Shown: positions 1 to 64,000 of the stretch, piece after piece
Position numbering within the stretch: position 1 is the stretch's first letter
How the letters are laid out: every line of letters starts with the position of its first letter
Origin: Chiloscyllium plagiosum
Taxonomy: Eukaryota
NCBI RefSeq assembly: GCF_004010195.1
Contig: NC_057718.1
Coordinates: forward strand, 8,925,267-8,989,266
Length of the DNA: 64,000 bases
Reading direction: 5' to 3'
Translations under genes and position numbers: made by a program
The notes under the pieces: model-generated
Seen by the model: only the letters and a program-made list of their open reading frames with translations
What the model was told of the DNA's origin: nothing
Database searches by the model: none

Positions 1-481
1 GTGTCGAGGTATGCAGAGATGAGTTCGGTGGGGCAGGAGCAGGCGGAGACAATGGGTCGGCCGGGGCAGTCAGGTTTGTGGATTTTGGGCAGGAGGTAGA
101 AACGGGCGATGCGGGGTAGTGGGACTATGAGGTTGGAGGCGGTGGATGGGAGATCTCCTGAGATAATGAGGTTCTGGATGGTCTGGGAGATGATGGTTTG
201 GTGGTGGGAGGTGGGGTCATGGTCAAGGGGGCAGTAGGAGGAGGTGTCCACGAGCTGGCGTTTAGCCTCAGCGGTGTAAAAGTTGGTGCGCCAAACTACT
301 ACCGCGCCTCCCTTGTCTGCTGGTTTGATAGTGAGGTTGGGGTTGGAACGGAGGGAATGGAGGGCTGCACATTCCGAGGGTGAGAGGTTGGAGTGGGTGA
401 GAGGGGTGGAGAAGTTGAGGCGGTTAATGTCGCGGCGGCAGTTGGCTATGAAGGGATTGAGGGCGGGTAAGAGGCCAGCAG
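1..481 (-). mobile_element. Penelope-like element reverse transcriptase fragment, running off the left edge
   Basis: Minus-strand frame is open for about 160 codons: ...LTIKPADKGGAVVVW...ARFYLLPKIHKPDCPGRPIVSACSCPTELISAYLD, with the PLE DKG and PKIHK/RPIVS motifs. Confidence 0.92.
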
Positions 482-499
482 CCACTCTGTTCTCACTTT

Positions 500-640
500 T
501 AAAATCCGGAAGGGTCACTGAAATTGAAACATTAACTCTGCTTTCTGTCCACAGATGCTCCCAGGTCTGCTGAGTTTCTCCAGCAAGTTCAGTTTTTGTT
601 TCAGATTTCCCCCAGCACCCGTGGTTGCTTGTTTTATTAA
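500..640 (+). mobile_element. Decayed PLE terminal repeat (family D tail)
   Basis: GAAGGGTCACTG..GAAACATTAACTCTG..CACAGATGCT..CTGCTGAGTTTCTCCAGC resembles 31730-31830 and 45700-45830. Confidence 0.55.
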
Positions 641-1254
641 AAGCAAGTCCTTTGTTATGAAGCTTATAGCAGCTTGTCGATAGCAACACAGCATAGTTGA
701 TCATATGTTCAAGCTCTTGGATTAAATTAGTCTTTCAGACTACATTGAGGATCATCACCAGAAAAGGGTGTGCAGCATTTATACTGGAACTGGAAGATGT
801 TTTTGAAGGGGAAAGTTTTTGAAAGGGACTTTGTTGTCTTGTTTTTGGGCTCAGTTTGTTGTACAGTGATGCTTCCTTGGAGTAAAACACTTTATGTTTA
901 AGAGCAATGAACCCATCTAACACAGTGTAAACACCTCTGTCACAGGATATAAGGTCAACCGGAGGTTAATTGAAGTCCTTTTGAGTTATTGGGTGTCGAG
1001 TAGTCTAAGTTAATGTTTACATTCAACCTGTTACCAACACTAAAAGTGTAAGCAATGTTTCGTACTCCTGCTTATTATTTAATGGATTTTGTCTGGAATG
1101 TGGTGAGTGATGTGACACGGTCAGTGATGTCCAGATGGCTCTGTGCCTGGGAACCTTCCAATTTACTCAGGCAGGGCACAGAAATGCTTGAAGTGATTCA
1201 AGATCCTTGAACTTTGTGTGCAGAGTTGCGCCAGCATGTACACATACAGAACAC

Positions 1255-1414
1255 ATTTTATGAAAAGATATTTGGATAAATACACGAATAGGAAAGATTT
1301 GGAGGGATATGGGCCAGGAGCAGGCTGGTGGGACTAGTTTAGTTTGGGATTATGGTCGGCATGGACTGGTTGGACCGAAGGGTCTGTTTCTGTGCTGTAT
1401 GATTCAATAACTCT
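1255..1414 (+). mobile_element. CR1/HER1 LINE 3' end
   Basis: GAGGGATATGGGCC..GGACTAG..GGACCGAAGGGTCTGTTTC tail shared with many copies in the window. Confidence 0.85.
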
Positions 1415-2039
1415 GTGTGTGGTCTGGAGCATCTGCATGACTGTAAATGCATAAGCATGGAAACTACTTGTGTAGATGTGGGTGTACATAAAGCGCAGTT
1501 ACCTTGGGATTGCCACCCAGCTCCTCCCTGTATATCGAACAATCCAGCTCCAAATTCCTGGGTTTTGGAACCCAGCCTCCTCGGAAACTTGACGATGTCC
1601 TTCATTGGAATCATTCCTTCTAACCTTGGAACTGTTTTTACAGCACCAGCTGTTGTATTCAGTTTGCTCTTCACTTCCTAACACAATGAAAAGCTTTGGG
1701 ATATTTAAAATGCTATTCCTTGTGTCAGTGAAGGTGTAGGTGAGGTATCTGGGGAGGGTAGGTAGTGTTGCCACTCACTGGTGGTTAGTAGTCTGGAAAT
1801 CAAGTCCCAGAACAATCACAAAAGTTGACACTTCTAAAATGTATGCAAAATTCTTCAATTTGTCTGTCTTTCAGACTCAGGTTTACAGAAAGTACTGATC
1901 TGGTTTCTACACTTAACAAGATTTATTATTTATTGCACGTAATTTAACACTATTTACAGATAAACAGTTATTAACCACTGGCACATAACTCCATCTACAA
2001 CAACTCTAACCCCAACAAACTCCACCTTACACATCCATG

Positions 2040-2298
2040 CACCTGTACATACAGACACAGATACACAGACGCACAAATAGACAGACACACTGATATTCAC
2101 AGATATGTACACACAGGTGCACACACATACACACAGACAAAGGTACACAAATACACAGATACACAGAGGTACACACACACATATGCACACACACATATAC
2201 ACACATATACACACAAACACACACACATATACATGCACACACACAGATACACACTTAGATATGTACACATGCACACACAGCTACACACACACACACAC
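2040..2298. repeat. Degenerate (CA)n-rich microsatellite
   Basis: Visible ACAC/ATAC/AGAC runs. Confidence 0.95.
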
Positions 2299-3214
2299 GA
2301 AAACATGCATGTTATGGAAGACAAGGGAAATGGTTCAGTGTTCACTATGAACAGGATCTGTTGAGGTAGCTTGTGTGCTGCTCAGAATGTTGCTGCTTTG
2401 TCTTCCTTCTCCAGATGCTTTCACTGACCCATAAGAGGCTCAGGGTGACTGGTTCACACTGAGAAACGTTCTCTAATTTATTCATTAAAGATCACAGTTT
2501 GCAGCAACTGACAAAGGAAAACAAAAACTCAATTTCTTTGGACTTAAAAAATAAGTTTTAATGCAGAGAACAGATCGTTGTTGGACTGATGAAGATCTGA
2601 AGACTTCTCTTCCTATCTTGTTCACAGCCCCAAGCTGTTCAGCCACCTGAGAACCAATCACATTGCAGGTGGCAGGCAGAAGGCCTTTGTCATTGACAAC
2701 TGGTCACCAGTCCACAGACCAACCAGTTCCTCGCTGCTGGTTAAATCTCCATTTGTAAAATCCTTTAATTCCTATTGCTGCACCTTCTCACACTACTCCA
2801 TTAATCAGCAGCTGTGTAAACTGTGCCTAGAGTGAGCATCAGATGACTTGCTTTCAAAAACATGCAACATTCCTCAGTTTTTAAAATAGGCCTTTTATTT
2901 TCATTTCAGTTCACATATATAAAAAGTACAGAAAAATAGAGATAGTCTTCACAATAGGATGACTGGATGATAAGTTGGCAAGATGGACTGCATTGTCTAA
3001 GAGCTTCAGAACCCTGGAGCAACCTTGTGATGATGCCATGGAGTGATACCTAACCCAGCATAAGCAGCACAATGTAGGAGGAATGAGAACAGATAGACGA
3101 CAACATTGACATGAACACACAAGGCGATTTATTGGTCCTTACCAAGAGATACAATAATATTTAATGCATAATGGATCACAGAGCCACTTACAGTAATATT
3201 TAATGCATAATGGG

Positions 3215-3540
3215 TCACAGAGCCAAACAGCAAGGAAACAGACCCTTTGATCCAACTCATCCTTGCTGACCAGATATCCTAAATTAATCTAGTCCCATTT
3301 GCCAGTTTTTGCCCCATATCCCTCTAAACCCTTCCTATTCATTACCATCCAGGTGCCTTTTAAATGTTGTAATTGTACCAGCCTTCACCACTTCCTCTGG
3401 CAGCTCTTTCCATACACGCACCACCCTCTGTGTGAAAACGTTATCCCTTAGGTCCCTTTTAAATCTTTTCCCTCTCACCTTAAATCTGTGCCCCCTAGTT
3501 TTGGACTTCCCCATCCTGGGGAAAAGACTTTGGCTATTTA
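3215..3540 (-). mobile_element. CR1/HER1 LINE 3' fragment
   Basis: Translates SLFPRMGKSKTRGHRFKVRGKRFKRDLRDNVFTQRVVRVW (CR1 ORF2 C-terminus) followed by the CR1 tail. Confidence 0.9.
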
Positions 3541-3921
3541 GGCGATAGTGAGGACTGCAGATGTTGGAGATCAGAGTCAAGATTAGAGTGGTGTTGGAAA
3601 AGCACAGCAGGTCAGGCAACATCCAAGGAACAGGAAAATAGATGTTTCAGGCAGGAGCCCTTCATCAGGAATGAGGCAGGGAGCCTCCGGGGTGGAGAGA
3701 TAAATGGGAGGGGGGTGGGACTGGGAAGAAGGTAGCCAAGGGTACAATAGATGGATGGAGATGGGGATGAAGGTAATAGGTCGGAGAGGAGGGTGGAACG
3801 GATAGGTGGGAAGGAAGATTGACAGGTAGGACAAGTCAAGAGGATGGTGCTGAGCTGGAAGGTTGGAACTGGGGTAAGGTGGGGGGAGGGGAAATGAGAA
3901 AACTTGTGAAGTCCACATTGA
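3541..3921 (-). mobile_element. PLE family A 3' end (end of GIY-YIG coding region, C-rich spacer, hammerhead-bearing terminal repeat)
   Basis: Minus strand: AATGTGGACTTCACAAG..C-rich..ATTCCTGATGAAGGGCTCCTGCCTGAAACATC..CCAACATCTGCAGTCCTCAC; collinear with 48746-49234. Confidence 0.85.
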
Positions 3922-4164
3922 TCATTTTCTCCTCGAATAAAGGGAAGCCAATTTAAGACTGAAATGAGGAGGAATTTCTTCTCTCAGAGAGTTATATGGG
4001 TAGTTAAACCAAGTCTCATAGAATCCCTGCAGGGAGGGAACAGGACATTTGACCCAATGAGTCCACACCAACCATCTGACGAGTATCCCACTCAGACCCA
4101 TTCCCCTACCCAATATATTACATTTCCCCCTGATGAATGCACCTAACCAACACATCTTTGGACT

Positions 4165-4545
4165 AGGGTGTAGGTTTGCTCGCTGAGCTGTAGGTTTGAT
4201 ATCCAGACATTTCATTACCTGGCTAGGTAACATCATCAGTGGCAACCTCCAAGTGAAGCCCCCCCCCCCCTCCCCGTAGCCCTACACACAGATGAAAAAA
4301 AACACCATTTCGACTGGGACAACANNNNNNNNNNNNNNAACAGGAAATGACATCACCACAAACCCCAGGGACCCCATCCAGGACAAACATATAAATAGAA
4401 AGCAGTAGACAACAGCTTTGATTCACTTGGAGGTCACCACTGATGATGTTACCGAGCCAGGTAATGAAACGTCTGGATATCAAACCTACAGCTCAGCGAG
4501 CAAACCTACACCCTAAACCTCAACCTGAGCTACAAACCTTCACAA
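4165..4545 (+). mobile_element. PLE family B short insertion with inverted 5' terminal repeat and 11-bp TSD
   Basis: 4165-4258 is the reverse complement of about 4421-4514; TSD ATCTTTGGACT at 4154-4164 and 4546-4556; CACCATTTCGACTGGGACAAC (HHFDWDN) GIY-YIG remnant. Confidence 0.9.
4437..4476 (+). ncRNA. Minimal type-I hammerhead ribozyme motif (PLE family B)
   Basis: CCA-CUGAUGA-U-GUUACC(GAGCCA)GGUAAU-GAAA-CG-UC-UGG: core boxes intact, stem I CCA/UGG, stem II paired. Confidence 0.75.
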
Positions 4546-4869
4546 ATCTTTGGACTGTGTGAGGAAACTGGAGCACGCGGAAAAAGCCAACGCAGACACG
4601 GGGAGAACGTACAAACTCCTCATAGACAGCTGCTTGAGGTTGGAATCGAACCGGGTCCCTGGTGCTGTGAGGCGGCAGGGCTAACCACTGAGCCACCGTG
4701 CCATCCTATACCTCACCATGTGGTATATTTGCTGCCACTATTCTCCTGAAGTATGTACTTGCTTGGCCTTGTGTCTTTGAGGAAGAGGACTGACCTGCAC
4801 AGCCAGAAGAAACATCTGTGTTGAACAAGGAGTAGTTTATTGCAAAGTAGCAACTATTATCATCGAAAG

Positions 4870-5400
4870 AATTCTGGTCTCCTTGCTACAGGAAAGATGT
4901 TGTGAAACTTGAAAGGGTTCAGAAAAGATTTACAAGGATGTTACCAGAGTTGGAGGATTCGAGCTATAGGGAGAGGCTGAACAGGCTGGGGCTGTTTTCC
5001 CTGGAGCGTCGAAGGCTGAGGGGTGACCTTATAGAGGTTTATAACATCATGTGGGGCTTTCATAGAATAAATAGACAAAGTCTTTTCCCTGGGGTGGGGA
5101 GTCCAGAACTAGAGGGCATAGGTTTAGGGTGAGAGGTGAAAGATATAAAAGTGACTAAAGGGGCAACTTTTCCACACAGAGGGTGGTGCGTGTATGGAAT
5201 GAGCTGCCAGGGGAAATGGTGCAGGATGGTACAATTGCAACATTTAAAAGGCATCTGGATGGGGTCATGGATAGGAAGGATTTGAGGGATATGGGCCAAG
5301 TGCTGGCAAATGGGACTAGATTAGGGTAGGGTATCTGATTGGCATGGACAAATTGGACCAAAGGGTCTGTTTCCGTGCTGTACATCTCTGTGACTCTATA
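4870..5400 (+). mobile_element. CR1/HER1 LINE 3' fragment
   Basis: KLERVQKRFTRMLPEL..SYRERLNRLGLFSLERRRLRGDLIEVY plus CR1 3' tail. Confidence 0.93.
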
Positions 5401-5404
5401 ATAG

Positions 5405-5752
5405 TTACAGCACAGGAAGAGGCCCTTCAGCCCACTATGGCTGTGCCTACCATTCTAAACTAACTCCTCCTGCCAGTGCATGTCACCTATTCCCTGCCTG
5501 CTCATGTGTCTGTCTAAATGCTTCTTAAACATTGCTATGGTGTCTGCTTCTACCATTTCCCCTGGCAGCACACTCCAGGTACCTACCACCTCCTGTTTAA
5601 AAAAACCTGCCTCTCTTTTAAACTCCCACGCCCCAGCCCCCCAGCTCAGTTTAAACCTACGCCCCCTCGTATTTGACATTTCCACCCTTGGATAAAGACT
5701 CCAAACATCCACCCTACCCATGTCTCTGATGATTTTACATGCTGCTATCGGG
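5405..5752 (-). mobile_element. CR1 LINE 3' fragment, tail-to-tail with the previous copy
   Basis: SLYPRVEMSNTRGRRFK..VVGTWSVLPGEMVEADTIAMFKKHLD. Confidence 0.85.
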
Positions 5753-5811
5753 TTGTAGATTACAATAAAGTGATAGATATTGTTGCAGGGAATGTGAGAA
5801 GGTTCTGGATG

Positions 5812-6039
5812 TCGGTCGTTCTGCTATAACACATGTTTCATCAGCACGAATTGGCCATAATGCGATTGATGAATTGTGGATGCTGGTTGGATAACACAAA
5901 ATTTCTATTGAACAGATATAGCAATCTTCTATAGCTGTCTTCTACAGCGCAATTTTCTACAGTGGTTTTCCATAACGTGACTTTCTATTGCGCAAGGTCA
6001 CTGAGGAAGGCAACTGTTACATTATAGCAGAATGACCTG
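5812..6039. mobile_element. Tigger/pogo-like MITE (Tc1/mariner superfamily)
   Basis: Terminal inverted repeats GGTCGTTCTGCTATAA ... TTATAGCAGAATGACC; TA immediately right of the element; no coding capacity. Confidence 0.7.
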
Positions 6040-6317
6040 TATTTGGTCTCAATCCTTCAAGATCCTGAGGTGTTCCACCACCAAGCCCATATGGTAGCCT
6101 CATAGTGGGTGGTGCTTGAGGTATTACTCAGTGTTAACCCTTTCAGACCCTTAAGCCCTTACATAACAGTATCCACACTCGAAAGGTAGCAAAGGAAAGT
6201 CTTACCTCTGAGAAAGGCAGGGCCCCCCTCATCCTCACCTCAGCCCTGAGGAGAAGGAAACAAATTTCCAAAAATAAGAACAAATAAAAGTTGGATCAAC
6301 TCATCAGGCCCGGCAGT

Positions 6318-6512
6318 CATAGAGTCATAGAGTCATAGAGACGTATAGCATGGAAACAGACCCTTCGGTCCAACCCGTCCATGCCGTCCAGATATCCCAA
6401 CCCAATCTAGTCCCACCTGCCAGCACCCGGCCCATATCCCTCCAAATCCTTCCTATTCATATACCCACCAAGATGCCTCAATCCATGCCCCTCATAATTT
6501 TGTAAACCTCTA
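6318..6512 (-). mobile_element. CR1 3' tail with (GAGTCATA)n terminal microsatellite
   Basis: GTCATAGAGTCATAGAGTCATAGAG followed by ACAGACCCTTCGGTCCAAC..ATCTAGTCCCAC. Confidence 0.85.
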
Positions 6513-7059
6513 CAGTCCCCGTGGAGAGAAGCCAAGTTAATGGGTGGAATCCAATGCTGCCTGTGGGGGGGGGGGGAGAAAGGAGGGAAGAGGAAACTAA
6601 TTTAATGTGAGTCCAAAGTTCGGCATCCTAACAACAGATAAACTTTCACAATGCAGTTCTCGGAACTCCAAAGGTAGGTCAAACGTATTGGATACCGTTT
6701 TTGCATGTGTTAGTGTCTCACAAATGCTCATTCAAAGGCCATCAGGCTATAATTAAGTTTCCCCTTCCCTATCAAGTTCTGAAGGAGTGAGCGGTACATG
6801 GCTTCACATTCGCTTACTGTATATTGAAGATTGGCAACAGGAGAAGTAATGATCTCCTGGGAGGTGTTAAGATTTGCAACAAGCCTTCTGTCTGGGAGTG
6901 ACAAACATTTTGTCCTCTCTAGGAGTGTACTCATCATTCCTGGCCACACCTGAGATCCGCTGGACATGTGGAGTAACCAAAGGGGTGGAGGGTGGATATG
7001 GGTCAGGAGGGTGACCAAGGACAGATATCCAGGACGTACCTTCTTCCTGTGTCCATCTA

Positions 7060-7235
7060 TCTCTACCCAACCACCTTGCTCCCCTCTCCCCACCACCAAC
7101 CCCCCCAACCCTTTATCTGCAGCTCTCCTTACACCCACTCACAATCCCTGAAGAAGGGTTACACCCGAAACCTTGACTGCTCCGCCTCAATATGATGCCT
7201 GGCTTGCTGTGTTCTTCCAGCCTCCTGCTTGTCTC
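7060..7235 (+). mobile_element. PLE terminal repeat (A-related variant) with hammerhead-like motif
   Basis: C-rich spacer then CTGAAGA-A-GGGT(TAC)ACCC-GAAA-CCTT, followed by GATGCCTGGCTTGCTGTGTTCTTCCAGC. Confidence 0.7.
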
Positions 7236-7617
7236 CTCAGGAAGGGAGGTCACTGCACAGGATAGGGAACTAGGGGCCTGATTGTCCAGTCTGCAAGAGC
7301 CCACTCGGAGAGCCTGAGTGATGCTCCGAGCTCACGGAAAACCAATACAAGGTGCCCTGTACATATGGCACCAGGACCTTCAATCCTGTGAAATGGAAAA
7401 GGGGCAAGGACTTCGAGCCTGCTCCCCATACTCCCACATCCCCCTTCACCCCTCCCCATCACAGGACTTGCCAAATGAATCACAAATGTATCTGGAATGA
7501 GCTACCTTCAGGTACACGTGCGCAGACATCTGCCTCCAACATGTGACACTCACTGCTGTGCCCTACTTTCAACTTAGATCCCATTGCAAAACATTCTGCC
7601 CAATATTTAAATTCCAC

Positions 7618-8838
7618 TGTGTACTGTGTGCAGTTTTGGTCTCCTTACTTGAGAAAGGATGTCTTGGCACTGCAGGGGGTGCAGAGGAGGGTCACTAGGC
7701 TGATTCTGGAGTAGAGAGGTTTGGCTTATGAGGAGAGATTGAGTAGATTGGGATCATGTTCATTGGAATTATAGATCTTATAGAAACATACACAATTATG
7801 AAGGGAATAGATAAGATAGATAAGATGTTCCCACTGGGTGAGACTAGGACAAGAGGGTATAGCCTGGAAAAATAGTGCACTGAGAACAACCTAGCTCTCA
7901 TTGCCAGCAAAACCAAGGAACTCATTATTGACTTTCGGCGGGATGTTACTCATGCCCCCCCCCACACATCAACAGCACAAACAGTACAGCATTGGAACAA
8001 GTGGAGGGTGTCGAGCTCCTGGGAGTGGTCATCCACAACAAGCTTTCCTGGACTCTTCATGTGGACGCACTGGTTACAAAGGCCCAACAACGTCTCTTCG
8101 TCCTCAGGCAGCTGAGGAAATTTGGCATGATGGTGAAGACCCTTGCCAATTTTTATAGGTGCGCCATCGAGAGCATTCTGTCTGGATGTATCACTACCTG
8201 GTATGGCAACTGTACCATTCAAGATCAGAGACGGTTACAGAGAGTGGTGAACTTGACCCGGACAATCACAAAGGCCAACCTCCCATCTATAGAATCCATC
8301 TACCAGGCCCGCTGCCAAGGAAAGGCCGCCAGCATTCTCAAAGATCCATCCCACCCTGGCAATCTTTTTCTACAACCTCTACCATCAGGGAGAAGGTACA
8401 GAAGCCTAAACATGCACCAGCCGGTTTCAAAACAGTTTCTTCCCTGCTGTTGTTAGAATACTGAACAGACTCACAAATTCTTAACATTCACCTGTACCTG
8501 TGTTTAGTTTTTGCCACTGTTCACCTATTATTTACTGTCTATGCTACTTAACTCTGTGATCTGCCTGCATTGCTCACAAGACAAAGCTTTTCACTGTGCC
8601 TCGGTACACATGGCAATAAATTCAATTCAATTAAATTCAGTGGCGCAAGATGAGAGGAAGCAGGTTTAGAACTGAACTGAGAAGGAACATCTTTACCCAG
8701 AGGGTTGTTAATCTATGGAATTCCTTGCCCAGGGAAGTAGTGGACGCTATTTCAGTAATCACTTCTATGCTTATTGAGTGGCGGAGCAGGCTCCAAGGGT
8801 CGGACAGCCTACTCCTGCTCCTAGTTCTTATGTTCTTA
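7618..8838 (+). mobile_element. CR1 LINE fragment (7618-7870 and 8648-8838) split by a Rex1/Babar insertion
   Basis: YCVQFWSPYLRKDVLAL before the insertion; RFRTELRRNIFTQRVVNLWNSLP after it. Confidence 0.85.
7873..8638 (+). mobile_element. Rex1/Babar-clade LINE, RT C-terminus and 3' tail
   Basis: LLGVVIHNKLSWTLHVDALVTKAQQRLFVLRQLRKFGM..FYRCAIESILSGCITTWYGNC..DPSHPG..LPSGRRYRS; tail GCTTTTCACTGTGCCTCGGTACAC..AATAAATTCAATTCAA. Confidence 0.92.
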
Positions 8839-8854
8839 TGACCAGACCGGGTTG

Positions 8855-9015
8855 GGTAAAATCCTGGAATTCCCTCCCCAAGGGCATTGTGGATCTGCCT
8901 ACAGCACATGGACTGCAACAGCTCATGAAGGCAGCTCACCCCCACCTTCTCAAGCGGGGGTAACTAGAGATGAGCAACAACCATCGGCTAACCAGAAACA
9001 CCCACGTCCCATCAG
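8855..9015 (+). mobile_element. 3' end of a second CR1/L2-group LINE (candidate partner of the abundant 350-bp SINE)
   Basis: AAATCCTGGAATTCCCTCCC..GGACTGCA..AAGGCAGCTCACC..CCTTCTCAAG; same tail at 38400-38642 and 50745-50962. Confidence 0.75.
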
Positions 9016-9487
9016 TCAATTAATAAAGGATTTCAGAGGCTGCGCCATAATTATAACAATTACTGCAGAAGTAAATATTTTAAAATGATGTGAGAAGGCT
9101 TGAGGATACACAACTGGGTGCATAAATAACACAGCTATCATTTACCATGTTTAAACGTTTACCCATGTTAAAACTGCTTGAATACAAAAAAAATTAAAAA
9201 TATCTAAAACTGCTTGTTAAAGTACATCTTTTATATATAATGAAGCTTGTTTTTATTGGAAGTGTGAAACCTTGTGGAGCAGTTCCAATGATTAAAGTGT
9301 TGGGATTTCTATCTAGACATTAACAACTCCTATTAATGGCTATACTTCAACTTTCACTGATGTGGGCGATTCTGCAGTACTCAACCTCAGCAATAACTAG
9401 TCTACGCTTATCATCCATCACAAGTAATCTCTGCTTCTGATTCAGTTCAAAACGCCTTTGATCCAAAATTGAGTTTGTATGGTTTAT

Positions 9488-11590
9488 AGAACATAGAACA
9501 GTACAGCGCAGAACAGGCCCTTCAGCCCACGATGTTGTGCCAACCACTGATCCTCAAATTTTTGTGACCATATGCATGTCCAGGAGTCTCTTAAATGTCC
9601 CCAATGACCTTGCTTCCACAACTGCTGCTGGCAATGCATTCCATGCTCTCACAACTCTCTGTGTAAAGAACCCGCCTCTGACATCCCCTCTATACTTTCC
9701 TCCAACCAGATTAAAACTATGACCCCTCGTGTTAGTCATTTCTGCCCTGGGAAATAGTCTCTGGCTATTGACTCTATCTATGCCTCTCATTACCTTGAAT
9801 ACCTCAATTAGGTCCCCTCTTCTCCTCCTTTTCTCCAATGAAAAATGTCCGAGCTAGTCAACCTCTCCTCATAAGATAAGCCCTCCAGTCCAGGCAGCAT
9901 CCTGGTAAACCTCCTCTGAACCTGCTCCAAAGCATCCACATCTTTCTTATAATAAGGCGACCAGAACTGGACGCAATATTCCAAGTGCGGTCTAACCAAA
10001 GTTTTATAGAGCTGCAACAAGATCTCACGACTCTTAAACTCAATACTTCTGTTAATGAAAGCCAAAACACCATATGCTTTCTTAACAACCCTGTCCACTT
10101 GGGTGGCCATTTTAAGGGATCTATGTACCTGCACCCCAAGATCCGTCTGTTCCTCCACACTCCCAAGAATCCTATCCTTAATCCTGTACTCAGCTTTCAA
10201 ATTCAACCTTCCAAAATGCATCACCTCGCATTTATTCAGGTTGAACTCCATCTGCCACCTCTCAGTCCATCTCTGCATCCTGTCAATGTCCCGCTGCAGC
10301 CTACAACAGCCCTCTATACTGTCAACGACACCTCCAACCTTTGTGTCATCTGCAAACTTGCTGACCCATCCTTCAATCCCCTCATCCAAGTCATTAATAA
10401 AAATTTACAACAATAGAGGCCCAAGGACAGAGCCCTGTGGAACACCACTCACCACACACTTCCAAGCAGAATATATTCCTTCTACTACCACTCGCTGTCT
10501 TCTGTTGGCCAGCCAATTCTGTATCCAGACAGCTATGTTCCCCTGAATCCCATTCCGCCTGACCTTATGAATGAGCCTACCATGGGGAACCTTATCAAAT
10601 GCCTTGCTGAAGTCCATATACACCACATCCACAGCTCGACCCTCATCAACTTTTCTAGTCACATCCTCAAAGAAGATAAGGTTTGTGAGGCATGACCTGC
10701 CCCTCACAAAGCCGTGTTAACTGCATTTAATCAAGCCATGCTCTTCCAGACGGTCATAAATCCTATCCCTCAGAATCCTTTCTAACACCTTGCAGACGAC
10801 AGACGTGAGACTTACTGGTCTGTAATTGCCGGGGATTTCCCTATTTCCTTTCTTGGAGAGAGGAATTACATTTGCCTCTCTCCAGTCCTCAGGTACGACT
10901 CCAGTGGAGAGCGAGGATGAAAAGATCTTCGCGAAGTGGCGAAGCAATGGCATTTCTCGTTTCCCAAAGCAGCCGAGGCCAAATCTGGTCCGGGCCTGGC
11001 AACTTGTCAATCTTAACGTTTGACAAAATTTCCAGCACATCAGCTTCCTCTATCTCTATCCATTTCAGCATGCACACCTGCTCTTCAAAGGTTTCATTCA
11101 CTACAAAGTTCGTTCTTTCATAAAGACAGAAGCAAAAAACTCATTTAGGGCTTCCCCTACCTCCTCAGACTCCACACACAAATTCCCTATGCTATCCCTG
11201 ATCGGCCCTACTCTTTCTTTGACCATTCTCTTATTCATCACATAAGCCTTTGTGTTCTCCCTAATCTGTTCTGCCAAGCCTTTCTTGTGCCCCCTTCTGG
11301 CTCTCCTCAGATCATTTTTGAGCTCCTTCCTCGCCTGCCTGTAATCCTGTAGAGCTGAGCTTGACCCTAGCTTCTTCCACCTTATGTAAGCTACCTTCTT
11401 CCTTTTGACGAGAAGCTCCACCGCTGTCGTCATCCCCAAGGTTCCTTTATCTTACCACTTCTTGCCTGTCTCAGAGGGACATATTTATTCATCACTTGCA
11501 ACAACTGTTCCTTAAATAGTCTCCACATGTCTATAGTGCCTTTACCATGGAACAATTGCTCCCAATCCATGCTTCCTAACTCATGTCTAA
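9488..11590 (-). mobile_element. CR1/HER1 LINE, about 2.1 kb of frameshifted ORF2 (RT pseudogene)
   Basis: Consecutive frames: PEDWREANVIPL.KKG..PGNYRPVSLTS; RSCLTNL; YMDFSKAFDKVPH; SGVPQGSVLGPLL; SKFADDTK; LVRPHLEYCVQFWSP; terminal (AGAACAT)n. Confidence 0.96.
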
Positions 11591-11811
11591 CTTAATTATA
11601 ACTTAATTAGATTGAGTAGAGGTCCCAAGATTTGCAACATTCCTGTTCTCTTGGGCATTAATGTTCAATCTTGTCAGAAAGTACTCTGGTCACTGCCTTC
11701 CCCTTCCCTATCTCATATCGGGATTCATTTGGTTCTTTTCAATCTATACATCCACTTGCTTTCATTTTCCCCGGAACATTTAAAGAATTACTACTCATTG
11801 TGTCATTTAGC

Positions 11812-12260
11812 ATGGAAACAAGCAGAAGACTACCCACCAGGATACATGAACATCAACTAGCCACAAAACGACATGGCCTTCTCTCACTAGTATCGTTACA
11901 TACAGATAAGGAAGGACACCACCTTGACTGGGACAACACATCCATCCTAGGACAAGCCAAACAGAGACACACATGAGAATTCCTATAATCATGGCATTCC
12001 AACTGAAACTCTATCAACAAACCATTGACTTGGATCCCATTTACCACCCCCTGAGAAAAATGGTAGGAAATGATATCACCACAGGAAATGACATCACCAT
12101 ACGAATTCACATCACCATCCCAAGGAAACCCAAACATATGAAGAGAAAGCAGGAAGCACCAGCAGTGCTTCGTCCAGAGGCTCACTGACGATGTTACCTA
12201 ATATGGTGATGAAATGTCTGAAAATGAACCTTCCAGCTCAGTGATCAAACCTACATCCAG
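11812..12260 (+). mobile_element. PLE family B 3' fragment (GIY-YIG endonuclease end plus terminal repeat)
   Basis: TRIHEHQLATKRH..LHTDKEGHHLDWDNTSILGQAKQRH; hammerhead-like CTGACGA-TGTTACC..GGTGAT-GAAA-TGTC at 12185-12218. Confidence 0.9.
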
Positions 12261-12750
12261 ACCCTTTGGTACAAGTCCACACCAAACATAATCCCAAACT
12301 AAACTAGTCCCACCTGCCTGCATTTGGCCCATATCCCTCCAAACTTTTCCTATTAATGTACTTATCTCAATGGCTTTTAAATGTTGTAATTGTACCCACA
12401 TCCACCACTTCCTCTGGAAGTTCATTCGACAAACAAACCACTCCCTGTATAAAAGATTTGCCCCTTATGTCTCTTTTAAATCTCTCTTTCACTTTAAAAA
12501 TATTTGCCCTAGACTTGAACTCTACCACCCTCAGGAAAAGCCACCTGCCATTCACCTCATCTATACCCTCATTATTTTATAAAGCTCTGTTAGGTCACCT
12601 CTCAACCTACAACGCTCTAATCAAAAAAGTCTCAGCCTCACGTTATAACTCAAATCCTCCATTCCTAGTAACTTCCTGGTAAATCTTTCCTGAACCCTCT
12701 ACAGCTTGATAATATCTTTCCTATAACAGGGCAACCAGAACTGGGCACAG
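12259..12750 (-). mobile_element. CR1 LINE 3' fragment
   Basis: FKVKERFKRDIRGKSF..NELPEEVVDVGTITTFK plus tail. Confidence 0.88.
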
Positions 12751-13039
12751 GAGTGGATGAATGGTGAGTGATTGCAAGAAGCTTTGTTGAAGTTTGATTA
12801 GGCTATTTTAAAAATGATATGGAATAATTCAAAATTGGTTTAAAGGTGATAGAGTTAAGTGTAGATTGAAACTCCACCGATGAAAGTGAAATAACACCTT
12901 CTCAGATTTCCCAGAAAAGACCTTTTGCATTTCGTACATAATGCAAAATGTTTTAAGCACAGTCATTCTACATAAAGGAAAGTGAAGGAGCTTACATATA
13001 ATGCATCTTTGGTGATATCTCAAGCATCGTTTAGTCAAT

Positions 13040-13460
13040 GGGGAGGCAAGGGCCTGTTGGTATTGTCGCTGGACTGTTAACCCAGAGACCCATTTAATGT
13101 TCTGGGGAAACAGGTTCGAATCCTGTTATAGCAGATGGTGGAATTTGACTTCAATAAATATCTGCCTGACCTGCTGTGCTTTTCCAGCACCACTCTAATC
13201 TCCAGCATCTGCAGTCCTCACTTTCGCCTATCTGGAATTAAGAGTCTAACGATGATCATGAAACAGTTGTCGATTCTTGGATTAACCCATCTGGGTCACT
13301 AATGTCGTTTAGGGAAGGAAACTTCCATCCTTACCCAGTCTGGCCCACATGTGACTCCAGACCCACAGCAATGTGGTTGACCCCCTAACTGCCCTCTGGG
13401 TAATTAGGGATGGGCAATAAATTTGTCTGGCCAGAAATTCTCATCCCATGAATGAATAAA
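13040..13460 (+). mobile_element. tRNA-derived shark SINE (about 350 bp) with a short PLE family A tail nested at about 13165-13228
   Basis: GGGAGGC..GGTTCGAATCC..GCAGATGGTGGAATTTG..AGGGAAGGAAAC..GTGACTCCAGACCCACAGCAATGTGG..GGGCAATAAAT; nested piece flanked by TATCTG repeats. Confidence 0.85.
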
Positions 13461-13469
13461 TCAAAACTG

Positions 13470-13610
13470 GATACTTTTGAAGTCTTTTTATTACTGTAAA
13501 GTTAGTAAGCACCCAATTTTCACACAGCAAGTTCCCACAAATAGCAATGAGACCAAAGGCTGGATATCCATCTGTGTGATGTTGGTCAAGGAATAAATGT
13601 TGGTCAGTGT
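13470..13610 (-). mobile_element. DeuSINE/SacSINE-like remnant
   Basis: Minus strand ACCAACATCAC..CATTGCTATTTGTGGGAACTTGCTGTGTGAAAATTGG resembles the AmnSINE1/SacSINE1 3' region. Confidence 0.6.
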
Positions 13611-13704
13611 TAATGGTATCTTTATTAAATTGTTATGATATATAAGAAAAGGTTTAGTCAATTAAGTAATTAACACACTGATTTGTTATTGTATCCATTG
13701 GATT

Positions 13705-14062
13705 TGGATGTCAATGTCTGGGGCAGCATGTATTGCCCGTCCTAATTACCCCCAAACTGAGTGGCTGACTAACACCATTTCTGAGGGCAGTTAAGAGTCA
13801 ACCACATTGCTGTGGGTCTGGGGTCACATGTAGATCAGACCAGTTAAGGATGGCAGATTTCCTTCCCTAAAGGACATCAGTGAGTCAGTTGGGTTTTTGC
13901 AACATTCGGCAATGATTGACATTAGGCTAGCTTTTTATTTCAGATTTTAATCAAATTCAAATACACCATCTGCCTTGCTGTGATTCAAAATCATTTCCCC
14001 TGAATGTTAGCCTGGGTTTCTGGATTATTAGCCCAGTGACATCACCTCGACACTGTCTCCCC
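13705..14062 (-). mobile_element. Same 350-bp tRNA-SINE family
   Basis: GAGGGCAGTTAAGAGTCAACCACATTGCTGTGGGTCTGG..CCTTCCCTAAAGGACA. Confidence 0.88.
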
Positions 14063-14414
14063 CAGAGACACATCCCACAAAAAATTAGAAACCGCAGGGA
14101 CCTGGGGCATAATCACGCCTCAACACCAAATTCTAAATCAACTCCCGTTGGTCTCTTTATGGGTTTTACTTTCATTACAGAAACAGGTTTTCACAGCCAG
14201 AGTTTACCAGAATGACTGGAGAGCATTATCAACCACCAGAACCACATTTTAATTTAAATGATCGGTTTTTTGGAGATTTTAGATCCAGTGTCCCTTGACG
14301 AGGTGACCTTCTGTTTAATTTGGCTGAGTTCAGTTTAGTTTGGTTAAAGTTTTGGTGTCTTTGTTTTAATTAATTTACGAAGGTGGTATAAAGAGAGACA
14401 CTTCCTGAAATAAC

Positions 14415-15045
14415 TGCAGAGGCCAGTATCTTGCCACCAAGTCACCCTTTAGTGACATGTGCACAGTATACTGGCTGTGGCCAACCAGTCCCTGAAATCA
14501 GGACTCACAAAATCTCCTGTTATTTTTTTTTCCTTTTTCTTTTTTTTAAGTCACCTTCAAGGAGGAGAGTCCTTGCACGTGTGCGCACACACACTGATCC
14601 AACTCTCAAGATAGGCAAACACCCGAGTGGCCAGTGACAAGCACTGCCCACATCAAAGGGCAGTGCTGTGTGATCAAAACAGTGAAGGGGGGGGTAGGGA
14701 CTAAATCAAAATAGAGTTGGAGGAAGAAATGATGCACTCCACTCCCTGCGGCGCCCACCTCTCCCTGAACAACTCCAGGGTGTTGGTAGACACCGCGTGC
14801 TCCTTCTCCAAGGACACCCGGGCTCTAACGTAACCGCGGAAGAGGGGCAGGCAGTCGGCCCTAACGACCCCCTCCACGGCCCGCTGCCTCGACCTGTTGA
14901 TGGCCAGTTGGCCAGAATCTCCTGTTATATCTGTCAGCCAGGGCTCCCTGACTGGCCCAGGGTAACAATCCCAATCAGGGACCTCTAGTCAATAAGATCC
15001 ACCTGATTCTAAACACTAAGCCTTCCATGACCTTCTGGGCACCAC
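14415..15045. repeat. Unclassified interspersed repeat (possibly LTR-like) hosting the Tx1 insertion
   Basis: CAGCCAGGGCTCCCTGA.TGG..CAGGG..AAGATCCACCT recurs, diverged, at about 15463-15582. Confidence 0.5.
14524..14915 (-). mobile_element. 5'-truncated Tx1/L1-clade LINE with A-rich tail and 13-bp TSD
   Basis: Open frame LAINRSRQRAVEGVVRADCLPLFRGYVRARVSLEKEHAVSTNTLELFRERWAPQGVECIIS..* (stop at 14701-14703); T-rich tract 14522-14547; TSD AATCTCCTGTTAT at 14511-14523 and 14916-14928. Confidence 0.88.
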
Positions 15046-15189
15046 AGGGACTGGGACACAGGATTAGTTACCAATATGACATTAACTTGATGCATTTCAT
15101 TTGAAATTTTAATTTGTTTTCAGTAATCCTTTAAAATATTGTCACCCCTTAATTTGTACTCTTTGTTAATAGGTTTAGTATAAAATATA

Positions 15190-15362
15190 AAGTCGCCATA
15201 GTCCTACTCATTAGAGAGGGAGGTGACTGGTGGTGGGGCCTAACCTGAGGGACAACATGCCTCGGGCGAGGTTGAGAAGGAGAGTTCTTCATGGTAATCT
15301 CAGCCAGTGTGGGAATTGAACCCATGCTGTAAGCATCACCCTTCATTACAAATGAGCTAACC
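15190..15362 (-). mobile_element. tRNA-derived SINE (possibly MetaSINE-type)
   Basis: Minus strand GGGTTCAATTCCCACACTGGCTGAGATTACCATGAAG..CCTTCTCAACCTCGCC..CCTCAGGTTAG..CACCACCAGTC; second copy at 37905-38075. Confidence 0.7.
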
Positions 15363-15999
15363 AACTCCCTTTAAAGAGAGACATTTTCCAAGACTAATGG
15401 GCATTGAAGGAATGGAGTGCTTTATCTGTCCCCCGAAACCAAATCTTAATTTAAATTTTGTACATTATGTGTACAGCCAGGGCTCCCTGATTGGTGCAGG
15501 GTACAACCCCAGTCAGGGATCACATAGTCTGCAAGATCCACCTAATTCCAATCACTAAACATTCCATGCCCATTTGAGCACCGCTACATTATATTCAGAG
15601 GTTTGCTTCTGTGACATTTTCCCTTCATGAGGCTGATATGTGGTCATTTGGTTTCATTTAAATTGATCGCTCCAACGAGTGCAGCTAGAAACTCTTCCCT
15701 GAGGGGTACTGAAAGGGGATGGAGCATACCAGCTGTCCTGACAAAACTTTAAATTTTTTTTTGTAAGTTTTCTTTCATGGTTTAATTTTTGTTGCAGTGA
15801 CCTTCGATGAGCTAGCTCCGTAAGTTAACTGATTGAATTGTTCCATTTGCCTTACAAATGAGAGAGTTCTGGGACGGTGAGGGATGTGGGAGAAGTTGGA
15901 TTGCTCTGCTGTAGTATTCTGTAACCAAACTAACTATCAAGAAAGGGATTTGTGCCCAGTATCGTACTTCACTACCTGACTTAGCGACTCATTAATCAG

Positions 16000-16860
16000 G
16001 TTTGAGGATAGATTGAAGACGTCGGAATTGTTCTCCCTGGAGAGAAGCAGGCTGCGAGGAGAGTTAACAGGGGTATCAAGACCATATGCGGGCTGGACAG
16101 AGCAAATAGGGAGAAGCTGTTCCCACTTGTAAAAAGGAACAAGAGGAAGACAACATCGATTTAAAGTTTAAAAAATCACCCAACACGAGGTTATAGTCCA
16201 ACAGGTTCATTTGGAAGCTCTAGCTTTTGTAGCGCTGCTCCTTTATCAGATGGCTGTGGAACAGGATCGTAAGATGCTGAATTTATAGCAAACAATTACA
16301 GTGTCATGCAACTGAAATGATATATTGAACAAACCTAGATTGGGGGTGTTGTATGATTTTAAACAGTTAACAGTAATCTCGGTTTGTTCAATATATCACT
16401 TCAGTTACATGACACTAATCGTTTGCTATAAATTCTGCGTCTTATGATCCTGTCCCTCAGCTACCTGCTGAAGGAGCGGCGCTCCGAAAGCTGGTGCTTC
16501 TAAATAAACCTGTTGGACTATAGCCCAGTGTTATGTGATTTTTAACTTTGTCCACCTCAGTCCAACACTGGCACCCCAAAATCATAGATTTAAAGTGACC
16601 TGCAAACAAAGGTGATGTGAGAAAAGAAACCCTTTCAACAGCAACTAGTTAGGGTCTGGAATGCATTGCCTCAAAATGTCATGGAGACAGGTTCAATTGA
16701 AGCATTCAAGAGGGCATTGGATGGCTATTTGGATGGAAATATGTGCAAGGGTACAGCAATAAGGCAGAAGGTTGGCATTAGGTAGTGATGAGCTTGTTTG
16801 AAGAGCTGGTGTAGGCAAGATGGGCCAAATGGCCTCCTTCTGCACAGAAACAATTCAGCA
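16000..16860 (+). mobile_element. Old CR1 3' fragment split by a PLE palindrome
   Basis: TTGTTCTCCCTGGAGAGAAG..GGGAGAAGCTGTTCCCAC..TCTGGAATGCATTGCC..GGGCCAAATGGCCTCCTTC. Confidence 0.75.
16168..16582 (+). mobile_element. PLE family C palindromic insertion with degenerate hammerheads and 14-bp TSD
   Basis: Arms of about 170 bp (16168-16341 and 16376-16546) are inverted; CTGCTGA-A-GGAGC(GGC)GCTCC-GAAA-GCTG at 16465-16493; TSD CAT(C/A)GATTTAAAGT at 16154-16167 and 16583-16596. Confidence 0.8.
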
Positions 16861-16964
16861 ATTCTGGGAACTTCTTTAACCAACAACCATACCTGCTGCT
16901 GTTGGCACTGCTGGTTGAGTGTTGTGAAGGTTTTCAGTGTCCAGTGGAGAAGCTGATGAAGTAG

Positions 16965-17240
16965 CTGTAGTGTCTCTGGACTAGTAATCCAGAACCCAGG
17001 GTCAAGGGTTCAACTCTTACCATGGCAGACGGTAAAGTCTGAACTCAAAAAGCTGGAGTCAGAACTTAACCAACTGATAGCTAGTGTTGATTGATGTAAA
17101 AGGAAAAATGTGTCTGGTTTATGATGAACCTGAGGAGAAAGAAACCACCATACCTTACTTGGTCTGACCTATGTGTGACTCCAGACCCACAACAATGCAG
17201 TTGGCTCTTAACTACCCTCTGGGTGGCTAGAGATGGTCAA
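16965..17240 (+). mobile_element. 350-bp tRNA-SINE family, decayed
   Basis: CTGGACTAGTAATCCAG..GGTTCAA..GTGACTCCAGACCCACA. Confidence 0.75.
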
Positions 17241-18199
17241 TGAGCAAATACAACAAGCTGGGTAGGCTGGCGGGTGTGAAAGTTCCAGACCTCTCCCAAC
17301 AATGCCTTTTCTGGGTGAATGTGTTAATTTACCAGCCGTCAGTGAGCTGCAGGCTGTTCTGTGCTTTCAGCACACAGCCATGATTTGAGATTGTGCATTG
17401 TGCAAAATCAGCTCCTGCTGCCATCAATGTTTCCAGCTCGTCCAATTGAACCGAGTCCCAGAGTTTAAGCATTAACTCCCATTGTGTAAACATTCAAACA
17501 TTTCGCAGCTTTGCTGGATTTCACTTCTTGGATTTTGTTCTTCAGAAACTCCCCACCCCCACGGCCACTCCCATTATCAGTCAACAAAATAAGAGCCACA
17601 ACCAGTACGAGACCATACCTAAACTGCTAAGCAATAGAAGGGTCAAGCAATATCTTTTTCAGTTCTGTTCCCCATTTTTGTTGACAGTTATATTTTTTGC
17701 TTGGTCGGGTCTGTCTCAACTAGTACGCAGTAATTTATTGCAAAAGCAATGCTGAAAGCTGGAGAGATCCATAAATTCAGTTTCAACAGGGTTAGAGCTT
17801 TTCAAAGAGCATTTCTAGAGATCCAGTATCACTGACATGTTTCCCATCTTTAACAAACTCTATTCTGGTGTATTGGATTATTGGCTCTTTTGTCAATGCA
17901 GTTTTAGTTGTGGAATTATTTCTTAGCCCACAAAAGATTCTTGTGTCTACATTTCAAACCAAAGATTGGAATAGAGTAGATAACCTACTTTGATTGTTGC
18001 AATCGAAGTTTCATAACTATGTAGGGAGAGGAGGTGGTATAATAGTGAAGCCAGAATTCCAGTCTAATGTTCTCGCGACATGGGTTCAAATCCATCCCAA
18101 ACCAGACGATGAAATTTTGAATTCAATACAATTGTGGAATAAAAAGGCTGGTCTAATGGAGATGGTGTCACCATTGTCAATTGTGATAAAAATTATTCA

Positions 18200-18565
18200 A
18201 TGAAGAGTTCAGGATGGCCACACCAGGAGCAGCACCATGCATTGGTCTGCATTGGAGAGGTCCAGCAAGGACTCAGAGCAGCGAGGGCATTGGTGTAGGG
18301 GAGATGGCACTGAAGAGTTGGCAACTTTTCACTTCAGCATCGGTGATGAGAGGAACCTTAGGCCTGGCCTGTGACTGAGCACTTAACAAGAAGGACTGTA
18401 AAGTTGAATACTTTTTTTCACTATTTATTTTTCTGCCTTTATATTCTATGCTTTGGTTTATTTTTCTGTGTTTTAAGATGGCGCTGGAGAATGGTGTCGC
18501 CATACAGCGTGTTACAGTGCAGTTTGTAACAAAATACTTGTGACAATAAATAAATAAAATCAAAA
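18200..18565 (+). mobile_element. Probable non-autonomous retroelement with Rex1-like 3' tail
   Basis: Ends GTGACAATAAATAAATAAAATCAAA, similar to the Rex1 tail at 8610-8638. Confidence 0.4.
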
Positions 18566-18866
18566 GAAATCAATTACTTTGCAGTAATACTCAAGTTCTG
18601 CACCATCAAACAGCCCCTTCATATAACTTCTTTGCCAAAAGTTAGGTTGAAAAGAATGCCCATGATTTCCTGTTTAAACATCAATCTGCCCAACCTTTCT
18701 GTCGTGAGTTGGCCCTTCCTGCATTCCATCTGCAGATTCTCAATGCACTGAATTAACATCCTGCAGGGAAGATGTTAACCTGGCTCCCTATCTACTCTGT
18801 TAGGTGGCTGCATCATGTCACTATTTCATGAAAAACAGGAGAATTAGTCCAATACTTTTACATCAT

Positions 18867-19498
18867 TCATAGAGATGTAAAGAGCGGAAACAGACCCTTT
18901 GGCCCAAATCGTCCATGCCGACCAGATATCCTGACCTAATCTAGTCCCATTTACCCTTCCAGCATTTGGCCCGTATCCATCTAAACCCTTCCTATTTGTA
19001 TACTTATGCAGATGCCTTTTAAATATTTCAATTGTACCAGCCTCTTCCTCTTCCTCTGGCAGCTCATTCCATACACGCTCCACCCTCTGTGCGAAAATGT
19101 TGCCCCTTAGGGCCTTTTTGAACATTTCCCCTCTCACCCTTAACCTATGCCTTCTAATTCTGGACTCTCCCACCCTAGGGAAAAGACTTTGTCTATTTAT
19201 CCTATCCATGCCCCTCATAATTTTATACACCTCTATTAGGTCACCCCTCAGCCTCCAACACTGCAGGGAAAACAGCCCCAGCCTATTCAGCCTCTCTCTA
19301 TAGCTCAAACCCTCCAAACCTGGCAACATCCTTGTAAATCTTCTTTGAATTCTTTCATGTTTCGCAACATCATTCCTACAGCAGGGAGACCAGAATTGAA
19401 TGCAGTAGTCCAAAAGTGGCCTAACCAATGTCCTGTACAGCTGGAACATGACCTCCCGACTCCTATACTCAAAGCTCTGACCAATAAAGGCAAGCACT
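18867..19498 (-). mobile_element. CR1/HER1 LINE 3' fragment
   Basis: LYRTLVRPLLDYCIQFWSP..RFTRMLPGLEGLSYRERLNRLGLFSL..RGDLIEVYKIMRG. Confidence 0.95.
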
Positions 19499-19529
19499 TG
19501 AGGGGTACAACAGTACAAAGTCTGGTTCG

Positions 19530-19665
19530 AGTATCTGGTCATTTTCATATTGCTGTTTTGTGAGATCTTGCTGTGCAATAAATTGGCTGCAGTGTTTCCT
19601 GCTTTACAACATTGATTGCATTTTGAAAAGGACTTAATTAACTGGAAAGCACTTTGGAGGATCTT
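19530..19665 (+). mobile_element. DeuSINE/SacSINE-like 3' remnant
   Basis: ATCTGGTCATT..ATTGCTGTTTTGTGAGATCTTGCTGTGCAATAAATTGGCTGCAGTGTTTCCT..AAAGCACTTTGG. Confidence 0.7.
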
Positions 19666-20599
19666 CTTTTTGCGAAAACGGGCCACCTAAGTACAGATTG
19701 TTTCTCCTTCATATCGTATAACATGGAGCACTCACTGTTCAGCTGCTCTTTTTCGGGTCTTCCTCAGTGAAAGGTTACACAGGAGGGATTTTCATCTTCA
19801 TTTTCATTTGCAAAGCGAGGACTAAGTGGAGTATCATGAACATGTGCAAGATCTGCATGTTAAGTTGAAATTCATATCACAGAGATGGCTGAAAGTTATA
19901 AATGGAGCTCAATGGCAGCGACAGTTTGCCAACTGTCTAATGACACAATTGACAAAAGGGATTGTTAACAGTAATCTGTTTACCAGGGCTCACACTGACT
20001 GACTGACTCAGGTTCCACCCCTCATGCACTGTGACTGCAGACCACATTCACTGGCCGTCTTTGTCTTGTGGCTTCTGAGTTCACTTCCTACCGATTCCCA
20101 GAACAATCAGTCACCACTCACCAACATTACATTGTCAAAGTGAGTTCAGGGGCCAAGTGGAAGGAAATAAAATGAGGCCGTGAATCTGAGTCAGGAAAGA
20201 TGGTTAGAGAAATAGTTTTCAGAATGTCACGGGGGTCATTGATACGTGCATTTGAAACTGTCCCTGCTCAGGTGACTGCATTGGGAACACACACACCATT
20301 TATAAACCACCTTTTTATAAAACTTCTGCACTTCCTTAAGCTCTTGACAGCTAATGTAATATATCTGAAGCACAGCCACTGCTGTACTGTAGCCTATTTG
20401 CACACTGCTAACTCCCACCGTAGCAATGTGAGCATCACCAGATATTCTATTTGCTGAGGAGGAAGAATTTGGTTCAACAATAATTAAACTGAAGCTAGAT
20501 GCTGTTAAGAGTTTTTCAACATTCTTTGGAGAGTGGGAACACGCTCCTGTCATCCTGACCCCCAACAGCCAAGAGGTCTGACAGTGCCTTTGGCCCCAG

Positions 20600-21132
20600 T
20601 GGGGAGGTGATGGCCCAGTGATATTATCGTTAGTTTATTGATCCAGCAACCCAGCTCACATTCTGGGGGCCTGGGTTCAAACTCTATCATGGCAGATGGT
20701 GGAATTTGAATCTAATAAAATCTGGAGTTTAGAATCTACTGATGACTGTGTAGCCATTGTCAATTATTAGGGGAAAACCTGTCTGGCTCACTAATGTTCT
20801 TTAGAGAAGAAAATCTGCTATCCTTACCTATGGGTCAGTTGGGATGAGCTATAAATGCTGTCTCTGCATTGACATCACTACCCTGTGAACAAATGACAAA
20901 AATGACTTTGAAATTTGAGCACAATAAAATGTGGAAACAATAAAAACCAAGTAACCATTGTTGTAAAAATGTCTAGTTCCCTAATGTCCTTTAGGGAAGA
21001 AAACTGCCATCCATCCCTGGTCTGGCCTACAAGTGACTCCAGACCCACAGCAATGTGGTTGACTCTGATCTATGTTTTGGGCATGGGCAATAAATGCCAA
21101 CCTGGCCATCGAAGCTAACACCTCATGAATAA
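20600..21132 (+). mobile_element. Two tandem copies of the 350-bp tRNA-SINE (20600-20890, 20950-21132)
   Basis: GGGAGGTGATGGCCCAGTG..GGTTCAAA..GCAGATGGTGGAATTTGAAT; GTGACTCCAGACCCACAGCAATGTGG. Confidence 0.82.
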
Positions 21133-21555
21133 ACTACAAAAAAAGTGCTCTCCTCAAATAGTAATGTCAAGAAAAGAGTGATGATGGGACAAGTGTCGCA
21201 CGTCCAACTCTTATCACATTAAATAACACGGAAGTGGCTCACAAATCCTGCTATCTCAGGTCCACATTGATACACGGTCTGTCCCTTGATGCAGAACATG
21301 ATAGGGCAGCGGATTCCATCTTTGGCCACTCATGAACTGCACATAGATAAAACTGACCCTCAGGACAAAATTGATGATCAATTAGTTTGGTATTCTTATC
21401 AATGTTCTTCAGGAAATGTTGTGTATTTGAGATAAGGGGTGGGTGAGAGTGAGTGAGAGAAGGTGCTATACACAATAGTGAGGATGAGTGTTGGTGGGCG
21501 GTGGGTGCAGTAACAGAGATAGAGTGAGTGTGAGCTAATGGGGAGAAGATCCTGG

Positions 21556-21745
21556 CACTTATGCTGGCGGAGTAGAGAAGGTCCATTGACCTTCTTCTTA
21601 TATTGCTGGGCATTTATCCAGGTGGTAATCTTGGACCAGACTGGCATAGTGGTCTCCATTGCCAATCCTAGCAGTATGAGGACATCTTATCTTTACATCA
21701 GACCCCCTAGCAATACCTCCAGGTCCACAGCCACAATTTCCAGCT
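21556..21745 (-). pseudogene. Decayed Myb/SANT-like (Harbinger accessory protein-like) coding remnant
   Basis: Minus strand with stops and frameshift: DLEVLLGGLM*R*DVL..TMPVWSKITTWINAQQYKKKVN-DLLYSA, matching the LEVLV..W..I...VNA..QC.KK.NDL pattern. Confidence 0.55.
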
Positions 21746-22544
21746 GCCCGTCAGGTCCAGGGCAAATGCAGGGCATCTATGGGCATTTCAGAACTTGGCA
21801 GTGTGCACCCGGCCTCTTTAAGCTGACACCAATGCTAAGGATGCCGGTTAATTCTGGGATATCTCTGCAATGGAGAGTTCTTCTGGGAATGGTGTATGGT
21901 AAGATGGGACTCAAATCAGACCAGAGGTGTGCCACGGAGGTGGGATGGATAGTTCATGAGGTTAGTGTGGTTAGATATGGTGAGTAATCTCGCTAGGCCT
22001 CTTGACACAAAGCTCTTTAAAAAAATGGCAAAACTGACACTTAGCCAAAAAAACATGGAAGATTCAACTCTTAAAGGTTACTTGATAACATTTACTCCCA
22101 AGATTTACTCCAGGTCATGTGACATTGAGAGGCAGTTAGCACAAGTGCAGGAGAGAGCTGTGAAAGTATGTTATGATGCTTTTGGTAAGGCTTCATCAAT
22201 TCTGAGCCCAAACTGTAAAGCTGATAAGAAACCGTGAATCTGACTATTCAGTTTATTTTAGGCCCTGTTAGATGTGAATCCCCAACACAACACTCTTCTT
22301 CACTGTTCATTACTGAGACTGCAAGGAAGCTAATTGTCTTTTCCTTTCTTTTATCTCTTACAAGTTCTGTACAGACATGCAAGCAATCTGCTGCCAAAGT
22401 GTGTATCAGTGCATCTTGGAGTGAGTCATGTAGAGGTTCCACACACACAAGAGATTTTCCATCCTTATTTCACTCCCTCATGGCCCTAGACCCTGAATAT
22501 CTTGACTGGACCACAACAGTGACCACCAGTGGCTCTGCTAGTTA

Positions 22545-23580
22545 ATATAGAGAGTCAAGAGAAATGGGTCTTTTTCTGGTTGGCAAGATGTGACTAATGG
22601 GGTGTCAGTTCTCAGGCCCCAATCAATTCGCAATCTATGTTAATGACTTGGATACAAGGATAGAAAGTACTATGGCCAAATTTGCAGAGGACACTAGAAT
22701 AGATGGATAACCTCACACTTAATCACACTCAGCTGATTTGCAATGAAGAAATAAGATATTTAGAAATGTATTTGGATAGATTATGTGAATGGACCAAAAT
22801 TTGGCAGATGGAGTTGAACGCGATTAAGTGTGAGATTATCCATTTTGGTCAAAGCAATAGAAAGGCAACGTATCATCTAAAGTGAGAGAAGCTTCAGAGT
22901 GTTTTGGTGCAGCAGGATCTGGGTGTCATTGTGCATGAATCGCAGAAAATACTAAAGAGGTACAACAGGTAGTAAGAAAGACAAATGGAATTTTGGCTTT
23001 TATTGCTAAAGAAGTAGAGAATTAAAATAGGGATGTGTTACTGGACAAGGCATTAGTGAGACTACACCTGGAATATTGTGTGCAGTTTTGATCTCCTTAC
23101 TTGAGGAGGGATATAGTTGTATTAGAGGTAGTTCAGAGGACACTCACTAGTTTGATTCCAGAGATGAGCAGTTTGTCTTATGGAGATAGACTGAGCTGAT
23201 ATTGGAGTTTAAAAAGATGAGCGGTGATCTAATTGAGTTATATAAAATGCACAAGGGGATTTTGACAAAGTAGATGTAGTGAAGATGTGTCCTCATGTGG
23301 AACAATCTAGTCAGAATTATTGTAGTTTAAGGATAAGGGGTACCTGATTTAAAACAGAGGTGAGGAGAAATTACTTTTCTGAAAGGGTCAAGAATCTGTG
23401 GAATTCACTCCCCCAGAGTGCAGTGGATGTTGGGACACTGAGTAAATTTAAGGAGAAGATGGACAGAATTTTCATTAGTAATGGGCTGACGAGTTATGGA
23501 GAGTGGGCAGGAAAGTGGAGTTGTACTGAATGTTGGAGCAGGCTCGAGGGGCTGAATGGCCTAATCCTGCTTCTTATATT
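22545..23580 (+). mobile_element. Old CR1 LINE RT/3' fragment
   Basis: AKFAEDT; LDRLCEWTKIWQMELN..KCEIIHFG; RRNYFSERVKNLWNSLPQSAV. Confidence 0.9.
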
Positions 23581-23639
23581 CAGTGAGGAAAGTGAACTAC
23601 AAAAGACCTACAGAAACCTTAGACTTAATCCTTCTTTTT

Positions 23640-23990
23640 AACTCATTAATGAATGTGGGCATTGCTGGCAAGGCCAGTATTTGTTGCTCATCCCTCATTG
23701 CCCTTGAACTGAGTGGCTTGCTCAACCATTTCACAGAAAGGTCAATTACATTGCTGTTGGTCTGGCCCAGTAAGGGTCCCCTTCCCTAAAAGGACATTTG
23801 TGAACCAGATGGGTTTATCCAACAATTGACAATGGACTCATGGTCATCATTGTTCTCGTAATTCTAGATTCTTTATTGAATTCCAATTCTACTGTCTGCC
23901 ACAAGTGGGACTCGATCTTGGATTCCTAGATCATTCCCTGTTTTTCCGAATTAACAGGTGAGGGATAATGTTACTAGGCCATCTCCTTCC
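23640..23990 (-). mobile_element. 350-bp tRNA-SINE family
   Basis: CTTCCCTAAAAGGACATTTGTGAACCAGATGGG..CATGGTCATCATT..CTAGGCCATCTCCTTCC. Confidence 0.8.
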
Positions 23991-24109
23991 CTCTGATAAT
24001 AACTCCAAATAATATTTCAACACAGTTTAAGTTTACATGTTCATGTGAGTGCTATATTTGAGTTGCCTGCACTCCATGAAACTGCCCCAACTAATTACTA
24101 CCTCCTCTT

Positions 24110-24230
24110 ACGTAGATATTTTCTAATCTAACCTGTTTGGAAATGTTATTTTACACACCTTTGGGGTAGATGGGACTTGCACCTGGATCTTCTGGTTCAG
24201 AGGTAGGGACATTACCACTGCGCAACAAGT
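24110..24230 (-). mobile_element. Very short tRNA-derived SINE (about 115 bp)
   Basis: Minus strand GCGCAGTGGTAATGTCCCTACCTCTG..CAAGTCCCA..AGGTGTGT..ACAGGTTAGATTAGAAAATATC; related copies at 37875-38160, 53435-53480 and 58585-58700. Confidence 0.7.
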
Positions 24231-24291
24231 AGCCTGCTCACCTTCTGTATACAATCAATGAAAGCCCAAGAAGTCCTTCATTAATATATTC

Positions 24292-24441
24292 TATTAGGCC
24301 TCAGGCAATCCTTCACATTGTATTAGGCCTCAGGCAATCCTTCATACTGTATTAGGCCTCAGGTAATCCTTTACACTATATTAGACCTCAGGCTTTCCTT
24401 CACACTATATTAGGTCTCAGGTATTCCTTCACACTGTATTA
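24292..24441. repeat. 29-bp minisatellite, about 5 units
   Basis: Unit TATTAGGCCTCAGGCAATCCTTCACACTG repeated head-to-tail with no spacers. Confidence 0.95.
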
Positions 24442-26114
24442 GATGATAACCCCACCTTCCTGCGTGATGTAAGTGATTCCTTGAAAGTTGAAATCTCTGG
24501 CTTAATGTACCAAGGACATGCCATCTGGGCTGGAGAATTCTCTGAATTCCCTGAACTGGAATTCCTGCATGCCTGCTTGCTTTTTAAAGAAAATCCAGGC
24601 CAAACTATATAGGCATGGCATCCAGTCAATGGATGCAGTCAGCAGAGCATGATGTTTCAGTAAGTGAAGGTTATAGGGTGACAGGCTGTTGGCAATGCCT
24701 TGTGTAAATTAGTCAGGGGGCACCTGTCCCTACAACCCTATCCGTCAATGCAGGAGGAGGCCATTCAGCCCCTTATACTCCTCACCATCACTCAACAAAA
24801 CTATGGCTGACCTGAAGATGGGATCAGAAGTTGTTTCTCCAGCCCTTGAAAGGCATAGTGTCCCCTCCAAAGCTCCAGCCTGTGAGCAATGTCCAGTGTG
24901 GCCCCCTTGTGTCATTTTGAACATTCAAGAAGGGAGAAAGGAAAATTGGTGAGATGGAGAGACCAATTATTCTGCCATACCGACCTTTTACAATTGAAAA
25001 CATTTATTGAAATGAACATAGATGGCGAACAAAACTTGGATTAAGCTGGCCGTAACTGTGGGGAGCTTGCTTTATTTACAATGGCCATTTATTTAACAGA
25101 GCCTAGCCGCTGTACAGCAAAGTTCAGTCCCTAACAGCTGAGTAAACTGCCCGATAAAAAGCAATCACTTCCATTCACATAAACTGCACAATAAAAAAAA
25201 ACTTTTGTTCATTGACTTTCTGTGTATACACCCACATGTCCATATTACAAATGGGCTCCATCGCTCCCTCTTATTCCTCCTAGCATGGTGTCTTTGTCTG
25301 TTCCCTTCTGCTTCCTATCATCAGCTGCTCCATTCTGAAGCATTAGTCTGTATGAGTCTGCTGTTAGCTCCTGACTGGCACGATCGATTATAGTGCCCAG
25401 GGTGAGAGATAAAGAGCTTAATCCAAAGTAAATATACCCGAGCAGCTCGTAATGTCACAAACCTGAAGCCTGAAGGGAAACAGCTCATTGTCACAACAAC
25501 AGATCAGTTAATAATTACTTTATGAATATTCGGTGCTCAACGCTTTGAAGAATTTCAGTAAACGTTTCCGTCGCGATGGGATGCTAATGTCCTGACTGTG
25601 TTTCACTGTCCTCGAGATGCTATCACACTGGGTGACATTAATGTACGGGTTCACAAACACATTTGGACAGCGGTCTTTTATCTCCCGAGTTAAACAATGC
25701 GCTAATCCCTCGATTTAAAATAGAGTTACATCCTCGTTTACATAACCATGACACATGCACAGTGGGATCTCCCTCGGGAGAGTCAACGCAAGGGCAAGGT
25801 GGCACCAGCAAACAGAAGGAACTATGAAGCCGTGAGGAGAGGCTGAGTACACTGGGGTCAACATTATATGGGTGTTAGCAGAATGACAGTCTTACTGGAA
25901 CATGGCCAACTCTCCAGTGGCTAAAGAAGGTCAATGGTTCCTCTGCGTACATTAAATGAGATCAGTCATGATCTCATTGAAGAGCATTCTTGATGGGCTG
26001 AATGGCCTACTTAGGCTCCTAAGTCTGATGGTATTCCTCATTCATCCTTGTATATGGATTTCATTAGTCTTTGTGGCCCTGAAATCAATATAATGCAGAG
26101 TAGAGAGTAACTTT

Positions 26115-26515
26115 TATTTGGCATTTCTACCATATACAACTGATGCAGTAAAAACGAGACAGCGTTCCTCCAGGACCGAGGGTGCTACATGGACAGCACA
26201 AAATAGACAATTGTACACAGCATAAAGTGCATAAAAGTGCAAACACACAAGTTCCAGTTTAACAAAGAATAATGAATGATAGACATTTCTCTCACAGCAA
26301 TATGAAAGGATTACAGATGGGAAAGAATCCGATTACACTGTGTGGAGGAGCCTGATGGCCTGGGGGAAGAAACTGTTGCACCGTCTGGCCATGAGAGACC
26401 ATAAGCTCTGGTTTCTTCTGCCAGATGGCAGGAGGGAGAAGAGTTTGAGTAAGGAATGTGCGGGGTCTTCCACAATACTCTCAGTCTTTTGGATGCAGCA
26501 TGCAGAGTAAATGGT
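26115..26515 (-). mobile_element. Rex1/Babar LINE 3' fragment
   Basis: SIVEDPAHSLLKLFSLLPSGRRNQSL..NSFFPQAIRLL. Confidence 0.85.
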
Positions 26516-26640
26516 CCTCTCCTCACTCATCGATGATGCCTGTCACTGACTCACACTAAATCACTGATTGTTGATGAACTATATGTCTTTGATATGGTTT
26601 ACATGGAGTAGTGACTGGGAATACCCTCAAGATCTCACAT

Positions 26641-27587
26641 TTCTGGATGTAAGTTTGCTCACTGAACTGGAAGGCTCGTACGGACCAAACATTGAACTAC
26701 AGAATCAATCATCCCAACACTCACAAACAAAGCTACATTAGAACATTATTTCAAAGACCAACCACACACTGCAGCACAGAGGAACTACACAGAGCAGAGG
26801 AAAATCACCAATACAGCGTATTCAAAAAGAACAGGTACCCAATGAACACATTCCACCGATTTCTGAGCAACAAACCCCAACAAGCAGACAAAACACATCG
26901 AGGGACCCTAGCCACTCTCCCCTACATCAAAGACATCTCGGAAATGGCTGCCAGACTACTCAGACCCCTTGGCATCATGGTAGCCCACAAACCCACCAAC
27001 ATCTTAAAACAGCAGCTAATGAACTTGAAAGACCCTACACAGACAACAAGCAAAACTAATATATTATTTACCAAATACCTTGCAAGAACTGTAACAAGCA
27101 CTACATTGGACAAACAGGTAGAAAACTAGCCACCAGGATACATGAACATCAAATAGCCACAAAAAGACATGACCCACTAGTATCTTTGCATACAGATGAG
27201 GAAGGACATCACTTTGACTGGGACAACACATCCATCCTTGGACTAGCCAAACAGGGACACGCGCCAGAATTTCTCAAAGCACGGCACTCCATCTGGAGCT
27301 CTATCAACAAACACATTGACTTGGATATTATTTACCAACCCCTGAGAAAAAGAACAGGAAATGACACCGCTGCAGGAAATGACATCACCACAGGAAATCA
27401 CATCATAAACCCAAGGAAACCCAAACACATAAATAAAAGGCAGGCCATACCACCAGTGCTTCCCTGGAAGTTCACAGATGGTGTTACCTAGTGTGGTGAC
27501 AAAACGTCTGAAAATGAACCTTCCAGCTCAGTGAGCAAACTTACATCCAAAACCTTAACCTGAGGTACAGATCTTCTCAAAACTCGC
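26641..27587 (+). mobile_element. PLE family B 3' fragment with short inverted 5' piece
   Basis: NHPNTHKQSYIRTLFQR..TLPYIKDISE..; IIYQIPCKNCNKHYIGQTGRKLATRIHEH (GIY-YIG); 26641-26677 inverts 27516-27553; GATCTCA at both flanks. Confidence 0.93.
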
Positions 27588-27879
27588 GATCTCAAACTTT
27601 TGCCACATACAGTGGTGACGTTTTGAGGTTCTGCCTGACCAATGTGAAACAGACTGATAGGTGCATATCAGTTAGTAGTTATAAAAAAATTCTGAATGAT
27701 CAGGTTTCCATTTATGAATATCCATCCTCTTACAATATCAAGGGCTAAATAAGTTGTGTGCATGTCTGAGTGAATGAAAGAGAAGTGGGGCGGCATGAAG
27801 AGAAATGGAATGGTGACTGGTGACCAACACTTAGAATCAAAAATAGACACCACGGTGTTGAAACTGGAACATGGCCTTC

Positions 27880-28465
27880 ATAGAATCATAGAATGCCTAC
27901 AATGCAAAAAGAGGCCATTCAGCCCATCGAGTTTGACCCTCCGAAGAAGAGTATCCCACCCAATTCATCTAACTTGCACATCACGGGACAATTTAGCACA
28001 ATGGCCAATCCATCTAACCTGCACGTGTGAAATACGCACAGACACAGGGAGAATGTGCAAACTCCACGCAGACACCTCAAGGTGGAATCAAATCCCAGTC
28101 CCTGGTGCTGTGAAGCAGCAGTGCTAACCACTGAGCCCTCTTAAAAGATCACCTCTTGTTCTTAGAATCTGTATAGTGCAGGTAGAAGCTATTTGGCCCA
28201 TCAGGTCTGCACTGATCCTCCAGAGAGTATCCCACTCAATCCCTGTAACCCCACATTTACCATCACGAACCTACTTAGCTTACATCTGGACAGTACAGGG
28301 TAATTTAACATGGCCAAACCACTTAACCTACACACCTAAAGTGAACCCACTCAGACACGGGGAGAACATCCAAACCTGACCCAGACAGTCGCCCGAGGCT
28401 AGAATCGACCCTAGTTCCCCAGCACGGTGAGGCAGTGATGCTAACCACAGAGCCACGATGTCACC
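27880..28465 (-). mobile_element. Two tandem HE1-type SINEs (27880-28135, 28165-28465)
   Basis: CAGACACAGGGAGAATGTGCAAACTCCAC; GCAGTGCTAACCACTGAGCC heads. Confidence 0.85.
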
Positions 28466-29609
28466 CAATTGAGGGGCTTGTTTCCCTTTTATACCTCACC
28501 TTAAAATTAAGCTCCTTGACCAACCTAATGTTTTAATATCTCCTTCCTGTTGGTTCAACATCCATTATTTTGGCAATGTCTTGTGTTCAGCTTAGCATAT
28601 TTATCTTCTTGTAAGGAGCTGCACAATAGCGAGTTGCCAATCTAAACTCTTCCTACGATCAGACTCTATGTGTATCCTAAGGGACATTTTGCCCACTTGC
28701 TGCCTCAAAGTTTCAGTCTACAGACACACACACACGTCAGCACAAAGGTAGGGCAACTGGTTTCCCAGAAGGTTACAGCTCTGTTTGCTAGCTCTCTCCC
28801 GGTTCATGGTGACAATCAATTAAATGCACTCTCCTGTTTTCTCACAAACTGGTAAATAGACTTGAGGAACTGAGTCTGGGTTATGACATTAGCACAAAAT
28901 ACTCACAAGGTCACAACTATGTAAGAGAAGGGAATTAAAATCAGTGGAGCTACCCTCATTAAAACCCATCATGCTCGAGAGGTCTTAGCATTACAGCTGT
29001 CAGTGTTAATACAGCTCTCTGACACTCTGAGAGACAGGAGTTTCACTGAGGCATTCCAATTATGACATTGAGACTCACCGTTGAAGCCAAAAGATGGACT
29101 TGCTTTTAAATCAACAGGAAATCTAAAAACTGGGCATTAAATACTCATCACTATTCCTTTCCACTGCCCTAGGACATCAATCACTCCGTAACTATAAACC
29201 TTTCCTGTAAAAAAGTCAAGGGTAAGCTTTACAGAGATTCAAGGCATTTAGAATGGCCTACAATTTTAACACAGCAGATACTCTGATGACCATTCGGAAA
29301 AAGGCGAATTCGGTATGTTGCTAGCACCTCTGCATTCTCATGTGTTGTCTCATAACCCAAATCGCACGTTTCTCGTTACCTTAAAATTCCCTTCCGTACT
29401 TTGATTGTTCTTTCCAAAGTTAGGTACACAGGACTGGAAGGGGATATCTTAATTGCAGTCAAACCAATTACATGTATGGAGTTAACTATACCCCTATTCT
29501 GCTGTAATCCATAGTCTATTGATTACACACAGAATCCAATTTTATCTCTTCCTTTAATTCATCAAGATTTCACCCTCTCATTCACCCGTAATTTCTGGCA
29601 CTGCTTAAA

Positions 29610-29870
29610 ATTGTAGAATCCCTGCAGTGTGGAAGCAGGTTATTCAGCCCATCGACCCTTCAAAGAAGATCCTACCTAGACCAACTCCATCACCTCACAT
29701 TTCCCATGGTCGATCCACTCTAGCCTCCACATCTTTGGACTGTAAGAGGAAACTGGGGCACCCAGACATAGGAAGAATATGCAAACTCCTGACAGGCAGT
29801 CACCTGACGGTGGTATCGAACCAGGGTCCGTGGTGTTGTGAGGTAAGCAGTGCTAACCACTGAGCCACCC
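29610..29870 (-). mobile_element. HE1-type SINE
   Basis: ACATCTTTGGACTGT..GCAAACTCC..GTGCTAACCACTGAGCCACC. Confidence 0.85.
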
Positions 29871-30309
29871 TTGCTCAGGCCATCTCATTCTATTGACTGA
29901 GTGGTGACCAGGCAAAGGTTGGGATGGGATCTCCTCTTTCGGTCCCAAAGCCAATTGTAGGGCACACCACCCCCCCGCACTCCCCACCCCCCGCCGCCCA
30001 CTCAGAAAATATTCTCCCACCTCAGTTTCCCCTCCACCATTGGATCTGTCCACTTCAGAATGACTGATTTTCCACACCAGTCCCACCCCCCACTCTGCTA
30101 TCTTGATCCCTGCCCCACCCACCCCGTTACCTCAAACCCCAGCAGAGCTCCTTTCCCTCTAGGGCCTGCTGCAGTTCCCAATAGTGACCACTGCCCGCTG
30201 TGGCGCTGCTGGGACAGAGAGCCATCCATCGATTGAGTGCACAGATGTGGAAGATCCTCATTGATGTGAGCAAAAGTCTCACCTCAAGCCAATAACTGAC
30301 CTAGCCTCA

Positions 30310-30600
30310 GAGTTCATAGAATCCCTATAGCATGGAAACAGGCCCTTCAGCCCAATAAGTCCACACTGACCTTCCAAACAGCAGCCCATCCAGACCCATT
30401 CCCCTACTGTTACTCCTGACTAATGCACCAAACACTATGGGCAATTTAGCATGGCTAATTCATCTAACCTGCACATCTGTGGTAGGAAATCCATACAAAA
30501 CATGCAAACTCCAACCAGACAGTTGCCCAAGGCTGGAATTGAACCCAGGCCCCTGGCACTGTGAGGTAGCAGACCTAACCACTAAGCCATTGCACTACCC
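30310..30600 (-). mobile_element. HE1-type SINE
   Basis: CACTATGGGCAATTTAGCATGG..GCAAACTCC..GGCTGGAATTGAACCC. Confidence 0.85.
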
Positions 30601-30962
30601 CAGTTGCTCGGGCATGGGTTGGTCCAGCAAGGCTATTCCCTGACTCTTAATCTGGAGGGGGTGTTAGGAACCCTATACCTAGCTTTACATTCAATGATGA
30701 AAGACTATCTTAACATTAACTGTTCCCAAGTATTTGAAATGGTCTGATTTTGATATTGTGCCCCCTTTAACCATTGAGCCCCGCCCCTCCAACCGCCAAA
30801 TCGTCTCCGCCACATCTGCTCCCAGGAGGACCAGTTCCAAAACCGTACAACCCAGATGGCCTCCTTCTTCAAGGACCGCAATTTCCCCCCAGACGTGGTC
30901 GACGATGCCCTCCACTGCATCTCCTCCACTTCCCGATCCTCCGCCCTTGAGCCCCGCCCCTC

Positions 30963-31471
30963 NNNNNNNNNNNNNNNNNNNNNNNNNNNNNNNNNNNNNN
31001 NNNNNNNNNNNNNNNNNNNNNNNNNNNNNNNNNNNNNNNNNNNNNNNNNNNNNNNNNNNNNNNNNNNNNNNNNNNNNNNNNNNNNNNNNNNNNNNNNNNN
31101 NNNNNNNNNNNNNNNNNNNNNNNNNNNNNNNNNNNNNNNNNNNNNNNNNNNNNNNNNNNNNNNNNNNNNNNNNNNNNNNNNNNNNNNNNNNNNNNNNNNN
31201 NNNNNNNNNNNNNNNNNNNNNNNNNNNNNNNNNNNNNNNNNNNNNNNNNNNNNNNNNNNNNNNNNNNNNNNNNNNNNNNNNNNNNNNNNNNNNNNNNNNN
31301 NNNNNNNNNNNNNNNNNNNNNNNNNNNNNNNNNNNNNNNNNNNNNNNNNNNNNNNNNNNNNNNNNNNNNNNNNNNNNNNNNNNNNNNNNNNNNNNNNNNN
31401 NNNNNNNNNNNNNNNNNNNNNNNNNNNNNNNNNNNNNNNNNNNNNNNNNNNNNNNNNNNNNNNNNNNNNNN
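30963..31471. other. Assembly gap (N run)
   Basis: N characters. Confidence 1.
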
Positions 31472-31550
31472 ACCTATCGCATTTCCAATGCCCCTCCCCC
31501 AAGTCCCTCCTCCCCACCTTTTATCTTAGCCTGCTGGACACACTTTCCTC

Positions 31551-31586
31551 ATTCCTGAAGAAGGGCTTATGCCCGAAACGTCAATT
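31551..31586 (+). ncRNA. Minimal hammerhead ribozyme motif (PLE family A)
   Basis: AUUC-CUGAAGA-A-GGGC(UUAU)GCCC-GAAA-CG-UC; core intact, stem I weakened. Confidence 0.7.
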
Positions 31587-31729
31587 CTCCTGTTCCTTGG
31601 ATGCTGCCTGACCTGTTGCGCTGTTCCAGCAACACATTTTCAGCTCTGATCTCCAGCATCTGCAGTCCTCACTTTCTCCCCTTTAACCATCCCCTCTTGA
31701 AGGTATGACAAAGACCAGTCCTTGGTGTC

Positions 31730-31830
31730 TCAGTTCTGAGGAAGAGTCACTGGACCCAAAACGTTAACTCCGACTTCTCTCCACAGATGCTGCCAGACTT
31801 GCTGAGCTTTTCCAGCAATTTCTGGTTTTG
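31730..31830 (+). mobile_element. PLE family D terminal repeat with degenerate hammerhead
   Basis: AGUU-CUGAGGA-A-GAGUC(ACUG)GACCC-AAAA-CG-UU-AACU: stem I AGUU/AACU pairs perfectly, GAAA mutated to AAAA. Confidence 0.7.
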
Positions 31831-32489
31831 GTACCTCCTGGATCTCTGGTACACAGTGTGCACCCTTCAGGTTGGAAAACATCCAATTATAACAGTTTAT
31901 TGTCCATTAAACAACCTCTTCTTTGAAACTTGTGTGTCTTCATATCATCAGCCAACCTCTGGAGCAACACCCGCTCAAAAGCTGGTTGGAAATCCTAGTC
32001 TATATTATTCATGACATTTCTAATGAATTCCGTCACTTCATTCAAGAAATTAATTTCGTTTGTCAGCCTTCATACTGACTGTGGTTAATAAGCCCACACC
32101 CTTCTATCAGAATATAAATTCAATCACTTTGCTCACCATGGCCTGACTGCTTGATTTTTTTTGATTTATCACCGTCTCTCACTTTCTGAACAGACGCTGC
32201 ATTGACATCGCTCCAGTCCCCTCCATATCCACAGGTGCTTGGAAAGTTGTGGATGCAGCTTCGTCATCTCCTCCCTGACTTCACTCAACATCCGCAAATC
32301 GGATTAAGACACAGAGTTCTTCCATTTCAATCTCCTGCATTTTTCAGTGTGATTCCCTTGTCTAACGTTATCATTTTCACCAGCCTCTGCCCTGGCACCT
32401 TTTTTGCCCATTATTGTACCAAACTCACCTGTCAAGATCAGAACAAAATACCAACAGTGACCCTGGTATCCCCTAGTCATGGATTGGTT

Positions 32490-33060
32490 ACACACAGAAG
32501 AAGGCCATTCAGCACTGGCTCTCCAAATGAGCACTTCACCTAATGCCGTTCTCCTGCCTTGTCCATGTCACATTCCTGCACATTCCACCTTTCACACAGC
32601 TACTCCCTGAAAGTTGCAAGTGACTCTGCCTCTATCAAGCTCTAAGACAGCCCATTACAAATCTGAAATCACTCACTGTGTGATAACGTTTCTGTTCATT
32701 TCACTATTCCTTCTTTTACCAACCACCTTCAGTTAGTGCCCTTTCTTGTTCTCAATGCTTCCACCACTGGGAACAGTTCCTCTCTCTCTCCACTCTGTCC
32801 AGACCCACTCCTGATTTTGAGCATCTCTATTAAATATTCACTCACCACCCCTCTATTCCAAGGACAATACTTTCAACTTCTCCAACCTGTCTGTGTAACT
32901 GAAATTCCTCATTACTGGAACCGTTCCTGTGCATCTTTTCAGTAGCCTGTCCAATGCCCTCCCATCCTCCCTGGGGTGTGATGTGCACAGCTGAACATGA
33001 TATACCAGCTGAAGGTACACCAGGATGGTCAAGAAATTGAACAGAACCTCCCTGCTCTTC
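32490..33060 (-). mobile_element. Old CR1 LINE 3' fragment
   Basis: KSREVLFNF..VYLQLVYHVQL..NFSYTDRLEKLKVLSLE. Confidence 0.75.
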
Positions 33061-33257
33061 AAGAAGTCAGCCTTTTTGACTTATTAGCTTCAATCTGTTT
33101 TTGGTTATTATTTTACTCTTTATGTGTTTCATAAAACTTGAAACACATCAAACATCCATCTAACCTTGCTGCATTGTAAGCCTCTCAATACTTACTTCCT
33201 CTTGGTTTGCTCCTGACAGGCTGGTAATTAGTGAATTATTGCTAGTGAATTGGGTAG

Positions 33258-33510
33258 ATCAGTGGTTAGCACTGCTGCCTTACCATACCAGGGACCTAGG
33301 TTCGGTTCCAATCTTAGGCACGTTCTTCCCCTGTGTCTGTCTCGGCTTCCTCCGGGTGCTCTGGTTTCCTCCCACAGTCTGAAAATGTGCAGCTTAGGTG
33401 GATTGGCCGTGGGAACTGTGAAGTTACAGGGATGTAGCGCTGTGTGTGGAATGCTCTTCAGGGGGTCAGTGTAGACTTAATGGGCCAAATGGCACATTTC
33501 CAGGGGTTCA
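33258..33510 (+). mobile_element. HE1-type SINE
   Basis: CAGTGGTTAGCACTGCTGCC..CTCCGGGTGCTCTGGTTTCCTCCCACAGTC. Confidence 0.85.
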
Positions 33511-34216
33511 CTGGACAATTGGAAACCTGATGCTGTGTGATTTTTAACTTTGTCCACCCCTGTCCAACACTGGCACCTCCACATCGTGCGTGGAAACAGG
33601 CATTGGAGAGCAGCGTTCCCTTCCACACGTTTTTGATTTGAGTGTCCAACACAGTAATGGGTTCAACAAGAGGGCCTTACTAAAGTGAACTCAAGATGTG
33701 TTCCCCGAAGGTGTGTGCCTCATGGTAGACATCACATGACCATGGCAGACTACGAGTGACATTTCTACATATTACATTTCAATTCAAGCATCTGCCTTTT
33801 TACACAGAAGAGAAAAAGGAATGCGTTATTATGTACATTTTGAGTTACCCAAATTATCAACTATATACATGACTAGTCTCACACGTTAGCAATTTGTTAT
33901 TCCCATCAGTCTATATATATAAATGCATGGGAATTGAATCATGTTGGGTTTTTTCTGGTACATGTGTGTTATCATTGGCTGATAATCTGAGTGATATTAT
34001 TTCCTCAGAAAGTGTCATTCATTCTTGCTCGAGCTCACTATTGTTCTGTTTCAGTTGTTTGGTTAGTTATGGACCTTTGAGACTGATGTAATCAGTTGGT
34101 GTGCAATCTTTGCAGATAGTGCACTCACCTCTTCCTGAGCAGCCACCTGCAACTGAAGAACAGTTTCTTGCTCTGACAACGGTGCTTTCCCCAGACTGAA
34201 CATGCAGTCTGTCATG

Positions 34217-34530
34217 TGGGTGGCATGGAGTGGCTCAGTGGTTAGCACTGCTGCCTCCTAGCACTAGGGACCCAGGTTCGATTCCAGCCTTGGGTGATTG
34301 TCTGTGTGGAGTTTGCACATTCTCCCTGTGTCTGTGTGGGTATCCTCCCACTTTGGATTCAGTGAATTGGCCATGCTAAATTACCCACAGTGTTCATAAA
34401 TGTGCAGGTTAGGTGCATTCAACAGGGGTTAATAGAGTAGGGGAATGGGTCTGGGTGGGTTAATCTTCGGAGGGTGGGTATGGACCTGTTGGGCTGAACG
34501 GTCTGTTTCCACACTGTAGGGATTCTATGA
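34217..34530 (+). mobile_element. HE1-type SINE
   Basis: GTGGCTCAGTGGTTAGCACTGCTGCC..GGTTCGATTCC..TGTCTGTGTGGAGTTTGCACATTCTCCC. Confidence 0.92.
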
Positions 34531-35077
34531 TTAATCTGTAGCGTTTGTAGCCTGCTCTTTGTTCATTCTGGTTATGCCCTTTGTGCCTGGAGGATCTGTC
34601 AGCTTAATGCAAGACCTGGTCTACTCGGCCATGAATATGCTTGATCTGCTAATTCACTTCATTGCTTTCCTGTGTCCAAGTTTCTCTTCCCTCAGTAGGT
34701 GTGCTTTCAATGCCTATGCCGAATACAACGTTGTCTTTGATTAGATTAGCATTTGAACAAACTCACAGGATACTGCAAGTGGAGTTAACAACACAATGCT
34801 TTGTTCAATGGACTCTTTTTCACTTTGGCCCTGAATATGTAATATGTGCGTTGATATGTAACATTCACTTGGGCTCAAAGAGTGTTTTCAAAGCTGCTTT
34901 GCACTTTTCTGCTCTTTGTAGAGATTTAGGTGGAATATATTTCAGATAGTTTCTTTCCAACAGTGATAAAAGAGCTACAATATCTAACCGGCTTGCTCAA
35001 CAAAACTGTCATAACGTCATAATTCTCCCATTGTACATGGAAGAAATTCCAGTTTTGCTTAATATTGCTTGTCATTG

Positions 35078-35740
35078 AGTCATAGAGCTGACCAGATATC
35101 CTAAATTAATCTAGTCCGATTTGCCAACATTTGGTCCATATCCCTCTAAACCCTTCCTATTCATATACCCATCCAGATGCCTTTTAAATGCTGTAGTTGT
35201 ACCAGTCTCCACCACTTACTCTTCCACACACATACCAAAATGTTGCCCCTTTATGTCACCTTTAAATTTTTCCCCTCTCATCTTACATCTATGCCCTCTA
35301 GTTTTGGGCACACTCATCCCGGGAAAATGACCTTGCTATTTACCCTATCTGTACCTCTCATGATTTTATAAACCTCTATAATGTCACCCCTTAGCCTCCA
35401 ATGTTCCAGGGAAAACAGCCCCAGCCTATTCAGTCTCTCCCTATAGCTCAAGCCTTCCAATCCCAGCAACATCCTTGCAAATCCCTCCTGAACCCTTCCA
35501 AGTTTCCCAACATCTTTCCTCTAGCAGAGAGACCAGAGTCAAACACAGTATTCCAAAAGTGGCCTAACCAATGTCCTGTACAACCGCAATACGACCTCCC
35601 AACTCCTGTACACAATGCGCTGACCAGTAAAGGTAAGCATATCAAACGCCTTCTCCACTATCCTATCTACCCACGACTCCACTTTCAAAGAACAATGAAC
35701 CTGCACTCCAAGCTCTCTTCAGTTGGCAACACTCCCCAGA
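35078..35740 (-). mobile_element. CR1/HER1 LINE 3' fragment
   Basis: Same sequence family as 18867-19498. Confidence 0.9.
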
Positions 35741-35849
35741 TGGTTTAGGTTACCACTATGATTTGGGTGGAGGTGGGATGGTGGCTTGGCCCTGACCTAC
35801 AACACACACGGATCAATAGCCATACCATCTCACTGCTAATGACACGATT

Positions 35850-35946
35850 CACATTCCTCATGAAGGGCTTATGCCCGAAACGTCGATTCTCCCGCTCCTC
35901 AGATGCTGCCTGACCTGCTGTGCTTTTCCAGCACCACACTCTTTGA
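35850..35946 (+). mobile_element. PLE family A terminal-repeat fragment
   Basis: ATTC-CTCATGA-AGGGCTTATGCCC-GAAA-CGTC (core G mutated to C) then GATGCTGCCTGACCTGCTGTGCTTTTCCAGCACC. Confidence 0.85.
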
Positions 35947-36084
35947 CAAGAATCTTACCCACTGTCAACAAGGGATATGGGAAGAAAGTGTGACTGTAGC
36001 ATTGAGCTAGAGGATCAACCATGATTATATTGAGTAGTGAAGCAATTATGATGGCACGAATTGACAGGGTCATCACTGTTGCTT

Positions 36085-36425
36085 GGGGACAGTGATAGTG
36101 CAGTGGTATTATCGCCAGAATATTAAACCAGGAACCAATATCATGCTCTTGGATTGAGTGCCATTATGAATTTGAATTCAATTTAAAAATGCAATCTTGG
36201 AATTAAAAATCGTATGATCACCGTGAAGCTATTGTCAATAGTCAGTAAAGAAACAAAACAAACTCAGTAAGATCCTTTAAGGAAGAAAATCTGCTTGTCC
36301 TGGTCCATTCCAGGCCCACAGCTTGATGGTTAGTTCTGAATTAGCCTAACAAGCCATTCAGTCCAACGACAACCAGGGAGCTAGGCTACAAATGATGGTC
36401 CATATCTCATGAATGAATAAGGAAA
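36085..36425 (+). mobile_element. 350-bp tRNA-SINE family, decayed
   Basis: CAGTGGTATTATCGC..AATTTGAATTCAA..AAGGAAGAAAATCTGC..ATGAATGAATAA. Confidence 0.7.
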
Positions 36426-37404
36426 AAATGCCCAGTTTCCTTAGCTCCTAGCAGCCTTTGTTTCTCTGGTCACATGCTCCAGTAAATCTGAACTGTATTT
36501 CCACGGGGATGAACAGAAGGATAAGGGATTGGTTGATTCCAGGAGGCTCTGTGTGCAGTCACTTTGCTGCAGCAAAGCTCAGAGTCAGAAAGTCGAATTC
36601 GAGAGAGCGTCCCCTCAGGCTCCCACATGCACCCCTTCGCCCTCTGGTACCAATTTCTTTTGACCACCTGACTTCTTCCACAGCTCCTCGCAGAGAGTCC
36701 ATTATTGGGTTATTGACCAGTGAAAGGCCAGCAAAGCCAGGGTTGGATTTCCTCTCCCATGTGCAATGTCAACAGGCATGCACTTCCAGCAACCAACACC
36801 GGGTGGTGATCAGGAGAAGGAACCCTGGTCAATGTATTTTTTTAAACAAGTGCCAGTCTGCAGAGGCATTTTGTAATGGGGAATCTGTAAACTGATCAAA
36901 GGATGTGCATTAAAATGTAAAACAACAATAATTAGTTGTTATATGTCACAGTGACTGTTTTCTTAAAGGACAAACTCCAAATCAAAACTTTAATTCAATA
37001 GTTTAAGCATGCAAGATCGCATCAATCACATTAAATGTGTCTTCTGTGCCTGATAGCATCGTGAGGGAGACTGTTGATTTCTGCTTCTCTCCTCGAACAT
37101 GCAAACCCCAAAAAAAATACTTTTGAAAGTCTTTTAGCAACTACCGGTAACCTTTAACTGCACCTCACTCAGGCCTCAACAAGATCAACTTTTGGCTTTG
37201 GTGTCTGAAACAGCAGGATATGCCAAAATAATATTGTTCAGAATGCAGGCACTGATTAGACACAGCCACAGAATTGGCACTGAGTGGCCCTGCTGTTTCA
37301 CCAGGAAAATGAACACAGGGTGACTGACCTCCATCACAAGTAGAGCACCCAGCACCCAGTGGACAGACGTGAAAGACTTGTCATGATCCCAGGAAGTCCT
37401 GCGA

Positions 37405-37680
37405 TGTCATACTTTCTGAAGGGTCAGGTGGGAAACCCAACAGCCAATTTGTGCAGAGGAAGCTCCCACAGATGGCAGTGTGAGAATCCCACAGATGGCA
37501 GTGTGAGAATCACTGGGTCATCTGTGCTTCAGTTACTGGACGGGACAGATATTGGTCTCGACACTGGGGCGACCCTTCACGTCCTCACACTAACACCATA
37601 GGGTCTTTTATCACCTCCCAAGAGAGGAGACTGGGGGCCTGGTTTAACATAACTCGCAACAGACAGACCCTCTGATGGCA
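37405..37680 (-). mobile_element. DeuSINE/SacSINE-like element with internal 23-bp tandem duplication
   Basis: Minus strand GTTAAACCAGGCCCCCAGTC..TAAAAGACCCTATGG..GTGGGAGCTT..CACAAATTGGCTG; TCCCACAGATGGCAGTGTGAGAA twice at 37464-37509. Confidence 0.7.
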
Positions 37681-37874
37681 TTTTTCAATACTCGTTGACC
37701 TTGGTTACATGATCACTATTGTATTGAATTCAAATTTCACAATCTGTCACAGTGGGATCTGATCCCATGACTAAGTACCTCATCCCACAGTCCAGACCCT
37801 CTGATTCACTGACTCCCAATGAGCCTCAAGTGATCCACGTAATGTGACAAAATCTTTACTGTGCTATAGGAGGG

Positions 37875-38160
37875 TGCCTGTAGCGCAGTGGCAGTGTCCC
37901 TACGTTGAGTCAGTTGGCTGGATGGCTGGTTAGCAATGGAGAATGATGCTGTGGGTTCAATTCCTACACCGACTGAGATTACCATGAAGGGCTCTCCCCT
38001 TGCCTGAGGTGTAGTGACCCTCAGATTAAACCCTCACCAGTTGTTTCTCTCAAATGCGAGAGTTTTAGACGATGGTTACTCAACCTTTTATTATATCTCT
38101 GAGCTGGGTTAAACTCCAGAGGTGTGTCATAATATCTCTGAACAGGGTGATGAGAAAATA
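37875..38160 (+). mobile_element. Short tRNA-SINE interrupted by a second SINE (37905-38075)
   Basis: GCGCAGTGGCAGTGTCCCTAC | insert related to 15190-15362 | CTCTGAGC..CCAGAGGTGTGTCATAATATCTCTGAACAGG. Confidence 0.7.
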
Positions 38161-38399
38161 TTTTGCTGCCCTGAAAGGCAGGCCAAGGGGTAACAAGGGG
38201 ATGCAACACCCTGGTAAGGCATATTCCCTTCAGAGCACAGCTGTGCGCAACCTTACAGACAAGGGAATCAGGTGTCAAGGTGAAAACAAGTGTCTAAAAT
38301 AGCAACACACTCCAATCCGCGTCACCAGCAAGGCACTGAGATGGTGTGAGCACAGCATGGACCTGTAAAACAGCAACTGCTGTCAACCTTTTATATAAT

Positions 38400-38642
38400 T
38401 AATTTTGTGGGACGTGAGTGTCACTGGCTGGGCCCAGCATTTATTGCCCATCCCTAGTTGTCCCTTGAAAAGGTGGGGGTGAGCTGCCATCTTGAACCGC
38501 TGCAGTCCACCTGCTGTGTGTTGGCCCACAATGCCCTTAGCAAGGGAATTCCAGGATTTTGACCCAGCGACAGTGAAGGAACGGTGATATATTTCCAAGT
38601 GAGGATGGTGAGTGGCTCAGAGGGGAAAACGCAGGTGGTGGT
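38400..38642 (-). mobile_element. 3' end of the second CR1/L2-group LINE
   Basis: SFTVAGSKSWNSL..GLQRFKMAAHPHL; GGGATGGGCAATAAATGCTGGGCCCAGCCAG tail. Confidence 0.85.
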
Positions 38643-39119
38643 TAAACCTGGAGAGGAAATAGAAACCCTTTGCCATGTGGGGGGAATTAATGGGGTAATA
38701 TTCACTAAGGTGCTGGCCTGAGTGGAGCTGCAGTTGCACGTCATTGAAACTGATGGCAAAGCTGAGACTCCATTGGATCACTCAGCCATGAGTGAGGAAG
38801 AGCAAGAAGTTCCTATGTGATTAGGGTTTGTTCCTGGAAAGGAGTGGAAGGAGGCAGAGGGAGTGATGGTGGGCACTTGTGGAGAGGCAGAGAATTTGTC
38901 TGTGACTATGGGATTGTGTTTGAGCAGCAAATATGGTGTGCTGTGAAAGCTCACCAGCTACTTCAGAATGGAATGGGTGGACCATCATCGGCAGGCTATT
39001 TGTCAGTCTTAAACCACAGGGAAACCACCATCCAATGGAGGGGCACAGCAGGTGGCACACTGGCAACCTCAATCCCCTCATTCCAGTCAGGCAATGCCCA
39101 CTGCTCCTGCAGCTGCATG

Positions 39120-40280
39120 CACAGGCACACACATACACACACTCATACACACACACTCTCACACACACATACTCACGTACACACACTCATACACACACTC
39201 TCTCATACACACACACTCATACACACACACACACATACACACACTCTCACACACNNNNNNNNNNNNNNNNNNNNNNNNNNNNNNNNNNNNNNNNNNNNNN
39301 NNNNNNNNNNNNNNNNNNNNNNNNNNNNNNNNNNNNNNNNNNNNNNNNNNNNNNNNNNNNNNNNNNNNNNNNNNNNNNNNNNNNNNNNNNNNNNNNNNNN
39401 NNNNNNNNNNNNNNNNNNNNNNNNNNNNNNNNNNNNNNNNNNNNNNNNNNNNNNNNNNNNNNNNNNNNNNNNNNNNNNNNNNNNNNNNNNNNNNNNNNNN
39501 NNNNNNNNNNNNNNNNNNNNNNNNNNNNNNNNNNNNNNNNNNNNNNNNNNNNNNNNNNNNNNNNNNNNNNNNNNNNNNNNNNNNNNNNNNNNNNNNNNNN
39601 NNNNNNNNNNNNNNNNNNNNNNNNNNNNNNNNNNNNNNNNNNNNNNNNNNNNNNNNNNNNNNNNNNNNNNNNNNNNNNNNNNNNNNNNNNNNNNNNNNNN
39701 NNNNNNNNNNNNNNNNNNNNNNNNNNNNNNNNNNNNNNNNNNNNNNNNNNNNNNNNNNNNNNNNNNNNNNNNNNNNNNNNNNNNNNNNNNNNNNNNNNNN
39801 NNNNNNNNNNNNNNNNNNNNNNNNNNNNNNNNNNNNNNNNNNNNNNNCACACACACTCATACACACACACACTCATGCACACACACACTCATACACACAC
39901 ATTCATATACACACACACACTCATGCACACACACTCTCACACTCACACACACCATACACAAACTCTCACTCACACACTCATGTGCACGCACACACTCATA
40001 CACGCACACTCTCTCACATGCACACATAGACAGTCATATACACACACATACTCACATTCATACACACACCGTACAAACGCACACATACTCATACACACAC
40101 TCATTCATACACTCTCACTCACGCACTCATGCACACACACTCTTATACACACACTCACACACTCATACAAACACACACACACACACACTCATACAAACAC
40201 ACACACACACTCAGACATACACACACACTCATACATACACTCTCACTCACACACTCATGTGTGCGCACACACACACACAT
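39120..40280. repeat. Long degenerate (CA)n/(CATA/CACT) array containing an N gap (39255-39847)
   Basis: Visible repeat and N run. Confidence 0.97.
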
Positions 40281-40299
40281 TTATCCGCTGATGGAAGAT

Positions 40300-40790
40300 C
40301 ATCATAGAATCCCGACAGTGTTGAAGCAGGCCATTCGGCCCATCGGGTCCACCCAGACCCACTCTATCCTTGTAACCCTGCATTCCCCGTGGCTAACCCA
40401 CCTACTCTGCACATCCCTGGACACTATGGGCAATTTAGCATGGCCAATTGACCTAACCTACATATCTTTGAACGATGTGAGGAATTTGAAGGAAACCCAC
40501 ACAGTCACAGGGAAGAATGTGCAAACACCACACAGACAGTCAGAGAGTCATAGAGTCATAGAGCTATATGGACCCTTCAGTCCAACTCTTCCATGCCAAC
40601 CAGATATCTGAAATTAATCTGGTCCCATTTGCCATCACTTGGCCCATATCCCTCTAAACTGTCCCTATTCATATACACATCCAGATGCCTTTTAAATGTT
40701 GTAATTTTACAAGCCTCCACCACTTCGATGGAATCAAACCTGTGTCCCTGGCACTGTGAGGCAGCAATGCTAACCACTGAGCTGCTGTGC
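40300..40790 (-). mobile_element. HE1-type SINE interrupted by a CR1 3' tail (40545-40725)
   Basis: HE1 V-domain breaks at CAGACAGTC, then (GAGTCATA)n CR1 tail, then GGAATCAAACC..GCTAACCACTGAGC resumes. Confidence 0.85.
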
Positions 40791-41064
40791 CTCCTCAGGG
40801 TCAATGCGGGGTACTCAGAGGGATAGGCTGGTAATGCCACACACATTCTTCACATCCTGCAGTGTAAGAGAATAAAGGCACACCTGCTGGCATGGAGAGT
40901 ATAGTTCCAGGGCAAAGGGCTGTGCTGGAGAAAATAGGAGTAGTAGATAGGACAGGGTTGGGGTAATCCCTCCCTTCAGCCTTCATGTATCTTTCTGCTT
41001 CTCTCGTCTTTCATTTCAGTTAGACTGGGACTTTATCCCCAGACCACTGGACGCTGAGGAGTGA

Positions 41065-41405
41065 TCCTATGGATAAAGTGAGGAAGTAAGGTCTTTTCCC
41101 CAGGATGGGGGAGTCCAGAGCTAAAGGGCATTGGCTAAAATGAGGGGGAAAGGTCGAAATGCAGCCTGGGGGCAACCTTTTCACACAGAGGATGGTGCGT
41201 GTACGGAATGAGCTGCCAGATGAAGTGGTGGAGGTGGAGACAATTACAACATTTAAAAGGCATCTGCATAGGTACATGGTTAGGAAGCGTTTAGAGGGAT
41301 ATGGACTAAACGGAGGCCAACGGGAGTCGTTTATTTTAGGAAGCTTTGTCAGTTTGGTTGAGTTGGATTGAAGAGTGTTTCCGTGCTGTATGACTCTGTG
41401 GCTCT
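41065..41405 (+). mobile_element. CR1 3' fragment
   Basis: GNLFTQRMVRVRNELPDEVVEVETITTFKRHL. Confidence 0.88.
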
Positions 41406-41484
41406 TTGCCCCTTTTCATTCCACATTATCTTATTCCCGCAAACTCTGCTCCTGATCTTCCCACTCTGTTCCTGAGCTGACTCG

Positions 41485-41895
41485 GGTCAGTATGGTGAGT
41501 GGTTTGGAGGGAAACTTGCCGTTAGTGATGTCACCATGTACCTGCTGCCTTTGTGCTTCCGGGTCACAGTAGTTGCGAGTTTGGAAGGTGCTGTCAAAGG
41601 AACTTGGAGAGTAGCTACAATGCATCTTGTAGATGGCACACACTGCTTCTACTGAGCATCGGTGGTGGAGGGAGTGAATGGTTGTGGATGTGGTACCAAT
41701 CAAGCATGCTGCTTTGTCCTGGATGGTATGAAGCTTCTTGAGTGTTGTTGGGGGTCTGCACCCATCCAGGCAAGTGGGGAGCATTCCATCACACTCCTGA
41801 CTTGTGTCTTGTAGATGGCTTTGGGGAGTCAGGAGGTAGGTTACTCACTGCAGAATTCCCAACCTCTTACCTGCTCTTGGGAGTCACAGTTTTTT
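41485..41895 (-). mobile_element. Second CR1/L2-group LINE, ORF2 C-terminal fragment
   Basis: TTLKKLHTIQDKAACLIG..IHSLHHRCSV.AVCAIYKMHCS..KFPSKPLTILT. Confidence 0.85.
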
Positions 41896-42429
41896 ATAGG
41901 ACTGGTGCATTTAAGACATCGCCACCACTGTTAGCTGATACACCAGGTTGCCATGATATCTCCCTTCTATTTATTTAGAGAACAGCCTTTTTGACAAGGC
42001 AAGTTTCATACATGGTCTCTACACCCAAACCCATGTCACAGAAGGAGTTATCAAGTAATGGGATACATTGGTCAAGCAAATGATTTGTTTTCACATCAAA
42101 CAGTCTGTCCTCCAACTTTGACTGTGCCTCCCAGGACCTCCAGTAGTTTCAGCTTCAGGTCTACGTACTGAAATATTGTGTCCCATTCTGGGCACCGTAC
42201 AATTGGAATGATGTGAAAACTTTCGAGAAAGTGCAGAAAGGATTAATGAGAATATCGCTGAAGATGAAAGACTATAGTTAGATGCAGAATTGAGAAGATG
42301 GGACAGTTCTCCTCAGAAACATGAAGGCTGCAGAGAGAGCTGACAGAATGTTTAAACCCATGGTGGGGGGTGGGGGGGGGGGGGGTGCGGTGCAGGATAA
42401 ATTAAATAGAAATAACTCGTTCACATTTG

Positions 42430-43390
42430 ATATGATTTGATTTGTTACTGTCACATGTACCGAGATACAGTGAAAGCATTGTTTTGCATGCTAACCAGAC
42501 AAATCATATCTTACATAAGTGCATCTGGGTAACAGAACAGAATACAGAAATAGTGTTACAGCTACAGAGAAGATGCAGAGAGAGATCAATTCGGATATAT
42601 GAGAGGTCTGTTCATAAAGTCTGATAACAGCGGGGAAGAAGCTGTTCTTGAATCTGTTGGTACGAATTTTCAAACTTTTGTATCTTCTGTCCAATGGAAG
42701 AGTTTAGAAGAGAGTATAACCGGGATGGGAGGGGTCATGATGATGTTGGCTGCTTTCCCAAGGCAGCAGAAAGTGTAGACGGAATCAATGGATGGAAGGC
42801 TGGTTTGCGTGAATGACTGGGCTGTGTTCATGACTCTGTAGTTTCTTGTGATCTGGGACAGAACAGTTGAAGCATCTGGATAGGATGCTTTCTATGGTGC
42901 ATCAATAAAAATTGGTAAGAGTTACTGTGAACAGCTTAAATTTCCTTATCCTCCTGAGGAAGTAGAGACAATGATATGCTTACTTGACTGTGGTGTCGAC
43001 ATGGATGGACCAGGACAGATTGTTGTTGACATTTACTCCTAAGGCCTTGAAGCTCTCAACCACCTCCACCTCAGGACCACTGATACAGACAAGGGGCGTG
43101 TTCTCCACTCCACTTCCTGAAGTCAATGACCAGCTCCTCCATTTTGCTGACATTGAGGGAGAGATTGTTGTATTTACACCAGGCCACTAAGCTGCCTATC
43201 TCTTTCCTGTGCTTTGTCTCATCATTGTTTGAGATCTGACCCACCTACAGTGGTGTCATCAGCAAACTTGTAAATGGAGTTAGAGCTGAATTTGGCCGCA
43301 CAGTCATGAGTGTGTAAGGAGTACAATATGGAGCTGAGTACGCAGCCTTGGGAGCACCGGTGTTGAGGATTATCGTGGAGGAGGTGTCGG
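42430..43390 (-). mobile_element. Rex1/Babar LINE fragment inserted within an old CR1 (42160-42420, 43400-43710)
   Basis: NTGAP/QGCVLSSILYSLHTHDC..IYKFADDTTVGG; RRYKSLKIRTNRFKNSFFPAVIRL. Confidence 0.92.
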
Positions 43391-43466
43391 TGCTGAGAAC
43401 CAGAGAACACCAATTCATGGCAACTGTCAAAGAACCAGAAGTTTCTTGAGGGAAAACATTTTAACG

Positions 43467-43565
43467 CAGTCAGTGAGTCAGTGAGTCAGTGAGTCAGTCA
43501 GTCAGTCAGTGAGTCAGTCAGTCAGTGAGTCAGTCAGTCAGTGAGTCAGTCAGTCAGTCAGTCAG
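43467..43565. repeat. (GTCA/GTGA)n tetranucleotide repeat
   Basis: Visible tandem array. Confidence 0.97.
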
Positions 43566-43744
43566 AATCTGGAAAGGGTTGCCCTGGACAATGGTGGAGG
43601 CAAAGTTGATTCAGGCTTTCAAAAAGGAATTGGACAATTATCTGAAAAAGTAAGCTTTGTAGAACTACAGAGAAAAAGGCAAACATTGAGTTGCTCTTCT
43701 AGACAGGCCTGGCGTGAAGATGATGCCTCCCCAGCAGGGCAGAT

Positions 43745-44075
43745 ATTGACGTAATGCTATTATCTCTGGACTATTAATGCAGAGACCAAGGAAATGTTAT
43801 GGGAACTTGGGTTCAAATCTCACCACAGTTGATAGCGAAGTTGAATTCAGTAAAATGAATTCTGAAATTAAGAGTTTAACGATGACCATGAAGCTATTGT
43901 CGCAGATTGAGGATAAAACCCATCTGGTTCACTGATGTCTTTCAGGTAAGGAAACTGCCTCCACATGGCTCCTGACCCATAGCAATGGGACTGACTCTCA
44001 ACTGCCCTCTGGGCAATTCAGGATGGGCAATAAATGCTGGCCCAGCCAACGACACCCACATCCCATGAAAGAATA
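43745..44075 (+). mobile_element. 350-bp tRNA-SINE family
   Basis: GGACTATTAAT..GGTTCAAATC..AAAACCCATCTGGTTCACTGATG..GGATGGGCAATAAATGCTGGCC. Confidence 0.85.
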
Positions 44076-44239
44076 ATAAAGAAAAGATGGGCTGATTGGC
44101 CTCCTTCTGTGTTGTAGTCTGGTGGATCGTGAGGCCTAGGCATTTGGGATATTTGCAGGAGGTTTGTAATCCAGAGTAGATCCGACTGTGAAAGGTTGTC
44201 CTCTCTTCCACCTCCCTACATTACACAGTTTCAAAAAAA

Positions 44240-45120
44240 GAAGCCTCCCATTTACGACAGAGATGAGGAGAACTTATTTCTCTCAGAGGATCATGAGTCT
44301 TCGGAAGTCTGTTCCTCAGAGTGCGGTGGATGCTGGTCATCGAATAATTTTGAGGGTGAGGGTAGGTACATTTTAGACAAACAAAGGAGGCATGGACAGG
44401 CAGGAAAGTGCAGTGTAGGCCGCAAACATATCAGCCACCATCTTATTGACTGGTGTATCAGAGTGGAGGGTCGAATGTTTTAATTCATACGCTCCCGTTC
44501 TCCTTCACCCACCCCCTTCCCTCAATGGTATCTCAAACCCAACCTCATGGCTGGGGCCACTTCTCTCGGTGTCCGGCTCCAGTGGTGATCCCAGGATTGG
44601 CCCCAGCTATCCGTGTTCCCGGGAGGGCAAGCTGACATCTCCAAGGCAACGACCCTCCCCCACCACCACCACCCCTATTGCCCGCCTCCACTCCCTTCCT
44701 GTAAAATTCAGAAGCAGTTGGGGAGACATCAGGTAGGCCACAAGCCAAGTCATACAAGGCCCACTCCCCTTACTCCCCCCCCTCCCCCGGCCTCCAGCCC
44801 CACCACGACAGCAGCAAGAGAGTGAAAACAGCATTGCACATCCGTCCTGGGACCTCCATGTGGGGAAATTCTCAACGACAGGTCGCATAGTTTTAGGATG
44901 AAGGGTGGTAGATTTAAAACAGCGGTGGGGAGAAATGATTTCTCTCAACCTGGATTCAACGCTGAAGCGTTGAGTAAATTGAAGAAGATAGACAGATTCT
45001 TAATTAGTAACGGGTTAAAAGTTATGGAGAACGGGCAGGAGAGTGGAATGAGGCCGAGATGAGAGCAGCCATTAAATGGAGGAACAGACTTGAGGGGCTG
45101 AAGGGCCTACTCCTGCTCCT
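44240..45120 (+). mobile_element. Two CR1 3' fragments (44240-44480, 44885-45120)
   Basis: EMRRTYFSQRI..PQSAVDAG; TTGAGGGGCTGAAGGGCCTACTCCTGCTCCT tail. Confidence 0.7.
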
Positions 45121-45494
45121 GGTTGGGGACACGTTGGTCGAGCTGCCTTGCGAAGGAGACAATGAAAAGTAGGATTTAAACAATGTTTGAAAATAATGAA
45201 ACGAAGAAACTAATAAAATAGCTTCCGCCAGAACACTGACCTCTTTTGACTTCTGCAGATGGCAGTGTTTGTTGCTCATCTTGGGACATGACATTGAACG
45301 TTTAGGTGTGACGGCTCTCAGACCATAGAGAGGAGCCTGCTTTTGCTTCCTGGAACAACATTATAGAAGCAGTTGGGATTCTTTCAAAAAAATTCAGCAG
45401 TTTTCAAGAATATTTTTTACGATGCATTCCCAAGGGTGGCCATTGCAAATGAACTCAGCTCCACAGTTTGTAATGGCAGAGCTACAATCATGAT

Positions 45495-46005
45495 TCACAG
45501 GATGAGGGCATCACTGATCAGGCCCAGCATTTGCTGCCCATCCCTAGTTGCCCAGAGGGCAGTTAAGAGTCAACCGCATTGCTGTGGGTCTGGAGTTACG
45601 TGGAGGCCAGACCAGGTAAGGGTGGCAGTTTCCTTCCCTAAAGGACATTAGTGAACCGGATGGATTTTTCCCGCAGCGACCCACAATAGATTCATCGTAA
45701 ATAAAAACCGAAAGAACTGCAGATGCAGGAAATCAGAAACAAAATCAGAGATTGCTGGAAAGCTTCAGCAGGTCTGTGGAGGGAAATCAGGAGTTAATAT
45801 TTTGGGTTCGGTGATCCTTCCTTAGAACTTTCCAGAAATTTCTATTACTAATGGTTTCATGGTCATCATTAAACTCCTAATTCCAGACTTTTATTGAATT
45901 CAAATTCCACCAGCTGCCGTGACAGGATTTAAACTCAGGTCCCCAGAGCATTATTAGGGTCTTTGGATTAATAGTCTATCAATAATACCACTAGGCTATT
46001 GTTTT
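45495..46005 (-). mobile_element. 350-bp tRNA-SINE with a nested PLE family D tail (45700-45830)
   Basis: SINE body on both sides; nested minus-strand AGTT-CTAAGGA-AGGATCACCGAACCC-AAAA-TATT-AACT degenerate hammerhead. Confidence 0.8.
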
Positions 46006-46289
46006 TCCTCAAAGGACCCCCTTGTGTGGGATCCTAACTTTCATTTCCCCCTCTTCACAGCTTATGTAGGATGTGCAGGTCAGGTGAATTGTCCATAGTT
46101 GTTAGGTGCATTAGTCAGAGGGCGGGTGGGTCATTTTTTACTCACTCGTGAGATGTGGATTTTCCAGCAGAGCCAGCATTTATTATCCATCATTCAATGG
46201 GATCAGGGCTGATCTGATCACTCTAGTTGCTCTTGCGAAGGTGATGGTGTTTTGTTTACCTCAGAACAGCATGACCAGTATAGTAGATC

Positions 46290-46670
46290 ATAAGACCATA
46301 AGACATTGGAACAGAAATTAGGCCATTCAGCCCATTGAGTCTGCTCCACCAGTCAACCATGGCTGAGAAGTTTCTCAACCCCCTTCTCCTCGTACCCCTT
46401 AATCCTTTGATACTCAGGAACCTGTCAATCTCTTTCTTAAATATACTGAAGGACCTGTCTTCCAAAGCCTCCTGTGACAATGAATTACATAAGTTCACTA
46501 CTCTCTGGCTAAAGAAGTTTCTCCTTAACTCCGTTCTGAAAGGTCCTCTCTTTACTCTAAGGCTGTGCCCTCGGGTCTTCATCTCTGTTACCAATGGAAA
46601 CATCTTCCCAGATCTACTCTGTCCAGGCCATTCAGTATTCTGTAAGTTTCAATGAGATCCCCCCCTTATC
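46290..46670 (-). mobile_element. CR1 3' fragment
   Basis: MFPLVTEMKTRGHSLRVKRGPFRTELRRNFFSQRVVNL. Confidence 0.9.
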
Positions 46671-47744
46671 CCTCTAAAATATTCATTTCCAAGTGTTTCT
46701 GTTTTTTTTTAATGTTCTTCTTTTCCCTCTGGGTTTCTCTGTGTTTAGCATGTTTTATCTACTGTGTTTCAAAATGTCTGGTCCATCCATCTGGCTTTAA
46801 GCTCTTTCTACAATTGCTTTGTCTGGACTCCACATCCAGGCATAGCTAATGCACATTAATGGTAAACAGACTCACAAAAGTAAATGCCAAAAAAGTGGAC
46901 GTCATCCTCTCTTTAACCATGATTCACTTTTATGCCCGTGGCTGCCCCCTAGGGACTATCTGGTGGTCCCACACTGCCCAAACTTCACTTGCCGCCAATG
47001 GAATGTGGGAAACGTGACAGAATTTGTGCACAGAAAGGTTCCATAAACCGTGCCTTACAGTAACTATTGACAACAACGCATGGTCTTCGAAATAGTACCA
47101 GCCGGGACGGTCTCCGTTTATCCTCTCAGCTTATAGGTGGTGCCTCTGACAATCCAGCACTCCATCACCAGTGCACTGAGACATTAGGCATCCAAGGGCT
47201 TGAAACAGATGGAAATCTAGAGACCTCTGACTACAAGGTTAATGCAACTGAGTCACCGTTTAACCGACACCGAAAGAATGTGGAGTGGGTAGGGGGACAG
47301 CGAAAAGCCAGGAAAAATCACAAATTATATCTGTGAACATATTTGCAGTAAGTGGAAACTTAATAAAATGGAGATTCAGCTTGTATAATCCACTGGTGTA
47401 ACACTGAGCAGGGAATTGCAGAAAATCAAAATGGCTCTTATTTTTCTGGGTTAAATATAAAACAAAACAAAACATAAACTTTCGAACTCTTTGAGGAGAT
47501 TAAATCCAAGAGGTTGTTTATTTATATAACATGAGTCATTAAATGTAGAGATTTGTTTATTTATGTAACTGTGGAATACAAGGCGAATAATTTTCCTTTT
47601 AATTGTGGGTTTGGCTCTGCACATCTCATAGAGCACTGGTATATAACCCCCCCTTGCCAAAATGTAATACTTCACTCTGAACACCATTTGGTAATTGTTT
47701 GCCGGTTCTCCAACATTGTTGATGCCTTATGAATCCCTTCAATT

Positions 47745-48745
47745 CCAATAAGACATAGGAGTAGAAATAGGCCATTCAGCCCATCAAGTCTGCTCTACCA
47801 TTCAATGAGATAATGGCTGATCTGATCATCCTCAGCTCTAATTTCCAGCATCTCCCTTTAACCATTGATTATTTTACTGATTAAAAATCTAACTCAGCCT
47901 TGAATAACTTAATACTGCAGCATCGTCACCCCTCAGTGATAAGGAATTTGACAGATTCTCAGCCTCTGAGAGAAGTAAGTTTGCAGGTAACACCAAAATT
48001 GGGGGTGCATTGAACAATGAAGAAAGTTACATCAGAGTACAACAAGACCTTGATGGGTCGATGGCTGAGGAGTGGCAGATGGAGTTTTAATTAGAAAAAT
48101 GTGAGGTGTTGCGTTTTGGAAAGGCAACCCAGGACAGGACTTATACACTTAATGATAAGGTCCTGGGGAGTGTTGCTGAACAGAGACCTTGGAGTGTAGG
48201 TTAATCGTTTCTTGAATGTGCAGTCGCAGGTAGATAGGATAATGAAGAAGGTGTTTGGCATGCTTGCCTTTATTAATTGAGTATAGGAGTTGGGAGGTCA
48301 TGTTCCAGCTGTACAGGACATTGGTTCGACCACGTTTGGACTACTGCATTCAGTTCTAGTCTCCCTGCTATAGGAAAGATGTTGTGAAACTTGAAAGCGT
48401 TCAGAAAAGATTTACAAGGATGTTACCAGAGTTGGAGGGTTTGAGCTATAGGGAGAGGCTGAATAGGCTGGGGCTGTTTTCCCTGGAACCTCAGAGACTG
48501 AGGGGTGACCTTATAGAGGTTTATAAAATCATGAGGGGCATGGATAAGGCAAATAGACAAGACCTTTTGCCTGGGGTGGGGGAGTCCTGAACTAGAGATT
48601 TAAGGTGAGAGGGGAAAGATTTAAAAGGGTTCTAAAGGGAAATTTTTTCAAGCAGAGGGTGGTGTGTGTATGGAATGAGCTGCCAGAAGAAGTGGTGGTG
48701 GCTGGTACAATTACAGCATTTAAAAAATGTCTGGATTGGTACATG
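47745..48745. mobile_element. Adjacent CR1 fragments: minus-strand tail (47745-47975) and plus-strand RT end (47976-48745)
   Basis: KLESVQKRFTRMLPELEGLSYRERLNRLGLFSLE; RGERFKRVLKGNFFKQRVV. Confidence 0.9.
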
Positions 48746-49234
48746 AACACCTCAAATTCCACCTCGGAACACTTCAACCCCAGGGCATCAATGTAGACTT
48801 CACCAGTTTCCTCATTTCCCCTCCCCTCACCTTACCCCAGTTCCAATCTTCCAGCTCAGCACTGTCCCCATGACCTGTCCTACCTGCTAATCTCCCTTCC
48901 TACCCATCCGCTCCACTCTCCTCTCTGACCCATCACTTCCATCCCCACCCCCATTCACATATCGTGCTCTTTGTTACCTTCCCCCACCCTCTTCTCTGAC
49001 CTATCACCTCCGTCCCCACCCCCCTCCACCTATGTTGGCTACCTTCTCCCCAGCCCCATCCCCCTCCCATTTATCTCTCCACCCTGGAGGCTCCCTGCCT
49101 CAATTCCTGATTAAGGGTTTTTGCCCAAAACGTCAACTTTCCTGCTCCTCGGATGCTGCCTGACCTACTTTGCTTTTCCGGCACCACTCTAATCTAGACT
49201 CTGGTTTCCAACATCTGCATCCTCACTTCTGCCT
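48746..49234 (+). mobile_element. PLE family A 3' end
   Basis: EHLKFHLGTLQPQGINVDFTSF (end of GIY-YIG region), C-rich spacer, degenerate hammerhead CTGATTA-AGGGTTTTTGCCC-AAAA-CGTC. Confidence 0.88.
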
Positions 49235-50744
49235 AAACTTACAGCACTGCCAAATTCCTTAGCACATAAGTCAAAGAAAGAAAATTTTGCACTTATAGAT
49301 CACCTTTCATGACCTCAGGTCATTCTACAGCATTTTACATCCAATGAAACACTTTGGAACTATTGTAATGTAGGAAACAGCAAATCTTCTTCCAGTGAAT
49401 AGCAACGTGATAATGGCCAGTGCGATCACCCATCCACTTGGAGAATAGCCTGCATTTTCTTTCTGTGAGCTAACCCTTTTGATTCCAAAGTGAAACTGGA
49501 GAATATTACAAAGGGGTATAAGTGAGTGTCCGAGCATGGCATTTAGATCCAGGAAAAGCCCTTGTGACACAAGGTTGCTATAGGAATGGAAGCTAACAGA
49601 CAGAGGGTAGGTCAAAAACTAATTAGGGTGCTGTCAGTTTTTAGCTTTGTTTGGGAGTGAAAGTTCAGAATACAGAGTTCATGTGAGAGAACCACAAGCA
49701 CAACCACCTACAAACTGATTATGTCTCCTGATGTTGTGTGGTAAATGCACTGGGAGATAGATCAGTTGGTACATTCGATTAGACACAACCCAGGCTAAAG
49801 CGCATACCTTGTTTTAGATGCAGGGCTTTTTTTTAATATAAAAGGATAGTCCAGCTTTTTAATCTCCGAGCCCAAAATGAACAGGCAATTTACCAACTGC
49901 AGCTTTAGAGAAAGAAGCAGCTACAATTATCACCATCTCATCCTCCAGAACCCTGGACTGACCGGGAGCAACACCATGGGAGATCCATGGGTATAAATAA
50001 ATATTTTACAACATGAGTACTGCTTCATATGACAACGATTGTGATAAAATAGAAGCTAATGAGCACAACCCTTTTGCGTTCCAACAGGAATTTATTAAAT
50101 TTGACTTTTTAAAAGCCGGCAAAGGACATGGCATTAAGAGGTTTTATGACACCAATTAAAACTTATTGATGTCAACTATTGCATAGCATTTTGAAATGTT
50201 TTGCTGTGTTTGCGTGCTGAATATTGTTGGCTGGCCGGTGAATAATAAATGATTTATACCAATATTTTTGTTATTTGCTTGACAGACGAAGACCCAAAGG
50301 GACCAAAGCAGAGAGCGTGTCATATTGTGAACACAAACACATTTCCATCAATCACACTCCTGGGACATGTTGAGTACTTCGCAATCAAGGAATTACTTTT
50401 TAAAAGATACAGTCGCTGTTCTGGTACAGGCAAGACTGTACACAGCAGGATCCCAGCGAGAGGAAATTAGTCGATTAGCTCCTACAGCTGTTTTGCAGAA
50501 GGAAATGGTGTCTGGAACATTCAACCAAATCTGCCCAAAGTGTTCTTCAAATCCTGTCTTGATACCTAACACGTCCATGTCAGAGGCCAGATGTAGCTGC
50601 AAGTTAGCGTCTAAAAACACACCACCTCTGATGAGGTAGCTCTCCCTCAATACAGCATGGAAATATCAACCTACATGTTCTCAAATCCTGCAATAGGCAA
50701 GTGACCTCTAAACTTCTGTCCAATATTCAGAAAAATCCTCCTCA

Positions 50745-50962
50745 TGGAATTTCCCCTCCAAGCCACTCACCATCCTGACTTGGAAATACATCACCGTTCT
50801 TTCACTGCCGCTGGGTCACAATCCTGGAATTCCCTTCATCGTGGGTCTACCCACAGCACACCGACTGCAGCGGTTCAAGAAGGCAGCTCACCACTACCTT
50901 CTCAAGGGCAACTAGGGACAGTTGCTGACCAACCAGTGATGTCCACATCCCTTGAATGAAAC
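50745..50962 (+). mobile_element. 3' end of the second CR1/L2-group LINE
   Basis: SFTAAGSQSWNSL; CTGCAGCGGTTCAAGAAGGCAGCTCACC. Confidence 0.85.
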
Positions 50963-51469
50963 AAAATGTAGGGGGCATGGTACTCAACACAGAACAACAA
51001 CTGAAACTGTCCAGGTCATTGGTTGCAGGCCCTTTATTGGTTAACCAAGCCGACCAGTGGCCAACAGACTCTCTTAAAGTGGGTACAACTAAAGTGTAGT
51101 TCCTGCTGGGGATAATTGGGCTTGTCCTTTCTCCTCCTTTTCATGGTCAGGCTGGCATTTTGCTCAGTCTCAAAGCGCTGTGTGCCACACCCAGAGTAGG
51201 TTCAACAGGCACCGCGATCGCCAGCTTACATTGCCCATGGTCAATGTGCCGCAGAGGGAGAGAGAATGGCTGTCCTTCAGAAACGCCTGGAAACGTTTGT
51301 GTGAGGTCCCACTCTTCCATTCCTCAGTCATCAACACTCCATCCAACCCTCTATCTAGTGCAAGCAACTGCTGTCCATCTGGTCAAGTTGGCCTGTCGCC
51401 AGGGCAGGTTCCTCAGGAAGGTGGCCCCAGTGGTGGGAACATTGGGTGACTCCAGGAGTTGGGCTGGAC

Positions 51470-51895
51470 AGTTGCTCAGTGGTTAGCACCTGTGCCTCGT
51501 AGCACCACGAACCTGGGTTCGATTTCACCCTCCAAAACTATCTGAGTAGAGTAGCACATTCTCTCCATGTCTGTGTGGGGTGCTCTGGTTTCCTCCAAAG
51601 ATGTGCAGGTTAAGAAGATTGGCCACGCTAAATCGCCCATAGTGTTAGGTGCATTAGACAAGGATAAATATAGGGTAGGGGAATGGGTTGGGTGGGTTAC
51701 TCTTCGGTGTGGACTTGTTGGGCCGAAGGGCCTGTTTCCATACTGTAGGGAATCTAATGTAAATTGCCCTGCAGTGTGCAGGGATGTACATTCTAGGTGG
51801 GCTAGCCGTGGGAAATAGGAGGGTTGGGTCTGGGTGGGATGCTGTTCGGAGGGTCAGTACAGCTGAATAGCCTCCTTCTGCACTATAGGGGATTC
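51470..51895 (+). mobile_element. HE1-type SINE plus a second HE1 tail
   Basis: GCTCAGTGGTTAGCAC..GGGTTCGATTTC..AAAGATGTGCAGGTT..GGGCCGAAGGGCCTGTTTCC. Confidence 0.88.
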
Positions 51896-52635
51896 CGTGA
51901 CTTCAATGTTTGTGACACGACCCTGAATTTTTTGGGGAGTTTGTCCTGCTGGCAGTACTCAAGTCGGTATACACATTGGCAGTAATAATACAACCATCGA
52001 TACATCACTCAGAAATGGTCACTTCACCAGGATAGGCTCACGAGACTTGTAAAGGTTAGGATGAATGGCCTCAGTTAACTTACACTGAAGATGGGGAAGG
52101 CTGTGAGGAGCACTGTATTAACTTTAACTGTAACGTTTCTGAGTTTGTCATGTGGTCTAAGTAAATGAATATATAATCCAGAGAGACACATCAATACCAA
52201 GTCAAATAATGAAAGGAGTCCATGGGCATTGCAGGGGCTTGGGTTCATCATCCCAGATAAGGATATTTTGATTTTGATTAGTTTCTGTTCTAGCTTTGTA
52301 AGTTTCCATTCACTGTTCAATTTAATTTATGTTTCCAGGATTGTCTAACTCGTTTAATGCTCTTTTAAAAGAGCAGCAAGAGGCCATTTGGCCCATTGAA
52401 TCATCTTTGATGGGACGAGAGTGTCCAGCATTTTTGCCCGTATTGAATTGCCCTGGAACCGAGTGGTTTGATAGGCCACTTCAGGGAGCAGTTCAGAACC
52501 AACCACATTGACTCTCGGACTTTATGACATTGCTGTGGGTATGGAGTTGGCCAGACCAGCTAAAGATGGCAGATTCCCTTCCCTCAGGAGCACTAGTGCA
52601 TCAGATTTTTCTTTCATGACCATCGATGATTCATT

Positions 52636-53016
52636 GTTGAAACTTTATTGCTGGAACAGCACAGCAGGTCAGGCAGCATCCAGGAAACAGGAGATTCGAC
52701 GTTTCGGGCACGAGCACTAGTGCATCAGATTTTTCTTTCATGACCATCGATGATTCATTCTTGATCACGAATTCCACTTTTCATTGAAGTCGTTTTCTAA
52801 CCAACCTGTTCAGAGATGCTCACTGATACTTCCAAGGAAGAGATAAGGTAGCTAGCCAACAACTTCCTCATGGTGGGGGAGTCTAAAATTATAGAGTTTA
52901 AGGTGAGAGGGGAGAGATATAAAAGGGTCCAGAGGGGCAATTATTTCACACAAATGGTGCTGTTCCAGCAATAAAGTTTCAACTTTGATCTCCAGCATCT
53001 GCAGACCTCACTTTCT
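52636..53016 (+). mobile_element. Complex PLE family A insertion containing a copy of its own target region; 15-bp TSD
   Basis: TSD CATCGATGATTCATT at 52621-52635 and 53017-53031; inverted PLE piece 52636-52711; captured target 52712-52959; PLE tail 52960-53016. Confidence 0.85.
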
Positions 53017-53139
53017 CATCGATGATTCATTCTTGATCACGAATTCCACTTTTCATTGAAGTCGTTTTCTAACCAACCTGTTCAGAGATGCTCACTGGTA
53101 CTTCCAAGGAAGAGATAAGGTAGCTAGCCAACAACTTCC

Positions 53140-53435
53140 TCATGGTGGGGGAGTCTAAAACTATAGAGTTTAAGGTGAGAGGGGAGAGATATAAAAGGGT
53201 CCAGAGGGGCAATTTTTTCACACAAATGGTGATGTGTGTCTGGGAAGGGCTGCCAGAGGGAGTAGTGGAAGTGACTACAATCTTGTTATTTAAGAGACAT
53301 TTAGACAGGTATATGGATGGGATAGGTATGGAGGGATATGGACCAAACACAGGCAAATGGGACTAGTTTAATTGTAAAAACTGGGCAGCATGAGTAAGAT
53401 GGGCCGAAGGGCCTGTTTCCATGCTGTAGACCTCA
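53140..53435 (+). mobile_element. CR1 3' fragment
   Basis: FKVRGERYKRVQRGNFFTQMVMCVWEGLPEGVVE..FKRHLDRYM. Confidence 0.9.
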
Positions 53436-54269
53436 GTGAGATGGGACTTGAACCCAGGCTTCCTGACTCACAGGTGGGGGACATTACCACTGATCCACAA
53501 CAGGCCCTTAAACAACAGTGCAAATGAGATCTCTGGGCATTTAACTCATTGCTACTTATGCAAACAGAAACAAGAAGCTGGAAATATTCATGCCAAGGCA
53601 GCATCTGCGGTGAGTTACTGTCCTGAATTAGACCTGTCCCTAAGGCAGCGGGTCAGACAATGAGGGGGCTGGTAAAATAATTCCCCAGTGCAGTCCCACT
53701 GCCAGGGAGGATGCCCAGCATCTGGCAGGAGTTGGCACTGGGTGCATTCCATATGCAGGGAATGTATATATTTAAAGCATCCATTAGGATGCATCACCTG
53801 GAACCAATGGCATTTGGACGTTGGCTGGATGACCCCATAAGGAGGTCAACAGAGGCAGACTTCCTGAGAGCCCAGGGAGAGGATGAGCCTATCAGAACCA
53901 GAGAGTCCATCACCCAATCAGGAGATTGCAGACATAGAAGGCTTAGATGACCCTCCCCCAGAGGGATTTCCACCCAATTGATGGGGCCTTTTGCCCCCAG
54001 CCATCCTGAATGTATTATATGTACTTACCTAAATAAGAGTAACTCCATCTGGAGACCCTTAAGTCCCCAACTGCCTTCAGTAGCAGCCACATATCCCAGT
54101 TGAGCTGCTGAGACAGCGACCCTCTAAGAGCCATCCAGCCATCTTTAATTGAACCTGGAGGAGACCCTGAGGTGAGCTAGCCCAGTAAAATCAGATGGTG
54201 GTATGGAGATACTTGCATTTGCTGATACATATTAATATCTCGATCTTGGGGTGTGCAGAGGACATTTTC

Positions 54270-55140
54270 AATGTTTGTAGACAACACAAAACTTGATAGT
54301 ATTGTGGTGAGAAGGACAGTACAGAACTTCGAAAGGACATTGACCTGTTAGTGTAGTGTGTGAGTAGGGCAGATGAGCTTTATTGTGGAGTAGTGTGAGG
54401 TGATGCTTATTGACACAAAGAATGTAATACAAAATACAAGCGATAATTCTAAAGAGTGTGCAGGAGCAGAGAGACCTGGATGTAGATGTACATAAGGCAT
54501 TAAAGGTGGCCACACTGGCAGAAAGAGCTGTTAGTAAAGCATATAGTATTCTCGGCTTCATAAACAGGGACATGGAGAACAAGAACAGATAGATTAAGAT
54601 GAAAAGAAGGCACTGGTTAGAACCCAGCTGGAGCATTGTGTATAATTCTGGGTGCCTCGTTATAGGAAGGATGCATTGGAGACAGTGCAGAAGGCATTTT
54701 CAAGAATGGTTTTAGGGGTGAGACACTGCAGTTATCTGGAAAGGTTGAAGAAGGTGGGACTGTTTTCCTTGGAGTGAAGACTAAGAGGAGATTGATAGAA
54801 GGCTTTAATATATTGGACAGAGTTTACAGGACAAAATTCTCAGCAGTCATAAACAGATTGAGAACCAGAGGGAGCACTTTAAAAGTGTTTTGCAAAAGAA
54901 GCAAATGCGAGATGGGGAAAAAAAAACATTTTGCACACCGAGTAGTTAAAGTACTGAATGCTGTGCCTGGAAATATGATGGAGGCAAGTACAGTGAAGGA
55001 CCTTGGATGGTTGTTTAAATAAAAACAACGTACAGGATTGCAGGGAAAAGGCAGACATTGGCACTAAGTCCAAATGCTCAGAGATCCAGCACAGACACAA
55101 TGGACCAAATGGCCTACCTCTGCATCCTCATTCTAAGATC
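54270..55140 (+). mobile_element. Old CR1 RT/3' fragment
   Basis: TTTGTAGACAACACAAAAC (FADDTK-like)..CAGCTGGAGCATTGTGTATAATTCTGG..HFAHRVVKVLNAVP. Confidence 0.82.
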
Positions 55141-56279
55141 CTAACATGTGGTCCCAAAAATTTCAAGCCAATATTTCACGTTAATGTGATTAGATCTTCT
55201 CCAATCAGTGAGAGCACTTCCATTAGTTACTATCGTCACTACACTTTGAAAGTAAAACAAAGCCGTGTGGAAGCTGGAAATCTGAAACAAAGACAGAAAT
55301 TGTTGCAGCTTCTCCAACAATTTCAATTTTTGTCTCTGACCCTTCTGAAAGTATTTCATTGGCTGGGAAATGCTTTGGGATGACATGAAGTTGTGAAAGT
55401 TATTGTAAAATTGTGTCTTTCCTGAGTGATACATTTGCAATTCTTAATTCCACTTTAAATGGCTGATGCAGTTGAAATTTTTGTTCACTTTTTTTTAAAA
55501 CAGGGAACCCATCCAAGAGTGATCTCGCTTCCCTAGGGAGGGAGAATTCCTCTTTTCAGAATTTCCAGTTGACCGTAAACACATTCTGATGTTATAGTGT
55601 GGAATTTGGACTAGCCACTACATTACTTTGAGTGGTTTTCGCATTCAGATTTGTATTCCGTCATACTTTGCACATTTTTCCTTTGCTGTACCAATCCACT
55701 TGGCATATTTTTGCCTGTTTTCTTTGAGAGTGGAAACACAGGGGAACGTATGTTGTGGTGCAATTCAGTCAGGGGGCTTGGTTGCTGTGGCAACATGCAC
55801 TTTTACATGAATGTTCTATCTGGAGTGACGGATAGCGATGGTAGAGGCTCCAATTTCTTTTCCTCCTCAGGCTGACCGGGAACCTCTCCTGGCCTTACTC
55901 CTTGCTGTTGGTGTGTGATTTGCAGTTTGATACGGTTTGGCTGTGTTATTAAGCCAATGTCCCTAGGCCGGGAGTTGTCTAGACAGCCAGTGGGGATCAG
56001 CTTGGTGCCAAAGCAGACTGGATTTTGATATCTGATTTGACAAGGAGGATTTGGGATCTACATCTTGCCCAATCCGTGATGGACGTCACAATGGACCTGC
56101 CTTTGGGCAGGGAACTGAAGAGGAAATGAGAATACTTGATTGCCACCTCTCTAGCTTTTCCCAGTTCTGATGGAAGATCAAAAGCCTCAAATGCTAAGTC
56201 TGTTTCCCTCTCCATGGGTGCTGCCCATCCTACTCATCATTTTCTGTTTTAATAAATTGACTGACCAGTTACGCTCCTG

Positions 56280-56668
56280 AGTAGGGATGTCTTGCTGCAG
56301 TTATATGGCCGTGGTGAGGCCATATCTTGAGTATTGTGAACGGTTTTGATCTCCCAGTCAGAGGAAGGACATGCTTGCTCCTGAGAGAGTCCAGCGAAGG
56401 TTCCTCAGACTGATTCCCGGGATGACAGGACTGACATATGAGGAAAGACTGGATTGACTGGGCTTGTACTCGCTGGAATTTAGATGAATGAGGAGGGATC
56501 TCACGGAAACATGTAAAATCCTGATGGGACTGGACAGGCTAGATGTGGGAAGAATGTTCCCAATGTTGAGGAAGACAACAACTAGGGGTCTAAAAATAAG
56601 GGGTAAGCCATTCAGGACTGAGATGAGGAAGAATTCCTTCACTCAGAGAGTAGAGAACCTGTGGCATT
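56280..56668 (+). mobile_element. CR1 fragment
   Basis: RRDLTETCKILMGLDRLDVGRMFP..FRTEMRKNSFTQRVENLW. Confidence 0.9.
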
Positions 56669-57204
56669 GACTCTGTTTCACTCCCCACAGATGCTGCCAG
56701 AGTTTCTCCAGAACTTTGTATGGAAGGAGTAATGATGAACTTGAACCTCTGTGGTTTTATGTCCGTTTTCTAGCAACCACTGTGCTTAGCTTTTTATCTT
56801 AATATTCCTCCGTCAGTTAACATAATTATAAACAGCTTTGGTTATTATTGCATTGTTGACTGAGAGGGAAAGTTGATATATCCTCATTGTTAATGGCTTG
56901 TTACTGGTAGTATTCAGATATTCAAGTGAAGGGACTTGCTTAATTAGGTACTCAGAGCACTTAGAAAGAGAAACTGCTATGATTGGTGGGCACCATTGAG
57001 GCTCAAGTTCACCATTACTCCTTCCATACAAAATTACATTTCAACTGAAATTTAGGAAGTTTCCCACAAATTTTCCTTTGGAAACTAGATTTGCTGCTTC
57101 TTTAAGGGGCTGTCTTCTGGTTCATTCAATTTAAACTGGTTTATTTATTTTCTAAAGAGTACAAAGACAGTTCACTACAATTCTGAGCCAACGAGTTTGC
57201 TGCT

Positions 57205-57648
57205 GACACCACCATTATAGATCAGATCTCAAACAACGACAAAGGTGCATAAAGACAACAAGCTCTCCATCAACGTCAGCAAAACAAAGGAGATGGTCAT
57301 TGACTTCATGAAGCCAAGTGGAGGACACTCCCCTGTCTGCATCAATGGTGCTAAGTTGGAGATGGTCAAGAGCTTCAAGTCCCTGGGAGTGATGATCACC
57401 AACAGTCTGTCATGGCCCACTCACTGCAACGGTATGGTCAAGAAAGTACAATATCACTCAGGAAACTAAGAACATCCAGCATGTTGACAAGGACTTGGAC
57501 CAAGCTGTAGAGATGCACCATTGAAAGCATCCTATTCGGATCAATCACAGCTTGGTATGGCAAGTGCTTTGGCCACGATGACCAGAAACCACAGAGAGTT
57601 GTAAAAACAGCCCAGTCCATCACACAAACCAGCCTTCCATCAATTGAG
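57205..57648 (+). mobile_element. Rex1/Babar LINE fragment
   Basis: NKLSINVSKTKEMVIDF..INGAKLEMVKSFKSLGVMITNSLSW. Confidence 0.9.
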
Positions 57649-57765
57649 GCAGAAGTGGGTACTGCAGATGCAAGAGGTTAGAGTCAAGATTAGAGTGGTG
57701 CTGGAAACGCATAGCAGGTCAGGCAGCATCCAAGGAGCAGGAAAATCAACTTTTTGGGCAAAGGC
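57649..57765 (-). mobile_element. Short PLE family A tail with 16-bp flanking direct repeat
   Basis: CCTTCCATCAATTGAG at 57633-57648 and 57766-57781. Confidence 0.85.
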
Positions 57766-58329
57766 CCTTCCATCAATTGAGACAGCCTGAGTCAAAAAAG
57801 GTTTTGATGATACTGCAAAGCCAGATCTTCAATAGTGAAGAATTTGAAATTATTGTAAAAATAGGTAGAGGTTTGTCCGGGTTTAATATTGGCATTATAT
57901 GTTGCCATTATACAAAGAGCAATCAGGCAGCGTACATGGTACAGTAGCCATGTGAACCCACTGCAAACATTTGCAAAATCCATTGCTGTAATGAGTGCCC
58001 ACTGCTGTCATTGTTGGATATTACATCACCTGAAATTTAGGTGTAATGCTGTGACCAATCTTTCATCCTATGTTGGTCTAGAGGCTTTGTGCTGGTCTAT
58101 GCTGAAGGATCAACCACAAGTAAGTCGGAGGCTGCTGTCTTAAGTAACAGAAGATAGATTATTAATGCTAATAACTGGAAACGTGTTACATTAATACCAG
58201 GGCGCATTGCTTAATACTAAGACGAGGTCAGTAAGTCATCATGTCTCCATGAGGGAATTATGTCTAACAGGTGTTTGCCAAATTGCCCAATGCTTAATCC
58301 AGTGGTTGGGTTAAATATCAGAATGGGGA

Positions 58330-58518
58330 GGACTCCAGGTTAGAGTCAAATGAGAGTGGTGCTGGAAAAGCACAACCGATCAGGCAGTATCCGAGCAGCA
58401 GAAAAATCAATGATTCGGGCAATAGCCCTTCATCAGGATTTTCCTACTCCTCGGATGCTGCCTGACCTGCTGTGCACTTCCAACACCACTCTAATCTTGA
58501 CTCTGATCTCCAGCATCT
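58330..58518. mobile_element. PLE family A head-to-head palindrome
   Basis: GAGTGGTGCTGGAAAAGCAC..GCCCTTCATCAGG inverted against CGGATGCTGCCTGACCTG..CACCACTCTAATCTTGACTCTG. Confidence 0.82.
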
Positions 58519-58704
58519 TCCACTGAGAACTCTAGCTTAGCTCAGATTAACCCTTTCATATTCACTACCTTACAGAACAGCAATTCCTGTGGTGCAATGG
58601 TAATGTTCCTACCTTTGGGCATGGAGGCCTGCTTTCAAGTCTCACTTGGCCCAAGAGATGTGTACTAGCATCACTGAACTGATTGATTAGGAAAATTTCT
58701 GGAA

Positions 58705-59429
58705 CAGTGGCTATCCCCTCAATCAACCAACACAGTCAAAAAATAGGTATATATCCACCCATTCTGGTTTGGACCAGACCAAAACCCTTCAAAATATATT
58801 CAGAAGATCATCTAGACTCTAACTTCTTCTTATTTTAAAAACAAGTTCTAGGCGTTGTGCTCTGGATACAATTCGATTGGTCAAACTACCAGATTTGAAG
58901 CAAAACACGTTTTATTCATACACTAAAATACAACAAAAGACAGAAGAAATTGGAATAACTTAACTCTATTGGAAAACTTAATAGAACAATAGATTATTTT
59001 ACTACTGAATAGTAACTGTTCCAATATAGTAACATCCCATCAACACACCCTTGGCAATGACAAGTTCAGTAAACGAGATTGTCTCACATGCAATTTCTAA
59101 GTCCAGGAGGAAAGAACACCAAGAGAAAGCTCTGAGAGCGAAAGCGTGCCAGGGAGAGATGTGCCTGCAGCTTCCAACCCCAGCTTCAAGATCCCAGCAA
59201 CTGCGACTGAAAAATTAAAGCTAAAACTCCTGGTTCTGTGGAAGGTTGGCCCCACCCATTCAGGCTGCTTCTATTGTTCCAACCGTTTGTTTAAAAAAAA
59301 AACCCAAGACTTCACAAGCTTTTTATTTTATGAGGCTTTCAATAGACAGCTCTGTGCCTCTGACTTCAAACTTCTCTTTTTAAAAAACCCTTGGCAAAAT
59401 ACACCTCTTAAAGTCATAGCGTTGTCACA
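58705..59429 (-). mobile_element. Probable solo LTR
   Basis: Minus strand begins TGTGACAAC, has AATAAA near 58910, non-coding, about 0.7 kb; left boundary and TSD not resolved. Confidence 0.45.
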
Positions 59430-60330
59430 ATTCACTGGTTGTGGGATCCTGCTGTGCTCATAGAGGCTGCTGCTTGTCTAAGTGCCAGACGTTGTTTCTT
59501 TTGGCTGTGAAGATGTAATGAGGCAATATGGATTTTTTTTTGCTCTTTCTTAAAAGAAGTCTTAATGTGCCCGAATATTGCTTTCCTTTTTTGTTATTGT
59601 GTTAATTTTGTTGCCTTTGGTAACTGGTTTATTTTTGTGCCGTTTGAGTTTAATATTTGGGCATATCCTTTACTGACACATTAATGACCTCCTCTGCCGA
59701 TCCGTCAAAGTTAAAATCCACTGCAGCATCATCTTCCTGGTTTTCCCTCTCTCCCCCCCACAAACACCCACCCACCCACTCGCACTATGTACCGAAGCCT
59801 GTGTACTGTAGAAACGACTGGGTTCTAGGGAATAGACTGTGGCTGGGGGGAGCTGTAACTAGTGGAAGGCATCATGAGTGAATGGCACAGGCCCCAGTAC
59901 ATGTGCAGTTTGGTTTTTTTAACGACTACCCAAACCCGTGACCTTTGTGTCGCCTCCAGTGGGTTACACAACGTTGCAAATATTTGTTTGCTGTTCCTGC
60001 ATTAAATCTTTTCATTTCACTGTGGGATGGAAAGTGCTGCTTTAAACTGAAACCACAGAAAGACCTCTCGAAGAATAACAAGTAATACCGCCCTCCTGTT
60101 CATGTAAATTTTGCAGGCGTTAATGAGACCAGCACACACCAGAACCATTGATCTCAGCTCCTCTGAATCTTCGACTATTCAAAGTGAAACTTTAATGATT
60201 TTGGACATCTGTTTGAAAAGTTTAAAATCAGGATTCTTTGACACCCAAGCACCCAGCCTCCACATATTATGGAGTTATCAGAGCACAGAAGGAGGCCATT
60301 AAGCACATTAACTCTGTGACAGCTCGCTGC

Positions 60331-60720
60331 AGAGAGTGAGGAGAGTGAGGATTAGACACTGAGAGTGAGGATGAGGGACTAAGAGTGAGGATGAGGCACT
60401 GAGAGTGTGGATGAGGGATTGAGAGTGAGGATGAGGGACTGAGAGTGTGGATTAGACACTGAGAGTGTGGATGAGGGATTGAGAGTGAGGATGAGGGACT
60501 GAGAGTGTGGATGAGGGACTGAGAGTGAGGATGAGGCACTGAGAGTGAGGATGAGGCACTGAGAGTGAGGATGAGGCACTGAGAGTGAGGATAAGGGACT
60601 GAGAGTGAGGATGAGGCACTGAGAGTGTGGATTAGACACTGAGAGTGAGGATGAGGCACTGAGAGTGTGGATTAGACACTGAGAATGAGGATGAGGGACT
60701 GAGAGTGAGGATGAGACGCT
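60331..60720. repeat. 20-bp minisatellite, about 19 units
   Basis: GAGAGTG(A/T)GGATGAGG(G/C)ACT with a variant unit GAGAGTG(A/T)GGATTAGACACT. Confidence 0.97.
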
Positions 60721-62455
60721 GTGGGGCTTGCTGGATGAGGGGCTGATTACTGTCTGTTACAGGGGTGGTTGTAGGAATTGATTACACTGTGGAAGTGTAA
60801 GGGGGAAGGCTCTCACAGAGTCCTCTCTTGTCAGAAATACCAAATGCTTGGCTGGAACTGAAGTGGGTTCAGAAAATAATGTACTTGATGTACATAAAAT
60901 AATGTCATTTCACAAGGTGATTTAAAAACAGAGATTTTTATCTTTTTGTGATGAATTATATGGTGATCTTTAATACGGAATGTTACTGTGTCTGTTTTAG
61001 TGTCATTAGTGTCTGGGGTAAAATTAATTTTCTAAAATGGAGTCACACTGGAAGATTGCCTGGGAAGCGTTGGTCCACACATCACTTTTTCCTGAGTTCA
61101 CTTACCCCTTAAGAATATGAGCTTCTTGTGTAATGGAATAAAATTGTTTATCTTTCCTTAAAATGCTCTTCCCTAGGTGATTAGCAGCAGAATTGAAAGG
61201 AGGACTGTGTCGACATGTGTTTCTTTTTATCTATAAAGCCGGCATTTGCAACCTCCTGCTGGTGCCTGTGTATCATTACCTGCTTTAGGACTCCCTCAGG
61301 GCTATGAACATATGAACAATGAACAAGAGCAGACCATTCGGCCCTTCTAGCCAGCTCCGCCATTTAGTAAGATCATGGCTGGTCTGATATCAATCTCAAT
61401 TCTACATTCCGGCATACCTCCAATAATCTTTCATCCCCATGGTAACCAAGAATCTATTGTGCTCTGCCTTAAAAGCAATTCAGCAATTTTGCATCTATTG
61501 CTTGTTGAGCAATGGAATTCCAAAGACTCTCAACCCACTGACAGGAAAATACATTTCCTCACCTGTTTTACATGGATGACCCTTAAACTGAGGCCTGTAG
61601 TGTAGGCCGGGTGGTCTACCAGGAGTATTAAGTGTCCAGGCACATTAAGGATGCAGGGGTATTAAGAGTCATTTTAAAGGGACGTAGGGAGAGAATTAGA
61701 GTCTAGGGCCAGTGTTGCTGAAGGCACAGCCTCCATTGAAGAAAAGGAAGAATATTCATAAGATCATCAGAACTAGGAGCAGGAGTAGGCTATGTAGCCC
61801 ATCGAGCCTGCTCTGCCATTCAATAAGATCACAGCTGGTCTGATTTTAATCTCAACTCGACGTTCCTGCATCTCCCGATAATCTTTCATCACTTGGTGAT
61901 CAAAAATCTATCTCCCTCTGCCTGAAAAATATTTAAAGATTCTGCCCCCACTACCTTTTGATGAAGGGTATTCCAAAGGCTCACGCCCTTCTGAGAGAAA
62001 AGACATGTTTCTCACCTCTCTGTCAAATGGGTGCCCCATTGTATTTAAACTCTAACTCTCTCGTTCTAAACTTCCCCACAAGGGAAACACTCTTTCCACA
62101 TCCACCCAGTCAAGTCCCCTCAGGATCTTAAACGTTTCAATTCAGTCACCTCTGACTCTTCTAGGATACTTCACAACAATACTGGCCTTGCCTTTTCTCA
62201 TAAGGCAATCCAGTCAGTCCAGATATTAACCTAATAAACTTTCTCTGAACTACTTCCAATATATTAACTTCCTTCTGTAACTATGGTGAGCAGTACCATA
62301 TGCTGTACTCCAGCTGCAATTGAACCAATGATCTGTAAAACTGAAGCATGACCTCCACACTCTTGCATTCAATTCCCCTTGCAAGCAACAGAACAATCTG
62401 TTTGCTTTCCTGATGACTTGTTGTACCTGTACACTAACTTTCTATGATTCATTTT

Positions 62456-62666
62456 GAGAGCATGGTGCTGGAAAAGCACAGCAGGTCAGACAGCATCCGA
62501 GGAGCAGGAGAATCGACACTTCGGGCATAAGCCCCTCATTCCTGATGAAGGCCTTATGCCTGAAACGTCGATTCTCCTGCTCCTTGGATGCTGCCTGACC
62601 TGCTGTGCTTTTCCAGCACCACACTCTCGACTCTGATCTCCAGCATCTGCAGTCCTCACCTTCTCC
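62456..62666 (+). mobile_element. PLE family A head-to-head palindromic insertion
   Basis: 62456-62534 inverts 62550-62628; approximate TSD TTCTATGATTCA (62440-62451) / TTCTGTGATTGA (62667-62678). Confidence 0.88.
62538..62573 (+). ncRNA. Minimal hammerhead ribozyme motif (PLE family A)
   Basis: AUUC-CUGAUGA-AGGC(CUUAU)GCCU-GAAA-CG-UC-GAUU: intact core, 4-bp stem II, GUC cleavage triplet. Confidence 0.72.
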
Positions 62667-63344
62667 TTCTGTGATTGAGGCATTAGGACACTCAGATCCC
62701 TCTGCTCCCTCTATGCTCTTTAAGTTATTTTTTATTGTGCTGTAGGGACGGGTCAAGTGGAACAGGAGAATGGAACAAAGGCAGGTGCTATATCTATCAA
62801 TGACACATGCAAGGAGGTCACAGATATTACTGCGGCTCACAATCGGGTCAACTACCTCCCTAAAGACCAATGGTGAGAGCGAGCAGGTTCAGGACAGCAA
62901 CATGATGTCATGGTGCCTTCGAGAAGAAAAGCAAGACTTGCATTTATGTAGTGTCTTTCCCCACCTCAGGCTGTCTCACAGTGCTTTCCAGGCGATGAGG
63001 TACTTCCAGGAGGGTAGTGACTGCTGCAAGATGGGGAGTAGCCCCAGTATAAGAATATTCTGAAGGCCCGTGTTAAAAACTTTGCAAGATGCCAGGCTTG
63101 AAGACCAACATTCCTGAAGAAGTTCATGAGGAGGACAGTCATTATCTTTTGCTGCAAAATGCGGTGAGATAAAGACCATGGGTTGACGCTCAACAAACTG
63201 CTTGAATATCAAGCTGGCTCAGCCACCATTAGGACTTTCACCTGATGTTACAACTCGATTAGTCTGAGGTGTCTTTGATGGACATTGGCCAGCTAGCGGA
63301 AACCTTTCCAGGCAGACTCTCCTGCAACTAACACAGTTTTTTAG

Positions 63345-63678
63345 GGGATGAGGATGTCGCTGACCATTTATTGCCTGTCCCCAATTGCCCAGAGGGCAGT
63401 TAAGAGTCAACCACATTGCTGTGAGTCTGGAGTCACATGTAGGCCAGACCAGGTAAGGATGGCAGTTTCCTTCCCTAAAGGACATTAGTGAACCAGGTGG
63501 GTTTTTCCAACAACCAACAATGGATTTATAGTCATCATTAAACTCTGAATTCCAGATTTTCATTGGATTCGGATTTCACCATCTGCTGTGATGGGATTCC
63601 AAGCCGTTTCCCCAGAACATTACCTGGGTCTCTGGGTTAATAGTCTTATGATAATACCACTAGGCCTTCAACTCCCCA
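63345..63678 (-). mobile_element. 350-bp tRNA-SINE family, well preserved
   Basis: GAGGGCAGTTAAGAGTCAACCACATTGCTGTG..CCTTCCCTAAAGGACATTAGTGAACCAG..ATAATACCACTAGGCC. Confidence 0.9.
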
Positions 63679-64000
63679 ATGAGGGACATCTCCTCTTTGA
63701 CATTCACAGATAGGATTTCAGACTTTTCTCACTGTTGAAAGATGCCATCTCTGTTGGTTCTCTCTGGGAGTACCAGATGTATCTGCTGATAGCTGACACG
63801 ATCAGGGTACAATATCACAAAGGATGAATTGTAAAAGCATGTCCTAACAGGATGCCACACATTGGGAATGAAAACTAGGTGATGTAAACAAGACAGTAAC
63901 AACAACTTACACAACACCGTTAATGTGATTAAATGGAGCCCAAGGTATTTCACAAGAGAATCATTGAAGAAAATTGGATCTATACTCTCTCGAGTTGAGA

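What the first reader, a model, noticed from the sequence alone, without database searches (positions are those of the whole stretch)
500..62666. At least four distinct Penelope-like families each carry a minimal hammerhead ribozyme; about 15 copies in 64 kb
Seen in sequence: four terminal-repeat families whose flanking sequences differ share the hammerhead layout CUGANGA-stem II-GAAA-2 nt-UH. Family A: GGGC(UUAU)GCCC, GAAA-CG-UC (3637-, 31551+, 35853+, 49104+, 58405-, 62538+, variant 7146+). Family B: GUUACC/GGUAAU, GAAA-CG-UC (4200-, 4437+, 12182+, 27474+). Family C: GGAGC/GCUCC, GAAA-GC-U (16220-, 16462+). Family D: G(G/A)GUC/GACCC, (G)AAA-CG-UU (505+, 31733+, 45792-). Stem II differs in sequence but stays paired, and stem III is reduced to a palindrome (ACGU or AGCU). 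Established: PLE terminal repeats carry minimal type-I hammerheads proposed to cleave as dimers. Inference: this genome may hold very large numbers of such motifs, and intact intronic copies could cleave host pre-mRNA or release small retrozyme-like RNAs.
Basis: partly seen in the sequence, partly recalled or inferred. Interest (0 to 1): 0.7.

Follow-up and report, generated by a model that had tools for sequence, protein, structure and literature searches.

The report
Decayed Penelope-retroelement hammerheads, shark-like genome
The window is strewn with end-pieces of Penelope-like jumping genes that carry a tiny self-cutting RNA motif, an arrangement already described in other animals; most copies here are mutated or folded into hairpins, and nothing suggests that they cut the host's own RNAs.

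Summary
All 16 listed copies are at the stated places and the motif is far above chance (7 full-core hits against 0.08-0.09 in shuffles). They are 3' pseudo-LTR ends of Penelope-like elements (PLEs): B follows an RT-thumb/GIY-YIG ORF, A an RT-thumb fragment of a Neptune-type protein; target-site duplications, inverted 5' copies and one-sided tails fit PLEs. But only 7 of 16 keep all 12 core bases (none of C or D), 3 of 16 pass the published descriptor, and core bases have mutated as often as the rest (10/142 against 39/588). A and D share downstream sequence, so three lineages rather than four. The two best copies lie in head-to-head insertions; the nearest same-strand, same-family full-core pair is 7.7 kb apart; no tandem array carries a motif; no host exon was found; 4,302 RNA reads showed no pile-up of ends. 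Verdict: new members of a known kind (Cervera and de la Pena 2014), at high density (one motif per 3.3 kb here). Host-RNA cleavage and retrozyme release are unsupported. The scan has already noted the same thing many times elsewhere in this genome (102 notes fit).

The parts
504..600 (+). Family D end-piece, cut off inside the hammerhead core (CUGAN missing, stem II broken); not a ribozyme
3540..3922 (-). Family A 3' end (C-rich 3' UTR, pLTR, tail); hammerhead 3668-3641 keeps 12/12 core bases but palindrome and first helix I pair are broken
   Evidence: (I5)
4164..4541 (.). One family B insertion: inverted tail-less arm (4164-4253, hammerhead 4239-4206 on -) head to head with a forward copy carrying the end of the GIY-YIG ORF and hammerhead 4440-4473 (+); target-site duplication at 4150 and 4542 (14 of 15 match). 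Both motifs 12/12 core and pass the published descriptor
7050..7237 (+). Variant related to A; hammerhead 7148-7174, 12/12 core but palindrome lost (CC) and one helix I pair; left boundary approximate
11806..12258 (+). Family B (second subfamily) 3' end with broken GIY-YIG ORF; hammerhead 12185-12218, 12/12 core, UG in place of CG, passes the published descriptor
13162..13234 (+). Family A tail-only piece, no hammerhead
16168..16582 (.). One family C insertion: inverted tail-less arm (hammerhead 16249-16221 on -, 10/12 core) head to head with a tailed forward copy (hammerhead 16465-16493, 10/12 core, G at the cleavage position); target-site duplication at 16154 and 16583 (13 of 14); folds as one hairpin of -240 kcal/mol
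26653..27590 (+). 5'-truncated family B element: RT thumb and GIY-YIG endonuclease ORF (frameshifted) followed by pLTR; hammerhead 27475-27508 has 9/12 core
   Evidence: (PF01541 E 1.8e-4)
30775..31677 (+). 5'-truncated family A element with RT-thumb fragment (30805-30957, 86% identical to P0001), assembly gap, pLTR and tail; 13-bp target-site duplication at 30762 and 31678; hammerhead 31555-31582 has 12/12 core and palindrome but the first helix I pair is lost by CpG decay
31732..31830 (+). Family D end-piece; hammerhead 31736-31765, 11/12 core (G12 lost)
33536..33585 (+). Family C tail-only piece
35852..35942 (+). Family A end-piece starting about 5-7 nt before the core; hammerhead 35857-35884, 11/12 core (G5 lost)
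45700..45829 (-). Family D end-piece with tail; hammerhead 45825-45796, 10/12 core
48736..49230 (+). Family A 3' end with the last codons of the endonuclease (weak match to the end of P0001), 3' UTR, pLTR; hammerhead 49107-49134, 10/12 core
52636..52711 (-).
52957..53017 (+). Family A tail-only piece between two copies of a 213-bp duplication (210 of 213 identical)
57651..57775 (-).
58337..58518 (.). Head-to-head family A insertion: minus arm with hammerhead 58436-58409 (11/12 core, palindrome lost) joined to a plus arm that begins exactly at the first base after the cleavage site (58437)
62450..62666 (.). Palindromic family A insertion: inverted tail-less arm 62456-62541 and forward tailed copy with hammerhead 62542-62569 (12/12 core, palindrome, two helix I pairs); whole region folds as one hairpin of -151 kcal/mol that buries the motif

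Best explanation
These are dead, 5'-truncated insertions of three lineages of Penelope-like retrotransposons (a Neptune-type group A/variant/D, a Poseidon-type family B, and family C). Each insertion keeps the 3' pseudo-LTR, which holds a minimal type-I hammerhead. In the active parent element the motif was under selection: it can only form an active site with a second copy (palindromic helix III, short helix I), as in a tandem pLTR-ORF-pLTR transcript, probably helped by the element's own protein, and trims the element RNA near the ORF start (inferred from other PLEs, not shown here). Reverse transcription starts at the tail or 26-38 nt inside it and often stops at or just before the hammerhead, giving about 100-130-nt stubs; some insertions also carry an inverted, tail-less second arm (shown in the sequence; the cause, fold-back of the cDNA or priming from both target strands, is inferred). 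Once inserted the copies decay neutrally, fastest at the CpGs that stud the motif, and are read passively on either strand inside host transcripts without being cut to any notable degree.
For: ORFs: B copies follow an RT thumb and GIY-YIG domain 70-84% identical to shark proteins that carry RVT_1 or RT motifs; the A copy at 31555 follows a fragment 86% identical to P0001, which has a YIDD RT motif, a Cys-X2-Cys linker and a GIY-YIG match. PLE architecture: target-site duplications of 10-20 bp at 5 insertions (B pair, C pair, A at 31555, 57776, 62542; 16 insertions examined), four head-to-head insertions, tail on one arm only in three of them, as described in PMC8557442 and PMC11167929. In B an open frame starts at the first bases of stem II, as in the anole Poseidon element. 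Decay: non-CpG core 10/142, stem II 6/122, other 39/588 (Fisher p 0.85); CpG columns 36/120; window CpG observed/expected 0.27. 9 of 14 copies compared begin between -18 and +15 of the core's first base. In all 15 correctly registered copies the hammerhead dimer is predicted less stable than two free monomers. RNA reads lie on both strands (799 and 941 mean depth over the cleavage-site bin) and run through the site. Published: single min-HHR inactive, dimers weak; anole motif cuts only with PLE protein and no RNA-seq ends at the site.
Against: Family C has no ORF in the window and D only shared pLTR sequence with A, so their PLE identity is by architecture. The decay test has few events and cannot exclude weak selection. 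The RNA test used one informative run (2% of it read, single-cell polyA, fragmented), covers only A and D, and reports ends only above a fifth of local depth. Energies ignore tertiary contacts, magnesium and protein. RNA reads carry the intact base more often than DNA contigs (G12 of D: 82 of 166 reads against 16% and 22% of contig depth), which neutral decay alone does not predict, though mapping bias or younger, less methylated copies in transcribed regions could. No whole genome was available.
Confidence: 0.88

Rival explanations
1. Intact dispersed copies cut host pre-mRNAs, pairing in trans or over long distance through the palindromic helix III, perhaps helped by PLE protein, and so act as a genome-wide layer of RNA decay or processing.
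For: 7 full-core motifs in 62,884 called bases, about 110,000 per Gb if the window is typical; A and D sequences are present in polyA RNA (4,302 of 12,955,460 reads); the anole PLE motif does cut when PLE protein is present.
Against: Only 4440+ and 62542+ keep core, palindrome and first helix I pair and both sit beside their own antisense arm; no host exon found; no reads on the unique flank 31865-32374 and no pile-up of ends; core not protected from mutation; intact bases are not depleted in reads that span the site.
Confidence: 0.05
2. The short copies are non-LTR retrozymes: tandem units cut out by flanking hammerheads, circularised and re-inserted as a non-autonomous family.
For: Many copies are only the pLTR; non-LTR retrozymes are proposed to derive from PLE pLTRs and were reported in one chondrichthyan genome; a few contigs join the A tail back to the A motif (25 and 23 contigs in X1, 25 and 13 in X11, spacing not known).
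Against: None of 25 tandem-repeat rows overlaps a motif; those joints make up about 6e-5 and 8e-5 of the depth at the A tail (X1 joints were not all counted); retrozymes carry canonical hammerheads in tandem; a unit cut out by the ribozyme should begin at the cleavage site, and only 1 arm in the window does (58437).
Confidence: 0.04
3. In these families the motif's main effect is structural rather than catalytic: the folded hammerhead stalls reverse transcription and its short stems let the cDNA fold back, producing the stubs and palindromes.
For: 9 of 14 copies start within -18 to +15 of the core; summed contig depth falls from 10.9 million over stem II to 1.6 million 90 bases upstream; both A palindromes are joined inside the motif at short self-complementary stretches.
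Against: The B and C inversions are joined away from the core; the fall in depth is confounded with subfamily differences upstream; a stub could also begin there because the pLTR or its transcript begins there; two junctions are anecdotal. It adds to the best explanation rather than replacing it.
Confidence: 0.25
4. The hammerhead layout is a chance resemblance inside ordinary repeats.
For: Rfam release 15 gave no hammerhead family match up to E 1; copies within a family are not independent.
Against: 7 against 0.08-0.09 and 3 against 0.005 in shuffles; at least three unrelated lineages share the core with different but paired stems, the extra base at 9.1, the G-C pair at 10.1-11.1 and the palindrome, all listed for PLE min-HHRs.
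Confidence: 0.01

Closest known systems
Minimal hammerheads (min-HHR) in the pLTRs of metazoan Penelope-like elements (Cervera and de la Pena 2014, PMC4209133)
   Same: CUGANGA, one extra base, G-C-opened helix II, GAAA, two palindromic bases, UH, short helix I; several families per genome; mostly solo copies of truncated elements; opposite-strand pairs 100-700 bp apart.
   Different: No cartilaginous fish in the parts read or in supplementary file 2 (file 1 could not be searched). Family A has only two contiguous helix I pairs before a U-U mismatch and fails the published descriptor, like the 2-bp helix I of D. virilis. Density is higher: 3 descriptor hits in 63 kb here against about 4,000 and 9,000 per genome in coelacanth and Xenopus.
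Poseidon element of Anolis carolinensis (PAc; Frangieh et al. 2024, PMC11167929)
   Same: Family B: RT then GIY-YIG without Zn-finger linker, open frame starting at stem II, tail present at one end only.
   Different: Only truncated, mutated copies here; cleavage site 28 nt after that ATG in B against 26 in PAc; activity untested.
Neptune clade PLEs (linker motif as described in PMC8557442)
   Same: Family A protein relative P0001 has RT motif, Cys-X2-Cys in the linker and GIY-YIG.
   Different: Clade assignment rests on one partial protein and no tree; D and the variant are tied to A by pLTR sequence only.
Non-LTR retrozymes (PMC7229834; bioRxiv 10.64898/2026.07.22.740005)
   Same: Short hammerhead-bearing repeats related to PLE pLTRs.
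   Different: Retrozymes are head-to-tail arrays, mostly with canonical hammerheads, expressed as circles; here copies are solo or head-to-head and minimal.

Membership tests
PLE min-HHR | CUGANGA and GAAANNUH core | tested here: met
   Complete in 7 of 16 copies (A, variant, B); in C the two copies are broken at different positions; in D G12 is restored in the loose-end consensus of both DNA runs
PLE min-HHR | Helix II of 3-7 bp opened by G10.1-C11.1 with an extra base at 9.1 | tested here: met
   All families; G-U from CpG decay in several copies
PLE min-HHR | Palindromic 15.2-16.2 in place of helix III | tested here: met
   CG in A, B, D and GC in C; Watson-Crick in 9 of 16 copies
PLE min-HHR | Helix I of at least 3 bp (published descriptor) | tested here: inconclusive
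   Met in B (3-4 bp), D (4 bp) and C 16465 (3 bp with G-U); family A has 2 bp, a mismatch, then 1 bp
PLE min-HHR | Self-cleavage as a dimer or with PLE protein | not testable with these tools
   Needs in vitro assay; RNA reads gave no end pile-up, as for the anole element
Penelope-like elements (EN+) | RT and C-terminal GIY-YIG ORF upstream of the pLTR: families A and B | tested here: met
Penelope-like elements (EN+) | RT and GIY-YIG ORF: families C, D and the 7148 variant | tested here: inconclusive
   No ORF attached in the window; D and the variant share pLTR sequence with A; no outside loci found
Penelope-like elements (EN+) | Inverted 5'-truncated copy and 30-40-bp tail at one end only | tested here: met
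   Four head-to-head insertions (A twice, B, C); tail of about 26, 34 and 38 nt on the forward arm only in B, C and A 62542
Penelope-like elements (EN+) | Full element with two pLTRs in partial tandem | not testable with these tools
   No full-length copy in the window; no genome held
Non-LTR retrozymes | Head-to-tail tandem units of 150-450 bp each with a hammerhead | tested here: not met
   nearest same-strand same-family pair 660 bp, both defective
Non-LTR retrozymes | Canonical type-I hammerhead with helix III and loop 1-2 contacts | tested here: not met
   All motifs minimal
Non-LTR retrozymes | Expressed as circular RNA | not testable with these tools
   The one informative RNA run is polyA-selected and showed no joint among the 15 rows listed

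The most novel reading that the evidence does not exclude
With on the order of 100,000 full-core motifs per gigabase and both strands read inside host transcripts, same-family copies find each other in long pre-mRNAs or in trans and, helped by PLE protein when an active element is expressed, cut host RNAs: a retroelement-built, genome-wide cleavage layer in cartilaginous fish that the host keeps in check by CpG decay and antisense hairpins.
Probability: 0.05. Interest if true: 0.75.

Novelty: new member of a known kind. Interest (0 to 1): 0.17.

Why it matters
As it stands it is a clean textbook case in a lineage that the papers read here do not treat in detail: PLE hammerheads at about one motif per 3.3 kb. 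The density makes such a genome a good place to settle an open question named in PMC8557442 and PMC11167929, namely what PLE hammerheads do: the distribution of 5' ends and inversion junctions over many thousands of copies could tell cleavage of the template from stalling or fold-back at the motif. Host-RNA cleavage would matter more, but nothing here points to it.

Tried and rejected
Whole-genome counts: no genome is held for this window. Outside loci: exact-pattern scans for family A and C motifs found 0 stretches in metagenome contigs and 0 in viral contigs. Rfam: no hammerhead family up to E 1; the MIR447 and mir-3127 matches at 62.5 kb are the palindrome, far below gathering scores. PDB: no match for the B endonuclease piece. 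Host gene: splice-signal candidates gave no recognisable protein by eye; 172 of 178 stop-free frames of 62 aa or more outside self-repeats were scanned against Pfam (of the other 6, four had been scanned and two are alternative frames over the B ORF) and gave three RVT_1 matches and one weak DUF7067 match below cut-off; small exons would be missed, so 'intronic' is neither shown nor excluded. Run search: no RNA holder listed for 7001-17000. Run X22 laid 0 reads, no test. A conserved hairpin downstream of the motif in A, D and the variant: 5 pairs, none with a change on both sides, so not supported as a selected structure; the same stretch opens with an ATG and reads MLP(D/G)LL in A, D and the variant, left undecided. 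A cis heterodimer of A 31555 and D 31736 (181 nt apart) was rejected: helix I strands do not match and D lacks G12. The row for D 501 was out of register and is not counted; that copy was read. P0014 did not align to the family B relative P0006. Literature: 'cartilaginous fish' with 'hammerhead ribozyme' and 'retrotransposon' gave 0 papers; 'shark' gave one, where the word refers to the shape; one search listed none on elasmobranch PLEs; these searches cover open-access papers only.


Full report
1. Observation. A descriptor that demands the 12 core bases and a stem II finds 7 motifs, against a mean of 0.08 in 25 dinucleotide shuffles. The descriptor published with PMC4209133 (read in its supplement) finds 3, all of family B, against 0.005 in 200 shuffles; without helix I it finds the same 7 against 0.09. 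The motif is therefore real. The per-copy table (the copy at 505) is less tidy than the finding suggests: 7 of 16 keep the whole core, none of them in C or D; 3 of those 7 also keep the CG palindrome (4440+, 31555+, 62542+), and 2 also keep the first helix I pair (4440+, 62542+). A, D and the 7148 variant share a downstream segment and A and D part of the tail, so the window holds three lineages, one with subfamilies. Across families the stems change on both sides while staying paired.

2. What the elements are. The host is shark-like: the best relatives of the element proteins are named from Chiloscyllium, Stegostoma and Hemiscyllium. Family B at 26653-27590 encodes an RT thumb and a GIY-YIG domain (Pfam E 1.8e-4, just under the cut-off) 70-84% identical to P0002 and P0008, and the B copies at 4276-4504 and 11806-12270 carry the end of the same ORF. 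Family A at 30805-30957 is 86% identical to P0001, which shows a YIDD RT motif, a Cys-X2-Cys linker and a weak GIY-YIG match; the linker marks Neptune and Nematis elements in PMC8557442, so I call A Neptune-type and B Poseidon-type without a tree. Target-site duplications of 10-20 bp flank 5 of 16 insertions examined, and a 48-bp one a sixth. Four insertions are head to head, and in three the tail stands on the forward arm only: both are PLE hallmarks, and they are the only evidence for C, which has no ORF here. In B an open frame starts at stem II, as in the anole element.

3. State of the copies. Non-CpG core positions differ from the canonical base at 10 of 142 sites, stem II at 6 of 122, other pLTR positions at 39 of 588 (core against other, Fisher p 0.85); CpG columns at 36 of 120; the window's CpG ratio is 0.27 (14 copies in register, the variant and the 505 copy left out; few events). 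That is neutral decay as far as it can be seen. The parent families had the intact layout: at 31583 the pairing G is read in 80% of contig depth in both DNA runs and in 1,551 of 1,722 RNA reads, and at 31745 the G that completes stem II of D is the majority (63 rows of that table were not shown). For G12 of D only 16% and 22% of contig depth, but 82 of 166 RNA reads, show G.

4. Abundance. 19 whole or partial motifs in 62,884 called bases is one per 3.3 kb, and 7 full cores one per 9 kb, about 110,000 per Gb if the window is typical. On 900 bases holding one A and one D copy, 144,211 and 113,306 contigs of two DNA runs were laid, with summed depth about a million times the unique flank; the tool warns that this is no copy number, so I take it only as 'very many'. 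No genome was available for a count.

5. Could they cut host RNA? A minimal hammerhead needs a partner on the same strand. The nearest same-strand, same-family pair is 660 bp apart with both copies defective; the nearest with two full cores is 7,745 bp apart. The two best copies sit next to their own antisense arm: 62450-62670 folds as one hairpin of -151 kcal/mol, the C pair as one of -240, and the B arms match at 86 of 90 bases. Nearest-neighbour energies put the dimer above two free monomers in all 15 registered copies (no tertiary or protein terms). No host exon was found. In run X21, 4,302 of 12,955,460 reads lay on the two repeats, on both strands, none on the unique flank 31865-32374, and the table of places where many molecules begin or end was empty. 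This is a weak test: 2% of a fragmented single-cell polyA run, A and D only, threshold a fifth of local depth. It agrees with the literature: single min-HHRs were inactive and dimers weak; the anole motif cut only with PLE protein, was not needed for insertion, and left no ends in RNA-seq; 8 of 9 Xenopus dimers did not cut. No tandem array in the window carries a motif, and tail-to-motif joints are about 1 in 15,000 of the A depth, so retrozyme release has no footing here.

6. Mechanism. Shown: PLE 3' ends with a minimal hammerhead, truncated, often inverted, decaying. Inferred: in the active element the motif works as a dimer or with the element's protein on the tandem transcript; reverse transcription begins in or near the tail. 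9 of 14 copies compared start between -18 and +15 of the core (for D the reference may itself be truncated), and both A palindromes are joined inside the motif, one of them exactly at the first base after the cleavage site, where helix I also offers two bases of microhomology. Stalling and fold-back at the motif is a fair extra reading (0.25); two junctions do not prove it.

7. Literature seen. PMC4209133: parts 1-2 of 4 of the text and parts 2-3 of supplementary file 2 (file 1 not searchable). PMC11167929: parts 1-2 of 4. PMC8557442, PMC6155905, PMC7229834: passages. bioRxiv 10.64898/2026.07.22.740005: parts 1 and 3 of 5, passages, discussion; its supplements, which name the chondrichthyan studied and its families, could not be seen and may already list these repeats. 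Hammerhead numbering and the slower rate or loss of cleavage for particular triplets are recalled, from no call.

8. Verdict. A real, known kind of element in a new host, mostly dead. The scan has recorded the same thing across this genome (102 notes fit); those notes agree with but were not used as support for the tests above. Interest 0.17.

Noticed in passing
window 3-460 (-): An open frame running off the window's left end (244 aa stop-free from 734) whose last 150 residues look like the N-terminal part of a PLE reverse transcriptase (DKG and PKIHK-RPIVS motifs, recalled); no Pfam match. A longer, fairly intact element may lie just outside the window.
   Followed up: partly
window 52588-53229: Complex family A insertion: a minus-strand tail-less piece inside an exact 48-bp duplication, and a plus-strand tail piece of the same subfamily between two copies of 213 bp (210 identical). 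Unusually long target duplications, possibly one event primed from both strands.
   Followed up: partly
window 58436-58437: The plus arm of this head-to-head insertion begins exactly at the first base after the hammerhead cleavage site; either a copy of a cleaved RNA or fold-back at helix I.
   Followed up: partly
window 31601-31630, 31787-31817, 7192-7221: A, D and the variant share a 30-nt segment that opens with ATG, reads MLP(D/G)LL and holds a 5-bp hairpin with a variable 8-nt loop; ORF start or RNA signal, undecided.
   Followed up: partly
window 27063-27353: The family B endonuclease is 58-60% identical to Clonorchis sinensis proteins (P0003, P0004, P0009) and 53% to a protein labelled Cetobacterium (P0010); ordinary conservation, contamination or horizontal transfer not tested.
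   Followed up: no
P0005, P0007, P0011, P0013: Shark gene models named MAP3K7, CUEDC2, WBP2-like and EYA3-like isoforms contain family B endonuclease sequence: exonised PLE pieces or annotation artefacts.
   Followed up: no
window 31678 (run X21): 195 reads continue behind the A tail into one shared sequence (agreement 0.84) with an AATAAA signal: one expressed locus elsewhere has an A copy at its 3' end.
   Followed up: no
window 60341-60715; 24292-24459: Minisatellites of 20 bp (18.8 copies) and 29 bp (5.2 copies), without hammerhead.
   Followed up: no
window 9500-11450, 18844-19686, 43225-43485 and others: LINE fragments with RVT_1 matches (CR1/L2-like by recall); about 32% of the window is self-repetitive.
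   Followed up: no

What the first reader, a model, noticed from the sequence alone, without database searches (positions are those of the whole stretch)
52588..53231. PLE insertion that captured a copy of its own intact target site
Seen in sequence: the locus reads A-T-[inverted PLE piece 52636-52711]-A-T-B-[PLE tail 52960-53016]-T-B. T is the 15-bp TSD CATCGATGATTCATT, A is 33 bp of left flank and B is about 200 bp of right flank. The insert therefore holds an uninterrupted copy (52712-52959) of the pre-insertion locus spanning the cut site. Junctions show short microhomology (GTG|CTGTTCC at the 3' junction, GCAC/GAGC near the 5' junction). The two B copies differ at 3 positions, which argues against a simple assembly duplication. 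Inference: template switching from element RNA/cDNA onto the intact target (sister chromatid, homologue or local transcript) and back during integration or repair. This would be a route for PLE-driven local duplication.
Basis: partly seen in the sequence, partly recalled or inferred. Interest (0 to 1): 0.72.

Follow-up and report, generated by a model that had tools for sequence, protein, structure and literature searches.

The report
Penelope insertion holding its own target
A tiny jumping-gene insertion carries, between its two halves, an unbroken 248-base copy of the very site it cut, most likely because copying briefly switched onto the uncut target, a rare by-product that is known from human L1 elements and is seen here once in a Penelope-like element.

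Summary
The locus reads A-T-[inverted pLTR stub]-A-T-B-[direct pLTR stub + 34-nt tail]-T-B. Without the middle 248 bp it is an ordinary Penelope-like mini-insertion, like two others in the window. Contigs from two related organisms suggest an empty site (letters not shown).

Best reading (about 0.6): both target strands primed reverse transcription, and one short cDNA jumped by 3-4 nt of microhomology onto an uncut copy of the target, copied through the cut site, then joined the other cDNA. The not-yet-nicked strand of the same duplex would suffice; no sister or homologue is required.

The three B differences do not exclude a two-allele artefact (alleles differ by 0.2-0.5%). The near-zero homology at both new junctions is the stronger argument. 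No junction-spanning contig was displayed, so an artefact stays open (about 0.1).

The closest known case is L1 templated insertion (22 among 3,611 solo L1s). This scan's unchecked notes list three other local captures in Penelope-like copies of this genome, none described as spanning its own cut site. New variant of a known kind; one event.

The parts
52588..52620 (+). A, 33 bp of original left flank (donor of the start of the captured copy)
   Evidence: exact match to 52712-52744
52621..52635 (+). T, left target-site duplication (15 bp, ends in ATT); its 3' end is the inferred top-strand primer
   Evidence: three identical copies; 5'-ATT-3' is the site most often cut by the anole PLE protein in vitro (PMC11167929)
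52636..52715 (-). Inverted, 5'-truncated pLTR arm (76 bp, 80 bp with the probable GAGC microhomology). It starts at the family's internal end point, so it has no tail, and stops in the loop of hammerhead stem II
   Evidence: 76-90% identity to 7 family copies over 62-73 bp; alignment; hammerhead register; contig pile-up and family continuation behind 52711
52712..52959 (+). Captured uninterrupted copy of the pre-insertion site: A (52712-52744), T (52745-52759), B (52760-52959); 248 bp, direct orientation
   Evidence: an organism C contig carries A-T-B in one piece over 52712-52857 (record 3)
52957..52983 (+). Direct pLTR stub, the mirror of the outer 24-27 bp of the inverted arm; 52957-52959 (GTG) is shared with the end of B
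   Evidence: inverted repeat I1
52984..53017 (+). 34-nt 'tail', present on this side only; its last C is shared with T
   Evidence: 64-160 contigs per run go loose behind 53017 with agreement 0.36-0.37 in 4 of 4 runs
53017..53031 (+). T, right target-site duplication; inferred bottom-strand primer
53032..53231 (+). B, 200 bp of original right flank (donor); its distal part lies in an older LINE-like 3' fragment (about 53130-53430; the label CR1-like is recalled, from no call)
   Evidence: window copies 70-82% identical

Best explanation
A real, lineage-specific, dead-on-arrival Penelope-like mini-insertion whose two halves were joined through a templated copy of its own target. Steps: (1, inferred) The element's endonuclease nicked both strands 14-15 nt apart. 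(2, inferred from anatomy plus in vitro work on a reptile PLE) Each 3' end primed reverse transcription of pLTR RNA, one at the tail end (58-61 nt, direct stub) and one at the internal start 34 nt upstream (76-80 nt, inverted arm). (3, inferred) The two cDNAs did not join each other near the hammerhead as in the ordinary copies. Instead one cDNA end annealed by 3-4 nt to an intact copy of the target and was extended 248 nt through the cut site. (4, inferred) That strand annealed to the other cDNA by the second microhomology and gaps were filled. The template had to be continuous across T. My order of likelihood: the opposite strand of the same duplex before the second nick (for example the inverted-arm cDNA slipping 48 nt back to the start of A), then a sister chromatid, then a nascent transcript read by the reverse transcriptase. 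Shown: the structure, junction microhomologies, tail, TSD and family context. Not shown: timing, template and polymerase. It has no function beyond being a footprint; it adds 396 bp, 263 bp of them host sequence.
For: Removing 52712-52959 leaves the canonical TSD-inverted arm-direct arm-tail-TSD unit (PMC3846280, PMC8557442); the other 2 inverted+direct units of this family in the window have that form with nothing between the arms. Both arms carry the same subfamily signature and are identical over their overlap, and no other window copy has it: one donor, one event. The arms end at family end points: 53017 and the internal point where the tail-less copy at 35850 also ends. The anole PLE protein cuts and extends both strands and starts at two sites that bracket the tail (PMC11167929). 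Both new junctions have 3-4 nt microhomology (chance 0.05 and 0.016 each), while the element and the empty site share at most 7 exact bases anywhere, far too few for a graph assembler to join them. The copies differ at 3 of 272 paired positions (1.1%) against 4.0% and 4.3% to organisms B and C. Changes fall on both copies: 2 inner (older repeat copies carry the outer letter in 4 of 5 and 6 of 6) and probably 1 outer. In run X15 the bin over inner B is 1.7-2.1 times flank depth after a median background correction (weak).
Against: No contig spanning either new junction was displayed for organism A: 32 pieces were shown and 74,884 hidden; 15 joints were shown and 265 hidden. In both organism A runs nothing was laid over 53094-53102, so the outer copy's G at 53098 was not seen outside the window. 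The window has N gaps, so it is a scaffolded assembly. The depth hint falls to 1.0-1.3 times flank at the largest background ratio seen, and the tool says depth is no copy number. The empty-site letters in B and C were not printed. The 4-nt microhomology at the 5' junction assumes a donor loop sequence that no other window copy has exactly. No RT or GIY-YIG coding sequence could be tied to this family by a search. Sequence cannot separate 'during integration' from 'soon after'.
Confidence: 0.62

Rival explanations
1. Secondary repair: an ordinary inverted+direct insertion came first. Its palindrome later broke near the centre, and the break was patched by microhomology-mediated template switching onto the empty allele on the homologue (MMBIR or polymerase-theta type; general knowledge).
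For: The canonical unit is a hairpin-forming inverted repeat (62456-62628, 87% self-complementary). The direct stub (58-61 nt) is shorter than in the other two units (about 134 and 81 nt). A homologue template would supply some of the 3 differences at birth (alleles differ by 0.2-0.5%).
Against: It needs two rare events at one site. Ordinary homologous repair from an empty allele would delete the element, not embed the allele (general knowledge). The inverted arm (76-80 nt) is close to normal length (about 83 and 98 nt), so little secondary loss is needed.
Confidence: 0.15
2. Assembly chimera of two haplotypes: a filled allele (A-T-arm-arm-T-B) with the empty allele (A-T-B) pasted into its middle by the assembler or gap filler.
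For: Scaffold with N gaps. The 3 differences are compatible with two alleles (P 0.012-0.15 by sample and length). Junction-spanning contigs were not displayed, and the G at 53098 was not seen in 2 of 2 organism A runs. Short-read assemblies are known to struggle with PLE inverted structures (PMC8557442).
Against: It needs two new junctions with only 3-4 nt overlap (longest shared word 7 nt) and no N between them. In 2 of 2 organism A runs no piece longer than about 80 nt was listed across T-B, whereas B and C each gave one (120 and 146 nt), as if the graph branches there in A (the tool warns that a hole proves nothing). The depth hint of about two copies in X15 (weak).
Confidence: 0.1
3. Two half-insertions, each healed separately with its own long duplication: the inverted arm flanked by a 48-bp duplication (A-T) and the direct stub flanked by a 215-bp duplication (T-B). 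The central A-T-B is then the resealed original site and not a captured copy.
For: The sequence parses this way exactly. Duplications over 50 bp (median 900 bp) flank Dualen LINE insertions, and 126-bp ones flank R9 (PMC9977147, passage). An unchecked note reports a roughly 311-bp duplication around a fungal PLE pair (e1-7508860).
Against: Both halves come from one subfamily, are identical in their overlap and sit 14-15 nt apart in the canonical arm/tail arrangement, so they are not independent. If made by one complex, loops on both strands must both be kept, otherwise replication separates them onto sister chromatids (inference).
Confidence: 0.1

Closest known systems
Templated insertions in somatic human L1 (bioRxiv 10.1101/2024.08.27.596794; also PMC11702581, PMC10191854)
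   Same: Non-element DNA from beside the insertion site is copied into the new insertion and duplicates it. Templates are typically under 250 bp and within 15 bp of the site (22 cases among 3,611 solo L1s; an SDSA-like switch of the growing cDNA is proposed there, citing Gilbert 2005). PMC11702581 has 3 insertions with DNA templated from near the site. PMC10191854 has 52-220 bp of extra synthesis and one co-inserted local pre-mRNA.
   Different: A different element class (no poly-A; both priming sites fixed by the tail). A germline event, not tumour or cell culture. The copy sits between the two cDNAs and runs straight through the cut site. Whether the L1 cases span the cut could not be checked, because the supplementary figures were not available.
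Canonical endonuclease-positive PLE insertion: inverted 5'-truncated pLTR, direct pLTR, one-sided 30-40-bp tail, TSD (PMC3846280, PMC8557442, PMC11167929)
   Same: Inverted arm without tail, direct arm with a 34-nt tail, 14-15-bp TSD ending in ATT, remnant of the minimal hammerhead.
   Different: The arms are not adjacent; 248 bp of target lie between them. No ORF.
Host DNA framed by Penelope pLTRs in Adineta vaga (PMC3846280)
   Same: Non-element DNA between pLTRs inside a TSD, with an empty allele.
   Different: There a host gene or unique spacer from elsewhere lies between direct pLTRs and is read as mobilisation in trans. Here the cargo is the insertion site itself, between an inverted and a direct stub, so it cannot have been carried in on the element's RNA from a source copy.
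Long target-site duplications of Dualen and R9 LINEs (PMC9977147, passage)
   Same: Retrotransposition duplicates tens to hundreds of bp of flank.
   Different: There one duplicated block flanks the element. Here two overlapping blocks are duplicated, T is present three times and an intact site survives inside.

Membership tests
Penelope-like element (endonuclease-positive) | ORF with PLE-type RT and GIY-YIG endonuclease | tested here: inconclusive
   No coding sequence at the locus. A 49-aa stretch upstream of the family copy near 48750 had no Pfam match and no homologue at E<=10 among 4 candidates. The GIY-YIG hit at 27060-27266 (E 5e-05) belongs to a different repeat family.
Penelope-like element (endonuclease-positive) | Minimal hammerhead motif in the pLTR with an extra nucleotide before stem II (PMC4209133) | tested here: met
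   3 family copies in the window have the core, extra A, 4-bp stem II and GAAA; the inverted arm keeps the 3' half. Rfam gave no hammerhead match (4 weak miRNA matches only). Cleavage was not tested.
Penelope-like element (endonuclease-positive) | Inverted 5'-truncated copy at the 5' side | tested here: met
   52636-52711/15; the same form at 58340-58518 and 62455-62667
Penelope-like element (endonuclease-positive) | 30-40-bp tail on one end only | tested here: met
   34 nt, 52984-53017; family end pile-up at 53017
Penelope-like element (endonuclease-positive) | Short TSD at an AT-rich site | tested here: met
   14-15 bp ending in ATT; a 15-16-bp TSD also flanks the copy at about 57650-57780
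L1-type templated insertion | Local genomic DNA (typically under 250 bp, within 15 bp of the site) copied into the insertion | tested here: met
   248 bp overlapping the site; definition from 10.1101/2024.08.27.596794
L1-type templated insertion | Made by L1 ORF2p (poly-A tail, TTTT/A site) | tested here: not met
   No poly-A; ends are PLE tail ends. It works like one but is not an L1 product.
L1-type templated insertion | Formed during integration | not testable with these tools
   Needs de novo events or population alleles.
pLTR-framed mobilisation of host DNA in trans (Adineta Pen1/Pen3a) | Cargo from another locus between two direct pLTRs | tested here: not met
   Cargo is the target itself; one arm is inverted.
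Microhomology-mediated (polymerase-theta-type) templated insertion | Short microhomology at both junctions | tested here: met
   3 nt shown and probably 4 nt. The defining sizes are from general knowledge; only search listings were seen.
Microhomology-mediated (polymerase-theta-type) templated insertion | Dependence on polymerase theta | not testable with these tools
   Needs genetics.

The most novel reading that the evidence does not exclude
Penelope-like integration in this genome runs through a sequentially nicked intermediate in which a stalled short cDNA regularly jumps onto the not-yet-cut strand (or the nascent RNA) of its own target. Such captures would then form a countable class among a very large number of copies, and their asymmetry (here 33 bp on the arm side, 200 bp on the tail side) would record which strand is nicked first. 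That would give the first in vivo readout of the undefined second half of the PLE transposition cycle and a steady source of small local duplications.
Probability: 0.3. Interest if true: 0.62.

Novelty: new variant of a known kind. Interest (0 to 1): 0.38.

Why it matters
The steps after first-strand synthesis in PLE transposition are stated to be unvalidated (PMC11167929). A copy that runs unbroken through the cut site puts a hard constraint on the intermediate: some strand spanning the site was intact while a cDNA end was free. It also supports building the inverted arm at the target from a second primer, in contrast to the self-priming on an antisense template proposed in PMC3846280. As a single locus it has no evident function and duplicates only old repeat DNA. 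Its value is as a seed for a genome-wide census that could tell nick order and template type.

Tried and rejected
No whole genome is held for the window, so no genome-wide census was possible. Scans for more family loci gave 0 matches in viral contigs, 0 in metagenome contigs with the tail motif, and 4 with a shorter motif that matched only over 22-25 bases and were dropped as unrelated.

Rfam found no hammerhead or other relevant family. Pfam on the 150 longest of 246 stop-free, mostly non-repeat segments of 55 aa or more gave 2 of 150 hits, both RVT_1, and no host exon. The other 96 were not scanned, so a host gene and its strand remain unknown. A protein search for the family's coding end found nothing.

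Read laying at likeness 90 was swamped by repeat contigs (8,803-23,733 laid per run), so the junction question did not complete directly. 4 of 22 runs were laid and the three raw-read runs were not. The lack of cover at 53094-53102 in organism A and the lack of long pieces across T-B are holes, not proof.

A pre-existing tandem duplication with later element insertion was rejected: it cannot give three T copies with element ends exactly at two of them, and relatives show one site. Error-prone copying of the insert was not supported: 2 changes are inner and probably 1 is outer.

Literature searches for a PLE precedent: 0 papers with all 6 terms; 17 listed of 18; no title or abstract start points to one; 0; PLE papers; the five opened, two at length and three by term search, showed none. 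The library lacks most subscription papers, and Gilbert 2005 was not held. PMC12016303 and 10.64898/2026.07.22.740005 were searched by term and had nothing on local templates.

Full report
OBSERVATION. A-T is a perfect 48-bp repeat (52588-52635 and 52712-52759). T-B is a 215-bp repeat (52745-52959 and 53017-53231) with three mismatches, and T occurs three times. Apart from these two blocks the 64-kb window has no direct repeat of at least 50 bp at 93% identity or more. The two element pieces belong to a repeat family with nine other copies in the window. They share a subfamily signature found in no other window copy and are identical across their 24-bp overlap.

THE ELEMENT. Three family copies carry a minimal hammerhead core with the extra base before stem II, the pLTR mark described in PMC4209133 (passages seen). 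The direct stub extends 34 nt beyond the point where the inverted arm starts. This is the one-sided 30-40-bp tail of PLEs (PMC8557442, passages; PMC3846280, parts 1-4 of 5 read). Contigs from 4 of 4 runs go loose behind 53017 with unrelated AT-rich sequence, so that is the family's 3' end. The tail-less copy at 35850 stops at the same internal point as the inverted arm. Two other units of this family (58340-58518 and 62455-62667) show the ordinary form, arm against arm with nothing between. So 1 of 3 such units in the window holds a capture. I could not tie an RT or GIY-YIG sequence to the family, so PLE membership rests on the non-coding anatomy.

JUNCTIONS. At 52959|52960 the end of B and the element share GTG, and 6 of 7 bases with those that follow. 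At 52711|52712 there is no shared suffix as drawn. In register with stem II, though, the first four bases of A (GAGC) continue the element: GC is a stem position, and the copy at 3668 has all four. I infer a 4-nt microhomology. Chance for at least 3 and at least 4 nt at a random junction is 0.05 and 0.016. The arm stops in the loop of the hammerhead hairpin.

RELATIVES AND AGE. I laid 4 of 22 listed runs, all contigs. Record coordinates run in each record's own direction, as record 9 shows. That is the length expected if it continues into A and the left flank, where the previous contig stops at 52579. Both fit empty sites, but the letters were not printed. The window differs from B by 41 of 1,030 and from C by 47 of 1,086 flank bases, while the duplicated blocks differ at 3 of 272 paired positions. 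The event is therefore roughly a quarter as old as those splits. Two changes are in the inner copy: older repeat copies carry the outer letter in 4 of 5 and 6 of 6 cases. One is probably in the outer copy: organism B reads A at 53098, but inside a cluster of five differences.

IS IT REAL? This was not shown directly. The window has three N gaps. The read tool displayed 32 pieces and hid 74,884, and none of those shown spans a new junction. Nothing from either organism A run was laid over 53094-53102. The stronger argument is that an artefact needs two new junctions without N, between sequences that share at most 7 exact bases, placed inside an otherwise perfect insertion. Two weak hints agree. 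No piece longer than about 80 nt was listed across T-B in either A run, though B and C gave one each. Depth over inner B in run X15 is 1.7-2.1 times the flanks at the median background ratio, but only 1.0-1.3 times at the largest of 14 ratios. I leave 0.1 for an artefact.

MECHANISM. The purified anole PLE protein cuts and extends both target strands, prefers 5'-ATT-3', and starts at two RNA sites that bracket the tail; later steps are stated to be unvalidated (PMC11167929, parts 1-2 of 4 read). That accounts for the outer anatomy: nicks 14-15 nt apart, a 58-61-nt cDNA from the tail end and a 76-80-nt cDNA from the internal start. The middle needs a template continuous across T. Once both nicks are made and extended, neither strand of the target is continuous, so either the nicks were sequential or another molecule was used (inference). 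The most economical path is: first nick, short cDNA, a jump of 3-4 nt homology onto the uncut opposite strand, 248 nt of displacement synthesis through the site, then the second nick and cDNA, annealing at the other microhomology, and fill-in. Either cDNA could be the jumper; the arm-side one needs to slip back only 48 nt. A sister chromatid gives the same product. So does a nascent transcript. Run X15 covers this locus about 26 times more deeply, relative to repeats, than run X2, which may mean transcription or another enrichment; its library type is not on record and no host exon was found. Rivals: later breakage of a hairpin insertion patched from the empty homologue (0.15), two separately healed half-insertions with 48- and 215-bp duplications (0.1), and an assembly chimera (0.1).

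COMPARISON. It works like an L1 templated insertion. There, 22 cases were found among 3,611 somatic solo L1s, typically under 250 bp and within 15 bp of the site, and explained by an SDSA-like switch (10.1101/2024.08.27.596794, passages and the end of section 4). Three more cases are in PMC11702581 (passages and section 7), and 52-220 bp of extra synthesis plus one local pre-mRNA capture are in PMC10191854 (passage). It is not an L1 product. For PLEs, host DNA between pLTRs is described as mobilisation in trans from elsewhere (PMC3846280), which differs from copying the target. My searches found no PLE case of a captured target. The library omits most subscription papers, Gilbert 2005 was not held, and the supplementary figures that would show whether L1 inserts span the cut were not seen.

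EARLIER NOTES. Unchecked notes on the same genome list three other local captures in PLE copies: 143 bp from 1.3 kb away between the arms, 85 bp from 0.7 kb away, and part of a neighbouring PLE 1.1 kb away. None is described as spanning its own cut, and I tested none. A sequence look-up and a nearby look-up found nothing. They are leads for a census, not support.

VERDICT. A correctly seen, probably real, single complex PLE insertion: a new variant of a known kind. It is mechanistically informative because the copy crosses the cut site, but it has no evident function and no frequency estimate. Interest 0.38; 0.62 if a census shows a recurrent, polarised class (probability 0.3).

Noticed in passing
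window 62441-62454 and 52622-52635: The left flank of the canonical unit at 62455 ends in the same 10 bases as T here, right before the inverted arm. This may hint at a target preference longer than ATT; it rests on two sites only.
   Followed up: no
window 53137-53756: The organism B contig joins 53136 to 53757 (record 26), so about 620 bp, including most of the old LINE-like fragment, are absent in B but partly covered in organism C: probably a deletion in B.
   Followed up: no
window 51900-54100, runs X15, X5, X6, X19: X15 covers the unique flanks about 26 times more deeply relative to repeats than X2. Two small runs of one study hold about half of the stretch's words while a third holds 0.02. 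This may reflect tissue-specific transcription or another enrichment.
   Followed up: partly
window 26641-27560 and 4164-4540: A second PLE family: 26641-27560 has a short inverted arm and a GIY-YIG remnant (Pfam E 5e-05); 4164-4540 has 96% identical inverted arms around a 14-base N gap.
   Followed up: partly
window 57633-57785: A direct-only copy of the family with a 15-16-bp TSD whose end resembles the element's own hammerhead core, so the 5' junction used homology to the target.
   Followed up: no
window 56712-56755 and 56992-57035: A 44-bp inverted repeat (89%) around 237 bp with no match elsewhere in the window; not of either PLE family.
   Followed up: no
window 35850-35950: A direct copy that ends at the internal start point and lacks the tail, matching the second reverse-transcription start seen in vitro.
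   Followed up: partly
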